64,000 nt of DNA from the IMG/VR virus record IMGVR_UViG_3300005264_000830, positions 65,405 through 129,404 of that record. The stretch is one strand, 5' to 3'. The position numbers and the translations under genes are program-made. The notes under the pieces were generated by a model. That model saw only the letters and a program-made list of their open reading frames with translations, did not search any database and was not told the DNA's origin. Each line of letters opens with the position of its first letter. Positions within the stretch are counted from its first letter, which is position 1. Origin of the DNA: a virus. Shown in pieces: positions 1 through 64,000 of this stretch.

Positions 1-1
1 T

Positions 2-3000
2 GTAGATTCTAATAATTTTTGTGGGACAATATCAGAATTTCGTATGTTAATAGGAGAAAGTGATTTAAAGTCGGGGTTCGTTCCTCCAATTGTTGAATAT
101 AGTATAGATACTACTTTAGGTGATAAGACCAACGCTAGATGGGTTAAGATAGATCTTTTGTGTGGTGATGGGAATGATAGAGCTTTACAATATGTGGGAA
201 TTTACCCAGATATAAGGTATCCATTTATACTTTCTGGAGGAAATAATTGTGAATGGATTTCACTAGGCAATAGGTTGTCAGATTATGAAAATATTAGTAG
301 AAATTTAGCCATAAATGCAAGTATTATCGGAGACGATTATATCAAAGAGAATTTTGAAAACGATTTGTCAGATGAGTGGTCAAATTTAATTAATACTACT
401 AGTAATATTAATGTCTCACATACAGACTTTGGTGGTACTCATCCAGACTCATTCTGGGCTAGTTATTATAATAATTTTAATACTTCAGGTTCATTTATAA
501 AACATGAAAACAATAAGCTTAAAGTGTATTTTTCAGATACTGAAAACAATGACTGCGGGTTTAATACCCCATCTTTTATATCAACAGATTGTACTTGTGA
601 AGTTCGTTTTAAACTTTCACATACTTCTAGAGTAGCTAGATTTTGGGTAGGATTAAGGGTCTATGCTGAGAATGGTGATTGGCTTGATGTAAGATTACAT
701 ATTTATGCAGGAATACAGTGGAGAGTAGACTATGGTAACGTAGGAGGAGGCTCTAGTTATTATTCCTATGGGAGTTTTGCTGGTGAATTGATAGGATTGA
801 AACTTAAAAGGGTTAATTCAACAATATATTCCTATTATTTAGACGATAACGGCTGGCATCAAGTACCTACTACAAGAACAGTAGATCATTTTTCAGCACA
901 AGAAATTTATTTCATGTTGTGGTTAAGTAAGGAGCAAGCGTATCCAGAAATTGAAGTTGAAGTAGATTATATAAGAGTAACAGAAGTTATCGATGAGACT
1001 ATTACTACTATTTGGGATACCACTGTGTCTGGTTTTGAAGGTAATGCTTTAAGTTATCATACTCCAGAGTTTATGCTAGATGAGGGTCCTATTTTTAGTC
1101 CTGAAATATTGTCAGCCGGCACACAAATACAATTTTTTGAGTATTATTACTATAATACTGGTGTTGGAGGAGCAGGGTTTTCTATAGAAGATAATGAGGG
1201 TAATGAAATAATAGGAGTCGCTACTACATCTCCAGGTTGGGCAATTAGTAGTGCAAATATTGGGTGGGAGAATGTTAATAGTGCTCCAGTTAGTGGAAAC
1301 TCAGGCTGGTACAGGGTAAAACTTACATTTGATTGGCAAAATGGGCTTTGTGATATTGACTGGGAGGATATATCAGGCGGGTATACTAATACTTATTCTA
1401 AGGAATTGAAGTATAATACCAATGTAAAAAGTTTTCATATAAGATCTACATTTGGTAATGCATGGGGGCTTGATTTTATAAATGTTATATTTGATAAAAT
1501 AACAATTATGCCATTATTGACTCATTTACTAGATTTTGAAAGATCAAATTGTATATCAGGAAATATTGAAGCCACTGGATTAGAGAGTTCTTGGGGCTGG
1601 CCTTCTTCAGAAAAATCTCCTACATTACTTCTAGATTTAGGAGAAATTTATTCTGTAGATAATTTTAAAATATACCATAGACCTGAACCAAGTGATTTTA
1701 GTTCTTACATGAATTATAACTACACAATCTCCAGCGCAACATCTATTTCAGGAACATTTGAAACTTTATTTAATATTACTGGGCATAGTGAATCAGAGTG
1801 GTCCCCATATCAAACCAGTTATGTTTTAGATGAGCCAAAAGATATGCGTATTGTACGGTTAGTTATAACTAGTTATAAAGTGCCTGATAATATACCAGTT
1901 ATACGAAAATATAATAGAGATGGTACTTCTGAATTGATAAAGGTAGATGGTGGGTTTTTAAGAGAATTCGAAGTATGGACCAGTGTTGGACAAGATCCAG
2001 TAAATAGTGAAGATCACCCTATAATTTGTATGGATTTATTAGATCAATTTAATTTAACTAACCATGCATTAGTAGGTCCTCAGGAGGCTAGAAAAGATGC
2101 CGATCGAGACGCTAAATTATGGTCTAATAATAATGATTTTTTTCAATATGCTGATTCTAATACTTTAGACCCGCACCAAGTCGCCTTTTCAGAAACTAAC
2201 GACTACTCGTATCCTTTCCAGTATGTTGAAGAACTTATGATTGATGATGGATCAAATGGTCCATTTTCATTAGGGTCTACAACTTTTTTACCTAGTGGAA
2301 ACTATGTTGTAAAATGGAATGTATTTAATTCTTTAGAGCCTGGAGATATAAGTATAAGTATAATAGGCCATACTATAATTAAAGTTTCTTCAGAGGGAGT
2401 TAGTACTTCTTGGATTCAGCAATCTAGCAATTTTAGATTAGAAACAGCTGGGTATTTTACTGTTCAGTTAGAGGCTAATAGAACAGGTACTGAAAATTGG
2501 GCAGTTAAAGAAATTTACTTCCAATCATATATGACAACTTCTAGATGGGTGGCTTTACGTAGAAATACTGCAACAAATTTTGAATGGACTCAAGGAGCAC
2601 CCTATGATACTTCTTTAGATAATCATGAGGGAGTTGATTATTTGAGTTATTTATCTCTATATTCAGCAGATAAACATCCTCCTACAGAATATAGCCATTG
2701 GTGGACATCTGTTATTAGTACATTAAGTACTGATTCTTTAAATCTAAAGAAATATAAACGTTCTCTGCGAATTGATTACCCAGATTCTTATACGGAAGAT
2801 AACATTAGATTTTTAGAGGGAGACTGTTTTGGCTTAGATAGTTCATTTTCTATTAAAGATGCTTTACATGTATGGTTCTTTATAAATGATGTGAATAAAT
2901 TAGATTTGGATTATGGAGGAATTGCTTTTGGAGTGTTTACTAGCTATGTTAAACCAAATTTACTTTGGGAAACCACCCATAATTCTGCTTCTTATTTTGC

Positions 3001-4111
3001 TCTTCCAGGAGAATTAGAAAAAAAACATGCAGGGTATGTAGATCATAGTGCAACTTCTCCAGGCGTTTATATGTGGTGGTTCAAAGATATGGATTTAAAA
3101 AGCGGATGGAATCAGTTGAAATTACGTTTTGATAAATACAACTCAGTGATTCCATTACCAGAAGAGAATACTGGAAAATTAAGTTCAGCTTTAAATTTTA
3201 GGAATCATTTAATGTCTTCATTCGGCATTGTATGTAGAGGTAAAGGAGAAGCTTTTTATATGTTACTAGATGATCTGAGGATCGAACGCAATTATTATTA
3301 TGATGAGGTAATGTATGGTAATAAAGGGCTATGTTTAACTTGGGAGGATTATGCTGAAATACCGTTAAGTGGGATAGACACTATGAAAGGTACCATCTCT
3401 ATGTGGTTGAAACTATATTCTAGTACTGCCGGTATAGACCATTTTAATGATTTGGCATCACGAACTCTATTTACTTTAATTGACACAGGGAATACTAGTA
3501 TATCTCTAAGTATACGATCCGGAAGTTGGTTTGAAATAGGGGTTGGTAATACTAAATCAGGGTATGTACCATTACACATTGATACAACTAAGGTAGCTGT
3601 AGGGGAGGCTGCCTTTAACATAGATGAAAAAGTACACTTAGCTTTAACTTGGAGTAAAGACTCTTCTGGGTTCGATAATAAAGACACAATACGATTATAT
3701 GTTAATGGAGAATTATATTTTAGAAGCAGCATATCTTGGGAACAAGGAGATAGTAAAAATGTATTACTAAGATTGGGGGGAGGAAATACATATTTAGCTA
3801 ATAATGATGATACTGATGGTAGTGCCATCTTTAGTGACGTAAAATTTTATAATTATTGTAAAACCGAGTTCAATATTAATGAATTATCTCCAGAGAAAGA
3901 ATTAAGTACAGTAGTTCCAAATGATCTTGTACAATTATCGATGAATAATGAAACCTTCTATAGTAGTAGAGACCAAGAATTACCTTTTGAGTTTAAAGAA
4001 GTAAATCCAGGAGAAATAATTCCTGTTTATGTGAGAGTAGATAAGAGTAATATGGATAAATTAGATAAAGTAACAGGATCAATAACTGTAGAATGGAAGG
4101 TACCTGTTTAA
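2..4111 (+). CDS. Large virion structural protein with beta-sandwich modules and a C-terminal LamG/concanavalin-like domain; 5' partial
   Basis: Frame is open from base 2 (VDSNNFCGTISEFR) into the listed Met at 44, so the gene starts before the window. C-terminal GTISMWLK...HLALTW...IRLYVNG...FSDVKFYN is LamG-like; LLLDLGEIYSVDNFKIY is discoidin-like. Confidence 0.7.
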   Translation, partial: VDSNNFCGTISEFRMLIGESDLKSGFVPPIVEYSIDTTLGDKTNARWVKIDLLCGDGNDRALQYVGIYPDIRYPFILSGGNNCEWISLGNRLSDYENISRNLAINASIIGDDYIKENFENDLSDEWSNLINTTSNINVSHTDFGGTHPDSFWASYYNNFNTSGSFIKHENNKLKVYFSDTENNDCGFNTPSFISTDCTCEVRFKLSHTSRVARFWVGLRVYAENGDWLDVRLHIYAGIQWRVDYGNVGGGSSYYSYGSFAGELIGLKLKRVNSTIYSYYLDDNGWHQVPTTRTVDHFSAQEIYFMLWLSKEQAYPEIEVEVDYIRVTEVIDETITTIWDTTVSGFEGNALSYHTPEFMLDEGPIFSPEILSAGTQIQFFEYYYYNTGVGGAGFSIEDNEGNEIIGVATTSPGWAISSANIGWENVNSAPVSGNSGWYRVKLTFDWQNGLCDIDWEDISGGYTNTYSKELKYNTNVKSFHIRSTFGNAWGLDFINVIFDKITIMPLLTHLLDFERSNCISGNIEATGLESSWGWPSSEKSPTLLLDLGEIYSVDNFKIYHRPEPSDFSSYMNYNYTISSATSISGTFETLFNITGHSESEWSPYQTSYVLDEPKDMRIVRLVITSYKVPDNIPVIRKYNRDGTSELIKVDGGFLREFEVWTSVGQDPVNSEDHPIICMDLLDQFNLTNHALVGPQEARKDADRDAKLWSNNNDFFQYADSNTLDPHQVAFSETNDYSYPFQYVEELMIDDGSNGPFSLGSTTFLPSGNYVVKWNVFNSLEPGDISISIIGHTIIKVSSEGVSTSWIQQSSNFRLETAGYFTVQLEANRTGTENWAVKEIYFQSYMTTSRWVALRRNTATNFEWTQGAPYDTSLDNHEGVDYLSYLSLYSADKHPPTEYSHWWTSVISTLSTDSLNLKKYKRSLRIDYPDSYTEDNIRFLEGDCFGLDSSFSIKDALHVWFFINDVNKLDLDYGGIAFGVFTSYVKPNLLWETTHNSASYFALPGELEKKHAGYVDHSATSPGVYMWWFKDMDLKSGWNQLKLRFDKYNSVIPLPEENTGKLSSALNFRNHLMSSFGIVCRGKGEAFYMLLDDLRIERNYYYDEVMYGNKGLCLTWEDYAEIPLSGIDTMKGTISMWLKLYSSTAGIDHFNDLASRTLFTLIDTGNTSISLSIRSGSWFEIGVGNTKSGYVPLHIDTTKVAVGEAAFNIDEKVHLALTWSKDSSGFDNKDTIRLYVNGELYFRSSISWEQGDSKNVLLRLGGGNTYLANNDDTDGSAIFSDVKFYNYCKTEFNINELSPEKELSTVVPNDLVQLSMNNETFYSSRDQELPFEFKEVNPGEIIPVYVRVDKSNMDKLDKVTGSITVEWKVPV

Positions 4112-4120
4112 GGAGAATAA

Positions 4121-6805
4121 ATGGCTCAATATAATTTAATAGACATTGGAACAATAGGTAGTAGTACTGTATCTGGCACCGGGAATAAAGCCCTATCTGT
4201 AGATGAATTACGGTTATTGTATGATAATAATACTACTACGTCTGGTATAGTTTTAGGACCATCTGATGTATTATACCTGGATATTGATATTGGTTATAGA
4301 ATAAAAATGGACGACATTAAATTATTTATATCTGTTTCAGGAGATAGAGAGGTTGCTCTTACTAATGTAGATTTTTATTATAAAAATGATGAATTAGATT
4401 CGTTTACACTGTGTGCTAAGGAACAAGATAGCACTACTTTTTACCCAATAGATACTCCAGATCTATTTGCTCCTAGATATTTTAGAGTGGTAATTAATAA
4501 TATTCAGGCAGATATCTATGAACTACAGTTAATGAATGATGATACCCAAGTATCTTTTGGCACAAGTGGGAATGATACTTTAGTTTTAGTGGATCAATTA
4601 AATGGGGGTTATACTTCGCTAGGTATATTTAATAATAGTGATATTGATACCGATCCAGTAACAGCTTATGTAATAGTAGATTACCAGAGGAACGCCTCTG
4701 ATTTTTATATAAAATTGGCTAGCTCTTTTGATGGGGAGTACTATGGTTTAAATGATGGTTTAATTCTTCAAGATAATGATTTAACTTCAATTGTAAGATG
4801 GAATAATGGTATATTTAATAACACAATGGTATACCCTGAAAATGAGAGTATTATTACTACCAACTATGAAATAGGGTATTATACTACTCCAATATTTTCT
4901 ATAGGGGACGTATTTGAAGCTACTTTTTTATTGTCTGATGTAACTACTATAAGTGGGTCTTCCATAACTTGGGATGAAGCTGCTCCTAGTGGCACAATAA
5001 AAGTTAGAAGCAGTAATACTTCTCCATTATCGTTTACTAAGTTATTTTGGCTGCATAAACGAAGCGATAATCGGATAGTGATACTTGAAGGAGATATGAC
5101 AACTGGCAATAAAATTGATACAAAAAAAGACTGTTTCGATGGGTCAACTCGTTACACCCCAAAGCGTGTCATATTTGATCGAGAGAGGGCTCATTATATT
5201 GTTTTATGTAAATATCAGTATAGTAGTACTTTGGAATGGAGATTACGAAAGTATGATTATAATACTGGAACAAATTTGTATAGTTCCACTAGTTCTACAT
5301 TTAATGATATAAGTACAAATATGGATGTTGATAAGCAAGGTAATGTGTGGGGAAGTGCTACTGGTAATAGATATTCTTTAGTGTGTTTTAACTATACTCT
5401 TGCCACTAGAACAACAATAAGGACAGAGGATTTAGCTTTTGTAACCGATTTATCTGCAAATAAAATCAGCTCTAGTTGTTGGTATACTGATAATGAAAAA
5501 AGTCAAGTATCTCATGTAGCTTCTGATGGTTCAGTTATGACTTCATTTAGTATGGCAAGCCCTACTTATATATGTTCAATATTAGATGGAGGTTGTTTTG
5601 TTGTGAACGCATCAGAAGCCGTTATAGTTAGATTTGATATTAATGGAGATCAGCTAAGTTATTTTCATTTTGATGCAGAAAAAACAATTAATGCTATTAG
5701 TTATGGCTTTAATAGTGCTAACGTTTTATTTAATATTGAAAGACTATGGTTAATTATTAACGCTTCATATGTAGTTCAATTGGATTTTTCAGGAAGAGAA
5801 ATAACTGAGACTATAGTACCATCTCCTACTGGAATTGAAGCCTTTCCAGGGGGATGTTTAGTGTATTCTTCTTATAATCATATAACTTATCAATTAGATA
5901 CCAATGGGGAGATAGTAAGAATATGGAATTTTAGTTCGTATCCTACTAAGGGTGGTATGCCTTTTCCAGTTATAATTGATTATAACGAGTTTTTAACTAT
6001 GGAAGAGATTGGTAATATTTTACCTGTTTCACACGATCCGTATTGGGGCACAGATTTAAATTGGGTAGAAGTTGTAAGATCTGGGTATAAGTTACCTCAT
6101 AAGAAGTACCACCAAGCTATGTTTAAAATTTTTCCTCAAATGTGTAAATTACCTCTAATTAATCCAGACGCAGAGACTGGAGATATTACAGGGTGGGATA
6201 AGAATTACTCTCGCTATGGGGATGATGATTTTAAAGCAGTAACCTCACCAATATGGGAAGGACAATATGTTTTTTCTATGATCCCTTTATCGACTATTTT
6301 TAATTACTACGTTTATCAAAAGATAGATATACAGTCAATAGATATAGATTATGAAGAACAAGAACGAGAGAAACTTGAATTTTATTTTAGATATGTTATG
6401 AAGGCGAGTAATACATACCAAAATTATTTAATTATAAAAGTAGTGCAACAAAATCAAGGTTATGATGATATTAAGACTACTACTTCTGCTGAACATAGTC
6501 ATACAAATTGGCAAACACATTATTTAAAAGATACTATATTATCAGAAACTAAGTATATTGAAATTAGGTTAGGTGGAAATCATTATTATAACAATAATTT
6601 TATTTATTTGGATGCAATGGAGATATATATATTTCGTTCTCCTACTTTAAATAGAGTAGTTATTCCAAAACCTATAAAAATTACAGAGTTACGACCACAA
6701 GAATATAAAAATATCTATATAAAAACAGAATTTCCAGAAGAAGCTGCTTATACAGAATATGAAACAAGATTAAGATGTTGGTGGGGAAATGAGGAGGAAA
6801 ATTAA
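4121..6805 (+). CDS. Virion structural protein with beta-propeller-like middle and a galactose-binding-like (NP.AETGD.TGW) domain
   Basis: 894-aa ORF; SD AGGAG upstream; VDKQGNVW and CWYTD propeller-like blades; LINPDAETGDITGW motif shared with 27467..28897. Confidence 0.6.
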   Translation: MAQYNLIDIGTIGSSTVSGTGNKALSVDELRLLYDNNTTTSGIVLGPSDVLYLDIDIGYRIKMDDIKLFISVSGDREVALTNVDFYYKNDELDSFTLCAKEQDSTTFYPIDTPDLFAPRYFRVVINNIQADIYELQLMNDDTQVSFGTSGNDTLVLVDQLNGGYTSLGIFNNSDIDTDPVTAYVIVDYQRNASDFYIKLASSFDGEYYGLNDGLILQDNDLTSIVRWNNGIFNNTMVYPENESIITTNYEIGYYTTPIFSIGDVFEATFLLSDVTTISGSSITWDEAAPSGTIKVRSSNTSPLSFTKLFWLHKRSDNRIVILEGDMTTGNKIDTKKDCFDGSTRYTPKRVIFDRERAHYIVLCKYQYSSTLEWRLRKYDYNTGTNLYSSTSSTFNDISTNMDVDKQGNVWGSATGNRYSLVCFNYTLATRTTIRTEDLAFVTDLSANKISSSCWYTDNEKSQVSHVASDGSVMTSFSMASPTYICSILDGGCFVVNASEAVIVRFDINGDQLSYFHFDAEKTINAISYGFNSANVLFNIERLWLIINASYVVQLDFSGREITETIVPSPTGIEAFPGGCLVYSSYNHITYQLDTNGEIVRIWNFSSYPTKGGMPFPVIIDYNEFLTMEEIGNILPVSHDPYWGTDLNWVEVVRSGYKLPHKKYHQAMFKIFPQMCKLPLINPDAETGDITGWDKNYSRYGDDDFKAVTSPIWEGQYVFSMIPLSTIFNYYVYQKIDIQSIDIDYEEQEREKLEFYFRYVMKASNTYQNYLIIKVVQQNQGYDDIKTTTSAEHSHTNWQTHYLKDTILSETKYIEIRLGGNHYYNNNFIYLDAMEIYIFRSPTLNRVVIPKPIKITELRPQEYKNIYIKTEFPEEAAYTEYETRLRCWWGNEEEN

Positions 6806-9800
6806 TGGAAGCAACTTATATAAGTACTAATTCATTTAGTATTACAGGACAAAAAACAGAAGAATTTTTACCTAATAGAAGATTGAGATTAGATTGTGGA
6901 GTAGACGGTATAAAATATGCCTCCATTATATCTGCGGTATTCACTTCTGTAACTATTGTAGTAATAGATGAAAATATACTTACTTCTAATCTTACTGACG
7001 TACTATATAGTGTAGTTAAAACAGGTACACAAGGTAATTTAGCTGATCATTTTCATTCTAGTACTGAAGGTGATGGTGGGTATATAGCCCCTCCTACATT
7101 TGAATTTACTGGACTGACAGACACGCCTACTACATACTCCGGCACTGAAGGATTGTATGCTCAATCTACTGGTTCTGGGATTATTTGGACAGAAGTAACA
7201 ACTTCTGGCGGAGAAGGAGGTTCGTCTGATGTACAAACCTTCTTAGATTTAACAGATACACCTACGAGTTATCCGGCTGATGGTGATTACATAAGTATTT
7301 TAGTTGACGGTAGTAATCTTACAGAACCAATATCTAACTATCCATTAACTTTAAAGTTATCTGATTCAGCAGGAACAAATTCAAAAGATCTTACAGCATT
7401 TTTTAACGAACTAACTGTGAGTCCTGATGATGCCTTTATTGGAGAAGATGGTGATTTACCTAATTCTGACTTATGGAATTTAGAATATCTACAAGATAAT
7501 GCTATAATACAAGATAATAGATTAAGAGTAAGTAGTTCTTATAATACTCCAATTCCTTCTATGTATCAAATTTCTGGAGATTTTGATATCCAGATAGATT
7601 TGATCATGATTGTGTTACCTTCCACAGCTGCTTGGACAATGGGATTTTATGTTGAATGGGAAGGTAGTACTACTGATTTAGTTCGAATGTCAAGACGTTA
7701 TGACGTAGCTGTAAATCAATGTTATCAAGCAGATCGAAGAATTTCAGGCACTTGGACATCAATATCAGATGTAGCTACTTCAGACACGAATCTTAGCTTA
7801 AGAATTACTCGGTCAGGCACTACTTTTACGTGCTATTATTGGAATGGTTCATGGGTATCAATGGGAACATACAACGGTGTAGCAGATGATGTTCGTGTTG
7901 TGTTGGATCATGGCCCCTGGAGTACACCACCTGCTATTACCGGAGATTTTGATAATTTTAAGATAAATTCAGGAACAGTTGTTTGGCCTAATGGGTATCC
8001 TACTAATAAAAGATTTTCAATACAAGATACAAACGGAAATCAATGCTATACTGCTGTAGAAAAATGGGACATAGATAATAAAGAAGTTGTGTTACATACT
8101 AAAGTCCCCCTAATTTCTACAAATACTACAGAGTACAGATTGTTTTATGACGCATCTATGGAAGATAATATAATATATGTTAGTGATAGTCATGAGCACT
8201 TAGACAAAGGATTTACAGGGGAAACTTTTACATATCCAGACGGCCATATAATGGATAAGCATTCATGGTACACTAACTATGATTTATTTGCAACAGATGA
8301 TCTGAGTAATGTACTTACTAATATACAAGATAATAAATTACAAATTGATATTACTGTTGCTGCAACTTCACGCGGTAATTTAATCACTAAAGGTAAATTG
8401 TCCGGAGATTTTGATATTCAAATTGATTGGGAAATGGTCGGCAGTGAAGAATTAGCTATGTACTTATGGAAAGATTTAACTAGTCTAGATGATAGATGTT
8501 ATATAGGAATAAATCCTGCTAATGAAGATATACGAACTAGATCTAAAATCGGTACTACCTGGGATACTGAAGTTAATGTTTCTCGTACAAATGACTTTGG
8601 AAGATTTCGAGTTCAACGTGTAGGATCAGCTATGACTTGGCAATATCAAGATGGAGAGCAGAGTTGGCAAACACTTGGTACCAGTACCTGGATTTCAGAT
8701 GATTGTCATATAGTTTTATATGGTAAATGTACTAATATTACACTTACTACACTAATATTTGATAATTTGATATTAAACTCAGGGTCTTTAATAGAGCCAG
8801 GGGCATATACAAGAGTCTGGGATGATCATTTTACTGCTGTGTATGATTTAAATCAAGTACCTGTAGTGGATCAAGCAACAATATTAGATGCTACCACTAA
8901 TTTTCAACATGCAATAGCTCGCGGCACTTTGAATTCATCTAATCTTGTAGATAGTTTTTTAACCACAGGAATACAATTTGATATAGACGATGATTCGATA
9001 CATATTCCAGATGGGGTGTTTAGTAATTTAAGCCATACTACTGAAATTTTTGCCAAATTTGAAACAGGCTTTGCTGATGGAAACATATTATGTAAAGGCG
9101 GAAGTGGAGAATCTGTACCAACAAACATTTATAGATGGAATTGGAAAACATACGGTTTAGGTTATTATTATGAATATGACAATGGGACTAATAGTACTGA
9201 GCATGTAACCACCTTACCTATTAATCCTAGAGATTTAGAGTATCATACATTTTCAACTATTCAAGGCACAGACTGTTATAAAGCTGGTATAGATAATTAT
9301 GTAAGTCAATGGGCAACTGGTGTAGGTAACACAGATTCTACCGCCGGGACTGCTTTAGGCCCTTGTTATAATGATAATAATGGTGTACGTACATATTCTA
9401 ATTGGCATGGAGTAGTAGAGTTAGTTAGAATTTCCGATATTATAAGATCAGACTCTTGGGTTAAAGCGACCAACTTAGCCATACGCGATGAATTTGTGAG
9501 TTTTGAATTTGGAACGGTTTCTAAGTATTTAGCACCTTCAAGTACAGCTAATAAATTAGAGTTTAAAGATTTCTCTGTACTAAAAGATACTAATTTTACT
9601 GACTTATTAGACACACCAGAGTCCTATATAAATAATGAAGGAAAGCTATTACAAACAACTACTTCTGGGATTGAATTTGTGCCTAGAAATAAGATATTAA
9701 GTCAAATCTCTACTGTTACATCTACAGGTACTTTGACTCCAGGAGATTACTACACATTTAGGATAGATGATACTTCGTATAATTATTATATTAGTTCTCA

Positions 9801-12800
9801 AGATAATTTTTTATCTATGAGAGATAATGTTTGGGTAATAAACACATTATCAGATCTTAAAGTAATGACCGAAACACACCCAGGAGTGGAGTTCAAGATT
9901 ACAGATGCTTATATTACTGGCGATACTTATAACTATATGGTAAATAAAATATGGCTGACAGGCGATTACTCTGTAACTGTATATGGTGAAGTTATTAATA
10001 CTAACTATAATGGAAGTGGGCTAGAGATAAAAATTGATGATTCCTCGCAAGCAATACAAGGATACATGAAAGCAGGATATGACTATGGTGATAAGTTTAT
10101 ATCTAATATTGGAGGCTTATCTACTGCTGCCCGCAGCGATGATAGTTTTGCTATTAGAATGATAAGGACAGGAACTTCATTAACATCTCACTATAGTGAT
10201 GGGCAAACAGGAGCGTATACTTTATTACGTACAGGAACTGTTGATACTGGAGTACATAGTGTGACATTAGGCCTCTGGTGTTCTGGTTCAATATCGAGTG
10301 ATCAAATAGTACGAGTAGATGAAGTGATTATAGACTACGCTGGAGGGTATGAATTAAATGAGGCTTTTTCAATGCCCACTATTTCTGGGATGATGTCTGA
10401 GTTATCTTCGGATGTTACTTATTATAATAGTCTATCTACTTTTAATGATTCTATTAGTTTAACAATTAGCGGAGCTTCTACGTTCGATGTTACTAATTTA
10501 GAAGCAACAAATAATTTTAATTTGAACACTAAGTATCAATATTTAGGAAGTATTGAGAACTTCCCAGATATACCTAATGACCCAGAACCTTGTGAGGTGC
10601 TAAGACGTAACGAACAAGGTACAGCATATGAATGGGCAGATGTTATATTACCAGAAGGTAGACAACAAATTATATTTGATAGTCAAGCTTATGGAGATTA
10701 TTCATTACAGATAAACAATGATGTTTTTAACAATAGAGGGTTATCTATAGATCCACTTTATTCATTCTCAGTTAGGAATGGTTTATTTTTGGAAGACAGG
10801 GATAGATTGACCATAATAAATGGAGGCACTGGCACAGAATTAATTACAGGACAGGTTAATTCTTTTGCTAAGAAGTGGGATAATACTGGAAGCTCTTATA
10901 CTCAAATTAATGGTATGAAGGCTGATATATTTGCTTCTAATGCTTCGTTAAGTTTTTGGTACTATGTAGATTTTGTAGCTAACTGGTTACCTTTTATAGG
11001 TAAATCAGATGCGTCTAATTCTGAGTGGCGTTGTTGGTTAGGTAATGATGAAAATTTTGATCTCTTTGGTTCAGTTCCTGCTGTTTGGGATCTAACTTCT
11101 TTATCTTTATCAACTAATTGGCATCACTTTGTAATAACATACAATGGAATTAATGCAGAACTATTCGTTGATGATACCTCTCAAGGAACTAGGGCTTTTA
11201 CTGCGGGCTCTTCTACAGATAAAATTTTTTATATAAATAGGGACGGATCTGGCGCCAACTATGCTGATGGTGCAGTAGAGTCTATAAAAATATTCGAAGA
11301 TATTTTAACTGCCGCTGATATAACTAAATTGTATAATGAAATTCCAGTATCAAATTACATGAGTTTAATTTCTTCAGATATTAATACTCATATTAAATAT
11401 ACAGCAGAAATTGCTGATGGAAAAATATATGCTCGTACTATGTATCCAATTGATGTAAGTGTTACTACTGGTGCTGGATTAAACTATGAAATGCCGTTGA
11501 GAGAGATTTCTATCGAGTCTTTAACTAACACTAGTTCTCCTGAGCCTGGACAATTTGTTCGAAAAGATTACACAGGTACTGCTTATGAGTGGGTAAGTGG
11601 ACAGATAGCTGATGGCAGACAACAAACTGTATTTTCACTTCCTGATACTATTAGTGGTACAGAGATATCTATAGAATTAGATGGTACTACATTTTCAGGA
11701 ACATTTGGTAAGCTACCTGATATAGATCCAATACAAGAATTTTTATTTGAAGGAGTAGGGACTGAAGATACATCAGCTTATAGCAACAACTTAACTTTGT
11801 CTTCTGCCAGTATTACTACCGGTAAATTTTCTTCTTCTAATGCTATTTCGTTCACAACAAATGGAGAGGCTAATGCCAGTATAGATCTTTCAGGCGACCA
11901 GTCTCATTCTGTTTCTGCATTTTTATATATACCTAGCACATTACCTGATACAAGAGATGGTGTTATGATGTTAGGTCCACAAACTACTGGTGGGCTTCAT
12001 TGGCTTTTACAGGCTTCAGGCAGTTTACAAATTGGAAGATATAATGGGGAAAGTGTTAGTGTAGATGTGTCCTCGTATACAGGGCAATGGGTACATATAG
12101 TTTCAGTTTATGATAAAGACGCTGAAACGTTAACATCATATCTTAATGGTAATTTTGTAAGTTCCGTTAATATGTCTTCTTTTTCTTTAAATGGCAGTAC
12201 TATATTGGGTGAAGGTGTTCAAGCTGAACCTAGTTTTGGTGGTAAAATAGATCAATTTAGAGTGTATAATTTTCCATTATCCACAAATCAAATAGCTATT
12301 TTGGCTCATGAGCATACTGACTATAATACAGATTATAAGATTCTTTCTCATTTGGCAACACAGATCCAAGCACATGCCGATTATACTGCTGAAGTTGTTG
12401 ACGATAAGCTATACGTCAAAGGTGTTCAGAGTAATACATATACTGTTGATACTACTAAAATAAACTATGAGATAATTCCTAGAGAAATTTCTTTAGAAAT
12501 TATGACAGGCACAGAAGCCCCAGGCCCAAATCAAATTTTACACAGAAATTCCACTAATACTGGGTATGAATGGAAGGATATTCCAGACGTACAAGTACCA
12601 GTTATAAAAGAGCTGTTTGATTCATTTGACACAGATATCTGGGAATTAGTAGGGGATGCTAGTTATGATGCCACAAATGATTTGGTTATACTAGTTCCTA
12701 ATGCGTATAGTAGTGCTGGTCAGTTGCTATATAAACCTGGAATAACTGCAGATAATTTCACTATTGTGACAAACTGTGAAGCAAGTGGCGGAACTGCAGA

Positions 12801-15800
12801 TACCCATAGAATATTTATTTTTTCTGAGGTAGGTACAGGATCAATTATGGATCCACAATACGGGATAGTGTTGGAAATGGATTCTTATAATCGGGAACTG
12901 CAGATATTTTATAGAGGCGGACCAATAGTAGCAACTGTTGATTTACCAACTCAATTACAAGAAAAGTTTGTTCTTACTTTAGACGTTCAAGATAACATAT
13001 TAACTGGGACGTTACAATCTGAAAATTATTATTATCGTGTTGAAGCCGACATAAGTGATTTTGACAGAAATTACACAGGTTGTTGGTTTTCAGCAAATAC
13101 TGGAGGCGCAAAATCTCTACGTACAGTAACAAGTATAAGTATATATGAGAATAAAGGTTTAACTGAACTTATAAGTAATTTACCTGAAAGTATATTAGAC
13201 TTTGATGATACTCCTGATGGTTTTTCCGATGGACAATATCTACAGTCTACTGCATCTGGTACTGTCTGGGCTACGGTTTCAGGGGGTAGTGGAGGTTCTT
13301 CAGATGTAGAAACATTTCTAGATTTAACCGATACTCCAGCCACTTATTTAGGCACCGAAGACATGTATCTTAAATCAACTGGAAGTGAAGCTGTATGGGC
13401 TACAGTTTCTGGAAGTTCTGATGTCAATTTGGAAGATTATGTACCTTGGAATTTCGGGTCAGGAACTATTTCCGGCACTGGTGATATTTATTGTAATGAT
13501 ATTTATACTGCCAGCGGAACTGTTTATATAGGAGATTTGAAATTATCCACTGACGGAGAGAATCTGTTAGTTAATGGTGAGGAAATCACTTCTTCTGGAA
13601 GTGGAGGATCTTCAGATGTTCAATCTTTTCTAGATCTAAATGATACACCAACAGAATATCCTCTTGGCGGTAAATACATAGGTCTTACTATTTCAAATAG
13701 TAAAGTAGATGCGTCATTAACAGATTTTCCAATCATGCTAAATATCTCAGAGGACTCTGGTATTGGCTCAGAAGATTTATCTAGTTTTTTTACTGAACTA
13801 GAAGCACAAGATGTAGATGATAATTTTACTGGAGAGGATGGTGATTCTCCTAGTACTGACTTGTGGCAGGTTGTTGCTGCTCCAGCAGCTACTTCAGGAG
13901 AGATAGATGACAATAAATTAAAAATCACAATTCCTGATTCAGCAAATGATGAGACTTGGAGAATGTCATCAAAATTCTATGTTTCTGGAGACTTTGACAT
14001 CCAAGTTGATTATGAGGAAACTTCTGACACCCCATCATCATCACAGTCATATCCTGCAGAGATGCGACTAGAGTTTATGAATTCTGATCACACATATCTA
14101 CGTACACGCAGAAATAGTGATACTTCAAATGCTATGCATGTTAGTGGTACAAACACAACAAGTACCTCAGTTAGTGATTATGTTGCTTCGGGTAAATTTC
14201 GTGTTACACGTGTAGGTACTGTCATTAAATGGTATTATTGGGATTCTAGTCAATGGGAATGGAGTGGTAGTACTGTTGGATTTACAACTGGAGAAACTAC
14301 TCTTACTGACACACGGGTATCTTTAGCTGGACATGCCGACTTTGATGCGGGTACCGTTACAGAATTTGACAATTTCAAAGTTAATTCTGGAACAATAATT
14401 TGGCCGGAAGGAACTCATCCAAATAGAAAGAAAATTCAAATTAAAGATGCTGTTGGAACTCAATGTTATACTGAAATTGAAACTTGGGATCACTTTAATA
14501 AAAAAGTAGTTCTTCATGTTAAGGCTCCATTTATTAGTTCTGTAGTCGACACACAATTAAATTTGATGTACGATTCAACTATGGAAAATAATACCAGCTT
14601 TGTAGGAGATACTACTGATAGCGGCGTTGTTAGTAATGTTTGGGATGATAATTTTAAAGCTGTATATCACATGGCTCAAGATCCTAGTGACGGAACAGAT
14701 GCTATTTTAGATTCTACTGTCAATTCAACACACGCGTCCCCTGTAAACATGGACTCCAGTAATTTAGTTGATACAGATTTTGGAAAAGCACTAAGTTTTG
14801 ATGGTTCTGCTGAATATATTGATCTCGGTACAGATAAATTGGTGGATATACATGCTGATACATACACAATAGAAGCTTTTGTAAATATCTCAGGAACTGA
14901 TAATAATACACACTATACGATATTCGGAAGCTATGATACCGGCACCGGTGTAATTTTCCGTTGTTCGAGAGATGCTGAAGGTGATGGATATGTATCTAAT
15001 ACGGCTGATTACACAAGTACCTCAGCAAGTGAGAGGGGATATGCAGAAATAGATGGCGTAAATTATTATTCAATGACTGGGCGACCTACTGACTATATAA
15101 CTAATACAAAAAATGGAGTAGTTTTACCTGGTGATATACAGCATATTGCAGGTATCGGATCAGCAACCAGTGATGCCACAGTTAATAAGGAAATAGGTAG
15201 AATTCCACATGCTGGAGGAATTCAATACTTTAAAGGTACCATTAATTCATTAAGAGTTTCAGAGGTAATTAGATCAGCGACTTGGTTAAAGGCCTCTAGC
15301 TTGTCGATGCAAGACCAGTTAATAACTTATCAATTTAATTACCCTTCAAAATATTTATCAGTAAATAGTACAGCTGATGCTTTAGTTTTCAAAGATTTTG
15401 ATTTAGTAACTAATTCAACTCTTCTAAGTTTAGACGATACTCCAACTACTTATTCAGGAACTGAAGGATTGTACGCTAAATCTACAGGTGATGGGATAGT
15501 GTTTGCCGAGACTATATCTTCTTGGAACTTCGGAGATAATACTATTTCAGGCACTGGTGACATTTACTGTAATGACCTTTTTACTGCCAGTGGTACTGTT
15601 TATATAGGAGATTTAAAATTATCCTCTGACGGAGAAAATTTACTTATAGGTGATTCTCAAGAAATAGTTTCTACAGGAGTTTCAAATGCACAAACATTGT
15701 TAGATTTGGACGATACATCAGTTACCTATTCAGGAACTGAAAATCAGTATCTAAAATCTACAGGATCGGGCACAGCTTGGGATTATGTTTCAGAGATTAA

Positions 15801-17304
15801 TACAGGAGATATAGATCCTACGTATGATTCTTTAGGAACATTAAATTCATTATATGTAAGTTCTGAATCTAACTCTATCTTTGAAAAAAATAGAGAAGCA
15901 GTTATTGAAGAACTTCCATATACTGCAAAATCTATAATTATAGATGTTTTGGACAATTACGGAGAAGAAAATCTTAATATCAGGTCCGTTGAATTTTATA
16001 ATGGAGACTCACTCTTAACATTTGGTTATGATGACTATACTTCAGATGCTACCAGTTCACATGGAGCTCTACCAGATAGTCAAAGACATATGTTCAATAC
16101 GTCATTATCCAAAACTGGAACAAGGAACAACACATCGTGGCTTACACCTTATGGAGTTGTTACTAATCAAAGAGCCATTGTGGTTTTTGATACAGCCATT
16201 ACATTCACAAAGATAGTAATAAATAATGGACATAATGGTGGAGGAATGACTACCGGAGCAAAGAATACAAAAATTTATACATCTTCAAATGAAATTACCA
16301 GTACAGTATTTAATGAAGTAGTACCGAACTCTTTATTAATTTTTGATGGTATATTCACTGAACATGTAGCTGAAGATACTATAGATGATGAGCTACTTAG
16401 TTTAATTCCTAATGTAGCAGTAGAAAATTCTGGTTGGGACATAGTTTTAGAAACAAAAAATAATTTAATTGAGTTAAATGACACACCAACTACGTATTCG
16501 GGTACAGAGGATATGTACCTACAATCAACTGGTTCTGGTACAGTTTGGTCTACAATTGTAGAGGAAGGAACTTCAAACGTTCAATCCTTTTTAGATTTAG
16601 ACGATACTCCAACAACGTATACTGAAGGACAAGTTCTAGTATCTACAGTTTCTGGAATAGAATTCGCGGGTAACAGTGAGACAAAAACGTTTGTAAAAGC
16701 TGGACCTTCAACTAATCAATTAATAACTGATGATGTAACTTTAGCATTGGATTCAGTTTTTGATGGTAATACAGCATTGGTTTCAGGAACCAATATTATT
16801 ATCCCTGAAGACGGTAGATATAATATTAAGTATCAAATTATGTATACAGATAGTGAGCCTGATAACGCCACATTACAAGAAGTGTATGTAGAAACAAGAG
16901 TCAATACCTCAGTTATTAATAAGTATAGAAATGCTGCTGGGCATAGTACTGGGTGGAATGGTATGGGTATATATGGAGAAGTTCCATCATTAGAACTAGA
17001 CGCTGGTGATTTAGTTGATTTTACTGTAGGACAATGGACACAGGTAGAGAGGGTATTGGTATCTAACTCTGCTAAGACTTGGGTACATATAGAAAAAACT
17101 CATGATCCTATAGTGAATGTAATTAACAACTCTGCGTTTACTTCTTTAGTCGACACACCATCTTCGTACACTGAAGGACAGTATTTAAGAACCACTGCTT
17201 CTGGAATTAATGCTATAGATGGTATTATATTAAAAGCACCGGATGATAGTGAATGGTTATTAGGAGTTACAAATTCGGGAACCCTTACTGTAACGGAGGT
17301 ATAG
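6805..17304 (+). CDS. Giant (3499 aa) modular tail fibre/appendage protein with two DUF2341-like+LamG modules, further LamG/lectin-like domains and repeated fibre-joint motifs
   Basis: TAATG overlap with the upstream gene. 11 copies of a (F/L/I)xxLxDTP-type repeat. QCYT.(V/I)E.WD...K.VVLH.K.P and VWDD.F.AVY motifs occur twice. LamG motifs WHHFVITYNG and WVHIVSVYD. Confidence 0.75.
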   Translation: MEATYISTNSFSITGQKTEEFLPNRRLRLDCGVDGIKYASIISAVFTSVTIVVIDENILTSNLTDVLYSVVKTGTQGNLADHFHSSTEGDGGYIAPPTFEFTGLTDTPTTYSGTEGLYAQSTGSGIIWTEVTTSGGEGGSSDVQTFLDLTDTPTSYPADGDYISILVDGSNLTEPISNYPLTLKLSDSAGTNSKDLTAFFNELTVSPDDAFIGEDGDLPNSDLWNLEYLQDNAIIQDNRLRVSSSYNTPIPSMYQISGDFDIQIDLIMIVLPSTAAWTMGFYVEWEGSTTDLVRMSRRYDVAVNQCYQADRRISGTWTSISDVATSDTNLSLRITRSGTTFTCYYWNGSWVSMGTYNGVADDVRVVLDHGPWSTPPAITGDFDNFKINSGTVVWPNGYPTNKRFSIQDTNGNQCYTAVEKWDIDNKEVVLHTKVPLISTNTTEYRLFYDASMEDNIIYVSDSHEHLDKGFTGETFTYPDGHIMDKHSWYTNYDLFATDDLSNVLTNIQDNKLQIDITVAATSRGNLITKGKLSGDFDIQIDWEMVGSEELAMYLWKDLTSLDDRCYIGINPANEDIRTRSKIGTTWDTEVNVSRTNDFGRFRVQRVGSAMTWQYQDGEQSWQTLGTSTWISDDCHIVLYGKCTNITLTTLIFDNLILNSGSLIEPGAYTRVWDDHFTAVYDLNQVPVVDQATILDATTNFQHAIARGTLNSSNLVDSFLTTGIQFDIDDDSIHIPDGVFSNLSHTTEIFAKFETGFADGNILCKGGSGESVPTNIYRWNWKTYGLGYYYEYDNGTNSTEHVTTLPINPRDLEYHTFSTIQGTDCYKAGIDNYVSQWATGVGNTDSTAGTALGPCYNDNNGVRTYSNWHGVVELVRISDIIRSDSWVKATNLAIRDEFVSFEFGTVSKYLAPSSTANKLEFKDFSVLKDTNFTDLLDTPESYINNEGKLLQTTTSGIEFVPRNKILSQISTVTSTGTLTPGDYYTFRIDDTSYNYYISSQDNFLSMRDNVWVINTLSDLKVMTETHPGVEFKITDAYITGDTYNYMVNKIWLTGDYSVTVYGEVINTNYNGSGLEIKIDDSSQAIQGYMKAGYDYGDKFISNIGGLSTAARSDDSFAIRMIRTGTSLTSHYSDGQTGAYTLLRTGTVDTGVHSVTLGLWCSGSISSDQIVRVDEVIIDYAGGYELNEAFSMPTISGMMSELSSDVTYYNSLSTFNDSISLTISGASTFDVTNLEATNNFNLNTKYQYLGSIENFPDIPNDPEPCEVLRRNEQGTAYEWADVILPEGRQQIIFDSQAYGDYSLQINNDVFNNRGLSIDPLYSFSVRNGLFLEDRDRLTIINGGTGTELITGQVNSFAKKWDNTGSSYTQINGMKADIFASNASLSFWYYVDFVANWLPFIGKSDASNSEWRCWLGNDENFDLFGSVPAVWDLTSLSLSTNWHHFVITYNGINAELFVDDTSQGTRAFTAGSSTDKIFYINRDGSGANYADGAVESIKIFEDILTAADITKLYNEIPVSNYMSLISSDINTHIKYTAEIADGKIYARTMYPIDVSVTTGAGLNYEMPLREISIESLTNTSSPEPGQFVRKDYTGTAYEWVSGQIADGRQQTVFSLPDTISGTEISIELDGTTFSGTFGKLPDIDPIQEFLFEGVGTEDTSAYSNNLTLSSASITTGKFSSSNAISFTTNGEANASIDLSGDQSHSVSAFLYIPSTLPDTRDGVMMLGPQTTGGLHWLLQASGSLQIGRYNGESVSVDVSSYTGQWVHIVSVYDKDAETLTSYLNGNFVSSVNMSSFSLNGSTILGEGVQAEPSFGGKIDQFRVYNFPLSTNQIAILAHEHTDYNTDYKILSHLATQIQAHADYTAEVVDDKLYVKGVQSNTYTVDTTKINYEIIPREISLEIMTGTEAPGPNQILHRNSTNTGYEWKDIPDVQVPVIKELFDSFDTDIWELVGDASYDATNDLVILVPNAYSSAGQLLYKPGITADNFTIVTNCEASGGTADTHRIFIFSEVGTGSIMDPQYGIVLEMDSYNRELQIFYRGGPIVATVDLPTQLQEKFVLTLDVQDNILTGTLQSENYYYRVEADISDFDRNYTGCWFSANTGGAKSLRTVTSISIYENKGLTELISNLPESILDFDDTPDGFSDGQYLQSTASGTVWATVSGGSGGSSDVETFLDLTDTPATYLGTEDMYLKSTGSEAVWATVSGSSDVNLEDYVPWNFGSGTISGTGDIYCNDIYTASGTVYIGDLKLSTDGENLLVNGEEITSSGSGGSSDVQSFLDLNDTPTEYPLGGKYIGLTISNSKVDASLTDFPIMLNISEDSGIGSEDLSSFFTELEAQDVDDNFTGEDGDSPSTDLWQVVAAPAATSGEIDDNKLKITIPDSANDETWRMSSKFYVSGDFDIQVDYEETSDTPSSSQSYPAEMRLEFMNSDHTYLRTRRNSDTSNAMHVSGTNTTSTSVSDYVASGKFRVTRVGTVIKWYYWDSSQWEWSGSTVGFTTGETTLTDTRVSLAGHADFDAGTVTEFDNFKVNSGTIIWPEGTHPNRKKIQIKDAVGTQCYTEIETWDHFNKKVVLHVKAPFISSVVDTQLNLMYDSTMENNTSFVGDTTDSGVVSNVWDDNFKAVYHMAQDPSDGTDAILDSTVNSTHASPVNMDSSNLVDTDFGKALSFDGSAEYIDLGTDKLVDIHADTYTIEAFVNISGTDNNTHYTIFGSYDTGTGVIFRCSRDAEGDGYVSNTADYTSTSASERGYAEIDGVNYYSMTGRPTDYITNTKNGVVLPGDIQHIAGIGSATSDATVNKEIGRIPHAGGIQYFKGTINSLRVSEVIRSATWLKASSLSMQDQLITYQFNYPSKYLSVNSTADALVFKDFDLVTNSTLLSLDDTPTTYSGTEGLYAKSTGDGIVFAETISSWNFGDNTISGTGDIYCNDLFTASGTVYIGDLKLSSDGENLLIGDSQEIVSTGVSNAQTLLDLDDTSVTYSGTENQYLKSTGSGTAWDYVSEINTGDIDPTYDSLGTLNSLYVSSESNSIFEKNREAVIEELPYTAKSIIIDVLDNYGEENLNIRSVEFYNGDSLLTFGYDDYTSDATSSHGALPDSQRHMFNTSLSKTGTRNNTSWLTPYGVVTNQRAIVVFDTAITFTKIVINNGHNGGGMTTGAKNTKIYTSSNEITSTVFNEVVPNSLLIFDGIFTEHVAEDTIDDELLSLIPNVAVENSGWDIVLETKNNLIELNDTPTTYSGTEDMYLQSTGSGTVWSTIVEEGTSNVQSFLDLDDTPTTYTEGQVLVSTVSGIEFAGNSETKTFVKAGPSTNQLITDDVTLALDSVFDGNTALVSGTNIIIPEDGRYNIKYQIMYTDSEPDNATLQEVYVETRVNTSVINKYRNAAGHSTGWNGMGIYGEVPSLELDAGDLVDFTVGQWTQVERVLVSNSAKTWVHIEKTHDPIVNVINNSAFTSLVDTPSSYTEGQYLRTTASGINAIDGIILKAPDDSEWLLGVTNSGTLTVTEV
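7105..17220 (+). repeat. Protein-level repeat FLDLxDTPxxYxGxExxYLxSTxSGxxW, 11 copies (near 7105, 7240, 9595, 13192, 13315, 13627, 15421, 15697, 16465, 16588, 17137)
   Basis: Read directly from the translation of 6805..17304. Confidence 0.85.
13447..15645 (+). repeat. Two diverged ~120-bp copies (about 13447-13566 and 15523-15642) encoding WNFG..TISGTGDIYCND..TASGTVYIGDLKLS.DGENLL
   Basis: Near-identical peptide and clear nucleotide similarity, with mostly synonymous differences. Confidence 0.85.
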
Positions 17305-17305
17305 T

Positions 17306-18076
17306 ATGTCAGATTGTCAAGATCTGTATACATGGGTAGATGAAATATTTTATGAGTGGATAGATGAAGCCTACTTCGAGTTCGGCGAGTGTCCTACTGG
17401 CGTACTTTATCAAGTATGGAAAGATGCCGATTATGCTTATGCTGTGACTTCTTCTGGATTAGATATGTATGATATTAATTCTGCTAATAAAGTATCCTAT
17501 ATAAATAATAGAGGCGGTTTTACAACTATTTGGGGTAATGATTCTACAATTTATTTAGGTACTTCAGATGAAGGTATAAAGTATATAGATAAAACTACGT
17601 TTTCAGGCGGAGATTTAACCATTAATTTACAAGAGTACGATTACACTTATAATACAGCCTCCAATAGCATTAAATATTTACATGGGTACACAGATACTTT
17701 AGTTGCGATCACTGAGGATGCTATAGATATATTAAATAATAGTAGACATAGTTTTAAAAGTACAACGAGCGGTACTAATTTTACTAAATGCTTTATGACT
17801 TCTAAAGGTGAGTTATATTACATTACACAAGACTCACCAACAGATGGAATATCAAAAATTAATTCTGTATTATGTGATTGGATAGCTCCTGATACTTTTT
17901 ATGGGTCCGGTACTTCCTTTTTACCAGCTGAACAGGGAGTAAATGATATATTTATAACAGAAAATACTTCTTCTACTGGAGAAGATAATACAATTTTTGT
18001 TGCTACAACTAATGGAGCAGTTATACTAGATGAGGGTACCACAGAGTTTGATACATATTACAGTAAGGATGGATAA
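17306..18076 (+). CDS. Virion-associated protein, beta-propeller-like
   Basis: 256-aa ORF inside the structural run; blade-like motifs IYLGTSDEGI and IFVATTNGA. Confidence 0.5.
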   Translation: MSDCQDLYTWVDEIFYEWIDEAYFEFGECPTGVLYQVWKDADYAYAVTSSGLDMYDINSANKVSYINNRGGFTTIWGNDSTIYLGTSDEGIKYIDKTTFSGGDLTINLQEYDYTYNTASNSIKYLHGYTDTLVAITEDAIDILNNSRHSFKSTTSGTNFTKCFMTSKGELYYITQDSPTDGISKINSVLCDWIAPDTFYGSGTSFLPAEQGVNDIFITENTSSTGEDNTIFVATTNGAVILDEGTTEFDTYYSKDG

Positions 18077-18079
18077 TTT

Positions 18080-21000
18080 ATGTCACAATTAGCACTATCA
18101 GTAGAGTTTATTGATCTAGAGATGGCCGGAACCACTGAAGCTACCACTTCAGGTATGTTAACTAAGGGCCAGGATATATCGAACTGTGTTCCTTTTATGT
18201 CTCACTATTGTGAGAACGAAAGTTGGGATGGTCAGATGACAGATTACTGGTTTACTGATGTGGGAGGCCCAGCAATAAATGCTCGCCGAACTACACCAAG
18301 AGACAATACAATATATATAAAAGGGTATGTTGTAGAATTTGATCCAGAAAAAGTTAAAGTATATCAGGGAGATATACCTACTACTATAAATTATAATTCG
18401 GAGACTTCGGTAACTGTAACAACAGCAAGCGGGGCTTATGATACGTCGCGTACGGCCATGAAGTTTTATTATAGAGTTGATGGGTCTTCTAATCCTACAT
18501 ATCCTGGCCAGTTTTTGGTTAGGGGGCAAGTGGTTGACGGTACTTCTATTTCTTTTAATAAACATGTTAACGTCGCAAATACACATTATGGGCATTATTT
18601 TATGTTTGAGTCTATTGATGATGATTTTACTGTAGAACATAACTCTGGTACATTTACTGGAGGAATAGGTATTGAAGTACCTGTGTATGATTGGCACAAT
18701 TCATTTCTTATTTGTTCTAATTCTACTAGTTGGAATGGCACAGGTACTGATTACGCTACTATGCGTGCCTATTTATGGGGAAATTCTCGTATCCACATGA
18801 ACAGACAAAGTTCCTCTTACACTTGTTATTATAATACGCAACTTATTGAATTTAGTAATGAAGCAACTTTATCTGGAGTAAGGTATTGTCCTAAAATAAC
18901 TAATTATCATAGTATGAATACTACAACTACAGAGCGTACTCTTACACATAGAGAGAACCATATACAAAATTCTGATACTCTTATGATGTCAGTAACTCAA
19001 AATCCTACAAGAAATGCGTCTACAACTCAAAACAACCAAGAAGGTGCTTTTCATGCTATATGGTGTACCAATAGTGGGACTCAATATATAATTAAACGGG
19101 CTGTATCGACTTTTTATGCGTATCCTACTTATTATTTAATAGATTGGAATGGGCAATACCCTCAGTATCCTGATTTGGGAACAAATCCTGCACCAATAGC
19201 TTCAGGCACATCTCCAGTTAAATCGGTGGAGAATATAGTTACTAATATAGCAGAACATGTAGAGGTTGTACATCTATCTAAAGGACAAGATGTAGCAAAC
19301 TGTATTGTATTCGAATCTGGATTTTCTAATAAAACTAGTTCTTACGAACAATACTACCAGCATGAAGCTATGACATACTTTAGGGGTAATGAGTTATACA
19401 TAGAACGTGGTAATGAGGGTTGGGATAGGCATACCGATTTATCTGTAGTTGAGTTTTACCCTGATCAAGTCAGAGTTCAACAAGGGCAATTTATTATAGA
19501 CAGAAACGCTACAGAAACTACGGTAACTCTTGATTATGAGATAGACATCGAAAAAACTTTTTTAGTTTTCGGTCATTTTATGGGGGGTAGTGAAGGTCAG
19601 TGGGGTTATCATCAAGTTCTAGGTTATACTCAAAACACAACTACTCTTCATTTTTCTCGTGGAACGGCATCTACATATCCTATAATGGGTTCTTGGTATA
19701 TAGCTGAAGATTTAGGGGATAATTGGGACGTTAAACGTGTTAATACTGGATTTTCTTCTTTTAGTTCGTATTCGTATGAATGGCCGTGGCACGCTTCTAT
19801 ATATAATACATTTGTACTAATTTCTAATAAAATAGACACTACAAATGGTGCACCTATCTATTCTACTTGGAGAACCTTTAACCATGGCCCATTAGATTCT
19901 GGTAGAGTAGATAGATATAGTAATTCATATAATACTCAAGTAGGTATACAAGTAATTAAGTTTACCAATGATGATCGTATTAGAACTCATTACTCAGCAA
20001 GGAATTTAACTGGTACAGAAGAAAGTGAAACTTATACACCTTATACAGCCATGTCTGGTATGAATGTTACTGCTGTATTAAGTAGTTTAAATGGACAATA
20101 CAGAACTAATTCGACTAGTTCTAGTAGAAGTGTCTGCGCTTTTGCTAGAATACATTATGATGAAGATACAAATCAAGTAACTTTATCTAGAAATAATGGA
20201 TCTAATTATAGTGTAACTTCTGAGGCTACAATTTATACAGTAGCTTGGGAAGGATTCGAGTCAAATACTGGCGATAAAGAGATTGATAATTATGGATATT
20301 TCATAAAATCAATAGATAGACATACATACACCGGAAGTACTAGGCGTTGGCAAACACGGATAGAGAACGGACAAGATTTAAATAATTGTATTCCTATAAC
20401 TACGTGTGGTATAGGTGAAACAGCGGCAGCAGATTTGGAGCGTATGTTTTTTACTCCGTGGATATATCCTGACTTAGGGAGAATACATTATGAAGCTTAT
20501 TGGACACCAAATAATCCAGGCATAGATATGGCACTACAGTTATTAGAATTTGACCCAGAACAAGTTAAGGTACAAAGAGGCTATACTTACTTATGGAATG
20601 GGGCAGCTACTGCTACGAATGTGATTGAAGAAGTAGATATTACAAAAACCTTTATGATGCATTATGTGTATGTAAGTGATAATGTCGGCACAACTTTTGG
20701 TGGAGCGTCTATAGCAGGTAAGATTAATACATCTACTGAATTACATTTTGAGCGCGGTAATACAACTGGTAGTACTATGATTACCTGGTATGTAGTTGAG
20801 TGTCTTCAAGATCAATGGGTAGTTCAACATGGGGAGATTAATAATTCTAATACGACTTATTATACTTGGGACTGCATTGATATGCCAGAGCATAGATCAA
20901 TTACTTGGATGTCTTACGCACAAGAACAGACTCAGTTTTATCCCTCTTATTGTATGTTTAGAACATATGCGAATCACGATCAACGCGGTATATATCAAGT

Positions 21001-21625
21001 AAGGGGAAATAGACAATCTTCTGGCTCAGAAGTTGAACGAATGAATTTTTCTGGTATTACTTTTAATGAAAATTTAGGGATATATGTAGACCATGTACAT
21101 TTTTATTTCGGCACTTCGGCTACATCTGTTACTGTTGATTTAAATAGAGAGTATGATATGAACCGTACTGTATTTTGGGCAGGGCAGGCACAATCGATGA
21201 TGCGCACTAATACTACCAGTACTTCAGTTGGGCCACAACATGGTTATTTTAAAGCTGAATTTCAAGATTCAACTACGTTATTGGTTACAAGAAATGTGTC
21301 TTCTCCAGCGTATGAGTCTTGGGGGCACGTATATTTAATAGAGATACCTTTACCTACTTATAAAGTAGCTGGCGTGGTAAGAGAAAAAGGTAGTTTTGTT
21401 GAGAGAACCCTCCATTTACATAGGTCTGACACTGGAGAATTTATGGCCAAAACTACTTCCAGTGGTATCGATGGTACGTATGAGTTTCTTACTACATATA
21501 GTGGGTCTACTTATGTAGTTTGTTTTGATGATGTTGAGGGAACACAATATAATGGGTTAATAGAAACAGAAGTATTTCCTACAGTCCTTACAGGAACATG
21601 GGCAGCTGACCAAGGATGGGTGTAA
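18080..21625 (+). CDS. Virion structural protein with three tandem internal repeats and the shared C-terminal adaptor-like domain
   Basis: GQD..NC and VVEFDPE.V.V..G each occur three times; C-terminal domain similar to those in 21941, 25973 and 27467. Confidence 0.65.
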   Translation: MSQLALSVEFIDLEMAGTTEATTSGMLTKGQDISNCVPFMSHYCENESWDGQMTDYWFTDVGGPAINARRTTPRDNTIYIKGYVVEFDPEKVKVYQGDIPTTINYNSETSVTVTTASGAYDTSRTAMKFYYRVDGSSNPTYPGQFLVRGQVVDGTSISFNKHVNVANTHYGHYFMFESIDDDFTVEHNSGTFTGGIGIEVPVYDWHNSFLICSNSTSWNGTGTDYATMRAYLWGNSRIHMNRQSSSYTCYYNTQLIEFSNEATLSGVRYCPKITNYHSMNTTTTERTLTHRENHIQNSDTLMMSVTQNPTRNASTTQNNQEGAFHAIWCTNSGTQYIIKRAVSTFYAYPTYYLIDWNGQYPQYPDLGTNPAPIASGTSPVKSVENIVTNIAEHVEVVHLSKGQDVANCIVFESGFSNKTSSYEQYYQHEAMTYFRGNELYIERGNEGWDRHTDLSVVEFYPDQVRVQQGQFIIDRNATETTVTLDYEIDIEKTFLVFGHFMGGSEGQWGYHQVLGYTQNTTTLHFSRGTASTYPIMGSWYIAEDLGDNWDVKRVNTGFSSFSSYSYEWPWHASIYNTFVLISNKIDTTNGAPIYSTWRTFNHGPLDSGRVDRYSNSYNTQVGIQVIKFTNDDRIRTHYSARNLTGTEESETYTPYTAMSGMNVTAVLSSLNGQYRTNSTSSSRSVCAFARIHYDEDTNQVTLSRNNGSNYSVTSEATIYTVAWEGFESNTGDKEIDNYGYFIKSIDRHTYTGSTRRWQTRIENGQDLNNCIPITTCGIGETAAADLERMFFTPWIYPDLGRIHYEAYWTPNNPGIDMALQLLEFDPEQVKVQRGYTYLWNGAATATNVIEEVDITKTFMMHYVYVSDNVGTTFGGASIAGKINTSTELHFERGNTTGSTMITWYVVECLQDQWVVQHGEINNSNTTYYTWDCIDMPEHRSITWMSYAQEQTQFYPSYCMFRTYANHDQRGIYQVRGNRQSSGSEVERMNFSGITFNENLGIYVDHVHFYFGTSATSVTVDLNREYDMNRTVFWAGQAQSMMRTNTTSTSVGPQHGYFKAEFQDSTTLLVTRNVSSPAYESWGHVYLIEIPLPTYKVAGVVREKGSFVERTLHLHRSDTGEFMAKTTSSGIDGTYEFLTTYSGSTYVVCFDDVEGTQYNGLIETEVFPTVLTGTWAADQGWV

Positions 21626-21939
21626 TGCCAGATTTTGATTTTATACAAGATAGGAATACTTTTCCAATATCTACAGAACTCGATTTTAATTTTGGAGCAG
21701 GACAAATAAATGTTTTAGCAGGAAACTCTAATGTAATTACAGCGATTTGGGCAGAACCAGATGCAGGCAGGTCTTCAGGAAAGATGCATGTTACTTCTTA
21801 TGGAGAAGGAGCAGCATTTTCTATATTAGATTTAAAAACTAAAATATTATATGACAGATATACTGTTACAGTAAAAGGCAGAGCTAACGAGACATTGAAG
21901 CAAGAAGATCCAAAAGATTTAGTTGGGGGAAGTGAATAA
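21625..21939 (+). CDS. Small virion-associated hypothetical protein
   Basis: Start placed at the TAATG overlap (MPDFDFIQDRN...) rather than 21616. Confidence 0.55.
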   Translation: MPDFDFIQDRNTFPISTELDFNFGAGQINVLAGNSNVITAIWAEPDAGRSSGKMHVTSYGEGAAFSILDLKTKILYDRYTVTVKGRANETLKQEDPKDLVGGSE

Positions 21940-21940
21940 A

Positions 21941-23806
21941 ATGACAGATAAAGTTTCTTATAGAATAGATTATACGAAAGTAGATTCTGATTTAGAAGAT
22001 TTTCCAGTAGATATATGGATAACCACTGATACAGTACCTGCATCTATGTTTAATTCTTTTTTTACTAATGATACTTTTGATCCTACAGAGTTTAAAGTAA
22101 TAAATCCAGAGACTGATGCAGAGTTGTATACTGAAATATCTTATTACGATTATAGTTCTAAAGAAATGATGTTACATGTAAAGGTTCCTGATGTATATTC
22201 AGATAAATATTCTTATGTGGATATTGTACCTACTATTACTGGTTCTAATATATATGTAAGTGAAACTGACACTTGGCAAGAAACTACAACTGTTTCTGGG
22301 GATGATTTTACTGGAGACGACATAGATTTTGATCACACACTGTGGTTTATGAGAAAAGCCTTTTACCGTGACGAAGACTACATTAGGATATATAATAATA
22401 AATTAAAATTTAATATAGAAAACACAACAGACGATCAAGGGATGTGGTTTTATTCTACTTTACGTTTCTTTGGTAATTTTGATGTACGAGTAGATTTTGA
22501 ATTTATTGGTGCAGGGTCTAGATGGGCACAGAGAATGGATATGTTTACTACAGAAATGAATGCCTATATAGGGAGATATAATATCTTTGCTGATGGGTAT
22601 TATAGATCCGAGATAACTGGAGAAACTTTGGTTCATGGGGGACCTAATGATAGTAGCGGTAAATTTAGAATAGCACGTGTAGGCACAACATTAACTACTT
22701 ATTATTGGGGAGGCTCTAGTTGGGTTAACTATGTAGAGTCAACTAGTTGTCCTTTGACGGAATTTAGGGTATTATTATCAGTAAATACATGGCATAACGC
22801 TACTAGTTTAGGCTCTACTTTCGATAATTTTACATTTACTGCGGATACTGTTAAATATCAACCTTCAAGCACAGTATGGGATGAGCACTATAAAGCTGTT
22901 TATCATATGTCACAAGACCCTTCTGCTGGAACTAATAGTATTTTAGACTCTACTTATAATGGATGGAACTCTTCTCCTTATGGTTCAATGACTTCATTAG
23001 ATGTGGTGGATGGATCAATCGGAAAAGCTTTGGATTTTGATGGTTTAGATGATTACATAGATATAGGTTATCCTTTATATATGGGAAACCCTGATTTACA
23101 CCAAACTATTGAGTTTGTTAGTAACAATGATGGTGTGATGGTGGGCACAGAGAGAACCTCATCTGCTACTGGAGATTCACAACTAAGTGTGGGTAGTAAT
23201 GGGACTTTAGTCTATAGAATAGATAATTCAACTAGTGCTCCACATACTGAGTGGATAACTTCTAGTGGTGGGGCTGACATTTCAGAATTCAATTATTATG
23301 CGTTGAGCGCAGTCGGTGTCAGTAATTCTTATGATATGATAGTAAACGACATAAAAGAGAATGTTGTTTATGATTTTGATGAAGGTAATGAAGAACATTC
23401 AAATGTTATGGTAGCAAGACATCGTAATTACACTTACAGTGATGTTTACTATGATATGCAAGTACAGGAAATACGTTTTTCAGATATTACACGTTCAGAT
23501 GCTTGGTTAAAGGCCTCCGGTCATTCTATTAAAGGTAGTTTAGTAGAGATTGTGTACCCTACAGTATGCGAAGGGACTGTTAGAGATGGAAGCGGAACAA
23601 CTCTATCTGGCACAGAGGTGAATTTACATAGACGTGTTGATGGTACTTTGGTAGGAAGAACAACTACTACCTCCTCTGGTACTTTTTCTGTAGGTTCTAT
23701 ATACGCAGAAGATCATTATATAGTAGCGTTACCTTTGGATGATTCTTTTAATGCACTTATTTATGATTATATTAATCCTACGTATAGTGGGGAGCTTAAT
23801 GTATAA
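21941..23806 (+). CDS. DUF2341-like + LamG structural protein, paralogous to the modules of the 3499-aa fibre
   Basis: KVDSDLEDFPV, LYTEI..YD...KEMMLHVKVP, VWDEHYKAVYHMSQDPS, GKALDFDG.DDYID and RS.AWLKAS motifs; start placed at ATG 21941. Confidence 0.7.
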   Translation: MTDKVSYRIDYTKVDSDLEDFPVDIWITTDTVPASMFNSFFTNDTFDPTEFKVINPETDAELYTEISYYDYSSKEMMLHVKVPDVYSDKYSYVDIVPTITGSNIYVSETDTWQETTTVSGDDFTGDDIDFDHTLWFMRKAFYRDEDYIRIYNNKLKFNIENTTDDQGMWFYSTLRFFGNFDVRVDFEFIGAGSRWAQRMDMFTTEMNAYIGRYNIFADGYYRSEITGETLVHGGPNDSSGKFRIARVGTTLTTYYWGGSSWVNYVESTSCPLTEFRVLLSVNTWHNATSLGSTFDNFTFTADTVKYQPSSTVWDEHYKAVYHMSQDPSAGTNSILDSTYNGWNSSPYGSMTSLDVVDGSIGKALDFDGLDDYIDIGYPLYMGNPDLHQTIEFVSNNDGVMVGTERTSSATGDSQLSVGSNGTLVYRIDNSTSAPHTEWITSSGGADISEFNYYALSAVGVSNSYDMIVNDIKENVVYDFDEGNEEHSNVMVARHRNYTYSDVYYDMQVQEIRFSDITRSDAWLKASGHSIKGSLVEIVYPTVCEGTVRDGSGTTLSGTEVNLHRRVDGTLVGRTTTTSSGTFSVGSIYAEDHYIVALPLDDSFNALIYDYINPTYSGELNV

Positions 23807-25973
23807 AGCAAGACCTCCAATTAATAATATACCGTTTAAATTTGGCTCTTCTGGGTATAGTCCGCCGGATTTTAATGCCGTAAATTTTTCTTTCCCTGCT
23901 AGGTTTAGTGATTTAAAGGCAGCTATTGTAGGCAGTAATTTACAAAGAGATTATCTAAAGCACTGCGAAACTTATGTATTAGGATATAATAGTAATAATG
24001 TACAAATATTAAGACATAGTTGCCTTTATGGAGGAATACGAGATTTACAAGTTAATTTAGATGTTATAGCTAATTTTTTTAATTTATCCGGATATATTAA
24101 ATCAACTTTATATGGATATATCGATTTAAATGAGTCTTTACGCGGTTGGGGGGAAGGTACTTTAGATTTACAGGGGGTGTTGAAGTCATGGAATCGAGAA
24201 GTGGTAAAGAATCTACCTGTTTATATGAAGCAAGGGGAAACTTCTCAATTAGATTTATCTAAATATGTAGATATATTTCAATCTTCATATACAGACCTGA
24301 ATAAATTAATTAAAGGGTGGTCAACAGGTAATATAAGAGATTTAGTTAATACTGTAAAACCATGGTATTCTGCTAATACAGATCTTTCTGAATATTTGAG
24401 GCCGACCACACAACAAACATCTGATTTAATTTTAGATATATTTAAAATCTGGCAAACTAAACAATATAATATCAATGCGATGTTGCACGGCTGGCAAGAG
24501 ATGCAGTTACAAAAGATTATACAGGTATTGCATACAAAAGATTTGCCGGCGAGTATAAGGGCAACTTATTTAAACAATTTAGGAGTGTGGTTATATGCAA
24601 TACAGCCTGTGGATATTTCTGCTAATTTAATGGCTTGGGCAGCTATGAATCTACCAGTATATATTGAAGATGGACCATATGCGGGAGACTTGCCTAAGTA
24701 TATCTATGGTATTGACTCTGTAGATCTTAGGGCTAGATTACTAGTTAGAAAAGCTTTTGAAGTGGCCAAAGATTTAAATTTTAGATTGACAAATTTACAA
24801 GAAAGAAATTTATCTATACATTTAAATACAATTCAATATACTGATTTAAATATATATTTACTTTCTTCAAGACAGTTAGTGGATCTACAAGTTAAAATAT
24901 ATCCAAAAATAGTTCATATTAAACATCGTATTAATATAGATTTTTTAGAACATAGGGATCTAGCAGCGGTAATAAATTTTTCTTGTTTTAGTTCGATGTT
25001 TCGTAATTTAGCTTTTACTATAGATGTAAAACAAAGTAAGGATTTATCTATGTATATCTACGGAACTGATGAAGCGAATATAAGTAATTTAAGATTTAGT
25101 ATCAACACTTCTGATTATATGACACAGAATACGGTTGTATCACAATATTTAAATATAAAAAGTCCTACGTCATACACTACCTTAAAATATAAAAAGAAAT
25201 CCACTGTGTGTACTATTAATACTATTTCTGTACTTAGTGCTAATATAGGTAGAAGTTATCTTGATTTATCTTTAAATATAGATGGCCAGTATATACATAA
25301 AGATCTAGGTATTATTATTCGACCATATATAAACAGGCATTATGAATCTCCTTCTGTTTTGCAAAAATTCATTATATTGAAATTAAAAAATAATCAAGAA
25401 GATTTTAGACGTTATGTGGAACTAACTTTTAATAGTTATGTAAACACTTATTATTATTTTTCTGGAAATCGGAAAGTGTATAGGATGTATAGAGATGACC
25501 ATTGGGTGGTACAAGTAGAAGGAAGTAAGTTGTTACCTGTAGGGCAAGGCTTTGAAAAAACAAAAGTACGAAGAAAATATATTTTTAATTTGAAAAATTA
25601 TACTTCTATTGATGAAGCAATACGAGACATGGTAGACAGGGTTACTCAACTTAAGAGTGTCGATTTATCAGCTTATATAGTCGGTGTTAATGATAGATTA
25701 AAAAACTTACCTATAAATATATTTGCGAGAAGAGTTTATAAATCTAATAGGATATTATCAGCGCTGATAAAAGGTGGAACCACGCAATATAGAACCTTAT
25801 CTTCGCGAATTAATGCTGTATTGACCACCGCTACTTATAATCTATCTTCTACTATTATAGCAGTTAGTTATAAAAGTACCGTAGGTCGAGCAGATTTTAA
25901 TTTTATAGGTACAGGGGATGTAATGCCGCCAGCCGAGGATGCAGATTTTATTTTTAAATTGGAGAATGATTAA
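23799..25973 (+). CDS. Virion structural protein with periodic xDL/NL repeats
   Basis: SD GGAG before ATG 23799 (MYKARPP); DL/NL recurs at roughly regular spacing; proline/aromatic peptides at both termini. Confidence 0.55.
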   Translation: MYKARPPINNIPFKFGSSGYSPPDFNAVNFSFPARFSDLKAAIVGSNLQRDYLKHCETYVLGYNSNNVQILRHSCLYGGIRDLQVNLDVIANFFNLSGYIKSTLYGYIDLNESLRGWGEGTLDLQGVLKSWNREVVKNLPVYMKQGETSQLDLSKYVDIFQSSYTDLNKLIKGWSTGNIRDLVNTVKPWYSANTDLSEYLRPTTQQTSDLILDIFKIWQTKQYNINAMLHGWQEMQLQKIIQVLHTKDLPASIRATYLNNLGVWLYAIQPVDISANLMAWAAMNLPVYIEDGPYAGDLPKYIYGIDSVDLRARLLVRKAFEVAKDLNFRLTNLQERNLSIHLNTIQYTDLNIYLLSSRQLVDLQVKIYPKIVHIKHRINIDFLEHRDLAAVINFSCFSSMFRNLAFTIDVKQSKDLSMYIYGTDEANISNLRFSINTSDYMTQNTVVSQYLNIKSPTSYTTLKYKKKSTVCTINTISVLSANIGRSYLDLSLNIDGQYIHKDLGIIIRPYINRHYESPSVLQKFIILKLKNNQEDFRRYVELTFNSYVNTYYYFSGNRKVYRMYRDDHWVVQVEGSKLLPVGQGFEKTKVRRKYIFNLKNYTSIDEAIRDMVDRVTQLKSVDLSAYIVGVNDRLKNLPINIFARRVYKSNRILSALIKGGTTQYRTLSSRINAVLTTATYNLSSTIIAVSYKSTVGRADFNFIGTGDVMPPAEDADFIFKLEND

Positions 25974-27466
25974 TGGAAATATTGAGAGTAGGAAAAATAC
26001 GGAAATACACTACTATTATGTCAGCAGTTGATGCAGCTTCTGTAGGAGATGTAGTATTAATCGATGAAGGGATATATACAGAGAGTATCAAAATAACTAA
26101 AGCAATACATATAGTCGGAAATACTTTGTACCCTGGAAAAGGGCAAGTAATTTTAGCAGGGTTTGATGATGCGAGTAACGGCTGGGATACTACATTATAT
26201 TTTCAAAATATATCAGGCTCATATACTATGTATTTTGAAAATATACACATTAGTCCAATGAATTGGCCGGTAGGTGATATAGATGAGTGTTTTTTTATCG
26301 TAAACTCATGGGATATTGATTTTGTATTTAACAGGTGTATCTTTGATAGTGGCCGCAATAATGTATTTTTGTTCAAAGGGTACAATTCCTCGGTAAACTC
26401 AATAACTATGAATAATTGTAGAGGTATATTTAAAGAGGTTATAGATTACCCCTCATCAGGACCGCAGCACTTTAATAATGGTTTGAGATACGTTCTTCAA
26501 TATTTTAATAAATGTATATTTAATACTCAAATAGATTTTTCTCATCAATATGTTCCTGTGCCAAGTGTTAGCGACTATGTAATTGACAGAGATCAATATG
26601 GGTATGGACCTCATTATGGCACAAACGCAAATTTGTTCAATTTATACTATTTTAAAGGAACAGTTACTTCTGAAGTTCCTTCTTCTACTCTTGTAGATAA
26701 TGTTGTATTAGATAAGTTTATAAAGCTACCAGAGATTGTCGTTTCTAATAATGATTTAACTGCCACGGTGTCTAAGAATAATGCCTACGTTGATTATGCT
26801 GTAAGAACTACTGTTGGAAGATCTGATGGTAAATGGTATTGGGAAGTTATTATGAATAGTGTATATCAATATAGTAAGGATAGATGTGGTATAAGTTTAG
26901 TCACAGCCTCTATCAATCAATCTATAGGAGATACTGTATATAGTTGGGGGTTTGCCCCTACGACTGGAAAATTCTATTATAATGGGGTTTGTATAAGCAC
27001 TGTAGACCCATGTTTTCCTGGAGATATTATAGGAATCGCTTTAGATATGTTTAATGGTAATGTGTGGTTTTCAAAAAATGGAACTTGGATGTTAAATGGA
27101 GATCCTAGTTTGGGAGTCAATCCGGTATTTACAGATATAAAAGGGGTAGTTTATCCTTCTATTTCATTATATAGTAATGAATTTTATGATTCTTCGGCAG
27201 ATATAGTATTTGCCATACCTGATTTAACTTATACTATTCCGACTGGGTTTAATTTCTATGGCACAAGTACGATTTGGAGAGTTAAATGTATAAGTGCAGT
27301 AACAAATGAAGTGTTAGGTAGTACACTTTCTGATGCTTTAACTCAAGAGTATTTTTTAGAAACAACATATAGTGGGGAACACTTTGTTATATGTGAGGAC
27401 GTAACTGAGGTGCCTGAGTATAATGATCTAATCTTAGGAAGAATGATTCCAAAGGAGTTAATTTAG
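25973..27466 (+). CDS. Putative receptor-binding protein: N-terminal beta-helix-like domain, SPRY domain, adaptor-like C-terminus
   Basis: YTTIMSAVDAASVGDVVLIDEGIYTE is a beta-helix cap; GKWYWEV, GDIIGIALD, WFSKNG and VYPSISL are SPRY motifs. Confidence 0.7.
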   Translation: MEILRVGKIRKYTTIMSAVDAASVGDVVLIDEGIYTESIKITKAIHIVGNTLYPGKGQVILAGFDDASNGWDTTLYFQNISGSYTMYFENIHISPMNWPVGDIDECFFIVNSWDIDFVFNRCIFDSGRNNVFLFKGYNSSVNSITMNNCRGIFKEVIDYPSSGPQHFNNGLRYVLQYFNKCIFNTQIDFSHQYVPVPSVSDYVIDRDQYGYGPHYGTNANLFNLYYFKGTVTSEVPSSTLVDNVVLDKFIKLPEIVVSNNDLTATVSKNNAYVDYAVRTTVGRSDGKWYWEVIMNSVYQYSKDRCGISLVTASINQSIGDTVYSWGFAPTTGKFYYNGVCISTVDPCFPGDIIGIALDMFNGNVWFSKNGTWMLNGDPSLGVNPVFTDIKGVVYPSISLYSNEFYDSSADIVFAIPDLTYTIPTGFNFYGTSTIWRVKCISAVTNEVLGSTLSDALTQEYFLETTYSGEHFVICEDVTEVPEYNDLILGRMIPKELI

Positions 27467-28897
27467 ATGGCAGTATTTAGAGTTGGGCCAACCAGAGCAA
27501 TTTCTTCAATAATGGAAGCTTACTATATAGTAGATAATGGGGATACGTTATTTATAGATGAAGGAGAGTACCCAGAACTGCTTCATTTTGAAAATAAAGT
27601 AGTCAATCTGATAGGAAATACTAATTTTCCGGAAGAAGGTAGGATTTTAATTAATCCCTTGTCTCGTTCATCTTTAGGCTCAGTTAAGTACGATGTTCCA
27701 TTAAAAATAAAGTACCCTGCAGCTAATCCGGCAATAACTATGCTTGTAGAAGGAATAAAATTTATAGGGGATCCTGATACTTGGACATATTCTCTTGTTT
27801 ATTTTTCTGATAATGAGCCTGGAGATTTATCTCTATTAAATTTAATATTTAATAGATGTATATTAGATGCAGAAATCAACGGGGTTAGATATCGTGTAAT
27901 AGAGTATGCTAATAGTAGTAATAGATCAGTTAATAGTATCACATTTAAAAATTGTGATATATTATGGAGATCTAATGATGCTTTTGGAGCTGCAGATTGG
28001 CCAGCAATACCTACTAAAGTATTTAATAAATCAGTAGTAAATAGGACGCCTGAAACTTCTTTTAATGTAAAAGATTATATTTATACATATCAAGAAGAGA
28101 ATGTAGTAGGTTATGGACCAAAATATGGAAAAACAATGGTAGAAAATCTCCCAAAACAATATTGTATCTCAGGGACAGTTTCAGTGAACGATGTTCCATC
28201 ATCAAGAGAGATACGTATTTTTAATCATAGTAGCGATGCTTATATAGGTTCTACTGTTTCAAGCGGCACTACTGGTGAATACTATTTTGGTATGCCCTTC
28301 GGTGGTCTACATTATCTTATATGTCTTGATGATGTAGCAAACCCAAACTACAATGATTTAATAATGTCAAAAATCTCACCTGAAAACTTATCTGAATATA
28401 TCTTTACACCTCTTACAGTGGTTAATCCAGGAGCAGAAACAGGTGATATGACAGGTTGGACTTCTGAACTTGGAGGTATAGAGATTAGGCAAAGTGGCTA
28501 TGAATCATCAAATTATTTTAGTGGTGGTAACTACGCTGAATCAATAGTGTCGCAAAGAATTGATTTAATAGCTCAAGGAATAGATACTGACATAATAGAT
28601 ACTGCCTCAGATGCTTATGTTTTTTATTTATCTGCCATGACTAAAGTACATAATCAGAGTCCTACTGATCAGTGTTTTTTAGGTTTGAGATATTTGGATG
28701 CTTCTCAGACGATAATAGACACAGATATGTATTCGCCAGCTTTTAATAGTATTACGTGGCAAAGTCGAGGTATTATGCAGACTGTTGTTTCTGGTACTAG
28801 ATATGTAGATATATTAATGAAAGGGTTTCGTAGAACAGGTACTTATTGTAATTCTGATTTTGACAATTTAAAATTAGGGTTATTATATTTACAATAA
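27467..28897 (+). CDS. Paralog of 25973..27466 with a C-terminal galactose-binding-like (NPGAETGD.TGW) domain in place of SPRY
   Basis: Shared GD...IDEG.Y.E, GNT..P..G, FNRCI.D and GYGP.YG motifs. Confidence 0.65.
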   Translation: MAVFRVGPTRAISSIMEAYYIVDNGDTLFIDEGEYPELLHFENKVVNLIGNTNFPEEGRILINPLSRSSLGSVKYDVPLKIKYPAANPAITMLVEGIKFIGDPDTWTYSLVYFSDNEPGDLSLLNLIFNRCILDAEINGVRYRVIEYANSSNRSVNSITFKNCDILWRSNDAFGAADWPAIPTKVFNKSVVNRTPETSFNVKDYIYTYQEENVVGYGPKYGKTMVENLPKQYCISGTVSVNDVPSSREIRIFNHSSDAYIGSTVSSGTTGEYYFGMPFGGLHYLICLDDVANPNYNDLIMSKISPENLSEYIFTPLTVVNPGAETGDMTGWTSELGGIEIRQSGYESSNYFSGGNYAESIVSQRIDLIAQGIDTDIIDTASDAYVFYLSAMTKVHNQSPTDQCFLGLRYLDASQTIIDTDMYSPAFNSITWQSRGIMQTVVSGTRYVDILMKGFRRTGTYCNSDFDNLKLGLLYLQ

Positions 28898-28901
28898 TCT
28901 A

Positions 28902-28929
28902 TTGACAAACTTAATACTTGTATTATATT
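28902..28929 (+). promoter_or_regulatory. Sigma70-like promoter TTGACA-N16-TATATT
   Basis: Intergenic, upstream of the replication block; same motif recurs at four other gene-block starts. Confidence 0.65.
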
Positions 28930-28981
28930 ACTCTCATTATGTTTTTATTGAACAGAAAGAAAAATAAATTTAAAATGCCTA

Positions 28982-29010
28982 TTGACAAACGATAAAACTA
29001 TGCTTATATT
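28982..29010 (+). promoter_or_regulatory. Sigma70-like promoter TTGACA-N17-TATATT
   Basis: Tandem with 28902; about 80 bp upstream of the clamp gene. Confidence 0.7.
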
Positions 29011-29089
29011 ATATTATGTAAGTAATAAACTAACCTATATATAAGTAGAATACAGATAAATTTATTAATAATTAAACAAAGAGGTACAA

Positions 29090-30214
29090 ATGGAATTTTT
29101 TATCAAAACTGACGCCGTTCAGCGTGCCGTCAAGCTGTTGAGTGTTACAGCCAAAGTAAACACTCTTTCGTTCGAAGGTCAAATTTTAATTAAAACACTA
29201 GATGATAAGGTATTGTTTTTGTCTAATAATGGAAAGTCAGGAATTTCTTGTGAGATTCCAGCAAAGATAATAACTTCTGGAGAAACTACTGTAACATACA
29301 GTAAAATGAAGTCTTTTATTATGACGTTCTCTCCTTGGGATGGAGAAACAGGTTCAAAAGATTTTCAGTTTGTAACTAAATCTCCAAGACTACATATTAA
29401 TGTAATAACTTCACTAGAGAGTGGATTAGAGACTAGTAGTAGTTTAAAATTAGATCAAATTAAGTCTTCTGCTTTTGTTTCTCAAGTGAAACTTACAGAG
29501 CCAAATCTTATTATCAATTCAAGTCTTTTAAAATCAGCAATAGATAAAGCAATATATGCAATAGATCCTAGTAGTGGTATTGACTACGTCAAGGGTTTAA
29601 GAATGCTAGTTGAAGGAGAAACTATTAGATTTACTTCAACTAACGCAAGGGTTTTATCCGACTATGCTGTATCTGGTAATAATAAACTTAAAGATGGTGA
29701 CTATTTTCTTTCTTATGAATTCCTTATGGGACTTAGGAGAGTATTAATAGACGATACTCAGTTATTTTTTGAAATAACTAATAAGAAAACTATTTTGTCT
29801 ATTGATGATGTCATTTTCTGGTCTACAACACTATCTTATAAGGATTACCCAGAGTACATGGGCATATTTTCTAATTTTGATAAGACTGTGGAAGTAGATA
29901 GGGAAACTCTACTTAATGGTATTACTTCATTTGCTGATGTTTTAAATTCTGAAGATTATAATCGAGTAACAATATCCTTAAAAGACAATACTCTTTCTTT
30001 AATTGCCGATGATGCTTTATTTGAATACCCAGGAATATTGAGTAACGATGAGTTCTCGTTAGATGTTGATGGAGTAGACTTAAAAAATACTTTATTTTCT
30101 CTTGGAGATGATACGTTAAAACTTAAATGTATTGATGCAAATCATGGTATAATACTTGAATCTTCTGGTTTTGAAGATCATAAAGCCTATGTTGTTAATC
30201 TAAAAGTAAGATAG
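29090..30214 (+). CDS. dnaN: DNA polymerase sliding clamp (beta subunit-like)
   Basis: 374 aa; LKSAIDKAIYAI, V.GL, TSTNARVLS and DYPEY motifs follow the beta-clamp layout; SD GAGG. Confidence 0.75.
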   Translation: MEFFIKTDAVQRAVKLLSVTAKVNTLSFEGQILIKTLDDKVLFLSNNGKSGISCEIPAKIITSGETTVTYSKMKSFIMTFSPWDGETGSKDFQFVTKSPRLHINVITSLESGLETSSSLKLDQIKSSAFVSQVKLTEPNLIINSSLLKSAIDKAIYAIDPSSGIDYVKGLRMLVEGETIRFTSTNARVLSDYAVSGNNKLKDGDYFLSYEFLMGLRRVLIDDTQLFFEITNKKTILSIDDVIFWSTTLSYKDYPEYMGIFSNFDKTVEVDRETLLNGITSFADVLNSEDYNRVTISLKDNTLSLIADDALFEYPGILSNDEFSLDVDGVDLKNTLFSLGDDTLKLKCIDANHGIILESSGFEDHKAYVVNLKVR

Positions 30215-30223
30215 TATATATAT

Positions 30224-30853
30224 ATGTTTAAAGAAGATAAATATATTAAAGAATTAAATAATGCGTTAGTAAGTTTAAAAGATGACAATTCTTTGATTTC
30301 TGATAGAATAAAGTATGATAACTTATTAACTGCGTGTATATCTATTATAAAACACAATAATTACGCTGTTATTATGCGCCCTAAGGGAGCAAAAAATACT
30401 AAAGTAGCTAAAGATTTGGTGGCTTTGTACTACCATTTAGCACAGTTCCATTTAGGACAAATTACTTTATATAGAAATGATAAAGTTGACTTTCCTATTG
30501 CAAAACGTTTAGTAGAAAAAATGCAATTTAGTACTAAATTAGAGTATAAAGACGCTATTTCAAAGTGTGTACAGATAATAGAGGGGCTATTTAAGTATCG
30601 AAAAGAGTTAAATCTGCATCCTAAGACATTCACTTCATTTAGTTTGTTTGGTCAAGATAAATTAGGATGGATAACAGAACGTATTTTATCTCTAATTAAT
30701 GACGAACTATATGATGATAGTGAGTGGATTACTCGTATAGACGCAGCAGCTGAATTATATGCTGAAAAAAATAATATTGAATTTGGGTTTCCAGATTTAG
30801 AAAAACTCGCTAATGAGATAAGGAAAAAAAATGAAAAAAAAGAAAATAGTTAA
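30224..30853 (+). CDS. Hypothetical protein
   Basis: 209-aa ORF in operon context. Confidence 0.6.
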   Translation: MFKEDKYIKELNNALVSLKDDNSLISDRIKYDNLLTACISIIKHNNYAVIMRPKGAKNTKVAKDLVALYYHLAQFHLGQITLYRNDKVDFPIAKRLVEKMQFSTKLEYKDAISKCVQIIEGLFKYRKELNLHPKTFTSFSLFGQDKLGWITERILSLINDELYDDSEWITRIDAAAELYAEKNNIEFGFPDLEKLANEIRKKNEKKENS

Positions 30854-31895
30854 AAAAGAAAAATCTGCAGAAGAAAAAGCAGCCGCATTAGTATTTACTA
30901 ATATAAAGAAAAAATACGGTAGCGTAATGACCCCTCTTTCTGAGGCAGCAAGTAAAATCAAAACAATAAGTACAGGGTCTTTAAGTTTAGACCTCGCATT
31001 GGGCCGTGGAGGAATGGCCCTAGGAAGAGTTTATGAGGTATTTGGTCCTAATAGTAGTGGTAAAAGTACCTTAGGGGTACATGTTGTAATACAAGCCCAA
31101 AGAAGGGGGCTAAAGTGCGCCTATCTTGATGCTGAACAAGCGGTTGACCCAAAACTTTTTGAGAATTACGGTGTAGAGTCTTCAAAATTAGACTTCGTTC
31201 AAGCTTATGGGGGAGAACCAAATCTAGATATTTTAGAACAGCTTGTAAGGACAGGCCAATACTCAGTTATAGTTATTGACAGCGTTAGTGCATTGATTCC
31301 TATGGTTGAAGCTAAAGCAGATATAGATAAAGATCATATAGCATTGCAAGCTAGACTTATGTCTAAAGCACTTAGAAAAATTACTCCATTAGCTGCAGCA
31401 AACGATACTTTATTGATTTTTGTAAATCAACTTCGTATGAAAGTTGGGGGCTATGGTAATCCAGAAACTACTACTGGTGGAGAATCATTAGGGTTTTGGT
31501 CTACTGGCCGTATAAGTATTAGAGGTCCAGAGGCTAAAGTAAGAAGATTGACAGATCTAGCTGGAGAAGTTTATGGACATATAGCAGCCCATGAAGTAAC
31601 AAAAAATAAATTAGGAGAACCTTTTAAAAAAGCTAATCTTAATTTGATATATAATAAAGGGTATGATTTTTATAGTGAAATTTTAGAGATGGCGGTTAGT
31701 CTGGACATTATTGAGCAAGCAGGATCATGGTTTAAATATAACAATAAGAATTTAGCACAAGGGCAGATAAATACTTTAGAGGTTTTAAATACTGATGAAA
31801 AATTATTTAATGAGATTAGAACCAAAGTTATACAGACTGTAGGATTGGAGGAAGCTTATGAGTTACATAGCAACCCAGGTCCAAAATATTCTTGA
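30831..31895 (+). CDS. recA: Recombinase RecA
   Basis: ISTGSLSLDLALG, Walker A GPNSSGKST, LDAE, IVIDSVSAL, QARLMSKALRK, NQLRMK, TTTGG and KNK motifs. Confidence 0.95.
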   Translation: MKKKKIVKKEKSAEEKAAALVFTNIKKKYGSVMTPLSEAASKIKTISTGSLSLDLALGRGGMALGRVYEVFGPNSSGKSTLGVHVVIQAQRRGLKCAYLDAEQAVDPKLFENYGVESSKLDFVQAYGGEPNLDILEQLVRTGQYSVIVIDSVSALIPMVEAKADIDKDHIALQARLMSKALRKITPLAAANDTLLIFVNQLRMKVGGYGNPETTTGGESLGFWSTGRISIRGPEAKVRRLTDLAGEVYGHIAAHEVTKNKLGEPFKKANLNLIYNKGYDFYSEILEMAVSLDIIEQAGSWFKYNNKNLAQGQINTLEVLNTDEKLFNEIRTKVIQTVGLEEAYELHSNPGPKYS

Positions 31896-32220
31896 AGAAT
31901 TATTTCCAACAAATCCATTTAAACAAATTTTTTGTGAATACTATATAAATTATAAAGGACAAAAATTATTTTTTGATTTCCATATAAAAAAGTTAAATGT
32001 AGTAATAGAAGTACAAGGGCAACAACATACTAAATTTGTTAAACATTTTCATGGTACTAGAAAGAATTTTTTAAAACAAAGAGAGCGTGATAATTTAAAA
32101 AGAATTTGGGCGGAAGAAAACGATGTAAGCTTAGTACGGTTTAATTATGACGAAAAATTAACAAAGAAATTGGTATTATATAAAATAGATAAAGCAATGA
32201 AGGACGGTTTCTATGAGTAA
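31858..32220 (+). CDS. Small PD-(D/E)xK endonuclease, DUF559/Vsr-like
   Basis: FFDFH...VVIEVQGQQH...RDNLK...LVR pattern. Confidence 0.7.
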   Translation: MSYIATQVQNILEELFPTNPFKQIFCEYYINYKGQKLFFDFHIKKLNVVIEVQGQQHTKFVKHFHGTRKNFLKQRERDNLKRIWAEENDVSLVRFNYDEKLTKKLVLYKIDKAMKDGFYE

Positions 32221-32515
32221 TGAAAATCAAAAAAAGATGTATACAGAAGATGCAATTAAGTATAACAAGGACTGCCGTGATTTTACTTGTCTTAATGATG
32301 GAACTATTTATAGGGAGTGTAAATACTGTAATTTAAGTTTACAGTGTAAACAGGTAGGTATGCTAGGAATAAACCCAATATCTATGGAGTCACATTATTG
32401 TCCAGTGGTCGATCCTACAACGCAAGAGATAGTAGAATGGGAGTATTATTGTACTGGAAAGTATGATACTAGGCCATTAAATGAACGTCAAGATGGTGAT
32501 GACAAAATATCATAA
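32213..32515 (+). CDS. Cys-rich hypothetical protein
   Basis: 100-aa ORF overlapping the upstream stop; CKYC plus further Cys. Confidence 0.55.
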   Translation: MSNENQKKMYTEDAIKYNKDCRDFTCLNDGTIYRECKYCNLSLQCKQVGMLGINPISMESHYCPVVDPTTQEIVEWEYYCTGKYDTRPLNERQDGDDKIS

Positions 32516-32523
32516 GGAATTTT

Positions 32524-32985
32524 ATGAATAACGGATTATACTCATTTAGAAAAATAGAAATTAATCAAGGATTTTTGGATAATATTTGGAAATTTGACCC
32601 TACTACTTTAGGGGCACTAGATGATTTAACTATTAGTAAATATTCTATTGCATTGGCACAGTATTTAATTTTTTTTAGGTCTGAATTAAATCAAACAAAA
32701 GCTACAATAGTTAAAAAGAAAAAACTATTGGACACTTCAATTTCGATGGCTACTACTACTACTTTACTAAAAAAATATAAAACTAAAGTGGCCACCACTG
32801 AATATTTAATTACTACCCTTCCTGAATTATCAAAACTTTCAGAAGAAATTTCTCAGTTACAGTCTGAGATTACTTATTTAGATGGTGTAGATAAGTCTAT
32901 AAGTGAATATATAGCTACGTTTAAGAGAGAATTAGGAAGACGTGAGAAAGAAATATTTGCAATTAGAGCAGAGAGGAGAATGTAA
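32524..32985 (+). CDS. Helical hypothetical protein, possibly a UvsY-like recombination mediator
   Basis: 153-aa coiled-coil-like ORF between recA and dnaB; function inferred from size and position only. Confidence 0.4.
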   Translation: MNNGLYSFRKIEINQGFLDNIWKFDPTTLGALDDLTISKYSIALAQYLIFFRSELNQTKATIVKKKKLLDTSISMATTTTLLKKYKTKVATTEYLITTLPELSKLSEEISQLQSEITYLDGVDKSISEYIATFKRELGRREKEIFAIRAERRM

Positions 32986-34397
32986 TGTCGATAGAGGAAG
33001 ATAAACAACTTTTTTTACGCCCCGCGGATGAGAGAACTTTATTGTCTTATTGTTTTCAAAGTACAGACTATTTGTATGACTTGGCTACTAAAGTATCTGA
33101 AAAGGATTTTCTTGCCAAAGAACATCAGATGTTATTTATGACTATGAATGGGTTACTACGTACCGGAGTGAATAAGATTGATATGACAATGGTAATTAAT
33201 CATGCCCAGGGTGGAGACATCATAGACACTATTGGTGGTGTAGGGTATGTACAATCTATAGGGAATATTGAGGCGTCACCTGAAAACTTTCAAACTTATG
33301 TTGATATCATTCTTGAGTCAAGCGCTAAATATCAAGCTTATAGGGCCTTAAAAAGACACATAGATAATATCAAAGGTAATGCTAAAGATGGAAAAACAAG
33401 TAAAGAATTAATTAGTAGCGTGGAAGCTGATATGTTAGATATGTCATCACTTTCAATGCTTAGCGAAGATCCTATACGTTTTGGAGATACTCTTGACGAG
33501 TATTTAGACGAAAGAAAAGATACAAAGATCGGAATGACTGGCATTTCAACAGGATATCCGGTTTTGGATAGACAAATAGATGGTATGATTCCTGGTACAT
33601 TAATGATTATTGCCGCAAGAAAGAAAATGGGGAAGAGTGCTTTTCTAACAAATATAGCTATACATAATGCGATTAGAGCGCAAGTTCCTACATTATATAT
33701 AGATACAGAATTAACATTTTTAGAGTGGCAGACTAGGGCTCTGGCAAGAATTTCAGGAATAAAAGAAAGAGATATTAAACATGGTGGGTACACTGATGAA
33801 CAACAAATAAAATTGAATAATGCTAAGATGGTGATAAAGGATAAAAAACTGTTCCATAAATATATGCCAGGGTACAGTGTTGAAAAGGTGGTATCTTTAT
33901 GTAAAAAATATAAGTTAAAAGAAGATGTAGGCTTGATCGTATTTGATTATCTAAAGGAGCCTGATTTATCTACTAATAATGATAATAGAAAAGAATATCA
34001 ACTGCTGGGGGATATAACTACTAAACTTAAAGATTTGGCTGGTACATTAGATATACCGGTACTAACTGCTGTACAATTAAATAGACAAAATAATATTGCA
34101 GATAGTGATAGAATAGCTAGGTTTGGAGATATTGTTGCAATTTGGGGTGCAAGGACTGAAGAAGAACAAAAAGAAACTGGTGAAGGCGCTGGTGATTACA
34201 AACTTCATATTAAAGATACACGACGTGGTGGAAGCACACAGAAGGGTGGTATAGGTTTCAGGTTTTTTAAAACTAGATTGGATATTAGAGAGATTAATCC
34301 TGCAGATCAGTATTATATTAATTACAGTGAAAAGGTGAGTGTTGACGATTTTGATGACGAAGCGTATGAACAAATGGTAGGAGATGAACTTGCATAA
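32985..34397 (+). CDS. dnaB: Replicative DNA helicase
   Basis: GISTGYPVLD, AARKKMGKS, IDTE, IVFDYL, AVQLNR motifs; N-terminal DF....HQ..F and IGG.GY. Confidence 0.92.
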   Translation: MSIEEDKQLFLRPADERTLLSYCFQSTDYLYDLATKVSEKDFLAKEHQMLFMTMNGLLRTGVNKIDMTMVINHAQGGDIIDTIGGVGYVQSIGNIEASPENFQTYVDIILESSAKYQAYRALKRHIDNIKGNAKDGKTSKELISSVEADMLDMSSLSMLSEDPIRFGDTLDEYLDERKDTKIGMTGISTGYPVLDRQIDGMIPGTLMIIAARKKMGKSAFLTNIAIHNAIRAQVPTLYIDTELTFLEWQTRALARISGIKERDIKHGGYTDEQQIKLNNAKMVIKDKKLFHKYMPGYSVEKVVSLCKKYKLKEDVGLIVFDYLKEPDLSTNNDNRKEYQLLGDITTKLKDLAGTLDIPVLTAVQLNRQNNIADSDRIARFGDIVAIWGARTEEEQKETGEGAGDYKLHIKDTRRGGSTQKGGIGFRFFKTRLDIREINPADQYYINYSEKVSVDDFDDEAYEQMVGDELA

Positions 34398-35356
34398 AAA
34401 TAACGACATTTCATTTAGGGAAAGAATAGACACTGTTAAACAGCTAGTGGACCCTTTATATGTGGTAGAAAATTTAGGGTTTAAGATAGAAAGCGAGACG
34501 GCTAAAGAAGTTAGATGCGCTTGTATAGTTCATGGAGGAGATAACAAAACGGCTTTTAAATTAAATAAAGATTTAAAAACTTGGTGCTGTTTTACGCATA
34601 AATGTAATGAACAATTTGGGAATGATATGTTTGGTCTTGTGAGATCGGTTAATAATTGTGGATTTATAGAAGCCCTTATTTATTTAGAAGAACTTACTGG
34701 CAGTGCAGGGGTTAGTAAAGACCAACTGATTGCGTATAAACGTAAAAGAGAAAGACAAGAGTTTATAAGATTGAATAGTACTAATGAAGATAAACCATCA
34801 ATAGTTGATGAAGAACGTTTAAAATACTATAAACTATATAGATCATCTTTTTTTGTGGATGAGGGGTTCGATACAGCAACTCTGGACCATTTTGAAATTG
34901 CTGGTGGGTACTCTGGTAATGATGGGCTAGTAAGAGATATAATACCGATATATGATGATAAAGATAAACTGGTAGCGTACAGTTTAAGGGATATAAGGCG
35001 GGACGTAATCGATACGGATAAAAAATATATTTTAACTCCTGGATTTGATAAAAATTCAGTATTGTATAATTTAAATAAGGCAAAAGTTATTACACATTTA
35101 CCATTGATAATAGTAGAAGGATTTAAAAGTGTTTGGAGATTATATGAGTTGGGAATACATAATGTAGTAGCTTGTATCGGTGCAGGAATTAGTAAAGGTG
35201 AGAAGATCATACGAATTATTAAAAAATAAAGTAGAAATATCTATGGAAATAATAACAGAAACAGATGAAAATGGTAAGGGGTTAGACCCTGCAGATTTAT
35301 CAAAAGAGCAATTAATGTATTACTTAAATAACTATATAGAAAAGGAGAAAAATTAA
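34384..35356 (+). CDS. dnaG: DNA primase (CHC2 zinc finger + TOPRIM), broken by an apparent deletion/frameshift near 35200
   Basis: CIVHGGDN...WCCFTHKC, IIPIYD, KY, LYNL and IIVEG motifs. The ORF stops at 35229, but the +1 frame 35201..35356 encodes RRSYELL...GLDPADL, the TOPRIM tail. The DxD strand is absent. Confidence 0.8.
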
Positions 35357-35358
35357 AA

Positions 35359-35556
35359 ATGAGCTGTGTATGTCAAAGATGTAAAAATAAATACAAAGTT
35401 GATATAATTATTCCTAATTTTTTATGGCAAAAAATAAAACCGCAAGATAAATCAAAAGAAGCAGGTTTATTATGTGGAAGATGTATATTTGATCGTATAG
35501 AATTATTAAATGAATATGCATCTTATAACTTGAAAAGAAATGAAAAGGAGAACTAA
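35359..35556 (+). CDS. Small zinc-binding protein
   Basis: CQRC...LW...LCGRC; SD AGGAG. Confidence 0.65.
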   Translation: MSCVCQRCKNKYKVDIIIPNFLWQKIKPQDKSKEAGLLCGRCIFDRIELLNEYASYNLKRNEKEN

Positions 35557-35558
35557 AC

Positions 35559-35885
35559 ATGAGTATCGTAGGCGAAAATTTTGTAACATTAGTAGGAAGT
35601 ATTTCAAGAGGTACATATAAGGAAGTAGGGCAGTTTAATACTGGTTTATTTAAGGGGAGCATTTCAATTCCAACTGTAAAGGGGCATAACCAATATATTA
35701 AAATTGCAGGATGGCAAGAAATAGCAGAAGCTTTGCGTGATACAAGTAATCAAGCAGTCATTAAGATACATGGGCATATAGAAGAGAGTAGTTATGATGG
35801 TAAATGTAAACACTGCCAAGCTCCTGAGAAGAAATATTGGACGGAAGTAGTTGTTGATAACTTTGTACCGGTGACGGAGGAGTAG
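35559..35885 (+). CDS. ssb: Single-stranded DNA-binding protein (OB fold) with a CxxC insert
   Basis: NFVTLVG, IAGW..AE, IHGHIEESSY and KYWTEVVVD follow the SSB pattern; SD AGGAG. Confidence 0.75.
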   Translation: MSIVGENFVTLVGSISRGTYKEVGQFNTGLFKGSISIPTVKGHNQYIKIAGWQEIAEALRDTSNQAVIKIHGHIEESSYDGKCKHCQAPEKKYWTEVVVDNFVPVTEE

Positions 35886-35886
35886 T

Positions 35887-36228
35887 ATGGAAGAGAAAAT
35901 TTTTAATGGCTTGCCGACGTTGTCATTGCTGCCGTTGGCAGAGACACAATTTAAGGTAGTAGATAAAATCAGTATAACTATCCCCAGAAGGGGAATATAC
36001 GAAGATCTACAGCCTAAAGTATTTAGTGAAGGAGATGGGGGTTTTGATATAGTAAATGATGCAAATATAATATATTTACCTTCAATAACTAAAGTATTAT
36101 TGGCCACAAATAAATATCCAACATTAAAACAAAACCAAGTATTTACCCCATTTTCTTTTGAATTTACTGATGACGAAGTAAAAATTCAAGGCAGTATACT
36201 AGAAATAATAAAAATAAAAGGAGTTTAG
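35887..36228 (+). CDS. Hypothetical protein
   Basis: 113-aa ORF; SD GGAGGAG. Confidence 0.65.
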   Translation: MEEKIFNGLPTLSLLPLAETQFKVVDKISITIPRRGIYEDLQPKVFSEGDGGFDIVNDANIIYLPSITKVLLATNKYPTLKQNQVFTPFSFEFTDDEVKIQGSILEIIKIKGV

Positions 36229-36229
36229 T

Positions 36230-36376
36230 ATGGAAACTATTGAAAGTACAGAGAAGGGTTTGTTAGATACGCTGCATAAATGTATTATGTGTAACTCTAC
36301 CGCATATAAAGTTGAGGATGGCAGGTACGAATGTAGTAAATGTAGTTTTGAATGGAGAGTATTAAGTTGTGAATAA
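36230..36376 (+). CDS. 48-aa zinc-ribbon protein (not in the ORF track)
   Basis: [48 protein letters not shown]; SD AGGAG; fills the gap before dnaJ. Confidence 0.65.
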
Positions 36377-37160
36377 TAAAGACTATTATAAAATTCTAGG
36401 GGTGGGTAAAGATTCTTCTACAGGGGACATTAAAAAGGCTTACCGCAAACTTGCGATTAAATACCATCCAGATAAAAATCCAGATGATAGTAACGCTGAG
36501 GTTAAGTTTAAAGAGATTTCTGAAGCCTACGATGTATTAAGTGACGATGATAAGCGCAGTGCTTACGATAATCCTAATCCTCTTCATAATATGTTTGGCC
36601 ACTCTGGATTTAATCCATTTGACATATTTTCAGGCGCAACTCGTAGAGGCCCACGTCCAGAAAATCCTCCTATGAGAGGGAAAGATATTCAATTAATAAT
36701 AAATGTTTCTTTGTACACTTTACTGTGTGGAGGAAAAGAAAAATTTAAAATTTCTTACGATGATCCGTGCCAAACATGTAAAGGTAAGGGTGCTACAGAA
36801 TTTGAAACCTGTTCTACTTGTAATGGCAAAGGTATGTTTGTACGTCAACAGAGGATAGGTAATATTGCCACATCTTCTACTGCGCCATGTTCTAATTGTA
36901 GTGGAACTGGAAAATCACCTACTAATAAATGTGAGGATTGTAATGGGGCTGGTGTATTAAAAGTTAAAGATAAGGAACTTACTTTCATAGTACCTAAAAA
37001 TACAGTAGACGGCTCAATTCATACATTAGTAGGCAGAGGGACTAATGGTTTGAATGGAGGAAATCCAGGAAATGTAATTGTAAAAGTAGTTATGAAACGG
37101 CCCAATATAGATGAATTATCTGAGGAGGAAAAATCTGTATTAAAAAATATAAAATATTGA
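36369..37160 (+). CDS. dnaJ: DnaJ co-chaperone (J domain, four CxxCxGxG repeats, single C-terminal domain)
   Basis: [33 protein letters not shown]; four CxxCxGxG motifs; GTG start. Confidence 0.9.
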
Positions 37161-37666
37161 GTTTAGATATTTCAGCTATTTCTACTGGTTGGGCTGTAGT
37201 ATCAAATAAAAATAATGATTATATATTTGGCACTATTAAAACTAAAACTGGGTTAGATACTTCTGAGAGGTTAAATGTATTTAGGATAAAACTATTAAGG
37301 TTGATGAAGAAATATAAACCAGCTGTAGTTATTTTAGAAGATACATTTGTAGGTAGGAATCCAAAAGTCAATAAATTATTATCTAAATTTGGAGGAGTAG
37401 CAGAACAGTTAGTATTTGAAATATTTGGGATGTCCCCTATTATAGTGAGTAATAAAACTGTTAAAGCCTTTTTTGGTACAAAGAAGAAAGAGAAATTATT
37501 TATAGTGATAGCTGATTTATTGGGGTGGGATACTAGTGAATGTACTTATAAAAAATATAATGACATGGCAGACGCATGTGCTCAAGCAATGTATGTGTGT
37601 GATGTATTACTGGAAATAAAATGTATAAGGGAAATAAAAGATTATGGCTACAAATTTAGATTATAA
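37157..37666 (+). CDS. ruvC: RuvC-like Holliday junction resolvase
   Basis: (KIL)SLDIS..STGWA, VILED and NDMADAC motifs; start codon uncertain. Confidence 0.75.
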
Positions 37667-38003
37667 TGTATCGTCGCTTGCTAATTATGAAAAATTTAAG
37701 ATTACAGCATTAGACGCTATTATAGAACTTTTTAGTTCCGTTGGAATAGAGTTAAATAACGTTGTGAAACAATACACATTAGATTATATAGATACATTGG
37801 CAAAAGAGTATGAATTGACTAAAGGTTTACGTATAAGCACAGAGAGGTTCAAATTCGAAGAAGAAGACGAACCAGTAGAATATGTAAAATATGATGATGC
37901 AGTAAAAGTAATTAATGAAGTAATTGATAAACTTACACTATCTATAGTGCAATTAACGACTGTAGAAATAAGAAAATATTTGAATACAGAAGGAGTAAAA
38001 TGA
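37644..38003 (+). CDS. Hypothetical protein
   Basis: 119-aa ORF overlapping both neighbours. Confidence 0.55.
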   Translation: MATNLDYNVSSLANYEKFKITALDAIIELFSSVGIELNNVVKQYTLDYIDTLAKEYELTKGLRISTERFKFEEEDEPVEYVKYDDAVKVINEVIDKLTLSIVQLTTVEIRKYLNTEGVK

Positions 38004-39160
38004 AGACTATAAAATTAAGTGCGACTAGAATTAGTACTTTTTTAAGATGTAAAAGAAAATATTGGTTTCAATACGCAGAACATTTACCAAAACTTTCTAA
38101 TCCATCGTTTAAGCTTGGACTGGCTTGTCATGAGTCATTAGAATTAGCTGGCAAAATTTGGATAGAGAAAGGAAAATTTACAAAAGCTGATAGAAAGAAA
38201 ATTTTTGACTACTACGATAAAATCTCAGTACAAGAAGGTATAGAAGAGATGGCTATCCATGCTGAGGGAAAGAGGTTGGTTAAAAATAGAATTGATAATT
38301 TTTCGTTAGGTACTAAAATTATCAGTCTTGAGGAAAAATTTGGATTCCCAAAAGGAAATTTTCCAAATTTAAAAACAGACCTTGGGATTCCATTAATTGG
38401 AGCTATGGATAAAGTTATAGAATTAGATGAGGACTCGTTATTAGTAGTTGATTATAAGACATCCAAGACTGCTCCTACCCCAGATCAATTAAAGGAAGAT
38501 TTGCAGCTTTCTTTATATGATCTTGTTGCAAATATAATATGGCCACAGTATAAAAGGGTAGTATTATGTTTAGATATGCTTAGATCAGAGCCAGTATATA
38601 CGTATAGAACTCCTGAGCAGAGGGAAGATTTTAATAAGTACCTTGCTGTTGTGCATAAAGAAATGTCAAGCCTCACGGAAAAGGGGGCCCATTCTTCATT
38701 GAATACCTTTTGTCCTTGGTGTGATTTTAAAGACTATTGCAAAACATACGAAGAAGCGTGTACTAAATCAGGGTATGATTTTCTTCCATCATCAAAACTA
38801 ACTGACGATGAGTTGATAAAAGAGCATGAATTGGTAAAAGATACTGCTAAGATTCTAGACACACGAAAACGTGAATTAGCAATGTTGATAATGGAAAAGA
38901 TAAAACGTGGTGGCACTAATCTTGAAGGTAAGGATATAGAAATGTATCTTAGACAAAATGCTCGCACTAATTATGATGCAATATCAGTAGCTAAGGTAAT
39001 ACCAAAAGATGATTTCGCTACTATGGTAACATTAAGGAAAAAAGATGTAGACGCCTATTGTGCTAGACATCCTAAAGTGAAGAAACAAGTTGAAAAAAGT
39101 TCAACTACAAATTATACATCGCCATTTTTGGCAACAAAAAAAATAAAAAAGGAGAAGTAA
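38000..39160 (+). CDS. PD-(D/E)xK exonuclease, Cas4/AddB-like with Fe-S cysteines
   Basis: LSATRI..F..C.RKY, GAMDKV, VVDYKT, QL.LY and CPWCDFKDYC motifs. Confidence 0.85.
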   Translation: MKTIKLSATRISTFLRCKRKYWFQYAEHLPKLSNPSFKLGLACHESLELAGKIWIEKGKFTKADRKKIFDYYDKISVQEGIEEMAIHAEGKRLVKNRIDNFSLGTKIISLEEKFGFPKGNFPNLKTDLGIPLIGAMDKVIELDEDSLLVVDYKTSKTAPTPDQLKEDLQLSLYDLVANIIWPQYKRVVLCLDMLRSEPVYTYRTPEQREDFNKYLAVVHKEMSSLTEKGAHSSLNTFCPWCDFKDYCKTYEEACTKSGYDFLPSSKLTDDELIKEHELVKDTAKILDTRKRELAMLIMEKIKRGGTNLEGKDIEMYLRQNARTNYDAISVAKVIPKDDFATMVTLRKKDVDAYCARHPKVKKQVEKSSTTNYTSPFLATKKIKKEK

Positions 39161-40471
39161 ATGACTAAAAAAAAATTAAGTAAACAAATGAGGAATAAAA
39201 AAATTAAAGTATTGGCTTATTGTGATTCCCCAACATGTGCTACAGGGTTTGGTACAGTTTCAAGAAATATATTTGAAGCTTTATATAAAACTGGGAGATA
39301 TGATATTGATGTGTTAGGTATTAATTATTGGGGAGACCCTCATCAATTTCCATATAGAATATGGCCTACAGGGACTAACGCTCAGAAAGACCCATATGGA
39401 AGAGAGAAAGTGATGGCAATGATTCCGCAAATGGAATATGATATATTGTTTCTATTACAGGATACTTTTATATTGAACTTTGTTCCTAGGCTTTTAGAGC
39501 AGCTCAAAAGTGCCGGAAAAACTTTTAAATCTATCTGCTATTTTCCAATTGATGGTACACCAAAAGAAGATTGGATTAAGACGGTGAATTCTGTGGATAA
39601 TCTTGTAGCTTATTCTGAGTTTGGCAAAAGAATGGCTAAAGAAGCTTTTGTTGATGTACAAGAAATGCAAGTGATCCCGCATGGGGCCAATATAACTGAT
39701 TTTAAAGTACTCCCTAGTGTTGAAGTAGATGACTTTAAAAGAATGTATTTTGGTAAACATTTTGAAAAATTTATAGTTACAAATTTGAATAGAAATCAGC
39801 ATAGGAAAGACATCCCAAGAACTATTGCAGCATTTAAAGAATTTAGAAAAGAAGTTCCAGAGTCAATTTTATATCTACATATGGCAGCTCAAGACCAAGG
39901 ATGGAATCTACTTGAGGTAATAAAATCATATGGGTTTAATACAAATGATGATGTAATATTTCCAGAAAATTTTGGGCCAAATCAAGGGTATCCACGTGCT
40001 GTTGTAAATATGATTTACAATGCGTCAGACTTGGTAGTAAGTACTGCTTTAGGCGAAGGTATGGGAATGAGTTGGTTGGAAGCTATGGCTACTAAAACAC
40101 CAGTACTTATGCCTAACAATACAGCGATGACGGAATTTATTACTGAAGATAGAGGATACCTGTGTGATAGTGGTACTTCAGTAGGGCTTACTACAGTATT
40201 AGCTAACGATAATGAAGTTATACGCCCTCTCGTAGATGTAGATGACATGGCCAATAAAATGATAACTATTTATAATGATTATCCTGAAGCAGTAATTAGA
40301 GCGGAAAATGCGTATAAGTGGATAAAAAAATCAATGGATTGGCAAGGAAATATAGGCAGAGAATGGGTAAAATTATTCGATAAGGTATATAAAGAGTTAA
40401 TGGTAGAAAAAGTAGAAGGTTCCATTAAAGATGGTAATTCGAAAAAAGTTATTAAATCTGAAAGTTTATAG
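39161..40471 (+). CDS. GT-B (GT4-like) glycosyltransferase
   Basis: DSP...TGFG.V, VIPHG, NRNQHRKD, YNASDL.V....GEG.G...LEAMA..TPV motifs. Confidence 0.85.
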   Translation: MTKKKLSKQMRNKKIKVLAYCDSPTCATGFGTVSRNIFEALYKTGRYDIDVLGINYWGDPHQFPYRIWPTGTNAQKDPYGREKVMAMIPQMEYDILFLLQDTFILNFVPRLLEQLKSAGKTFKSICYFPIDGTPKEDWIKTVNSVDNLVAYSEFGKRMAKEAFVDVQEMQVIPHGANITDFKVLPSVEVDDFKRMYFGKHFEKFIVTNLNRNQHRKDIPRTIAAFKEFRKEVPESILYLHMAAQDQGWNLLEVIKSYGFNTNDDVIFPENFGPNQGYPRAVVNMIYNASDLVVSTALGEGMGMSWLEAMATKTPVLMPNNTAMTEFITEDRGYLCDSGTSVGLTTVLANDNEVIRPLVDVDDMANKMITIYNDYPEAVIRAENAYKWIKKSMDWQGNIGREWVKLFDKVYKELMVEKVEGSIKDGNSKKVIKSESL

Positions 40472-40499
40472 TTTACAAACTAAAAATATGTATTATATT
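40472..40499 (+). promoter_or_regulatory. Sigma70-like promoter TTTACA-N16-TATATT facing into the attC array
   Basis: Closely matches the 28902 element (TTKACAAAC-N8-TGTATTATATTA). Confidence 0.55.
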
Positions 40500-40513
40500 A
40501 TGTAATAAAAGTA

Positions 40514-40564
40514 AAATAATACCATAGTTCACCGGCTTTGTCCGGTGCAACTGATTGGTTATAA
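40514..40564 (-). repeat. attC-like site 1 (50 bp identical to site 2)
   Basis: Minus strand TTATAAC CAATCA GTTGCACC GGACAAAGCC GGTGAAC TATGGT ATTATTT; R' reads ATT instead of GTT. Confidence 0.7.
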
Positions 40565-40579
40565 GAAAGGAGTACTAGC

Positions 40580-40747
40580 ATGTTACATATAGATTACAAT
40601 GGAAATCCTATTGTAAAAACCCGTAAAGGGCGGTTTATGATTGATTATCATGTACAAAAGAAACACCCTATATTGTGTTTTATTCTTCGAATTGTAGTAA
40701 AACGGATTGGTAAAACTGCTCGTCACAGTCATCTACGATATATTTAG
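40580..40747 (+). CDS. 55-aa basic hypothetical protein, overlapping 40680..40880 in antisense
   Basis: SD AAGGAG, then MLHIDYNGNPIVKTRKGRFMIDYH...; not in the ORF track. Confidence 0.35.
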   Translation: MLHIDYNGNPIVKTRKGRFMIDYHVQKKHPILCFILRIVVKRIGKTARHSHLRYI

Positions 40748-40880
40748 TATTAATTACTTTATAGGTTCGATGTTGTACTGGATTCTGGTGATAAATAATA
40801 TCTCCTTCTTTCATTGGAGTATTAGAATTAATTGAGTTTGGTACTGGTTCAATGCCTTCAGTTTCGAAACGGATTTCCAT
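40680..40880 (-). CDS. Cassette-borne hypothetical protein (small beta-barrel-like)
   Basis: SD AAGGAG upstream on the minus strand; lies between attC2 and attC1. Confidence 0.6.
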   Translation of the reverse strand: MEIRFETEGIEPVPNSINSNTPMKEGDIIYHQNPVQHRTYKVINTKYIVDDCDEQFYQSVLLQFEE

Positions 40881-40921
40881 TAGGTTCTCCTTTTAGTGCT
40901 GTAAAAAAATTAATTAATTAA

Positions 40922-40972
40922 AAATAATACCATAGTTCACCGGCTTTGTCCGGTGCAACTGATTGGTTATGA
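40922..40972 (-). repeat. attC-like site 2
   Basis: TCATAAC CAATCA GTTGCACC...GGTGAAC TATGGT ATTATTT; begins 5 nt after the stop of 40978..41175. Confidence 0.7.
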
Positions 40973-40977
40973 AAGGA

Positions 40978-41175
40978 TTATTTATGCATAGAACCAACGT
41001 GAGAAGCAGCGTTAGATTTAGCGGAAAGTACAGCACTTTCTTCGTCGATACAGGGTTTGCTACTGCTGCCTGTCATACCACATTGGCATTTCCAATAACC
41101 AAAGAAACTGCCTTTGTTTTCTTCTACAGTAATTTTGAAAATAATACTCTGAAATTCATAGGAGGTGATTAGCAT
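40978..41175 (-). CDS. Cassette-borne small protein with CxC...HxxxxH (possible zinc binding)
   Basis: Preceded by GTTATAA-GAAAGGGG (core site + SD) and followed by attC2. Confidence 0.6.
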   Translation of the reverse strand: MLITSYEFQSIIFKITVEENKGSFFGYWKCQCGMTGSSSKPCIDEESAVLSAKSNAASHVGSMHK

Positions 41176-41368
41176 GTTTGAGCCCCTTTCTTATAACCCT
41201 TATAAAGAGTTTATTGGAAGAACAATTAAAGATATTAAATATTATGGCCAGTGGGCCGATTTAGAGTTTGAGGATGGTACCAAAGCTTCTATAGACATAG
41301 GTATACCTGGCACTCTGTCACAAGAACAGAAAGACCAGCTTTTTATTAGTGGAACTTTTTTTAATTAA
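41174..41368 (+). CDS. 64-aa hypothetical protein
   Basis: SD GGAGGTG, ATG at 41174 (MFEPLSYNPYKEFIGRTIKDI...LEFEDGT); ends just before attC3. Confidence 0.6.
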   Translation: MFEPLSYNPYKEFIGRTIKDIKYYGQWADLEFEDGTKASIDIGIPGTLSQEQKDQLFISGTFFN

Positions 41369-41371
41369 GAA

Positions 41372-41420
41372 ATATAACTTCCAAGTTGAGCGGTTTATCC
41401 GCTCCAGCTTGTGGTTATTG
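41372..41420 (-). repeat. attC-like site 3
   Basis: CAATAAC CACAA GCTGGAGC GGATAAACC GCTCAAC TTGGAA GTTATAT: canonical 7-5-8...7-6-7 spacing. Confidence 0.8.
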
Positions 41421-41438
41421 TTTAGAGTTAAACAAGGA

Positions 41439-41480
41439 AAGTGGAGTATTCAGAGAAGGTTCTCTCTTAGTACTCCACTT
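41439..41480 (-). terminator. Strong hairpin downstream of the 26-aa peptide gene
   Basis: AAGTGGAGTA (41439-41448) pairs with TACTCCACTT (41471-41480), with an inner AGAGAA/TTCTCT stem. Confidence 0.55.
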
Positions 41481-41493
41481 GGATTGCTACTGA

Positions 41494-41574
41494 TTACCGC
41501 ATAATTTGGTAAATGATGATTATCAAATTAATTACAGCAACTAGTAGTTTTAGGAGTACTATAAAATCTATCAT
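41494..41574 (-). CDS. 26-aa hydrophobic peptide, candidate type I toxin
   Basis: MIDFIVLLKLLVAVINLIIIIYQIMR; SD AAGGAGG; long structured UTRs with 5'-3' complementarity. Confidence 0.65.
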   Translation of the reverse strand: MIDFIVLLKLLVAVINLIIIIYQIMR

Positions 41575-41720
41575 ATAGATTCTCCTCCTTATGTCTCGAC
41601 ATACTACAAATTTGAAGTACAAGGACAAAACATTTCAAATTTTATCGATGAAATAAAGGCAATCCATCCTTGTTTAATTAACTACTATATTACTATTAAT
41701 ACTTTGTACAGTAATATAGA

Positions 41721-41843
41721 AAATAACGCCAAAAGTAACTGGCAGCAGGGCTATAGTTACTTTGAAATAAAATAAATAATTTAATTAAAACATAACAATT
41801 AAAAACTGAGACCCCTGCTGTCCAGTTCACTTGATTGTTATAT
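41721..41843 (-). repeat. attC-like site 4 (long type, 123 bp)
   Basis: ATATAAC AATCA AGTGAACT GGACAGCAGGG...CCCTGCTGCC AGTTACT TTTGGC GTTATTT: canonical spacing with two unpaired bases. Confidence 0.85.
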
Positions 41844-42154
41844 CAAAAATTTTTAAAGAGGTTAATAAGGATATTTATGGTTTCAATTATTTTACTTTGG
41901 GCACCTATAATAATGGCAATTAGTGCAATTATAGTACTATATATGGCGTACCATAATTGTCGGCGAGTCAATTTTTTGGCAGATTTAGCTATACGTAGAG
42001 TTGAAATTTCACGCGCATCTCGTTTGGAATCACGTTCTTCTTGCTTAATTGACTCTTTGTTTAAGAGCCAACTTAAACAGAAGTTATGAGAAGCACTGTC
42101 AAATTTATAACCAAGTTCTAAATGTAGAATTTTACTACGTGCTTTTTCATTTTG
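41843..42154 (-). pseudogene. Cassette gene remnant encoding a membrane-anchored protein; no start codon at the 5' end of the frame
   Basis: Open frame QNEKARSKILHLELG...WYAIYSTIIALIAIIIG...FKNF; its TGA overlaps R'' of attC4; an in-frame TAA lies directly upstream. Confidence 0.55.
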
Positions 42155-42219
42155 TTAGGTCAGTATGTTACTTATGTATTGTATATAATGGGAAGTGATA
42201 TTAGATTGAGTAGTGATAA

Positions 42220-42264
42220 AAATAACACTATAGTTTACTTATTTAGTACAATTTGTGGTTATTT
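42220..42264 (-). repeat. attC-like site 5 (minimal, 45 bp)
   Basis: AAATAAC CACAA ATTGTACT AAATA AGTAAAC TATAGT GTTATTT. Confidence 0.7.
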
Positions 42265-42300
42265 ATGTAACCTATAAATATAAAGAAAGGAAAATAATCA

Positions 42301-42864
42301 ATGAAAATAAAAATTTTAAGAGAATCAGGTTACGAAGAGGCTCTATTTGGTATCGGATTGAGTTTTGGGGTAACTGATTTTTCAAGACTTGAAAAAGTAG
42401 CTACTGTATTATTTAATAAAGACGGTGGTCATAATAAATTTTTGGAATCTATACAGCTTTGGATAGAAATAACTGCTCCAAGGTATTGGTGGCAAGAATT
42501 TGATACTTATAGAGTAGGAATAACAAAACAAAGTGAATCCACAATTCATACTATAATGAAATCAAAACTAAATCAATCTCATTTCGAAAGTCCTCTAAAT
42601 GAAGATATATTAGAGTTTCTCAATATATGTATACAAGATTATAAAAATTCAAAATCTACAGAACAAAAAAAACAAAACTTTAAAATTCTAAAGAATCACT
42701 TGCCAGAAGGGTTTCTTCAAAAAAGAATTGTTAATACAAATTATAAAGTTTTAAGAAATATACTACAGCAAAGAAAGAATCATAAATTAGATGAATGGCG
42801 AGTTTTTAATAGTGAAATATACAATCAAGTATATCATGTAGAATTTTTAATGAAAGGCAAATAA
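42301..42864 (+). CDS. ThyX/Thy1-fold protein (phage-type flavin-dependent thymidylate synthase-like)
   Basis: GHNKFLESI...I.APRYWWQEFDTYR.G...S.STIH, LPEGFLQ.R...NY and QRKNHKL.EW motifs; lacks the textbook RHR signature. Confidence 0.6.
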   Translation: MKIKILRESGYEEALFGIGLSFGVTDFSRLEKVATVLFNKDGGHNKFLESIQLWIEITAPRYWWQEFDTYRVGITKQSESTIHTIMKSKLNQSHFESPLNEDILEFLNICIQDYKNSKSTEQKKQNFKILKNHLPEGFLQKRIVNTNYKVLRNILQQRKNHKLDEWRVFNSEIYNQVYHVEFLMKGK

Positions 42865-42866
42865 AT

Positions 42867-45059
42867 ATGAAGATAAAAGGTATTAGATACACAGGACCGA
42901 TTTTTGATAATTCTGGATATGCACGTGCATGTCGAGGTAATATCATGGCACTATATCATGCAGGAGTACCATTAAATTTAAACCCAATTTCATTTGAAAA
43001 AGCCTCTCCAGATTTTGGAGAAGATGGAAGAATACTTAAAAGCTTAGTTGATAATGGTGTAGAGTATAATGTTAATATAATACATTCAACTCCGGAATTT
43101 TGGGCCAAATATAAAATAAATGGAATGATTAATATAGGTTATACCATTTGGGAAACTACAAAGTTACATTCAGATTGGCCCAAATATATTAATAATAATG
43201 TAGATAAAGTTTTAGTAGGATGTTCTTGGAATGAAGACGTGTTTAAAGAAAGTGGGGTCACTATTCCTATTGGTGTGGTGCCTCATGGTATTAATATGAA
43301 GGAGTTTGATAATGTATCTCCATTCCAAATCAGTGGAGTAAAAGAAGATGATTTTATGTTCTATAGTATTTTTCAATGGTGTTACGATGAAGAGACTAGG
43401 GTCCTTACTTCAGACGGATATAAATACTTTAAGGACTTGAAGTATGAAGATGAGATAGCCACATTGAATCCTAAAACTGAAGAATTAGAATACCATAAAC
43501 CAGACAAAATTGTTAAATTCCGAAGAAAAGATAAAATGTATACACTAAAAGGGGATTTTTTTGATGTATGTGTGACTCCGGATCATAAAATGGTAGTTAA
43601 AGAAAAAGACAAGATGGCTGAAGACTGGAAACTTATTCCCTTTAACGAATTAACTTCTAGAAGTAAGAAAGGTAGGCTTATAGTTTCTGAAAAGTATAGA
43701 GCAAAGAAAAATTGTAAATGGAGCGGCGAAGAGCAGGAAATTTTTGAAATTCCTCAAATAGAGGGTTCTAATTATCCGTTACGTAAGGACACAGCTATAG
43801 AAATAAATATGGACATCTTTTTGGAATTTTTAGGATGGTATTTATCAGAAGGTAGTACACATAAAGCAAAACGAGGCTATGTTACTACTATTTCACAAGT
43901 TAAGAGCGATTATAGAAAAGAAATAGTAAAATGTATCGAAGGGATGAAGTTTAATGTAATTGAGAAAAACGATTCTGCTATTATATTTAATTCTAGAGAA
44001 ATGTATTATTACTTAAAGCAGTTTGGAACTGCTCAATATAAATTTATTCCTGCATTTGTAAAACAATTGAGTTCAAGACAAATTAAAATAATTTTGAACT
44101 CTTTATTTAAAGGGGATGGCTCATTATATGAAAATGGGGAATGGGTAAAGTACACTACTACTTCTAAACAATTGGCTGAAGATATTCAAGAATGTTTATT
44201 AAAAGTAGGAATGTCGGGAGCTGTATCTACAGAAGATCCTACTTTAAAAACTACAGGAAAGATAGATGGAAGAGAAATAAGAGGCAAATTATTACAGTAT
44301 ATTGTATCAGTTAATAGGAAACGAAATGAACCCAGTATGCATTACTCTGATCTACAAGAGATTGATTACGATGGGTATGTCCACTGTGCCACAGTAAAAA
44401 ATCATATAATGTTGGTTGAGAGAAATGGAAAAGTTCTTTTTTCTGGAAATACTGAGCGGAAACATCCGATGGCATTATTGAAAGCTTATTTCAGTGCTTT
44501 TTCTGGCAAAGAAGACGTAGTTTTAGTACTTAAAACTTATAGAAGTGATTATAGCGACAGAGAAAAGGAAGCCATCCGAGAAACAATAAAACGTCTTAAA
44601 ATAATTATGCCTATGGATCATTATCCAAAGATAGTTTTTCTTCCAGACATGTTGACCGAAGAAGAAATAACAGGCCTTCACGCTAGAGGAGATTGCTATG
44701 TCTCTTTTGATAGAGGAGAAGGATTTGGTTTAAGCCCATTTCAAAGCGGGGCTTGTGGTAATCCAATAATTGTTACAGGTTTTGGCGGATCTACTGAATA
44801 TGCTAAAGAAGATAATAGTTATTTGATAGACTACCAACTTACTCCGGTCTTTGGTATGCCGTGGAGCCCATGGTATAAAGGAGATCAGAACTGGGCCGAG
44901 CCTAATGTTATTGATGGTGCTGATAAGATGATGCAAGTTTATAAAAATAAAGAAGAAGCGAAACAAAAAGGATTGAAACTTCAAAAGTATATTTCAGAAA
45001 ACTTCTCATGGGAAGTTATCGCAAATAAAATAATAAAAGAAATTGAGGAGATTAAATGA
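42867..45059 (+). CDS. GT-B (GT4-like) glycosyltransferase interrupted by an intein
   Basis: Exteins: SGYA.A.R, GYTIWET, VVPHG, FYSIFQW|TERK, DCYVS..RGEGFGL.P and P.I.T.FGG. Confidence 0.85.
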   Translation: MKIKGIRYTGPIFDNSGYARACRGNIMALYHAGVPLNLNPISFEKASPDFGEDGRILKSLVDNGVEYNVNIIHSTPEFWAKYKINGMINIGYTIWETTKLHSDWPKYINNNVDKVLVGCSWNEDVFKESGVTIPIGVVPHGINMKEFDNVSPFQISGVKEDDFMFYSIFQWCYDEETRVLTSDGYKYFKDLKYEDEIATLNPKTEELEYHKPDKIVKFRRKDKMYTLKGDFFDVCVTPDHKMVVKEKDKMAEDWKLIPFNELTSRSKKGRLIVSEKYRAKKNCKWSGEEQEIFEIPQIEGSNYPLRKDTAIEINMDIFLEFLGWYLSEGSTHKAKRGYVTTISQVKSDYRKEIVKCIEGMKFNVIEKNDSAIIFNSREMYYYLKQFGTAQYKFIPAFVKQLSSRQIKIILNSLFKGDGSLYENGEWVKYTTTSKQLAEDIQECLLKVGMSGAVSTEDPTLKTTGKIDGREIRGKLLQYIVSVNRKRNEPSMHYSDLQEIDYDGYVHCATVKNHIMLVERNGKVLFSGNTERKHPMALLKAYFSAFSGKEDVVLVLKTYRSDYSDREKEAIRETIKRLKIIMPMDHYPKIVFLPDMLTEEEITGLHARGDCYVSFDRGEGFGLSPFQSGACGNPIIVTGFGGSTEYAKEDNSYLIDYQLTPVFGMPWSPWYKGDQNWAEPNVIDGADKMMQVYKNKEEAKQKGLKLQKYISENFSWEVIANKIIKEIEEIK
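43380..44450 (+). mobile_element. Intein (357 aa) with LAGLIDADG homing endonuclease
   Basis: Starts CYDEETRVLT; block B VTPDHKM; FLGWYLSEG and LNSLFKGDG; ends SGN followed by Thr. Confidence 0.9.
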
Positions 45060-45760
45060 AAAAAACTCTTAATGTAGGAGCAGGAGAACTTACTCATAAG
45101 TTCTACCCAACAAATAATTATCAGTGTACAAATTTCGATCAGCGAGCATTAAAAAATATCGATGCAGTAGGAGATGTAAGAGACTTACATGTGTTACCTT
45201 ATGTAGATGAAAGCTATATAATGATTGATGATAGGACTACTGATGATACAAAAGCTATAGTAGAAGCTCGTGGGTGTAAAACTAAAATGTTTACATTTGA
45301 AAATTTTGCAAAAACAAAAAATTGTTTATTAAAATGGGTAAATGAAAAAACAGATTGGATTATAGGAATCGCCCCAGACGAGACTATTGACCCAGGGTTT
45401 GGTAAAATGTTACAAAAATTAATTTTAAAATTACATAATTCAGATGTTGATAGTGTAAAATTTCCTAGACGGCATTGGCATGACCTAGAAAAACTTAAAG
45501 AATATACTAAACAAAATTGGTATCCTGATTGGCAATCCAGATTACTACGTGCTGATTACCCTAGGATACATTTAGTACGTTATGTACACGAAGTAGTACA
45601 GGGTGTACGTAACTCATTACAGATAAAAGAATTCGATATACATCATTTTAATCTATATTGGAAACCTAGAGTTGATTATGATTGGGAGGCTATGAATACT
45701 TTTTATACTGAATTACAAATTAAACAACGAAAAGAAAATGGTAAGAACATTTGGCCATAA
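45056..45760 (+). CDS. Chimeric ORF: N-terminal 44 aa of a SAM-dependent methyltransferase joined to an N-truncated GT2 glycosyltransferase
   Basis: LNVGAG...NFD...DAVGDVRDL, then HVLPYVDE.YIMIDDRTTD.T, NFAKTKN, DWI....PDE, YPDWQ.RL and VHE. Confidence 0.65.
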   Translation: MKKTLNVGAGELTHKFYPTNNYQCTNFDQRALKNIDAVGDVRDLHVLPYVDESYIMIDDRTTDDTKAIVEARGCKTKMFTFENFAKTKNCLLKWVNEKTDWIIGIAPDETIDPGFGKMLQKLILKLHNSDVDSVKFPRRHWHDLEKLKEYTKQNWYPDWQSRLLRADYPRIHLVRYVHEVVQGVRNSLQIKEFDIHHFNLYWKPRVDYDWEAMNTFYTELQIKQRKENGKNIWP

Positions 45761-45771
45761 AGGAGAAACTC

Positions 45772-46782
45772 ATGCAAGTTGTAGTGATTGGAGCGGGCTA
45801 TTGGGGTAAGAATTTAATTAGAACATTTAATAATTTAGGCGTATTAACTGCTGTATTTGATCTTAATGAAGAGTTGTTAGAGAAGTATAGAAATGACCCT
45901 ATGTATAGTGGAGTAGAGTTTGGAACAGATTATACTGAATGTTTAGAACGATGGAATATACAGGGATTTATTGTTGCTACGCCCCCTGATACGCATTATT
46001 CGATAGCTAAAACTATATTAAATGCAGATCGACATGTATTTATTGAGAAGCCTATGACTTTGGATGAAGAAACTTCTAAAGAATTAGTAACTTTAGCTAA
46101 AAATAAAAATAAAATACTTATGGTTGGGCACATTTTTCTTTATAGCCCAGAAATTATAAAATTGAAAGAAATTATATCTTCAAAAGATTTTGGTGAGATA
46201 CAATACGCATACACACAGAGATTAAATTTAGGAAAAATTCAAGACTGTGGAGTAATTATGGATCTTGCTCCTCATGATGTCTCTATTTTAGATTATCTGT
46301 TCGAAGACATCTGTGAAGGTGTAAAAACTACTGCTGGTAGTAATATTGTTAATGGGATAGAAGATATTGCGTTTATTACTTTGCGGTATAGAAAAGGTAT
46401 ATTGGCACATTTACACCTTAGTTGGTTAGACCCATTAAAAGTACGTAATACTATAGTTGTAGGAACGAAACAGATGGTAGTGTGTGATTCAGGCACAAAA
46501 AAGATAGATATTTATAATACTTCTGTAGATATAGAAAAAAGAGCACATAAATCTAATTCATCTTATGCTGCTCATTTACTTAGTTATATTCATGGGGATG
46601 TAGTGTCACCTTTTATTAGTAATGGAGAACCTATGAAAACTGAAGCAGAGGAATTTCTTAAATGTATAAAAGAAGATAGGCAACCTCTTGCTGATGGGGA
46701 ATTAGGACTAAGTGTAGTTAAAACTGTATCTGCAATGAGACAATCTATGTTATCTAATGGTGAGTGGGTGGAAATTAAATGA
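45772..46782 (+). CDS. Gfo/Idh/MocA-family NAD-dependent sugar oxidoreductase (WbpB/GnnA-like)
   Basis: IGAGYWGKNL.R, VATP..TH, HVFIEKPM, MVGH and DLAPHD motifs; SD AAGGAG before ATG 45772. Confidence 0.88.
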   Translation: MQVVVIGAGYWGKNLIRTFNNLGVLTAVFDLNEELLEKYRNDPMYSGVEFGTDYTECLERWNIQGFIVATPPDTHYSIAKTILNADRHVFIEKPMTLDEETSKELVTLAKNKNKILMVGHIFLYSPEIIKLKEIISSKDFGEIQYAYTQRLNLGKIQDCGVIMDLAPHDVSILDYLFEDICEGVKTTAGSNIVNGIEDIAFITLRYRKGILAHLHLSWLDPLKVRNTIVVGTKQMVVCDSGTKKIDIYNTSVDIEKRAHKSNSSYAAHLLSYIHGDVVSPFISNGEPMKTEAEEFLKCIKEDRQPLADGELGLSVVKTVSAMRQSMLSNGEWVEIK

Positions 46783-47684
46783 AGGTAGGTATAATAATTA
46801 TATCATTTAATCATTATTTATTTACTAAATTTTGTTTAGATTCAATAATAAACAATACTCCTAGAGATTTGTATAGTATATGCTTGGTGGATAACGGTAG
46901 TACTGACTCCACAAAAGAGTGGGCAACAACACTTAAAAAAGATGGTAGGTTAGATCACTTTATAAGCAATGACACTAATTTAGGGGCATGTAAAGCGTCT
47001 AATCAAGGAGTATCTTGGGCCTTAGATCAATCAGAATTAACACATATATTAGTAATGGCGAATGATCATATAGTAACTAAAGGGTGGTTGCCTAACATGT
47101 TAAAGTCTCCATTTGACTGCGTTAACCCGTTTGTTTTCCATAGTATTAAACAAATAAGAGCCCTACACCCACCGATTGGAAGTGTTATAGATGGGTATAA
47201 AAAACTTAGACTACAATATCTTCAAGAAGATAATGAGGGCTTGATGAACCATGTGTTAACTACTACTTATAATGGGAAACTGGAAAAATTTGCTAAAACA
47301 TTCACTAATTCTTTTGTATTGGATCCTTTTGTCAGTTCTACTTTTATTTTATGGCCAGGGCTCATCATGTATAAAAGGAAAGTTATTGAGACAGTAGGAT
47401 TGAAAGACGAAGAATATTTAAAATTTGATTTGGCTTCCTATGCAGATATAGATTATTATGTACGTGTATATAAGGCTGGGTTTACTTCTGGGCTCACAAA
47501 GGGTGCTTATGTTCATCATTGGGGGTCTATAACTACTAGAAAATTAGGGTTAAAGCAAGAGCATTCGAATGGATATATAAATAATGAACGGGGGGCTTAT
47601 AATTATTTTATAAAAAAATGGAAGTGTGATCCACATAATTTAGTACCCTTAGTTAAACAAAAAAATCAAAGGAAAAATAAATGA
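46779..47684 (+). CDS. GT2-family glycosyltransferase
   Basis: IIIISFN, CLDSI, LVDNGSTDST, NLG...A.NQG, ND, D.DY..R..KAG and VHHWGS motifs. Confidence 0.85.
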   Translation: MKVGIIIISFNHYLFTKFCLDSIINNTPRDLYSICLVDNGSTDSTKEWATTLKKDGRLDHFISNDTNLGACKASNQGVSWALDQSELTHILVMANDHIVTKGWLPNMLKSPFDCVNPFVFHSIKQIRALHPPIGSVIDGYKKLRLQYLQEDNEGLMNHVLTTTYNGKLEKFAKTFTNSFVLDPFVSSTFILWPGLIMYKRKVIETVGLKDEEYLKFDLASYADIDYYVRVYKAGFTSGLTKGAYVHHWGSITTRKLGLKQEHSNGYINNERGAYNYFIKKWKCDPHNLVPLVKQKNQRKNK

Positions 47685-48328
47685 TTATTGAAATTAAATT
47701 AGGCCAAGTTAATGCAGGAAAAAATGTTGTAGTATTACCAGGTACTGTAATTTGTAGACCTCCTATGGCTCCTGCAGGCGTTACTCAGATAGATTACAGT
47801 AAACTTATTCCAAAACCTGTTATTATTGGAGATAATACTATAATTGGAGCCAATACTGTTATATATAGTAATGTTACCATAGGAAAGAATTGTTTGATAG
47901 GGGATGGGGTACATATACGAGAAGATGTAGTTCTTGGTGATAATTGTATTATTGGAATAGGGTGTAAGATTGGAGCTCGTACTGAAATTGGAAATTTTAC
48001 TAGGGTTATGGATATAACAAATGTAGCAAGTGATGCTTTTTTAGGAGAGCATGTGTTTATAGGCCCAGGAGTTATGATGGGTAATGATAATGCAATGGGG
48101 CGTGACAAAACAAAAGGTGGTTTAGATTTTACTGGTCCTTATATTGAGGATTGGGTTACTGTAGGGATGAATGCTAATTTATTACCTAGTGTTAAGATAG
48201 GGTTAGATTCCATAGTTGCTGCTGGGGCTACAGTTACAAGAGAAATACCTTCTGGGGTACTTGTTATGGGGTCCCCTGCAAAAATAAAAAGACATTTGAA
48301 AGAAGGGGAAAAACGATGTATAATATAA
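47681..48328 (+). CDS. Hexapeptide-repeat N-acyltransferase
   Basis: IGxNxxIG repeats, FIGPGV and AAGATVTR...G.PAK. Confidence 0.85.
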   Translation: MIIEIKLGQVNAGKNVVVLPGTVICRPPMAPAGVTQIDYSKLIPKPVIIGDNTIIGANTVIYSNVTIGKNCLIGDGVHIREDVVLGDNCIIGIGCKIGARTEIGNFTRVMDITNVASDAFLGEHVFIGPGVMMGNDNAMGRDKTKGGLDFTGPYIEDWVTVGMNANLLPSVKIGLDSIVAAGATVTREIPSGVLVMGSPAKIKRHLKEGEKRCII

Positions 48329-48807
48329 TTGATATAGATGTAGAAATAGAAGATGGCGTACTTATAGGTTATTTCTGTGTTATAGCTAGAGGAGTTACTG
48401 TAGGTAAAGGCTCTACGGTTGGAAGTTATTGTGAGTTAGAGGAATTCACGGTTATAGGAAATAATTGCACTTTGCAAGGTCGTATACGTACTGGCCCTGG
48501 TGTTACTATAAAGGATGATGTAGTTATTAAATATGGAACTATATTAACTGATACTGCTTTGATAAAAAAGGATGCTTTTATTGGTCCTAATGTTATAACT
48601 TTGGGCGGAGGACATAATAGACAACGTGTAAATGGTACTATTATAGGGGAAAGTTGTTATATAGGAGCAGGTACTAAAATTGCTGGTGGGATAAAGATAT
48701 GCGATAATACTGTTGTCGGGGCAAATTCTTTTGTGAATAAAGATATAACATCTCCTGGTATTTATGCAGGAACACCGGCCAGATTTATAAAGGAAATTAG
48801 TATATGA
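48316..48807 (+). CDS. Second hexapeptide-repeat N-acyltransferase (WbpD-like)
   Basis: Left-handed beta-helix repeats, FIGPNV and VGANSFV.KDI...G.YAG.PAR. Confidence 0.85.
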   Translation: MYNIIDIDVEIEDGVLIGYFCVIARGVTVGKGSTVGSYCELEEFTVIGNNCTLQGRIRTGPGVTIKDDVVIKYGTILTDTALIKKDAFIGPNVITLGGGHNRQRVNGTIIGESCYIGAGTKIAGGIKICDNTVVGANSFVNKDITSPGIYAGTPARFIKEISI

Positions 48808-49748
48808 AAGTAGTTGGGGTAGTTAAAGATGATTATGCTTATGCAGCTTGGAATTTATTCCAGGCCTTGCGTTTCTATGGAGTAGACGCTACTTTAATAA
48901 ATATAGCTAAGAGAAATCCTCAAATAGTAGCAAATCCCGAGTATTATGATGTTAAGTTGTGGAACCCATCTGAGAGAGCACGTGTGTTAGATTTAATAAA
49001 CACTGCCGATGTATATCACATATTTGAAAGTGGCAATACTTTTAATTTTTTACATAAATTACCTTGTAGTTTAAATAAAACTACTCCAGTAATAGTATCG
49101 CTGAATGACAGAAGATTTTATTTATCTAACGCTGATTTAGAGATAGAGAAAGTATTAAATAAGGCTTCTATAGTTACCTCTCTAACTCTAGGTATACAAC
49201 ATAAAGATGTAGTACTGGGTTTACAATGTTTAAATGAATCGGATTACTGTGATATTCCTAGCTATTCATTCAAAACAGGAACATTTTTAATAGGTAGCGC
49301 GCCAGGATATGCAGAAGCTGCAAGAGTAAAGAAAATTAAAGTTATTGCCAAACATATTAAAAATATAGATAACGTAAAGTTTGAGATTCTTATTAAGAAG
49401 AAAAGAACTTTTGTAAAAAATGCTATGTTAAATAGTTATGACGCTTTTACTCATGGTATTAGTTTTAGTGGAGGTTATGGATTTTCTATGTTAGAGGCTG
49501 CTATGTTAGGTGTTCCTTGCTTTACTTATATAAATGAGAGACAGAGTCATTTAATAGAATTAGATGGAAAATTACCGATTCTAAATTTAAAACCTGATTG
49601 TTCTAATATGTTAAAGATAATAGAGGCTTTACGGGATACTGATACTAGACAATACTATGGAGAATTGATTCGAGAATGGGCAAGAAAATTTCATAGTAGA
49701 AAAGCAAGTTATACTACCTATACTAAATTATATAGAGAATTAATTTAA
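48804..49748 (+). CDS. Putative GT-B glycosyltransferase
   Basis: ADVYH, GYG..MLEAAMLGVPC and G...REWA...H motifs. Confidence 0.6.
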   Translation: MKVVGVVKDDYAYAAWNLFQALRFYGVDATLINIAKRNPQIVANPEYYDVKLWNPSERARVLDLINTADVYHIFESGNTFNFLHKLPCSLNKTTPVIVSLNDRRFYLSNADLEIEKVLNKASIVTSLTLGIQHKDVVLGLQCLNESDYCDIPSYSFKTGTFLIGSAPGYAEAARVKKIKVIAKHIKNIDNVKFEILIKKKRTFVKNAMLNSYDAFTHGISFSGGYGFSMLEAAMLGVPCFTYINERQSHLIELDGKLPILNLKPDCSNMLKIIEALRDTDTRQYYGELIREWARKFHSRKASYTTYTKLYRELI

Positions 49749-49761
49749 GGAGACCATCTTA

Positions 49762-50673
49762 ATGACTAAATTACTTTACATAGTACATAGAGTAGAGTTA
49801 AATTGCCATCAACATATAGTGGATTTATTAAGGCTTAATGGGATCATAGTGGATTTAGAGCTAGTGGGACCGGCAATTGTAGGTTCTGGGATAAGTGTCT
49901 GGAAAAAATTAAATGATAACGAATATTTAGCATTAATATATAAAAATAATTATGATTTTGTAATTAGTTGTACACACTCTAGTTGTATAACTAAGTTAAG
50001 AACTAAGTTAAAACATTCTTTTTTTATAGATATAGAACACGACTTGTTTAGTAATAAACCTGAACATTTCAAAGAATCTACTGTCTTCACTACGCAAAAG
50101 AAGCATACTGATTACTGTAAGTATAATAGCATTCCTTTTGTGGAGTGTATGTTTCCTAAATTCTCTGCGACATATAAAAAGATAGATCTAGACATTGATA
50201 AATTTAATGAGGCAATTATAATAGGTACTATTGCATTTAATCAAAAAATAAAGGAAGATTCCCCTGTAATTAAACGGGGATTTAGTAAAATTTGGTATAA
50301 GAAATATATCAATAATTGGAAAATTTTAAAGGGTACTACAGCACTTCCTGAGGAATTTACTGGCCCACTTGGTATATTAAATTGCGCAGATAATTTTAAT
50401 TTTTTATTTACAATCGAAAGTAGTAGTTTTGTAGAGTTTATATTGCTTGGTAAGATACCAATTCTTTTGGGCAAAAAAAATAAAATATATGGAAGCATCT
50501 TTGATAAGATTGACGCTAGTCATTTACAACCACTAGTAAAAGAACTAGAGCATGATCCTAAACTTTTTATACAGGTCAACACAGATATGTTGAAACATTG
50601 GGCAGACACTAACTATTTTGAGTTACCTAGTGCTGCAGAAGCATTATTAACTTTTATAAAGGATAGCAAATGA
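49762..50673 (+). CDS. Putative GT-B-fold transferase (capsule/TagF-like)
   Basis: IDIEHD and SSSFVEF.LLGK.PI resemble capsule-biosynthesis/glycerophosphotransferase motifs; weak. Confidence 0.35.
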   Translation: MTKLLYIVHRVELNCHQHIVDLLRLNGIIVDLELVGPAIVGSGISVWKKLNDNEYLALIYKNNYDFVISCTHSSCITKLRTKLKHSFFIDIEHDLFSNKPEHFKESTVFTTQKKHTDYCKYNSIPFVECMFPKFSATYKKIDLDIDKFNEAIIIGTIAFNQKIKEDSPVIKRGFSKIWYKKYINNWKILKGTTALPEEFTGPLGILNCADNFNFLFTIESSSFVEFILLGKIPILLGKKNKIYGSIFDKIDASHLQPLVKELEHDPKLFIQVNTDMLKHWADTNYFELPSAAEALLTFIKDSK

Positions 50674-51080
50674 TAAATAAAATAGTATTTTTTCCAGGTA
50701 AATTCCACCCTCCTCATTTAGGACATGCTAAAACTATATTAACTTTAATTTCACAATATAAAAACGTTGTAGTAGGAGTTAGTGGTGATACACCATCTGA
50801 TAAAATTACTGATGTTGATAATATATACAACATATTAACAGACTTATTCTCTCCATTTAATAGTGTAGTAGTAGTTAAAATTACAGGAATTCTTGTAGAC
50901 AAGTCAGATCTTACAGGTTTACCTGTTTTTGATGTGTTAGCTTCAGGGAATCCTAAAGTGTTGGCATGGGTAGAGCACATGGGATTAGAAGGGAAGTATA
51001 CTGAGCGTGCAGAAGGGTATTTATTTAGCGGTACAGAGATAAGAAAAGAACTACTTGATAAAGAAGGTTATAATATATAA
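50670..51080 (+). CDS. HIGH-family cytidylyl/nucleotidyltransferase
   Basis: FPGKFHPPHLGH and SGTEIR motifs. Confidence 0.8.
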   Translation: MINKIVFFPGKFHPPHLGHAKTILTLISQYKNVVVGVSGDTPSDKITDVDNIYNILTDLFSPFNSVVVVKITGILVDKSDLTGLPVFDVLASGNPKVLAWVEHMGLEGKYTERAEGYLFSGTEIRKELLDKEGYNI

Positions 51081-51710
51081 TGAAAACATTAGGTATATTA
51101 GGTGGAATGGGGCCACTAGCTACGGCATATTTTTATAAAGACATAGTTACTAACACAAAAGCAACTAAAGATTGGGAACATATAAGAGTATTTATAGATA
51201 GTAATGTGAACATACCTAGTAGAACACGGGCTTTATTATATAATGAAGAAAGCCCTACACGAGCGATGAAGGAAGCTTGTCTAGATTTAATGTCTATAGG
51301 GTGTGACGTAATAGCTGTACCATGTAATTCGGCCCACGCTTTTTTTAAAGATTGTAGCAAGACACTTGACAAACTTTAAAAATGTATTAATATTAGGTGG
51401 GTATAGTACTATTACGAGAAAACTTTACGATGACTTTTTAGATAATACTGTTTATCTAGATGATAATAAAATAGTTTATGATATAATAGAAGATATAAAA
51501 CTAAATAATATTAATTATAATAATATTGATGATTTATTTATACTTATAAATACTTTAGATATAGACAGTGTTTTGCTTGGATGTACTGAATTGCCAATAG
51601 TTTTTGAAGCAAAACTTAGAGATAATTTATTTTATGAAGTATTAGATGGAAACGAATTATATATTAAAGAGTTAATAAAAATGTGCGGAGGAGAAATTAA
51701 AGATGAATAA
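51080..51710 (+). pseudogene. Aspartate/glutamate racemase split across two frames
   Basis: LGILGGMGPLAT and PCNSAH lie in 51080..51379; IVARHL...VLILGG and GCTELP lie in the +1 frame from 51351; both catalytic Cys present; the linker segment appears to be missing. Confidence 0.8.
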
Positions 51711-52323
51711 CGTCGTTGAAACTTTTTGGAAGTCTAGGGAGGTTTACCCACCAGTAATACATAATTATCAGCGAAGATACATAGATTTGGGCATGGTGCT
51801 TAAGTATACAGATGGGGTCAGTTCTATATCAGATTTAGGTTGTGGTGAAGGACAACTTATCTTAATGTTAAGGGAGTTAACCAACATCAGCAAATTTTAT
51901 GCTTATGATTTGTCTATTACTTTTATAGGTAATTTGCTAAAAAGATGGGGAGCTGCTCCTGGTTTAGCTACTAGTGTTGCTAATTTTATAGAATCACCTA
52001 AAGAAAAAACTGACTTAAGTGTGTGTATGGGAGCAATACTTTATGTATTGAAGGATGAAGACTTAAGAACTATGTTATCTACTATAGATTCAGAAGTATT
52101 TTTATGTCGTATACCATGTAATCTAGAGAATAGAGTAGAAATTGATAAATTTTCTGAAGAGTTCAACTCAAATTATGCTGCAGTGTATAGAACAGTTTCA
52201 GAATATATAACTATATTATCTGAATTTTTTAGTATCGAATCAGTAGATAGGTGTTATCCAGATGAAATAGAGAGTGTTTATGGAACTAAACATTACTTTT
52301 TTATATGTAAAAATAGGAGATAG
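51703..52323 (+). CDS. Class I SAM-dependent methyltransferase
   Basis: SDLGCGEG, AYDLS and DL.VCMG...Y motifs. Confidence 0.8.
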   Translation: MNNVVETFWKSREVYPPVIHNYQRRYIDLGMVLKYTDGVSSISDLGCGEGQLILMLRELTNISKFYAYDLSITFIGNLLKRWGAAPGLATSVANFIESPKEKTDLSVCMGAILYVLKDEDLRTMLSTIDSEVFLCRIPCNLENRVEIDKFSEEFNSNYAAVYRTVSEYITILSEFFSIESVDRCYPDEIESVYGTKHYFFICKNRR

Positions 52324-52327
52324 TTAT

Positions 52328-52450
52328 ATGAAAAAAACAATATGTAAAAATTGGGAAGTAAACTACAAGTGTGTTAGTTGTGGCCAAAGTATAATGAATG
52401 CCACTAAAGTTGAAGTTATTTGTGATACATGTGGTAATAAATTTAAATAA
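52328..52450 (+). CDS. 40-aa zinc-ribbon protein (not in the ORF track)
   Basis: MKKTICKNWEVNYKCVSCGQSIMNATKVEVICDTCGNKFK; SD AGGAG. Confidence 0.55.
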   Translation: MKKTICKNWEVNYKCVSCGQSIMNATKVEVICDTCGNKFK

Positions 52451-52478
52451 GTACATCAATTAAACAGTAGAGGAAAAA

Positions 52479-53591
52479 ATGACAATAAATTTTCTAGATT
52501 TAAAAAAACAATACAGTACATTAGACATTCAAGATATTATGGGGAATATAGAAGAAGTAATTAGGTCAGCATCTTTTGTAGGAGGTAAACACTTAGATGA
52601 TTTTGAAAAGAATTTTGGTCTATTTAACGGTTCTCCTCACACAGTAGGAGTAGGTTCTGGAACAGATGCTTTAATTCTTTCTCTCTTGGCGCTAGGAATA
52701 GGTAAGGGTGACGAAGTAATAGTACCCGCTAATACTTTTATAGCCACAGCACTAGCAGTGACTCATGTGGGAGCAACTCCTGTGTTTGTAGATGTATGTC
52801 CAATTTCTTATTTAATTGATATAGATAAATTGGAAGAAGTAGTTACGACTAAAACTGCTGCTATTATCCCTGTACATTTATATGGTAATGCGGTATATAT
52901 GCCAGATATTATTAAATTTGCTGACAAACACTCATTGTATGTAATAGAGGATTGTGCTCAAGCAATTGGAGCTAGAGTTAATGGCAAGCGTGTTGGAACT
53001 TGGGGCGATGTAGGATGCTTTAGTTTTTACCCAGCTAAAAATTTAGGAGGTTTAGGTCAAGGAGGAGCAGTTCTTACTTCTGATACGACCCTCGCTAATA
53101 AAATTAGAAGTTTAGGCAATGTAGGTCGCAAAGAAGATTCTTGGTATGTGTATGATAAGGTTGGATACAACTCTAGATTAGATTCTATTAATGCGTTGTT
53201 TCTTGGGATGTGTTTAGAAAAGGTAGAGCACTGGAATACATTACGCAAAGAAGTAGCAAAACTATATTACAATAAGTTAAGAGCATTAACTTGGTTGAAG
53301 CTACCAACAATGGTAAAAGGTGGAGATCATGTGTACCATTTATATGAATTGTGCTTTAGAGATTTAGATACTAGAGATGCTGTTCAACAGTATTTACAAA
53401 GTAAGGGGATTTCTTCTGCGCTTCATTACCCAATTCCATGTCATAAACAAGAAATATATACACAGATTGAAACAGTGGATTTGCCAATAACAGAACGATT
53501 GGCAAACACTTTGTTGTCTGTACCGATGCATCCATTTATGGAAGAAAAAGAAATAGAACAAGTGTGCTCAGCAATAGTAGATTATAAATAA
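52479..53591 (+). CDS. DegT/DnrJ/EryC1/StrS PLP-dependent sugar aminotransferase (WbpE/GnnB/FdtB-like)
   Basis: SGTDAL, GDEVIVPANTFIAT, PVHLYG, EDCAQA.G, SFYPAKNLG..G.GG, GYNSRLD and HYP.P.H motifs. Confidence 0.93.
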   Translation: MTINFLDLKKQYSTLDIQDIMGNIEEVIRSASFVGGKHLDDFEKNFGLFNGSPHTVGVGSGTDALILSLLALGIGKGDEVIVPANTFIATALAVTHVGATPVFVDVCPISYLIDIDKLEEVVTTKTAAIIPVHLYGNAVYMPDIIKFADKHSLYVIEDCAQAIGARVNGKRVGTWGDVGCFSFYPAKNLGGLGQGGAVLTSDTTLANKIRSLGNVGRKEDSWYVYDKVGYNSRLDSINALFLGMCLEKVEHWNTLRKEVAKLYYNKLRALTWLKLPTMVKGGDHVYHLYELCFRDLDTRDAVQQYLQSKGISSALHYPIPCHKQEIYTQIETVDLPITERLANTLLSVPMHPFMEEKEIEQVCSAIVDYK

Positions 53592-53604
53592 TAGGAATTA
53601 AAAA

Positions 53605-54102
53605 ATGAATTTCAGTGATATAGAATTAATAGTAAGTGAAATAGATGGAATAATAACAGATGGCACCGTAGCATTAGATCATTTGAATTATACTCCATTT
53701 AAATTTTATTGTAATAGAGATTTTGAAGTAATAAATGAATTGAAACGTAATTTTACATTCGTATTTCTTTCTACAGATCCTTCTGTAAGCTATAATGTAA
53801 TGCGTAATAAAAATATACCATCATATTTTTCTTCAAAAAAAGAACCCAAATTAGAAATTTTAACTAAGAAAATTATGTCCAGATATAATATGAGACCAGA
53901 AAATCTTTTATATATTGGAAATACTCTATCTGATATACCTTGCATGAATTTAGCAGAGATTAGTTTTACTTTAAGAAGCTCAGTAAATAAAGTTATGGCT
54001 GCTTCTACAGGATTACTTGCTTCAGAGGCTGGTGATGGTGTGATTTGTGAAGTGTATGACATTTTATTAGAAGAGCAAGAAAAAAGAAAAAGAACCACTT
54101 GA
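53605..54102 (+). CDS. KdsC-like HAD-superfamily protein with altered motif I
   Basis: IVSEIDGIITDG (DxDG expected), F..RD, YIGN..SD and G.G.I.EV motifs. Confidence 0.75.
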   Translation: MNFSDIELIVSEIDGIITDGTVALDHLNYTPFKFYCNRDFEVINELKRNFTFVFLSTDPSVSYNVMRNKNIPSYFSSKKEPKLEILTKKIMSRYNMRPENLLYIGNTLSDIPCMNLAEISFTLRSSVNKVMAASTGLLASEAGDGVICEVYDILLEEQEKRKRTT

Positions 54103-54127
54103 CAACTGTTAAATTGTGTCTTATATT
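54099..54127 (+). promoter_or_regulatory. Sigma70-like promoter TTGACA-N17-TATATT
   Basis: The -35 box overlaps the TGA of the upstream gene; upstream of the methyltransferase. Confidence 0.65.
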
Positions 54128-54308
54128 AATTTAAAGAGGTGGTATTTTAAACTCAAAAAATCTACAGTTTTTAATACTTATAGTAAAAGAAACACATAAA
54201 AATCAGTTTAGAAAATTTTTATCTAAAGTTGACCATATAATAAAAACAATAACATTAGCAGATGTAATCAATAATACAAAAAGAACGATATGATTTTGGG
54301 AGTAACAT

Positions 54309-55859
54309 ATGAGTGCGAAACTATGTTTAGTAAAAGATAATTTAAATAAATTAAAAGAATTACATTCTGAATCTGTGGATTGTTTTTGTTACGATCCTTT
54401 ATATAATTCTAATAAATTATACGTCGGAACCCCATCGGATGATGGGTCAGTGCATGTTATGAAAGATATATGGAAAGGTGGACAAACCACTTATCTGTCA
54501 GATTTCAATAATCGAGCAAGAGAGATGTATAGAAGTTTAAAATCTAATGGTACTATTATTGTACATTGTGATCAGACTGTAGGATTTTATATATATACAG
54601 AACTAATTAATTTAAACATGTACCCAGTAAATACAATTATATGGTCTTACTCTGGTGGAGGGATCTCTAAAAGATTTTTACCTAATAAACATGACTATAT
54701 CCATGTGTTTTCAAAAACAAAAAAGAAAGAACTTTGGACATATAATCCTATCCAACGACACTATGCTAATAGTACTAAATCTTGTGGTAAACATAGTACA
54801 TACTCTGGAGGTTTAGATATAGATATAGAAAAAGGTACCCCATTAACTTCTGTATGGGATGTACGTAGTGATGAACAAGATAGGCTTCAAGCAAAAAGAG
54901 AAGGTTGGGGATGGGTATTTTCACCAGATTTTGGTCCTATAAAACCTGTTACTGGGTGGGCCAAAAGTCCTGGTACAGTATCTACTGAAAAACCTTTAGG
55001 ACTTTATAAAAGACTTATATACATATATACTAATGAGAATAATCTAGTAGTTGACCCTTATATGGGGGGAGGTACTACTTTATTAGCAGCTGCGGAATTA
55101 AAACGTAATACTATAGGTATGGATAGTGATGTAAATGCATATAAAAGAACTTGTGATAGATTGAGGTTGGCAGGTATAGAATATACTACAGATACTAAAG
55201 AATCTGACTGTGCTAACATAAATTATAATAGTTTAATACCTAAGATATGGGAAAAAAGAGTCATGGCTTTAGCGGAGTGTGACGAATTGACCCCTCCAGT
55301 TAATGATGGAGCTATAGATGGTATTAATCATAAAACAAAAGACTTTTGGGAGGCAAAGAAATATTCTAATAATGTAGGCGTGGTAAATGTTAGGAATTTT
55401 ATAGCAGGAATAGAGTCTAAGCAGTTTCTATTAGGTAAAGAGTACAATAGAGGAACTATGGTTACTCAGATCGGATATACACGATCTGCATATACTTTAG
55501 CAGATGAAGTAGCCAAACGTACTAAAGGCGATTTAACGATAAGATTATGGACACTAGAACAGTTACTTATTCATAAAAAGAAAAATCTATTACCAACAAT
55601 CAATATGTTTATCAGAAATAAAAGTATTGTTATAGAACTGGAAAATTTATATTATAGTATTAAAAAATATATTTGGAAAATAGAACAACATATTCCCTAT
55701 AATACAATATTCGATATTGGACCAAAATCAATTATAAAAAGCACCACTGAAAATGTTTTGTCTCTAGATGAGTATGATATGAAGACTTTTAATAGGATAA
55801 AATGTACATTAATTGACTCTGAGGGTCAAAAATTTATAAAATCGCTTCAATTAAAATAA
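54309..55859 (+). CDS. Beta-class N4/N6 DNA methyltransferase fused to an Mrr-like PD-(D/E)xK nuclease domain
   Basis: DPLYN (DPPY-like), TEKP..L, VVDPYMGGGTT; then DGAIDGI...WEAKKY...VG...VRNF...G..VT..GYT..A. Confidence 0.8.
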   Translation: MSAKLCLVKDNLNKLKELHSESVDCFCYDPLYNSNKLYVGTPSDDGSVHVMKDIWKGGQTTYLSDFNNRAREMYRSLKSNGTIIVHCDQTVGFYIYTELINLNMYPVNTIIWSYSGGGISKRFLPNKHDYIHVFSKTKKKELWTYNPIQRHYANSTKSCGKHSTYSGGLDIDIEKGTPLTSVWDVRSDEQDRLQAKREGWGWVFSPDFGPIKPVTGWAKSPGTVSTEKPLGLYKRLIYIYTNENNLVVDPYMGGGTTLLAAAELKRNTIGMDSDVNAYKRTCDRLRLAGIEYTTDTKESDCANINYNSLIPKIWEKRVMALAECDELTPPVNDGAIDGINHKTKDFWEAKKYSNNVGVVNVRNFIAGIESKQFLLGKEYNRGTMVTQIGYTRSAYTLADEVAKRTKGDLTIRLWTLEQLLIHKKKNLLPTINMFIRNKSIVIELENLYYSIKKYIWKIEQHIPYNTIFDIGPKSIIKSTTENVLSLDEYDMKTFNRIKCTLIDSEGQKFIKSLQLK

Positions 55860-55878
55860 ATAAATTCAAGGAAATAAT

Positions 55879-56934
55879 ATGTTAATAAAAAGATCCACTA
55901 GTAATGGTGCTAATGACCTTATAACTGTGTATAGACCGTGTACAGTTGATGAGATTGTAGGGCAAGAAGTAAATAAAAAATTAATTAAAAATAATTTAGC
56001 TAAAGGGACTATCCCACATAGTCTTTTGTTTACTGGCCCAGCTGGTTGTGGCAAAACTACATCAGCTAGGATAATTGCATTAGGTTTACAGTGTGAAAGT
56101 GCAGAAAAATCTACGGAAGAACCGTGCCTCAAATGTCAAAGTTGTAAGTCAATATTAAACCAAAGCAGTCTTGATGTAGTAGAAATTAATGTAGGAAAAT
56201 CTGGTGGAAAGGATGCAGTTGATAAAATTACAAATGATTTAGCTTACTCACCTTTAAATTCTAAATATAAAGTTTTAATATTTGATGAAGCGCACAAGTT
56301 AACTCCAGCAGCGCAAGAGCTACTTTTAAAACCAATTGAAGATGGGTTTTCTCACGTGTATTTTATTTTTTGTACAAATGAGCCAGAGAAACTAAAGAAA
56401 ACATTCTTAGATAGAAATAGAAGTATACATTTTGGAACCCTATCGGACGATCTTCTTAAAGGAATGCTCACAAATATTTGTGACTACGAAGGTATTCAAT
56501 ATGATACTAATATAATAAGTTATATTGTTAAAGTGGCAAAAGGCACCCCAAGAGTTGCAATAGGGCACTTAAAAAGTGTGATAGATGAATCAAGTTGGAA
56601 ATTAGAGGCTGTAAAATCTCTTTTAATTAATCAAAGTATCGATGAAGATAATCCAAATATAATGGAGATTGGTAAGCTACTTACAAGAGGTAGTTTTAAA
56701 GAGGTATTAAAAGTAATGAAGAAACTAAAAAATATACCAGAAGAAACTATTCGTATAGCGACTGCTGGATTTTTTACTAATAGATTAACTTGGTGTAGAT
56801 CTTTTGAAGAGGGGGATAGAATATCGGCTGTTTTAGATGTAATGACAAAACCTATATTAATGTCAGGCAAGCCCGCTTATCATGTACTTGTAAATAACTT
56901 TTATAAAGTTTCAAAAATAATGAAAGGTAGATAA
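55879..56934 (+). CDS. dnaX: Clamp loader, DNA polymerase III gamma/tau-like
   Basis: YRP....EIVGQ, LFTGPAGCGKTTSARI, C...PCLKCQSC, FDEAHKL, LLK..E and GTPR motifs. Confidence 0.9.
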   Translation: MLIKRSTSNGANDLITVYRPCTVDEIVGQEVNKKLIKNNLAKGTIPHSLLFTGPAGCGKTTSARIIALGLQCESAEKSTEEPCLKCQSCKSILNQSSLDVVEINVGKSGGKDAVDKITNDLAYSPLNSKYKVLIFDEAHKLTPAAQELLLKPIEDGFSHVYFIFCTNEPEKLKKTFLDRNRSIHFGTLSDDLLKGMLTNICDYEGIQYDTNIISYIVKVAKGTPRVAIGHLKSVIDESSWKLEAVKSLLINQSIDEDNPNIMEIGKLLTRGSFKEVLKVMKKLKNIPEETIRIATAGFFTNRLTWCRSFEEGDRISAVLDVMTKPILMSGKPAYHVLVNNFYKVSKIMKGR

Positions 56935-57216
56935 ATGAAATTGCCAGTAAATTATAATGAAATTAATTATATAAAAAGACGTACGGTTCGTAATGAGTAT
57001 ATCAAACGACAGAAAGGTAAGTGTGTTTATTGTGGAGAAACTTTAAATAAAAACCCTTGTTCGAGTGTGAGATGTAAACCAGTAAATAAAAAATTTTTTT
57101 CAGAAGGGTTTTTTAAGTGGCCAGTACATTTACATCATGATCATGTAACTGGTATGACTATCGGTGCAGTACATTGTTACTGTAATGCTGTTTTATGGCA
57201 GTACCATGGGGAATAG
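56935..57216 (+). CDS. Endonuclease VII-like His-Me finger protein
   Basis: QKGKCVYCG...HLHHDHVTG..IGAVHCYCN. Confidence 0.75.
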   Translation: MKLPVNYNEINYIKRRTVRNEYIKRQKGKCVYCGETLNKNPCSSVRCKPVNKKFFSEGFFKWPVHLHHDHVTGMTIGAVHCYCNAVLWQYHGE

Positions 57217-57226
57217 GAAAAAATAA

Positions 57227-60200
57227 ATGTCAGTATTCGAAATAAAAGAAAATTCATTACCAAAACCGAACTATGAGTATATAACTAATGGTGAAGATGT
57301 AGGTAGATGTATTGAAGAAATATTAAAATATAAATCTATTGAAGTAGACACTGAGACTACAGGATTTGACCCGTTTAGTAAGAAAATAGTTTTAGTTCAA
57401 ATAGGTATACCAAATAAATCTTTTGTATTCGATCCTAGATGTGACACAGAACATTCTAGTGTACACTTGGATCAATTGAAACCCGTGCTAGCTAATAAAG
57501 ATATATTAAAAATTCTACAGAATGCTGTATTTGATATGAAGATGCTAAAAGTACATGCAGGATATTATTTAGAAAATATATACGATACTATGCTTGTAGA
57601 ACAGTTATTTAATCTAGGAATATCAGCGCGTGGAGCCGGCTTAGCTGATTTAGTCAGAAAATATCTTGGGCTAGAGATGACAAAAGAACCTGCTAATACA
57701 TTTCAAAACTATAATCAAAAGTTTAAACCTTTTCAAATAGAGTACGCTGCTTCTGATGTAGCCATACTTACATTGATTAAAGATTTACAAGAACCAAGGT
57801 TAATATCTGAAGGGTTTGAGAATGTAAGTCAATTAGAGTTTAGATTTACTAAACCTATGTGTGAAATGGAATTGAATGGTATTACTATGGATGTTCCTAA
57901 GTGGAGACTTATGTTAAAAGAAATAGAGGCTGATAGAGATATGGAACAAGACGTTATTCAAAAACTATTAGCGGAAAATCATGGCCAAAATGTTATGTTT
58001 GGAGCACCTGTTATAAATATAAATAGCCCACCACAACTATTGAAATCATTGTCAAGTTATGGTTTGAGTTTAGATGGAACATCTGAAGGGGCTTTAAGTA
58101 AATTTAAAGGAGTTCCAGTCATAGATGCTTTACTTAAATACAGAAAACTTAATAAATTAATGTCTACTTATGGAGAATCTTTAATAGATCAAATAAATCC
58201 AATTACAGGCAGAGTGCATACTAGATTTAGACAGATGGTACAGACAGGTCGTATGTCTTCTAGTGCTCCTAATATGCAGAATATACCTAAGAATCAAAAG
58301 TATAGAAGTTGTTTTATTGCAAAGCCAGGGTATAGTTTAATTACTGCTGACATGAGTGGCGCAGAGCTTCGTATCCTAGGCAATATATCAGAGGACCCTG
58401 TATTTATAGAGTGTTATGCTAATGGGATAGATTTACATACAAGAACTGCTTCTGAGATATTCCATGTACCAATGGAGCAGGTAAAAGGTAAGATGCGGGG
58501 GTCAGCAAAAGCTGTAAATTTTGGACTTTGTATTTCACAAGATACTGAAATCATTACAAACTCTGGTATTAAGAAAATAAAAGATGCCAATATAGGAGAA
58601 TTAATAGCTAATGATTTAGGTAGTAATAAAATAATAGACACAAAATATATGGGAACAAAAGAAGTATTTAAGATAACTACTAGATTTGGTTACTCTATTG
58701 AGGCAACAGAAGATCATTTAATGAAAGTTATAAATAAAGATGGTAAGTACATAGATAAAAAATTAAGTGCTATAGACACTAAAGTAGATCAGCTTTGTTT
58801 AAAAATCAATTCTAATTTATTTAATACAGATAAGTACAAATTTGAAAATTTCAGTGTAAAAAGAGTAACTAACTATAAACATTTTGAACTGCCAACTACT
58901 TTAACAAAAGACTGGGCTGCATTTTTAGGAATTTTTATAGCAGAAGGTTGTTTACTAAAAGTTAAAGGAAGATCTAAATATGGAGTAACATCTTTTGGGT
59001 TTTCGAAAAGTGCATCTTCAGAATTTATTTCTAAAATAGATATATTATTTACTAAATTATTTAAAACTAGGTTAAGTAGAACAGAAACGATTGAAAAAGT
59101 ACATTATAATATAAATTCGGTTTTATTTTGTGAATGGTTATATAGTATCTTTAAATTTAATACTGGGTTAAAGACCGATACAATATTTATTCCAGAATGT
59201 ATAAAGATTAGTCCAAAGGATGTACAAATTGAGTTTTTAAGATGGCTGATGGAGGGTGATGGAACAATAAAGAAAAATGGTAATACATTAAAAATACAAT
59301 ACAGTAGTAAATCTATTAAACTAATTAATGATTTGCAGTTATTGTTTCTTAATTTAGGAATTGTTTCTTCTATTTTAGAAGAGACAAGAAAAAGCTACGC
59401 AGGGAATTTTTATTATGTTTTAGATATAATTACTAATAAATGTAAAAAAGTATTTATTGATACAGTTGGGTTTGTTACTAATTATAAAAATGATAAATAC
59501 ATTGTTAATAGTAAATATATAGAATCATCCTATATGTTAAGGAATCAAAATAAATTATTGAATAAAATGATTAAATCTATACCAAATAATTTAAAATCAA
59601 ATAGGCTTTATTATGATACTTTATATAATTGTATAAATTATAGTAATAATTCAATAGGAAATACTTCTTTAGAAAAACTTTACCAACTAGACGATTTTTT
59701 GAGGCACATGCATTCTAATGACATTATTGCTTTAGACATTTTAAGTATAAAATCAGCTGGGTTAAAAAAGGTATATGATATATCAGTGGACAAACATCAA
59801 TATTTTTTGGCAAATGGTTTTATAGTACATAACTGTTATGGGCTTTCTAAGTATGGATTAGCCGCAAGATTAGATATTTCAGAGAAAGAAGCAGATACTA
59901 TGATTACTACCTATTTTGAAAAATATAGTGGTGTAAAATCATACCTAGATAATGCTGCAAGAAATGCTGTAAAGAAAGGTTATTCTACAACAGTAAGTGG
60001 AAGAAAACGATTTTATAATGTACCACCGTATGGGCATCCTGATAGAAAGAAGAAGCAGCGCTCGGTTGAAAGAGCAGCCAAAAATGCCGGAATTCAAGGA
60101 GCTAATGCTGATACAATTATAGATGGTTTTGGTACTTACTTCAGTAAAATTCCAATGGAAACAGATGCCTTGGAAGGGCCGTGTTGGTTAAAAGGCTCTT

Positions 60201-60313
60201 GTGAGAACGATGTTGGCGGGAAAGAATGTGGATGTTCCAAAATGATTTTTGTAGAAGATAAGAAAAAAATAACTAAACTAGTATGCTCTAAGTGCGGGGC
60301 AGATCAGGAGTAA
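57227..60313 (+). CDS. polA: Family A DNA polymerase (3'-5' exo + pol) with an intein; motif C absent as assembled
   Basis: VDTETTG, NAVFD, DTM, YAASD, TGRMSS..PNMQNIP, motif A DMSGAELR, motif B KAVNFGL|CYG, and NAGIQG.NAD; no VHDE. Confidence 0.9.
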   Translation: MSVFEIKENSLPKPNYEYITNGEDVGRCIEEILKYKSIEVDTETTGFDPFSKKIVLVQIGIPNKSFVFDPRCDTEHSSVHLDQLKPVLANKDILKILQNAVFDMKMLKVHAGYYLENIYDTMLVEQLFNLGISARGAGLADLVRKYLGLEMTKEPANTFQNYNQKFKPFQIEYAASDVAILTLIKDLQEPRLISEGFENVSQLEFRFTKPMCEMELNGITMDVPKWRLMLKEIEADRDMEQDVIQKLLAENHGQNVMFGAPVININSPPQLLKSLSSYGLSLDGTSEGALSKFKGVPVIDALLKYRKLNKLMSTYGESLIDQINPITGRVHTRFRQMVQTGRMSSSAPNMQNIPKNQKYRSCFIAKPGYSLITADMSGAELRILGNISEDPVFIECYANGIDLHTRTASEIFHVPMEQVKGKMRGSAKAVNFGLCISQDTEIITNSGIKKIKDANIGELIANDLGSNKIIDTKYMGTKEVFKITTRFGYSIEATEDHLMKVINKDGKYIDKKLSAIDTKVDQLCLKINSNLFNTDKYKFENFSVKRVTNYKHFELPTTLTKDWAAFLGIFIAEGCLLKVKGRSKYGVTSFGFSKSASSEFISKIDILFTKLFKTRLSRTETIEKVHYNINSVLFCEWLYSIFKFNTGLKTDTIFIPECIKISPKDVQIEFLRWLMEGDGTIKKNGNTLKIQYSSKSIKLINDLQLLFLNLGIVSSILEETRKSYAGNFYYVLDIITNKCKKVFIDTVGFVTNYKNDKYIVNSKYIESSYMLRNQNKLLNKMIKSIPNNLKSNRLYYDTLYNCINYSNNSIGNTSLEKLYQLDDFLRHMHSNDIIALDILSIKSAGLKKVYDISVDKHQYFLANGFIVHNCYGLSKYGLAARLDISEKEADTMITTYFEKYSGVKSYLDNAARNAVKKGYSTTVSGRKRFYNVPPYGHPDRKKKQRSVERAAKNAGIQGANADTIIDGFGTYFSKIPMETDALEGPCWLKGSCENDVGGKECGCSKMIFVEDKKKITKLVCSKCGADQE
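58529..59833 (+). mobile_element. Intein (435 aa) with LAGLIDADG endonuclease in PolA motif B
   Basis: Starts CISQDTEI; ATEDH; FLGIFIAEG and FLRWLMEGDG; ends VYDISV...ANGFIVHN followed by Cys. Confidence 0.92.
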
Positions 60314-60315
60314 TA

Positions 60316-60813
60316 ATGGAACGAAAAGATAAAATAGTATTGACAAGAGGTTTTGAATATGTGGATTCAAAGTATTTAAAAAGCTATAGTGCTTGCGATG
60401 AAGTAATATTACCCTTACGAGGTACAGATATGTCAGCCGGTTATGATTTTTTTATGCCTTATGATATACTTATTGAGCCACAAGATAGTGTGTTTATTTG
60501 GACTGATGTTAGAGCTTACATGTTAGATGGAGAAGTATTAGAATTGTACCCGAGATCCTCTACTGGAGGAAAGCGAGATATATGTCTTAAAAATACTGTA
60601 GGCATTATAGATGCAGATTACTATGGTAATGAAAAGACAGGTGGAAATATAGGGCTGTTTCTAAGGAATTTTGGCACTACAGCTCAAAGATTTGAAAAGG
60701 GAGAAGCACTAGTCCAAGGTATATTCAAACAATTCCTTGTGTCAGACAACTGCAATAATAATGTTAAAAGAACAGGCGGTATTGGTAGTACTAGCTTTAA
60801 AATAGTTAAATAA
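60316..60813 (+). CDS. dut: Trimeric dUTPase
   Basis: SAGYD, PRSS, GIIDADY, LVQGIF and RTGGIGST motifs; SD AGGAG before ATG 60316. Confidence 0.92.
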   Translation: MERKDKIVLTRGFEYVDSKYLKSYSACDEVILPLRGTDMSAGYDFFMPYDILIEPQDSVFIWTDVRAYMLDGEVLELYPRSSTGGKRDICLKNTVGIIDADYYGNEKTGGNIGLFLRNFGTTAQRFEKGEALVQGIFKQFLVSDNCNNNVKRTGGIGSTSFKIVK

Positions 60814-60827
60814 GGAGGCAATAACTT

Positions 60828-63332
60828 ATGCCATTTATAGATGATTTTCAAGAAAAAATTTGGGGGGATAAATACCAATACAAAAACGAAACTTACGAAG
60901 GTTTTTGTGAACGTATAGCCTACTCAATTTTCCCAGATAATAAAATTAAAGCTGAAAGACTAAAGGAATCTCTTATGTCTTTCAGAACATTATTTGGAGG
61001 CAGAATAAATTCAAATATAGGCATAGATGAAAAAGGGCTTACTTTATTTAATTGTTTTATAGAAGCTACAGTTAAAAATCCTGATTCTTTAGAAGGTATT
61101 TTTGATGCTATAACTAAATATGGACTTACTTTAAAGAGTGAAGGTGGGGTAGGTTTCTGTGCTAATTATTTAAGGCCAGCAAATACTTTAATTAGAAAAG
61201 TTGGAGTGACTACTCCTGGAGCTATTAAGTTTTTAGAGATATTTGATAAAGTAAGTGAAGTAATAACTTCTGGAAGTGTTTCAAAAGAAGACAGTTATCA
61301 AGGGGAGCCTACTAAGAATAGTATTAGAAAGGGAGCTACCATGGTTACTCTTTCGTGTTGTCACCCAGATATAGAGGAATTTATTACAGCTAAATCTGTT
61401 CCTAATAAATTAACTAAAATGAATATGTCTGTGCTAATTACAGATGCGTTTATGTACGCAGTTGATAATGACTTAGATTGGAACTTATGGTTTCCAGATA
61501 TTAGTTATGAAAAATATGACGAGGAATGGGATGGAGATTTTGAAAAATGGGCAACAAAAGGGCATCCTACTATTGTTTATAAAACCATTAAAGCTAATTA
61601 CTTATGGGAACTACTTCTTAAGAGTTCTTATAATAGAAACGAACCAGGTATTTTATTTATAGATACTATTCGTAAGATGGACAACTTAAATTACTTAGAT
61701 AGTAGTATACTTGCTACTAACCCTTGCGGGGAAGTAGTTGGAAATACAGGGATAATCAAACATGAAGGCAAATCATATGAGTTAGGAGATATATGTAATC
61801 TAGGTTCATTAGTTCTACCGTACTATTATAATATGGAAACGAAAGTATTTGATGAGAAATTATTCGTTGAAGATGTAGAATTAATGGTAGAAGCTCTAGA
61901 TAATATAATAGATATATCAGACTACCCTTTAGATATGTACGAACAAGCGGCACTAATGAAGAGAAAAATAGGACTAGGTGTAGCAGGAGTCGGTTCTCTT
62001 TTCATGATGATGGGATTTAAATATGGAAGTGACGAGTCAGTAACTATTTTAGATAAAATTATGTTATTATTTATGAATACTGCTTATAAAAAATCGGCAT
62101 TATTAGCTAAAGAAAAAGGAAAGTTTAAACTGTATTCAGATGAGCTTCTTACTAGTGGTTATGTAGGTAATAGTACAGTACTACTAGATGATACTAAAGC
62201 GCTAATTAAAAAGCATGGGCTTAGACACAGTGCTGTAAGTGCAATAGCCCCTAATGGAACCTTAGCAATTCTTGCAGGAAATGTTTCTGGAGGATTAGAG
62301 CCAGTGTTTTCCCCAGAGTATACTAGATGGAATAGAGTAGAAGGTAAGAAAGTAGAATTTAATTACCCTAAGATACATAAAGGAGAATGGTTTGAGACAG
62401 AGTATTTAAAAGAGGAGACAATAGGTGATGAAGTAATACTTATGGCAACTGATGGTAAATATAGGGTAGATAAGAACCAAGGTTTATGTATTAAACAAAC
62501 TATTCGTGATTATGGTTATAATAAAGCTCTAGAGTATGGATTAACTACGTTTGATTCTGCTACTGAATTGTCTGTGCAGGAACATTTCAATATACTAAAT
62601 GTGTTTGCGAAATATATTGATTTATCTTGTAGTAAAACTATTAATCTTCCTAACGATATTTCTTTTGAGGATTTTAAATCTTTGTATGGAAATATTCATA
62701 AACAAGGTATTAAAGGTTGTACTACTTATAGGGAAGGGACTTCAGTAGCTATATTGGAGACTAAGAAAGAAGAGAAGCAACAAGTAATTAAAGAACAACA
62801 TAAGCAATTTCTAGAAGCTTTTAGAGGGCATGAAAACGGAGATATTATTAGAGATGTGGTAAAATTACCAGAAGAATTTCCTAGTAAAGGTTATATAATT
62901 AGGGCAGAGAATAAGAAATGGTATTTAAGTGTAGCATTTAAGGATGAGTGTATGACAAAACCATTTGCAATTTTTGTTAATAAAGCTATAGAGGCTTTAA
63001 TTAAAGCCGCTAGAAAGCATAGGCTAGGTGGAAAAAAGTTAGAAGATATTGAAAGAAAATTTATTCGTCAACAAAATTCAGTTAAAGTAGCTAGAATGTT
63101 AGGGTATTTATTAAGACATAATATGCCCATTATAGATATAGTACGTGCATTAGATACTGTCGAAGATGCGCATGTTGGAACGTTCGTATTTAGAATTAAA
63201 AAGTTCTTGATGCAATTTATAACTGAACCTGTTAATCTAGGTATAAAATGTATTCAATGTGGTAGTACTGATGTAGTACTACAGGAAGGGTGCTCACTTT
63301 GTAGAGGGTGTGGGTCGTCAAAGTGCTCATAG
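60828..63332 (+). CDS. nrdJ: Class II (B12-dependent) ribonucleotide reductase with C-terminal zinc ribbon
   Basis: GGRI..N, LFNCF, GGVG, RKGA.M, HPDIEEFI.AK, EPGILF.D, TNPCGE, CNLGS, AIAPNGT, SGGLEPVF, SKTINLP and KGCTTYR motifs; no small subunit adjacent. Confidence 0.85.
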   Translation: MPFIDDFQEKIWGDKYQYKNETYEGFCERIAYSIFPDNKIKAERLKESLMSFRTLFGGRINSNIGIDEKGLTLFNCFIEATVKNPDSLEGIFDAITKYGLTLKSEGGVGFCANYLRPANTLIRKVGVTTPGAIKFLEIFDKVSEVITSGSVSKEDSYQGEPTKNSIRKGATMVTLSCCHPDIEEFITAKSVPNKLTKMNMSVLITDAFMYAVDNDLDWNLWFPDISYEKYDEEWDGDFEKWATKGHPTIVYKTIKANYLWELLLKSSYNRNEPGILFIDTIRKMDNLNYLDSSILATNPCGEVVGNTGIIKHEGKSYELGDICNLGSLVLPYYYNMETKVFDEKLFVEDVELMVEALDNIIDISDYPLDMYEQAALMKRKIGLGVAGVGSLFMMMGFKYGSDESVTILDKIMLLFMNTAYKKSALLAKEKGKFKLYSDELLTSGYVGNSTVLLDDTKALIKKHGLRHSAVSAIAPNGTLAILAGNVSGGLEPVFSPEYTRWNRVEGKKVEFNYPKIHKGEWFETEYLKEETIGDEVILMATDGKYRVDKNQGLCIKQTIRDYGYNKALEYGLTTFDSATELSVQEHFNILNVFAKYIDLSCSKTINLPNDISFEDFKSLYGNIHKQGIKGCTTYREGTSVAILETKKEEKQQVIKEQHKQFLEAFRGHENGDIIRDVVKLPEEFPSKGYIIRAENKKWYLSVAFKDECMTKPFAIFVNKAIEALIKAARKHRLGGKKLEDIERKFIRQQNSVKVARMLGYLLRHNMPIIDIVRALDTVEDAHVGTFVFRIKKFLMQFITEPVNLGIKCIQCGSTDVVLQEGCSLCRGCGSSKCS

Positions 63333-63382
63333 AAATACTTAATAAATGATAATAATTAAAGGATAAATAATAAAAAAAAGAC

Positions 63383-63410
63383 TTGACAAATATTAAATGA
63401 GAATTATATT
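63383..63410 (+). promoter_or_regulatory. Sigma70-like promoter TTGACA-N16-TATATT upstream of dnaK
   Basis: Intergenic; followed by a small hairpin GTTCTTC-ATA-GAAGAAC (63421-63437) and SD AGGAGG. Confidence 0.65.
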
Positions 63411-63475
63411 ATAAAAATAAGTTCTTCATAGAAGAACAATAAAACAAAATTAATTTAAAAGGAGGAGTAAAAAGT

Positions 63476-64000
63476 ATGAGTAGAGTAATAGGAATTGATT
63501 TAGGAACAACCAATTCATGCATTTCAATTATGGAAGCAGGTGGTGAAGCTAAGATTATTCAGAATTCTGATGGAGGGAGAACAACCTCTTCGGTAGTAGC
63601 TATCACAGAGAATGATGAACGAGTAGTAGGACAGACTGCAAAACGACAGGCTGTTACTAACCCTGAAAATACTGTATTCGCTGTGAAACGACTAATAGGA
63701 AGAAAATTTAAGTCGGATGAGGTACAAAATGATATTTCAGTATTACCATATAAACTAGAGGGGGCTTCTAATGGAGATATTAGAATTAGTTTGAGAGATA
63801 AACAGTATAGTCCCGCAGAAATATCGTCCTTTATATTAGCAGACATAAAGAAATCAGCTGAGGATTATCTTGGAGAAGAAGTCACAGAAGCTGTTGTTAC
63901 TGTACCTGCCTATTTTAACGATAGTCAGAGACAAGCCACAAAAGATGCAGGTAAAATTGCAGGTCTTGAAGTAAAACGTATTATTAATGAGCCTACAGCA
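63476..64000 (+). CDS. dnaK: Chaperone DnaK (Hsp70), 3' partial; missing from the ORF track
   Basis: [15 protein letters not shown]...[12 protein letters not shown]...[34 protein letters not shown]. Confidence 0.97.

What the first reader, a model, noticed from the sequence alone, without database searches (positions are those of the whole stretch)
2..27466. T-x-S-G motif enriched across virion proteins: candidate sequon for phage-encoded O-glycosylation
Seen: T-x-S-G (TVSG, TTSG, TISG, TASG, TYSG, TFSG, TLSG, TNSG, TSSG) recurs in unrelated sequence contexts in seven of the ten structural genes. My hand count is about 46 of about 110 SG dipeptides: 26 in the 3499-aa fibre, 6 in 18080, 5 in 21941, 3 each in 4121 and 17306, 2 in the first gene, 1 in 25973. 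In the similar-sized non-structural half it is about 4 of about 45. The middle residue and codons vary, so the constraint is at protein level. Many fibre copies belong to its repeat, but about 20 lie in other proteins. Known: Ser-Gly is the glycosaminoglycan attachment context in animals, and some phages and giant viruses glycosylate their virions. Inference: the glycosyltransferases at 39-50 kb decorate these serines, giving a sequon-directed glycan coat on tail and appendage proteins.
Basis: partly seen in the sequence, partly recalled or inferred. Interest (0 to 1): 0.85.

Follow-up and report, generated by a model that had tools for sequence, protein, structure and literature searches.

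The report
Thr-x-Ser-Gly tag on phage tails
The tail and fibre proteins of this uncultured giant phage and its relatives carry the four-residue word Thr-x-Ser-Gly far more often than chance, together with a conserved pair of phage sugar-transferring enzymes, so it may be a sugar-attachment tag, although no attached sugar has been shown.

Summary
T-x-S-G occurs 46 times among 108 Ser-Gly pairs in the nine ORFs at 2-27466, against 6.5 expected from shuffles. The rest of the window has 4 of 51. All three fixed positions matter: S.SG, T.TG, T.AG, T.DG, T.NG and T.SA all sit at 0.3-1.6 of expectation. Codon use at the motif matches the background. Eighty random viral loci give only 1.4-1.6 times expectation. 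The enrichment survives repeat collapse at a strict threshold: 21 clusters in the window and 45 in the genome. It recurs in every related contig examined. Sites are kept between close relatives, and between distant ones they turn over while site density is maintained. In the one good model the motif lies mostly in short strand-to-strand loops. The glycosyltransferase island is real, soluble and lacks export genes. Its two GT4 enzymes are among the best-conserved proteins compared. A phage sharing only six detectable genes with this one, including both GT4s, also shows the motif. Nothing ties the enzymes to the motif chemically. DNA remains a possible acceptor, and one phage with a 39%-identical GT4 lacks the motif. 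Earlier notes of this scan describe other Ser-Gly-centred motifs on other phage DNA. I put the sequon reading at about 45%.

The parts
2..4111 (+). C-terminal 1369 aa of a 3766-aa virion protein that starts upstream of the window; 2 TxSG of 15 SG in the window part
   Evidence: Laminin_G_3 and weak F5/8 type C matches
4121..6805 (+). 894-aa virion protein; 3 TxSG of 8 SG
   Evidence: no Pfam or PHROG family; orthologues in G001-G004
6805..17304 (+). 3499-aa fibre-like protein; 26 TxSG of 52 SG, 20 of them in the repeat DTPxxYSGxEGxYLxSTxSGIxW and its neighbours
   Evidence: Laminin_G_3 E 1.6e-25; 211 relatives at E<=1e-3 in the representative library
17306..18076 (+). 256-aa protein with repeated blade-like pattern [AG]T.[ST]G[LIV].[YIV]; 3 TxSG of 4 SG (orthologues up to 6)
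   Evidence: weak beta-propeller Pfam match below cut-off
18080..21625 (+). 1181-aa all-beta protein (three ~360-aa modules plus a C-terminal beta-sandwich); 6 TxSG of 13 SG
   Evidence: AlphaFold model pLDDT 87.7; motif mapped to secondary structure; only generic beta-sandwich fold matches
21923..23806 (+). 627-aa protein with CarboxypepD_reg-like C-terminal domain; 5 TxSG of 8 SG
   Evidence: fold attempt failed
25973..27466 (+). 497-aa SPRY-domain virion protein; 1 TxSG of 4 SG, in the C-terminal TTYSG domain shared with the 1181-aa protein
39161..40471 (+). core GT4 glycosyltransferase 'a' (436 aa, soluble)
   Evidence: Pfam Glycos_transf_1 8.9e-11, PHROG 2170 3.7e-47; 64-70% identical in G002-G004, 53-58% in G010/G011, 39% in G012; only PDB sequence hit is chlorovirus B736L; 82 IMG/VR stretches encode a relative
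42301..42864 (+). divergent ThyX-like protein (187 aa) between the two GT4 genes
   Evidence: Pfam Thy1 8e-6; no PDB sequence hit; G011 has a canonical ThyX (2.6e-62) in the same position
42867..45059 (+). core GT4 glycosyltransferase 'b', interrupted by an intein with a LAGLIDADG domain (730 aa; orthologues in G003/G004 are 372-373 aa)
45056..54102 (+). soluble glycan island: GT2 (45056), UDP-GlcNAc 3-dehydrogenase-like (45751), GT2 (46779), two hexapeptide acetyltransferases (47681, 48316), two ORFs with no family hit (48804, 49762), nucleotidyltransferase-like (50670), split racemase (51080, 51366), methyltransferase (51703), DegT aminotransferase (52479), KdsC-like phosphatase (53605)
   Evidence: Conserved in relatives: 45056, 45751, 52479, 53605. 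With no or only partial matches in relatives: 46779, 48316, 48804 and 49762-51703

Best explanation
T-x-S-G is a short recognition motif kept by selection on the outward tail, baseplate and fibre proteins of a broad group of uncultured jumbo phages. The most likely reader is the phage's own soluble glycosylation machinery. In this model one or both core GT4 (GT-B fold) enzymes (39161, 42867) add a first sugar in the cytoplasm to the Ser of T-x-S-G (possibly the Thr). The motif is presented mostly on short loops between beta strands. The variable enzymes of the island then extend and decorate the glycan: two GT2s, acetyltransferases, a methyltransferase, and a pathway for a 3-amino/acetamido sugar. 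The result would be a strain-variable sugar coat on the tail appendages. What is shown: the motif's specificity, its restriction to virion proteins, its selection, its loop location in one protein family, the existence and solubility of the enzymes, and their co-distribution with the motif. What is inferred: that the enzymes act on proteins, that the motif is their acceptor, which residue is modified, and what the coat does.
For: (1) Specificity. In the genome's virion block, TxSG is 73 vs 15.5 expected (4.7x). S.SG 0.67, T.TG 1.30, T.AG 0.31, T.DG 1.29, T.NG 0.89 and T.SA 0.76 are not enriched. In 149 fibre-like proteins from a 1.84-billion-protein library, with the DTP repeats masked, TxSG is 580 vs 94.1 (6.2x) and every single-substitution variant is 0.62-1.52. 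Generic turn propensity would raise these variants too. (2) It is not a general phage property: random viral loci give 1.41-1.57x. (3) Selection on the word. Against orthologues about 50% identical, 14/33 and 16/34 sites are kept. Independent residue conservation predicts 11-13%, and pooled control triplets are kept at 18/102 and 17/106 (Fisher P 0.008 and 0.0004). Against 25-40% identical orthologues only 3/35 and 1-2/31 sites are kept, yet those orthologues carry 21-22 sites and their contigs are equally enriched (64 vs 14.4, 61 vs 16.5). At recurrent alignment columns the state is either the whole word or an unrelated four residues. (4) The same DTP repeat exists elsewhere without the word (…LRVNxxxxGLEF), so that fold does not need it. 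(5) Location. Of 211 mapped occurrences in the 1181-aa family, 103 have the Ser in strand-to-strand loops of 6 residues or fewer (16.6% of residues) and 32 in strands (49.4% of residues). (6) Virion-only. Pooled over five related contigs, virion homologues give 266 vs 65.0 and non-virion 13 vs 7.2. The 80 GT4 neighbourhoods give 84 vs 73. (7) Enzymes. Two GT4s, two GT2s and a nucleotide-sugar pathway are present, none has more than one hydrophobic segment, and no flippase, polymerase or lipid-carrier-priming family appeared among the Pfam/NCBIfam hits. The GT4s are 61-70% identical in G002-G004, where tail proteins are 23-58%. (8) Co-distribution. G010 (complete, 296 kb) has 36 vs 6.8 in T-rich ORFs of 300 aa or more, and G011 has 28 vs 8.3. 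G012 shares only six genes with this genome at BLAST E<=1e-5 (RecA, both GT4s at 39% and 43-44% identity, DegT, PolA, RNR) and no tail protein, yet has 20 vs 4.4 with the consensus TTVSG[VIL]. The few further genes G012 shares with the other motif-bearing relatives and that I scanned are replication-type: dNMP kinase, an RlaP-like nucleotidyltransferase and a primase. Contigs with only 24-32% identical GT4-like genes show no enrichment (G013 7 vs 10.2; G014 7 vs 4.8). (9) Precedents. Mycobacteriophages glycosylate capsid and tail-tube proteins with their own enzymes (passages in PMC12363180). The cytoplasmic GT-B-type heptosyltransferase TibC modifies Ser, not Thr, of TibA, including Ser-313 in the context QNSGG (passage in PMC4358343).
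Against: No chemistry exists and no call links enzyme and motif. The co-distribution is confounded with descent, because the GT4 pair is a core gene pair of the same broad group and G012 may be a very distant member. G001 carries the motif, but its contig ends before the GT region. Tetrasphaera phage TJE1 has a GT4 39% identical over 94% of the query, yet TxSG is 5 vs 2.5 in its structural module and 5 vs 4.7 over all ORFs. The GT4 pair lies in the replication module between a PD-(D/E)XK nuclease and a ThyX-type gene, and these phages share a dNMP kinase. That setting suits DNA glycosylation as well. Non-virion proteins show no avoidance of the word (13 vs 7.2), which a promiscuous sequon reader might impose. 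Part of the signal is structural inheritance. Twenty fibre sites are one repeat. In the 256-aa family T and G are fixed blade residues while the Ser position varies among S/D/T/E/K. A TSSGTF hairpin also occurs in unrelated control phages (L050). Repeat collapse depends on the threshold. Only secondary structure, not solvent exposure, could be read from the model, and only one family was modelled successfully.
Confidence: 0.45

Rival explanations
1. T-x-S-G is a lineage-specific structural or assembly element with no chemical modification. It would be a preferred way for these phages' all-beta tail proteins to end a strand and make a tight turn (Thr capping, Ser-Gly turn), spread by domain duplication and module exchange among tail genes. 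On this reading the sugar island serves something else.
For: 49% of mapped sites lie in short strand-to-strand loops. Twenty fibre sites are one repeat and three share a C-terminal domain. In the 256-aa family T..G[LIV] is a blade pattern. TSSGTF-type hairpins occur in unrelated control phages. The x position prefers I/V/A, as expected for an inward-facing strand residue. Random phages show a weak version of the bias (1.4-1.6x).
Against: Turn physics is universal, yet the bias is 4-10x only in this group. Chemically similar turns (T.DG, T.NG, S.SG, T.TG, D.SG) are not enriched. The DTP repeat folds elsewhere without the word. Positions turn over between distant relatives while density is kept. 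G012 has the bias in proteins with no detectable similarity to these.
Confidence: 0.25
2. T-x-S-G is read by some other clade-specific agent, not the glycosyltransferases. Candidates are another modifying enzyme encoded in the unseen half of the genome, a fibre chaperone or assembly factor (the phage encodes Hsp70 and DnaJ homologues), or a host-surface ligand. The GT4 pair and its island would then glycosylate the phage DNA or a small molecule.
For: Only about 49% of the genome is on the record (CheckV estimate). The GT4 pair sits among replication genes next to a ThyX-type gene. Phage glycosyltransferases are known to hypermodify DNA (abstracts of bioRxiv 10.1101/2023.12.21.572611 and PMC13326640). 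TJE1 has a similar GT4 without the motif.
Against: The precursor enzymes named in those abstracts were not found. A ThyA homologue is absent from G000, G004, G011 and G012, and G010's scores 1.5e-109 to the family model. That score does not separate an ordinary synthase from a hydroxylating homologue. The TET/JBP search rang nowhere, not even in controls, so it is uninformative. G011's gene between the GT4s scores as a full-length ThyX. Among the genes G012 shares with the motif-bearing phages that I scanned, none other than the GT4 pair and DegT is a candidate protein modifier.
Confidence: 0.2
3. The enrichment is an artefact of Thr/Ser/Gly-rich composition and internal repeats.
For: The proteins are rich in T, S and G. 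At a lax threshold, single linkage joins 42 of 46 sites. Twenty sites are one repeat.
Against: Shuffles keep composition. Same-composition words such as T.GS, S.TG, S.SG and G.SG sit at about 1x. Outside the fibre the count is 44 vs 12.6, and against a baseline-corrected expectation P is 1.7e-6. There are 45 clusters against 15.5 expected at the strict threshold. The bias recurs in unrelated proteins of G012.
Confidence: 0.03

Closest known systems
Mycobacteriophage virion glycosylation (Che8, Corndog, Myrna; Freeman et al. 2023, Cell Host Microbe 31:1216)
   Same: Phage-encoded glycosyltransferases decorate the phage's own virion proteins (passages in PMC12363180; reference list of PMC12582341).
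   Different: There the targets named are capsid and tail-tube proteins. The passages I saw mention no four-residue sequon. The primary paper is not held, so its sites and enzyme families could not be compared, and homology of the enzymes to those here was not tested. Here the candidates are tail, baseplate and fibre proteins, and nothing has been shown chemically.
Bacterial autotransporter heptosyltransferases (TibC/AAH) acting on TibA and AIDA-I (PMC4358343)
   Same: A soluble cytoplasmic GT-B-type enzyme hyperglycosylates Ser residues (not Thr) in loops of a repetitive all-beta protein. One mapped site is Ser-313 in QNSGG, a Ser-Gly context (passage).
   Different: No GT9-type heptosyltransferase occurs in G000-G004 (0 of 5 records). 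The candidate enzymes here are GT4. The motif there has no Thr at -2. The substrates there are autotransporter beta-helices, whereas here the motif lies in many folds.
Phage DNA glycan hypermodification (T-even type; arabinosyl-5-hydroxycytosine of RB69/DLP3, PMC13326640; MT + 5mYOX + GT clusters, bioRxiv 10.1101/2023.12.21.572611)
   Same: Soluble phage glycosyltransferases with sugar-nucleotide genes sit in or near the nucleotide-metabolism module. This is a rival use for the same enzymes.
   Different: According to the two abstracts, those systems start from a thymidylate-synthase (ThyA) homologue or from a methyltransferase plus dioxygenase. No ThyA homologue was found in 4 of 5 records, and the dioxygenase search was uninformative. 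DNA modification would not explain a protein motif.
General protein O-glycosylation of Bacteroidota, acceptor D-(S/T)-(A/I/L/V/M/T) (motif recalled from memory; earlier scan note e1-5885554 points to PMC12871550, which I did not open)
   Same: A short O-glycosylation sequon scattered over many unrelated proteins.
   Different: That motif is not enriched here (114 vs 132.1 +/- 11.0 in virion proteins). As I recall it, that system works outside the cytoplasm on a lipid carrier, and no such machinery is encoded here.

Membership tests
Sequon-directed protein glycosylation (general) | A short acceptor motif over-represented in target proteins, beyond composition and repeats, with each fixed position specific | tested here: met
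   baseline
Sequon-directed protein glycosylation (general) | The motif is maintained by selection (conserved between close relatives, or replaced so that density is kept) | tested here: met
Sequon-directed protein glycosylation (general) | The motif co-occurs with the transferase and is lost when the transferase is lost | tested here: inconclusive
   Motif and GT4 pair are both present in G000, G002, G003, G004, G010, G011 and G012. The motif is absent where only 24-32% identical GT4-like genes exist (G013, G014) or where no homologue of the island was detected (G006, BLAST only). TJE1 (39% GT4) lacks the motif. No clade member without the pair was found.
Sequon-directed protein glycosylation (general) | A glycan is found on the motif's Ser or Thr | not testable with these tools
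   Needs mass spectrometry.
Phage virion glycosylation of the mycobacteriophage type | Phage-encoded glycosyltransferases plus sugar-nucleotide genes, without export machinery | tested here: met
Phage virion glycosylation of the mycobacteriophage type | Enzymes homologous to Che8 gp110 / Corndog gp38 | not tested
   Those sequences were not fetched. tblastn of the GT4 against 50,697 phage records found 7 records, none a mycobacteriophage.
BAHT (TibC/AAH) hyperglycosylation | A GT9-type heptosyltransferase | tested here: not met
   PF01075 matched 0 of 5 records; the controls rang.
BAHT (TibC/AAH) hyperglycosylation | Ser acceptor in loops of a repetitive beta protein, in a Ser-Gly context | tested here: inconclusive
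   The context resembles QNSGG, and the Ser lies mostly in short loops between strands. Modification was not shown.
Phage DNA glycosyl hypermodification | A ThyA-homologue pyrimidine hydroxylase/hydroxymethylase, or MT plus 5mYOX dioxygenase | tested here: inconclusive
   PF00303 is found only in G010 (1 of 5). ThyX is full-scoring in G011 and G012 and divergent in the window. The PF12851 search rang nowhere, including controls. G000 is about 49% complete.
Bacteroidota general O-glycosylation | Enrichment of D-(S/T)-(A/I/L/V/M/T) in target proteins | tested here: not met
   114 vs 132.1 +/- 11.0

The most novel reading that the evidence does not exclude
A defined four-residue sequon, T-x-S-G, is read by a conserved pair of soluble phage GT-B enzymes that sugar-coat the tail fibres and baseplate of a widespread group of uncultured jumbo phages. 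The variable part of the island would give each strain a different glycan. This would be the first sequon-directed cytoplasmic protein O-glycosylation system described for viruses of bacteria, and it would make virion glycosylation predictable from sequence alone.
Probability: 0.4. Interest if true: 0.85.

Novelty: new variant of a known kind. Interest (0 to 1): 0.62.

Why it matters
Phage virion glycosylation is known from only a few cultured phages, and the passages I read describe no acceptor motif for it. If T-x-S-G is an acceptor, glycosylated phage proteins and their sites could be predicted from metagenomic sequence. The GT4 pair could then be tested as a portable tool for site-directed O-glycosylation in the bacterial cytoplasm. 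The fast-changing sugar islands of jumbo phages would also gain a function, such as masking or tuning tail fibres. Even if the sequon reading is wrong, a four-residue word held under selection across hundreds of fibre proteins, with position turnover, needs an agent to explain it. The literature searches I ran found no description of it ('TXSG' as a whole word gave four unrelated papers; the phage glycosylation searches listed nothing on such a motif).

Tried and rejected
(1) No cultured relatives of the tail proteins were found. Megablast of 17306-27466 and tblastn of the 1181-aa protein, of a 525-aa conserved virion protein and of a fibre fragment all gave no match in 50,697 phage records. 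PHROGs gave almost nothing for the virion proteins.
(2) A single-protein scan of IMG/VR found nothing. An alignment-based scan was needed.
(3) The second structure prediction (627-aa protein, 5-row alignment) failed with pLDDT 31.6 and was discarded.
(4) Fold search of the good model gave only generic beta-sandwich, adhesin and PCSK9 V-domain matches at low TM-scores, so no function was assigned.
(5) Complex prediction (GT4 against the C-terminal TxSG domain) was never run. The queue was full three times and the tool was then withdrawn.
(6) The reverse test asked whether contigs with TxSG-type fibres have the GT4. The alignment scan gave 6 loci. A degenerate DNA pattern for DTPTTYSG gave 22 stretches on 17 contigs. 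Of the five contigs newly searched, two had a GT4 match, and the three without were 13-21% complete. No complete genome lacking the enzyme emerged, so the test is not decisive.
(7) G006 came in through weak domain matches and is essentially unrelated, so it serves only as another negative control.
(8) A DNA-level cause was rejected, because codon use at the motif equals the background.
(9) The Bacteroidota sequon is not enriched.
(10) Rfam found no match in the whole window, including the ORF-poor 40472-42300 stretch. One ARAGORN tRNA call lies inside the fibre ORF and is probably spurious.
(11) The primary mycobacteriophage paper (PMC10527164) is not held. Its supplements and site lists, which could bear on whether a motif is already known there, were not seen.

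Full report
WHAT THE WINDOW IS. The window is the second half (65405-129404) of a 129,404-bp linear virus record that CheckV rates about 49% complete. All long ORFs lie on the + strand and GC is about 33%. Positions 2-27466 encode nine ORFs of large, mostly unannotatable virion-type proteins. Their family matches are Laminin_G_3, F5/8 type C, SPRY and CarboxypepD_reg-like domains, with a few PHROG 'virion structural protein' hits. Downstream lie replication genes: sliding clamp, RecA, DnaB, primase, DnaJ, RuvC, a PD-(D/E)XK nuclease, an intein-bearing PolA, RNR and Hsp70. A sugar island is embedded among them. The upstream half of the record holds more virion genes, including 4530-aa and 4028-aa proteins with tape-measure-like segments. 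Related IMG/VR contigs of 115-296 kb show this is a jumbo-phage lineage with no cultured relative in the phage collection.

Shuffling each protein gives 6.5 +/- 2.6 (z about 15). Without the fibre it is 20 against 3.1. T.SG is the most over-represented of all X.YZ words in these proteins (P 1e-24). In the whole record's virion block the count is 73 against 15.5.

All three fixed positions are specific. S.SG (0.67), T.TG (1.30), T.AG (0.31), T.DG (1.29), T.NG (0.89), T.SA (0.76) and T.SN (0.95) are not enriched (window-only figures). Flanking preferences give roughly T-T-[I/V/A]-S-G-[T/I/V]. Codons at the three positions match background and the middle codon takes 31 forms, so the constraint is on the protein.

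CONTROLS. Eighty random IMG/VR loci (896 ORFs, 292,575 aa) give 196 against 138.6 (1.41x). Their T/S/G-rich ORFs give 140 against 89.1 (1.57x). T precedes 9.8% of their SG pairs. Among 64 control proteins with at least 8 SG, the share with T at -2 has median 0.10 and maximum 0.40. SG itself is 1.19-1.27x in controls against 1.67x here. The bias is therefore not a general property of phage or fibre proteins.

REPEATS. With the motif masked and flanks compared, the genome's 73 sites fall into 45 clusters at the 99.9% null threshold. There are 36 singletons, and one cluster of 20 is the fibre repeat DTPxxYSGxEGxYLxSTxSGIxW. The window's 46 sites fall into 21 clusters. That still exceeds expectation (P 8.5e-10 and 4.9e-6). 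It also exceeds expectation inflated by the 1.57x baseline (P 1.1e-4 and 2.0e-3). At the laxer 99% threshold, single linkage chains 42 of 46 sites together, so this correction depends on the threshold. Outside the fibre the raw count is 44 against 12.6. Besides the fibre repeat, three sites share a C-terminal TTYSG domain present in two proteins. In the 256-aa protein the word sits in a blade-like repeat where T and G are fixed and the Ser position varies.

RELATIVES. The 1181-aa protein has 54 homologues, nearly all enriched about threefold. Their 226 motifs occupy 53 alignment columns. A few columns recur (29, 21, 14, 14 of 49 sequences) and many are sporadic. At recurrent columns the state is either the whole word or an unrelated tetrapeptide, for example TISG against TIEE, or TSSG against VSAS. 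Whole related contigs are all enriched: G001 77 vs 20.8, G002 64 vs 14.4, G003 61 vs 16.5, G004 76 vs 24.0.

Against orthologues about 50% identical, 14/33 and 16/34 sites are kept. Independent residue conservation predicts 11-13%, and control triplets are kept at 18/102 and 17/106. Against orthologues 25-40% identical, only 3/35 and 1-2/31 sites are kept even with a +/-4-residue tolerance, although those orthologues carry 21-22 sites. Alignment error at that distance may hide some conservation. Still, the pattern is that of a word selected for its density rather than its position.

A search of 1.84 billion representative proteins with 171 residues of the fibre found 211 relatives. The best 150 carry 1335 TxSG against about 145 expected, and 45-53% of their SG pairs have T at -2. 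After masking the DTP repeats, the other 149 (the window's own fibre left out) still carry 580 against 94.1, with every variant at 0.62-1.52. Some weaker hits carry the same repeat without the word (…LRVNxxxxGLEF). That repeat fold therefore does not require it.

STRUCTURE. The 1181-aa protein folds confidently (pLDDT 87.7) into beta-sandwich modules with only generic structural neighbours. Of 211 mapped family occurrences, 103 place the Ser in strand-to-strand loops of six residues or fewer (16.6% of residues), 52 in other loops, 32 in strands (49.4% of residues) and 13 in helices. Solvent exposure could not be computed. A second model failed.

THE ENZYMES. The island is real: GT4 (39161), GT4 with an intein (42867), GT2 (45056, 46779), a UDP-GlcNAc 3-dehydrogenase-like oxidoreductase, two hexapeptide acetyltransferases, a DegT aminotransferase, a KdsC-like phosphatase, a nucleotidyltransferase-like protein and a methyltransferase. 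None has more than one hydrophobic segment. No flippase, polymerase or lipid-carrier-priming family appears among the Pfam/NCBIfam hits. The two GT4s are 61-70% identical in G002-G004, more than the tail proteins (23-58%). Several other island genes have no or only partial matches in relatives. The only PDB sequence match of GT4a is chlorovirus glycosyltransferase B736L. Eighty-two IMG/VR stretches encode a relative of GT4a. Their 10-kb neighbourhoods are not TxSG-enriched (84 vs 73), which fits the restriction to virion proteins (pooled 266 vs 65.0 virion, 13 vs 7.2 non-virion).

DOES THE MOTIF TRAVEL WITH THE ENZYMES? G010 (complete, 296 kb; GT4a 53%) and G011 (234 kb; 58%) share 40-46 genes with this record. 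They lack the 1181-aa protein and match the fibre weakly or not at all. Their T-rich ORFs of 300 aa or more give 36 vs 6.8 and 28 vs 8.3. G012 (159 kb, 83% complete) shares only six genes with this record at E<=1e-5: RecA, both GT4s (39% and 43-44%), DegT, PolA and RNR. It shares no tail protein. Yet its large T-rich proteins next to the GT4 pair give 20 vs 4.4, with the consensus TTVSG[VIL]. The few further genes it shares with the other motif-bearing relatives and that I scanned are a dNMP kinase, an RlaP-like nucleotidyltransferase and a primase. G013 (complete, 145 kb) and G014 (64 kb) have only 24-32% identical GT4-like genes and show no enrichment (7 vs 10.2; 7 vs 4.8).

Against the link, Tetrasphaera phage TJE1 has a single GT4 39% identical over 94% of the query but 5 vs 2.5 in its structural module. 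No clade member without the pair was found. G001 ends before the region, and the three DTPTTYSG contigs without a GT4 match are 13-21% complete. The association is real but confounded with descent.

THE DNA ALTERNATIVE. The GT4 pair sits between a nuclease and a ThyX-type gene in the replication module. Phage glycosyltransferases are known to glycosylate DNA, starting from a thymidylate-synthase homologue or from a methyltransferase plus dioxygenase (abstracts only). A ThyA homologue is found only in G010, where it scores 1.5e-109 to the family model. That score does not tell an ordinary synthase from a hydroxylating homologue. G011 has a full-scoring ThyX in the position of the window's divergent copy. 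The dioxygenase search was uninformative. The named precursor enzymes were thus not found, but an unknown route cannot be excluded. In any case DNA modification would leave the protein motif unexplained.

VERDICT. The sequon interpretation is the best single explanation, at about 0.45. The main rivals are a lineage-specific structural or assembly element (about 0.25), and another reader of the motif with the enzymes acting on DNA (about 0.2). Closest precedents are mycobacteriophage virion glycosylation (seen only through citing papers) and TibC/AAH heptosylation of Ser in Ser-Gly-containing loops of beta-helical adhesins. This is not a member of the latter, since no GT9 enzyme is present. Earlier notes of this scan report other Ser-Gly-centred motifs, and soluble GT islands with two core GT-B enzymes, in other large uncultured phages. 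I treated those as leads only. They suggest a recurring phenomenon of which this is the T-x-S-G form.

Noticed in passing
window 42867-45059: The second core GT4 glycosyltransferase carries an intein with a LAGLIDADG domain (730 aa; the G003/G004 orthologues are 372-373 aa). In G002 both GT4 ORFs are long (850 and 1198 aa), which suggests further insertions. Inteins in a glycosyltransferase are unusual and hint that the enzyme matters to the phage.
   Followed up: partly
window 57227-60313: The family A DNA polymerase is interrupted by an intein with a LAGLIDADG domain (Pfam Intein_splicing and LAGLIDADG_3). The primase of G012 also carries one.
   Followed up: no
window 40472-42300: A 1.8-kb stretch between GT4a and the ThyX-like gene has no ORF longer than 84 aa. 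It has no Rfam match and no tRNA. Its content is unexplained.
   Followed up: partly
window 51080-51379 and 51366-51710: An Asp/Glu (cysteate-type) racemase is split into two overlapping ORFs (99 and 114 aa) matching the N- and C-terminal halves of the family. It may be a frameshift, a pseudogene or a true split.
   Followed up: no
window 42301-42864: The ThyX-like protein is short (187 aa) and scores weakly (8e-6), whereas G011 has a full-scoring ThyX (2.6e-62) in the same position. By eye, and from my recall of the ThyX RHR motif, that motif looks altered here.
   Followed up: partly
G000:C1:5331-31009 (upstream of the window; L001, L002): Two adjacent giant ORFs of 4530 and 4028 aa have tape-measure-like segments. 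Neither is enriched in TxSG (3 vs 1.87; 0 vs 1.46).
   Followed up: no
window 13560-13638: ARAGORN calls a tRNA-Arg(tct) inside the fibre ORF, within the repeat region. It is probably a false positive.
   Followed up: no
window 54309-55859: A single 516-aa ORF fuses an N6/N4 DNA methylase domain to an Mrr-type restriction endonuclease domain. It has a homologue in G011 only.
   Followed up: no
window 36369-37160 and 63476-64000: The phage encodes its own DnaJ and Hsp70 (DnaK) homologues. The Hsp70 gene is cut by the end of the record.
   Followed up: no
G010 T-rich ORFs (L262-L276): In this more distant relative V.SG (3.2x), S.SG (2.3x) and A.SG (2.2x) are also raised, as if the first position of the word were relaxed in that lineage.
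   Followed up: no
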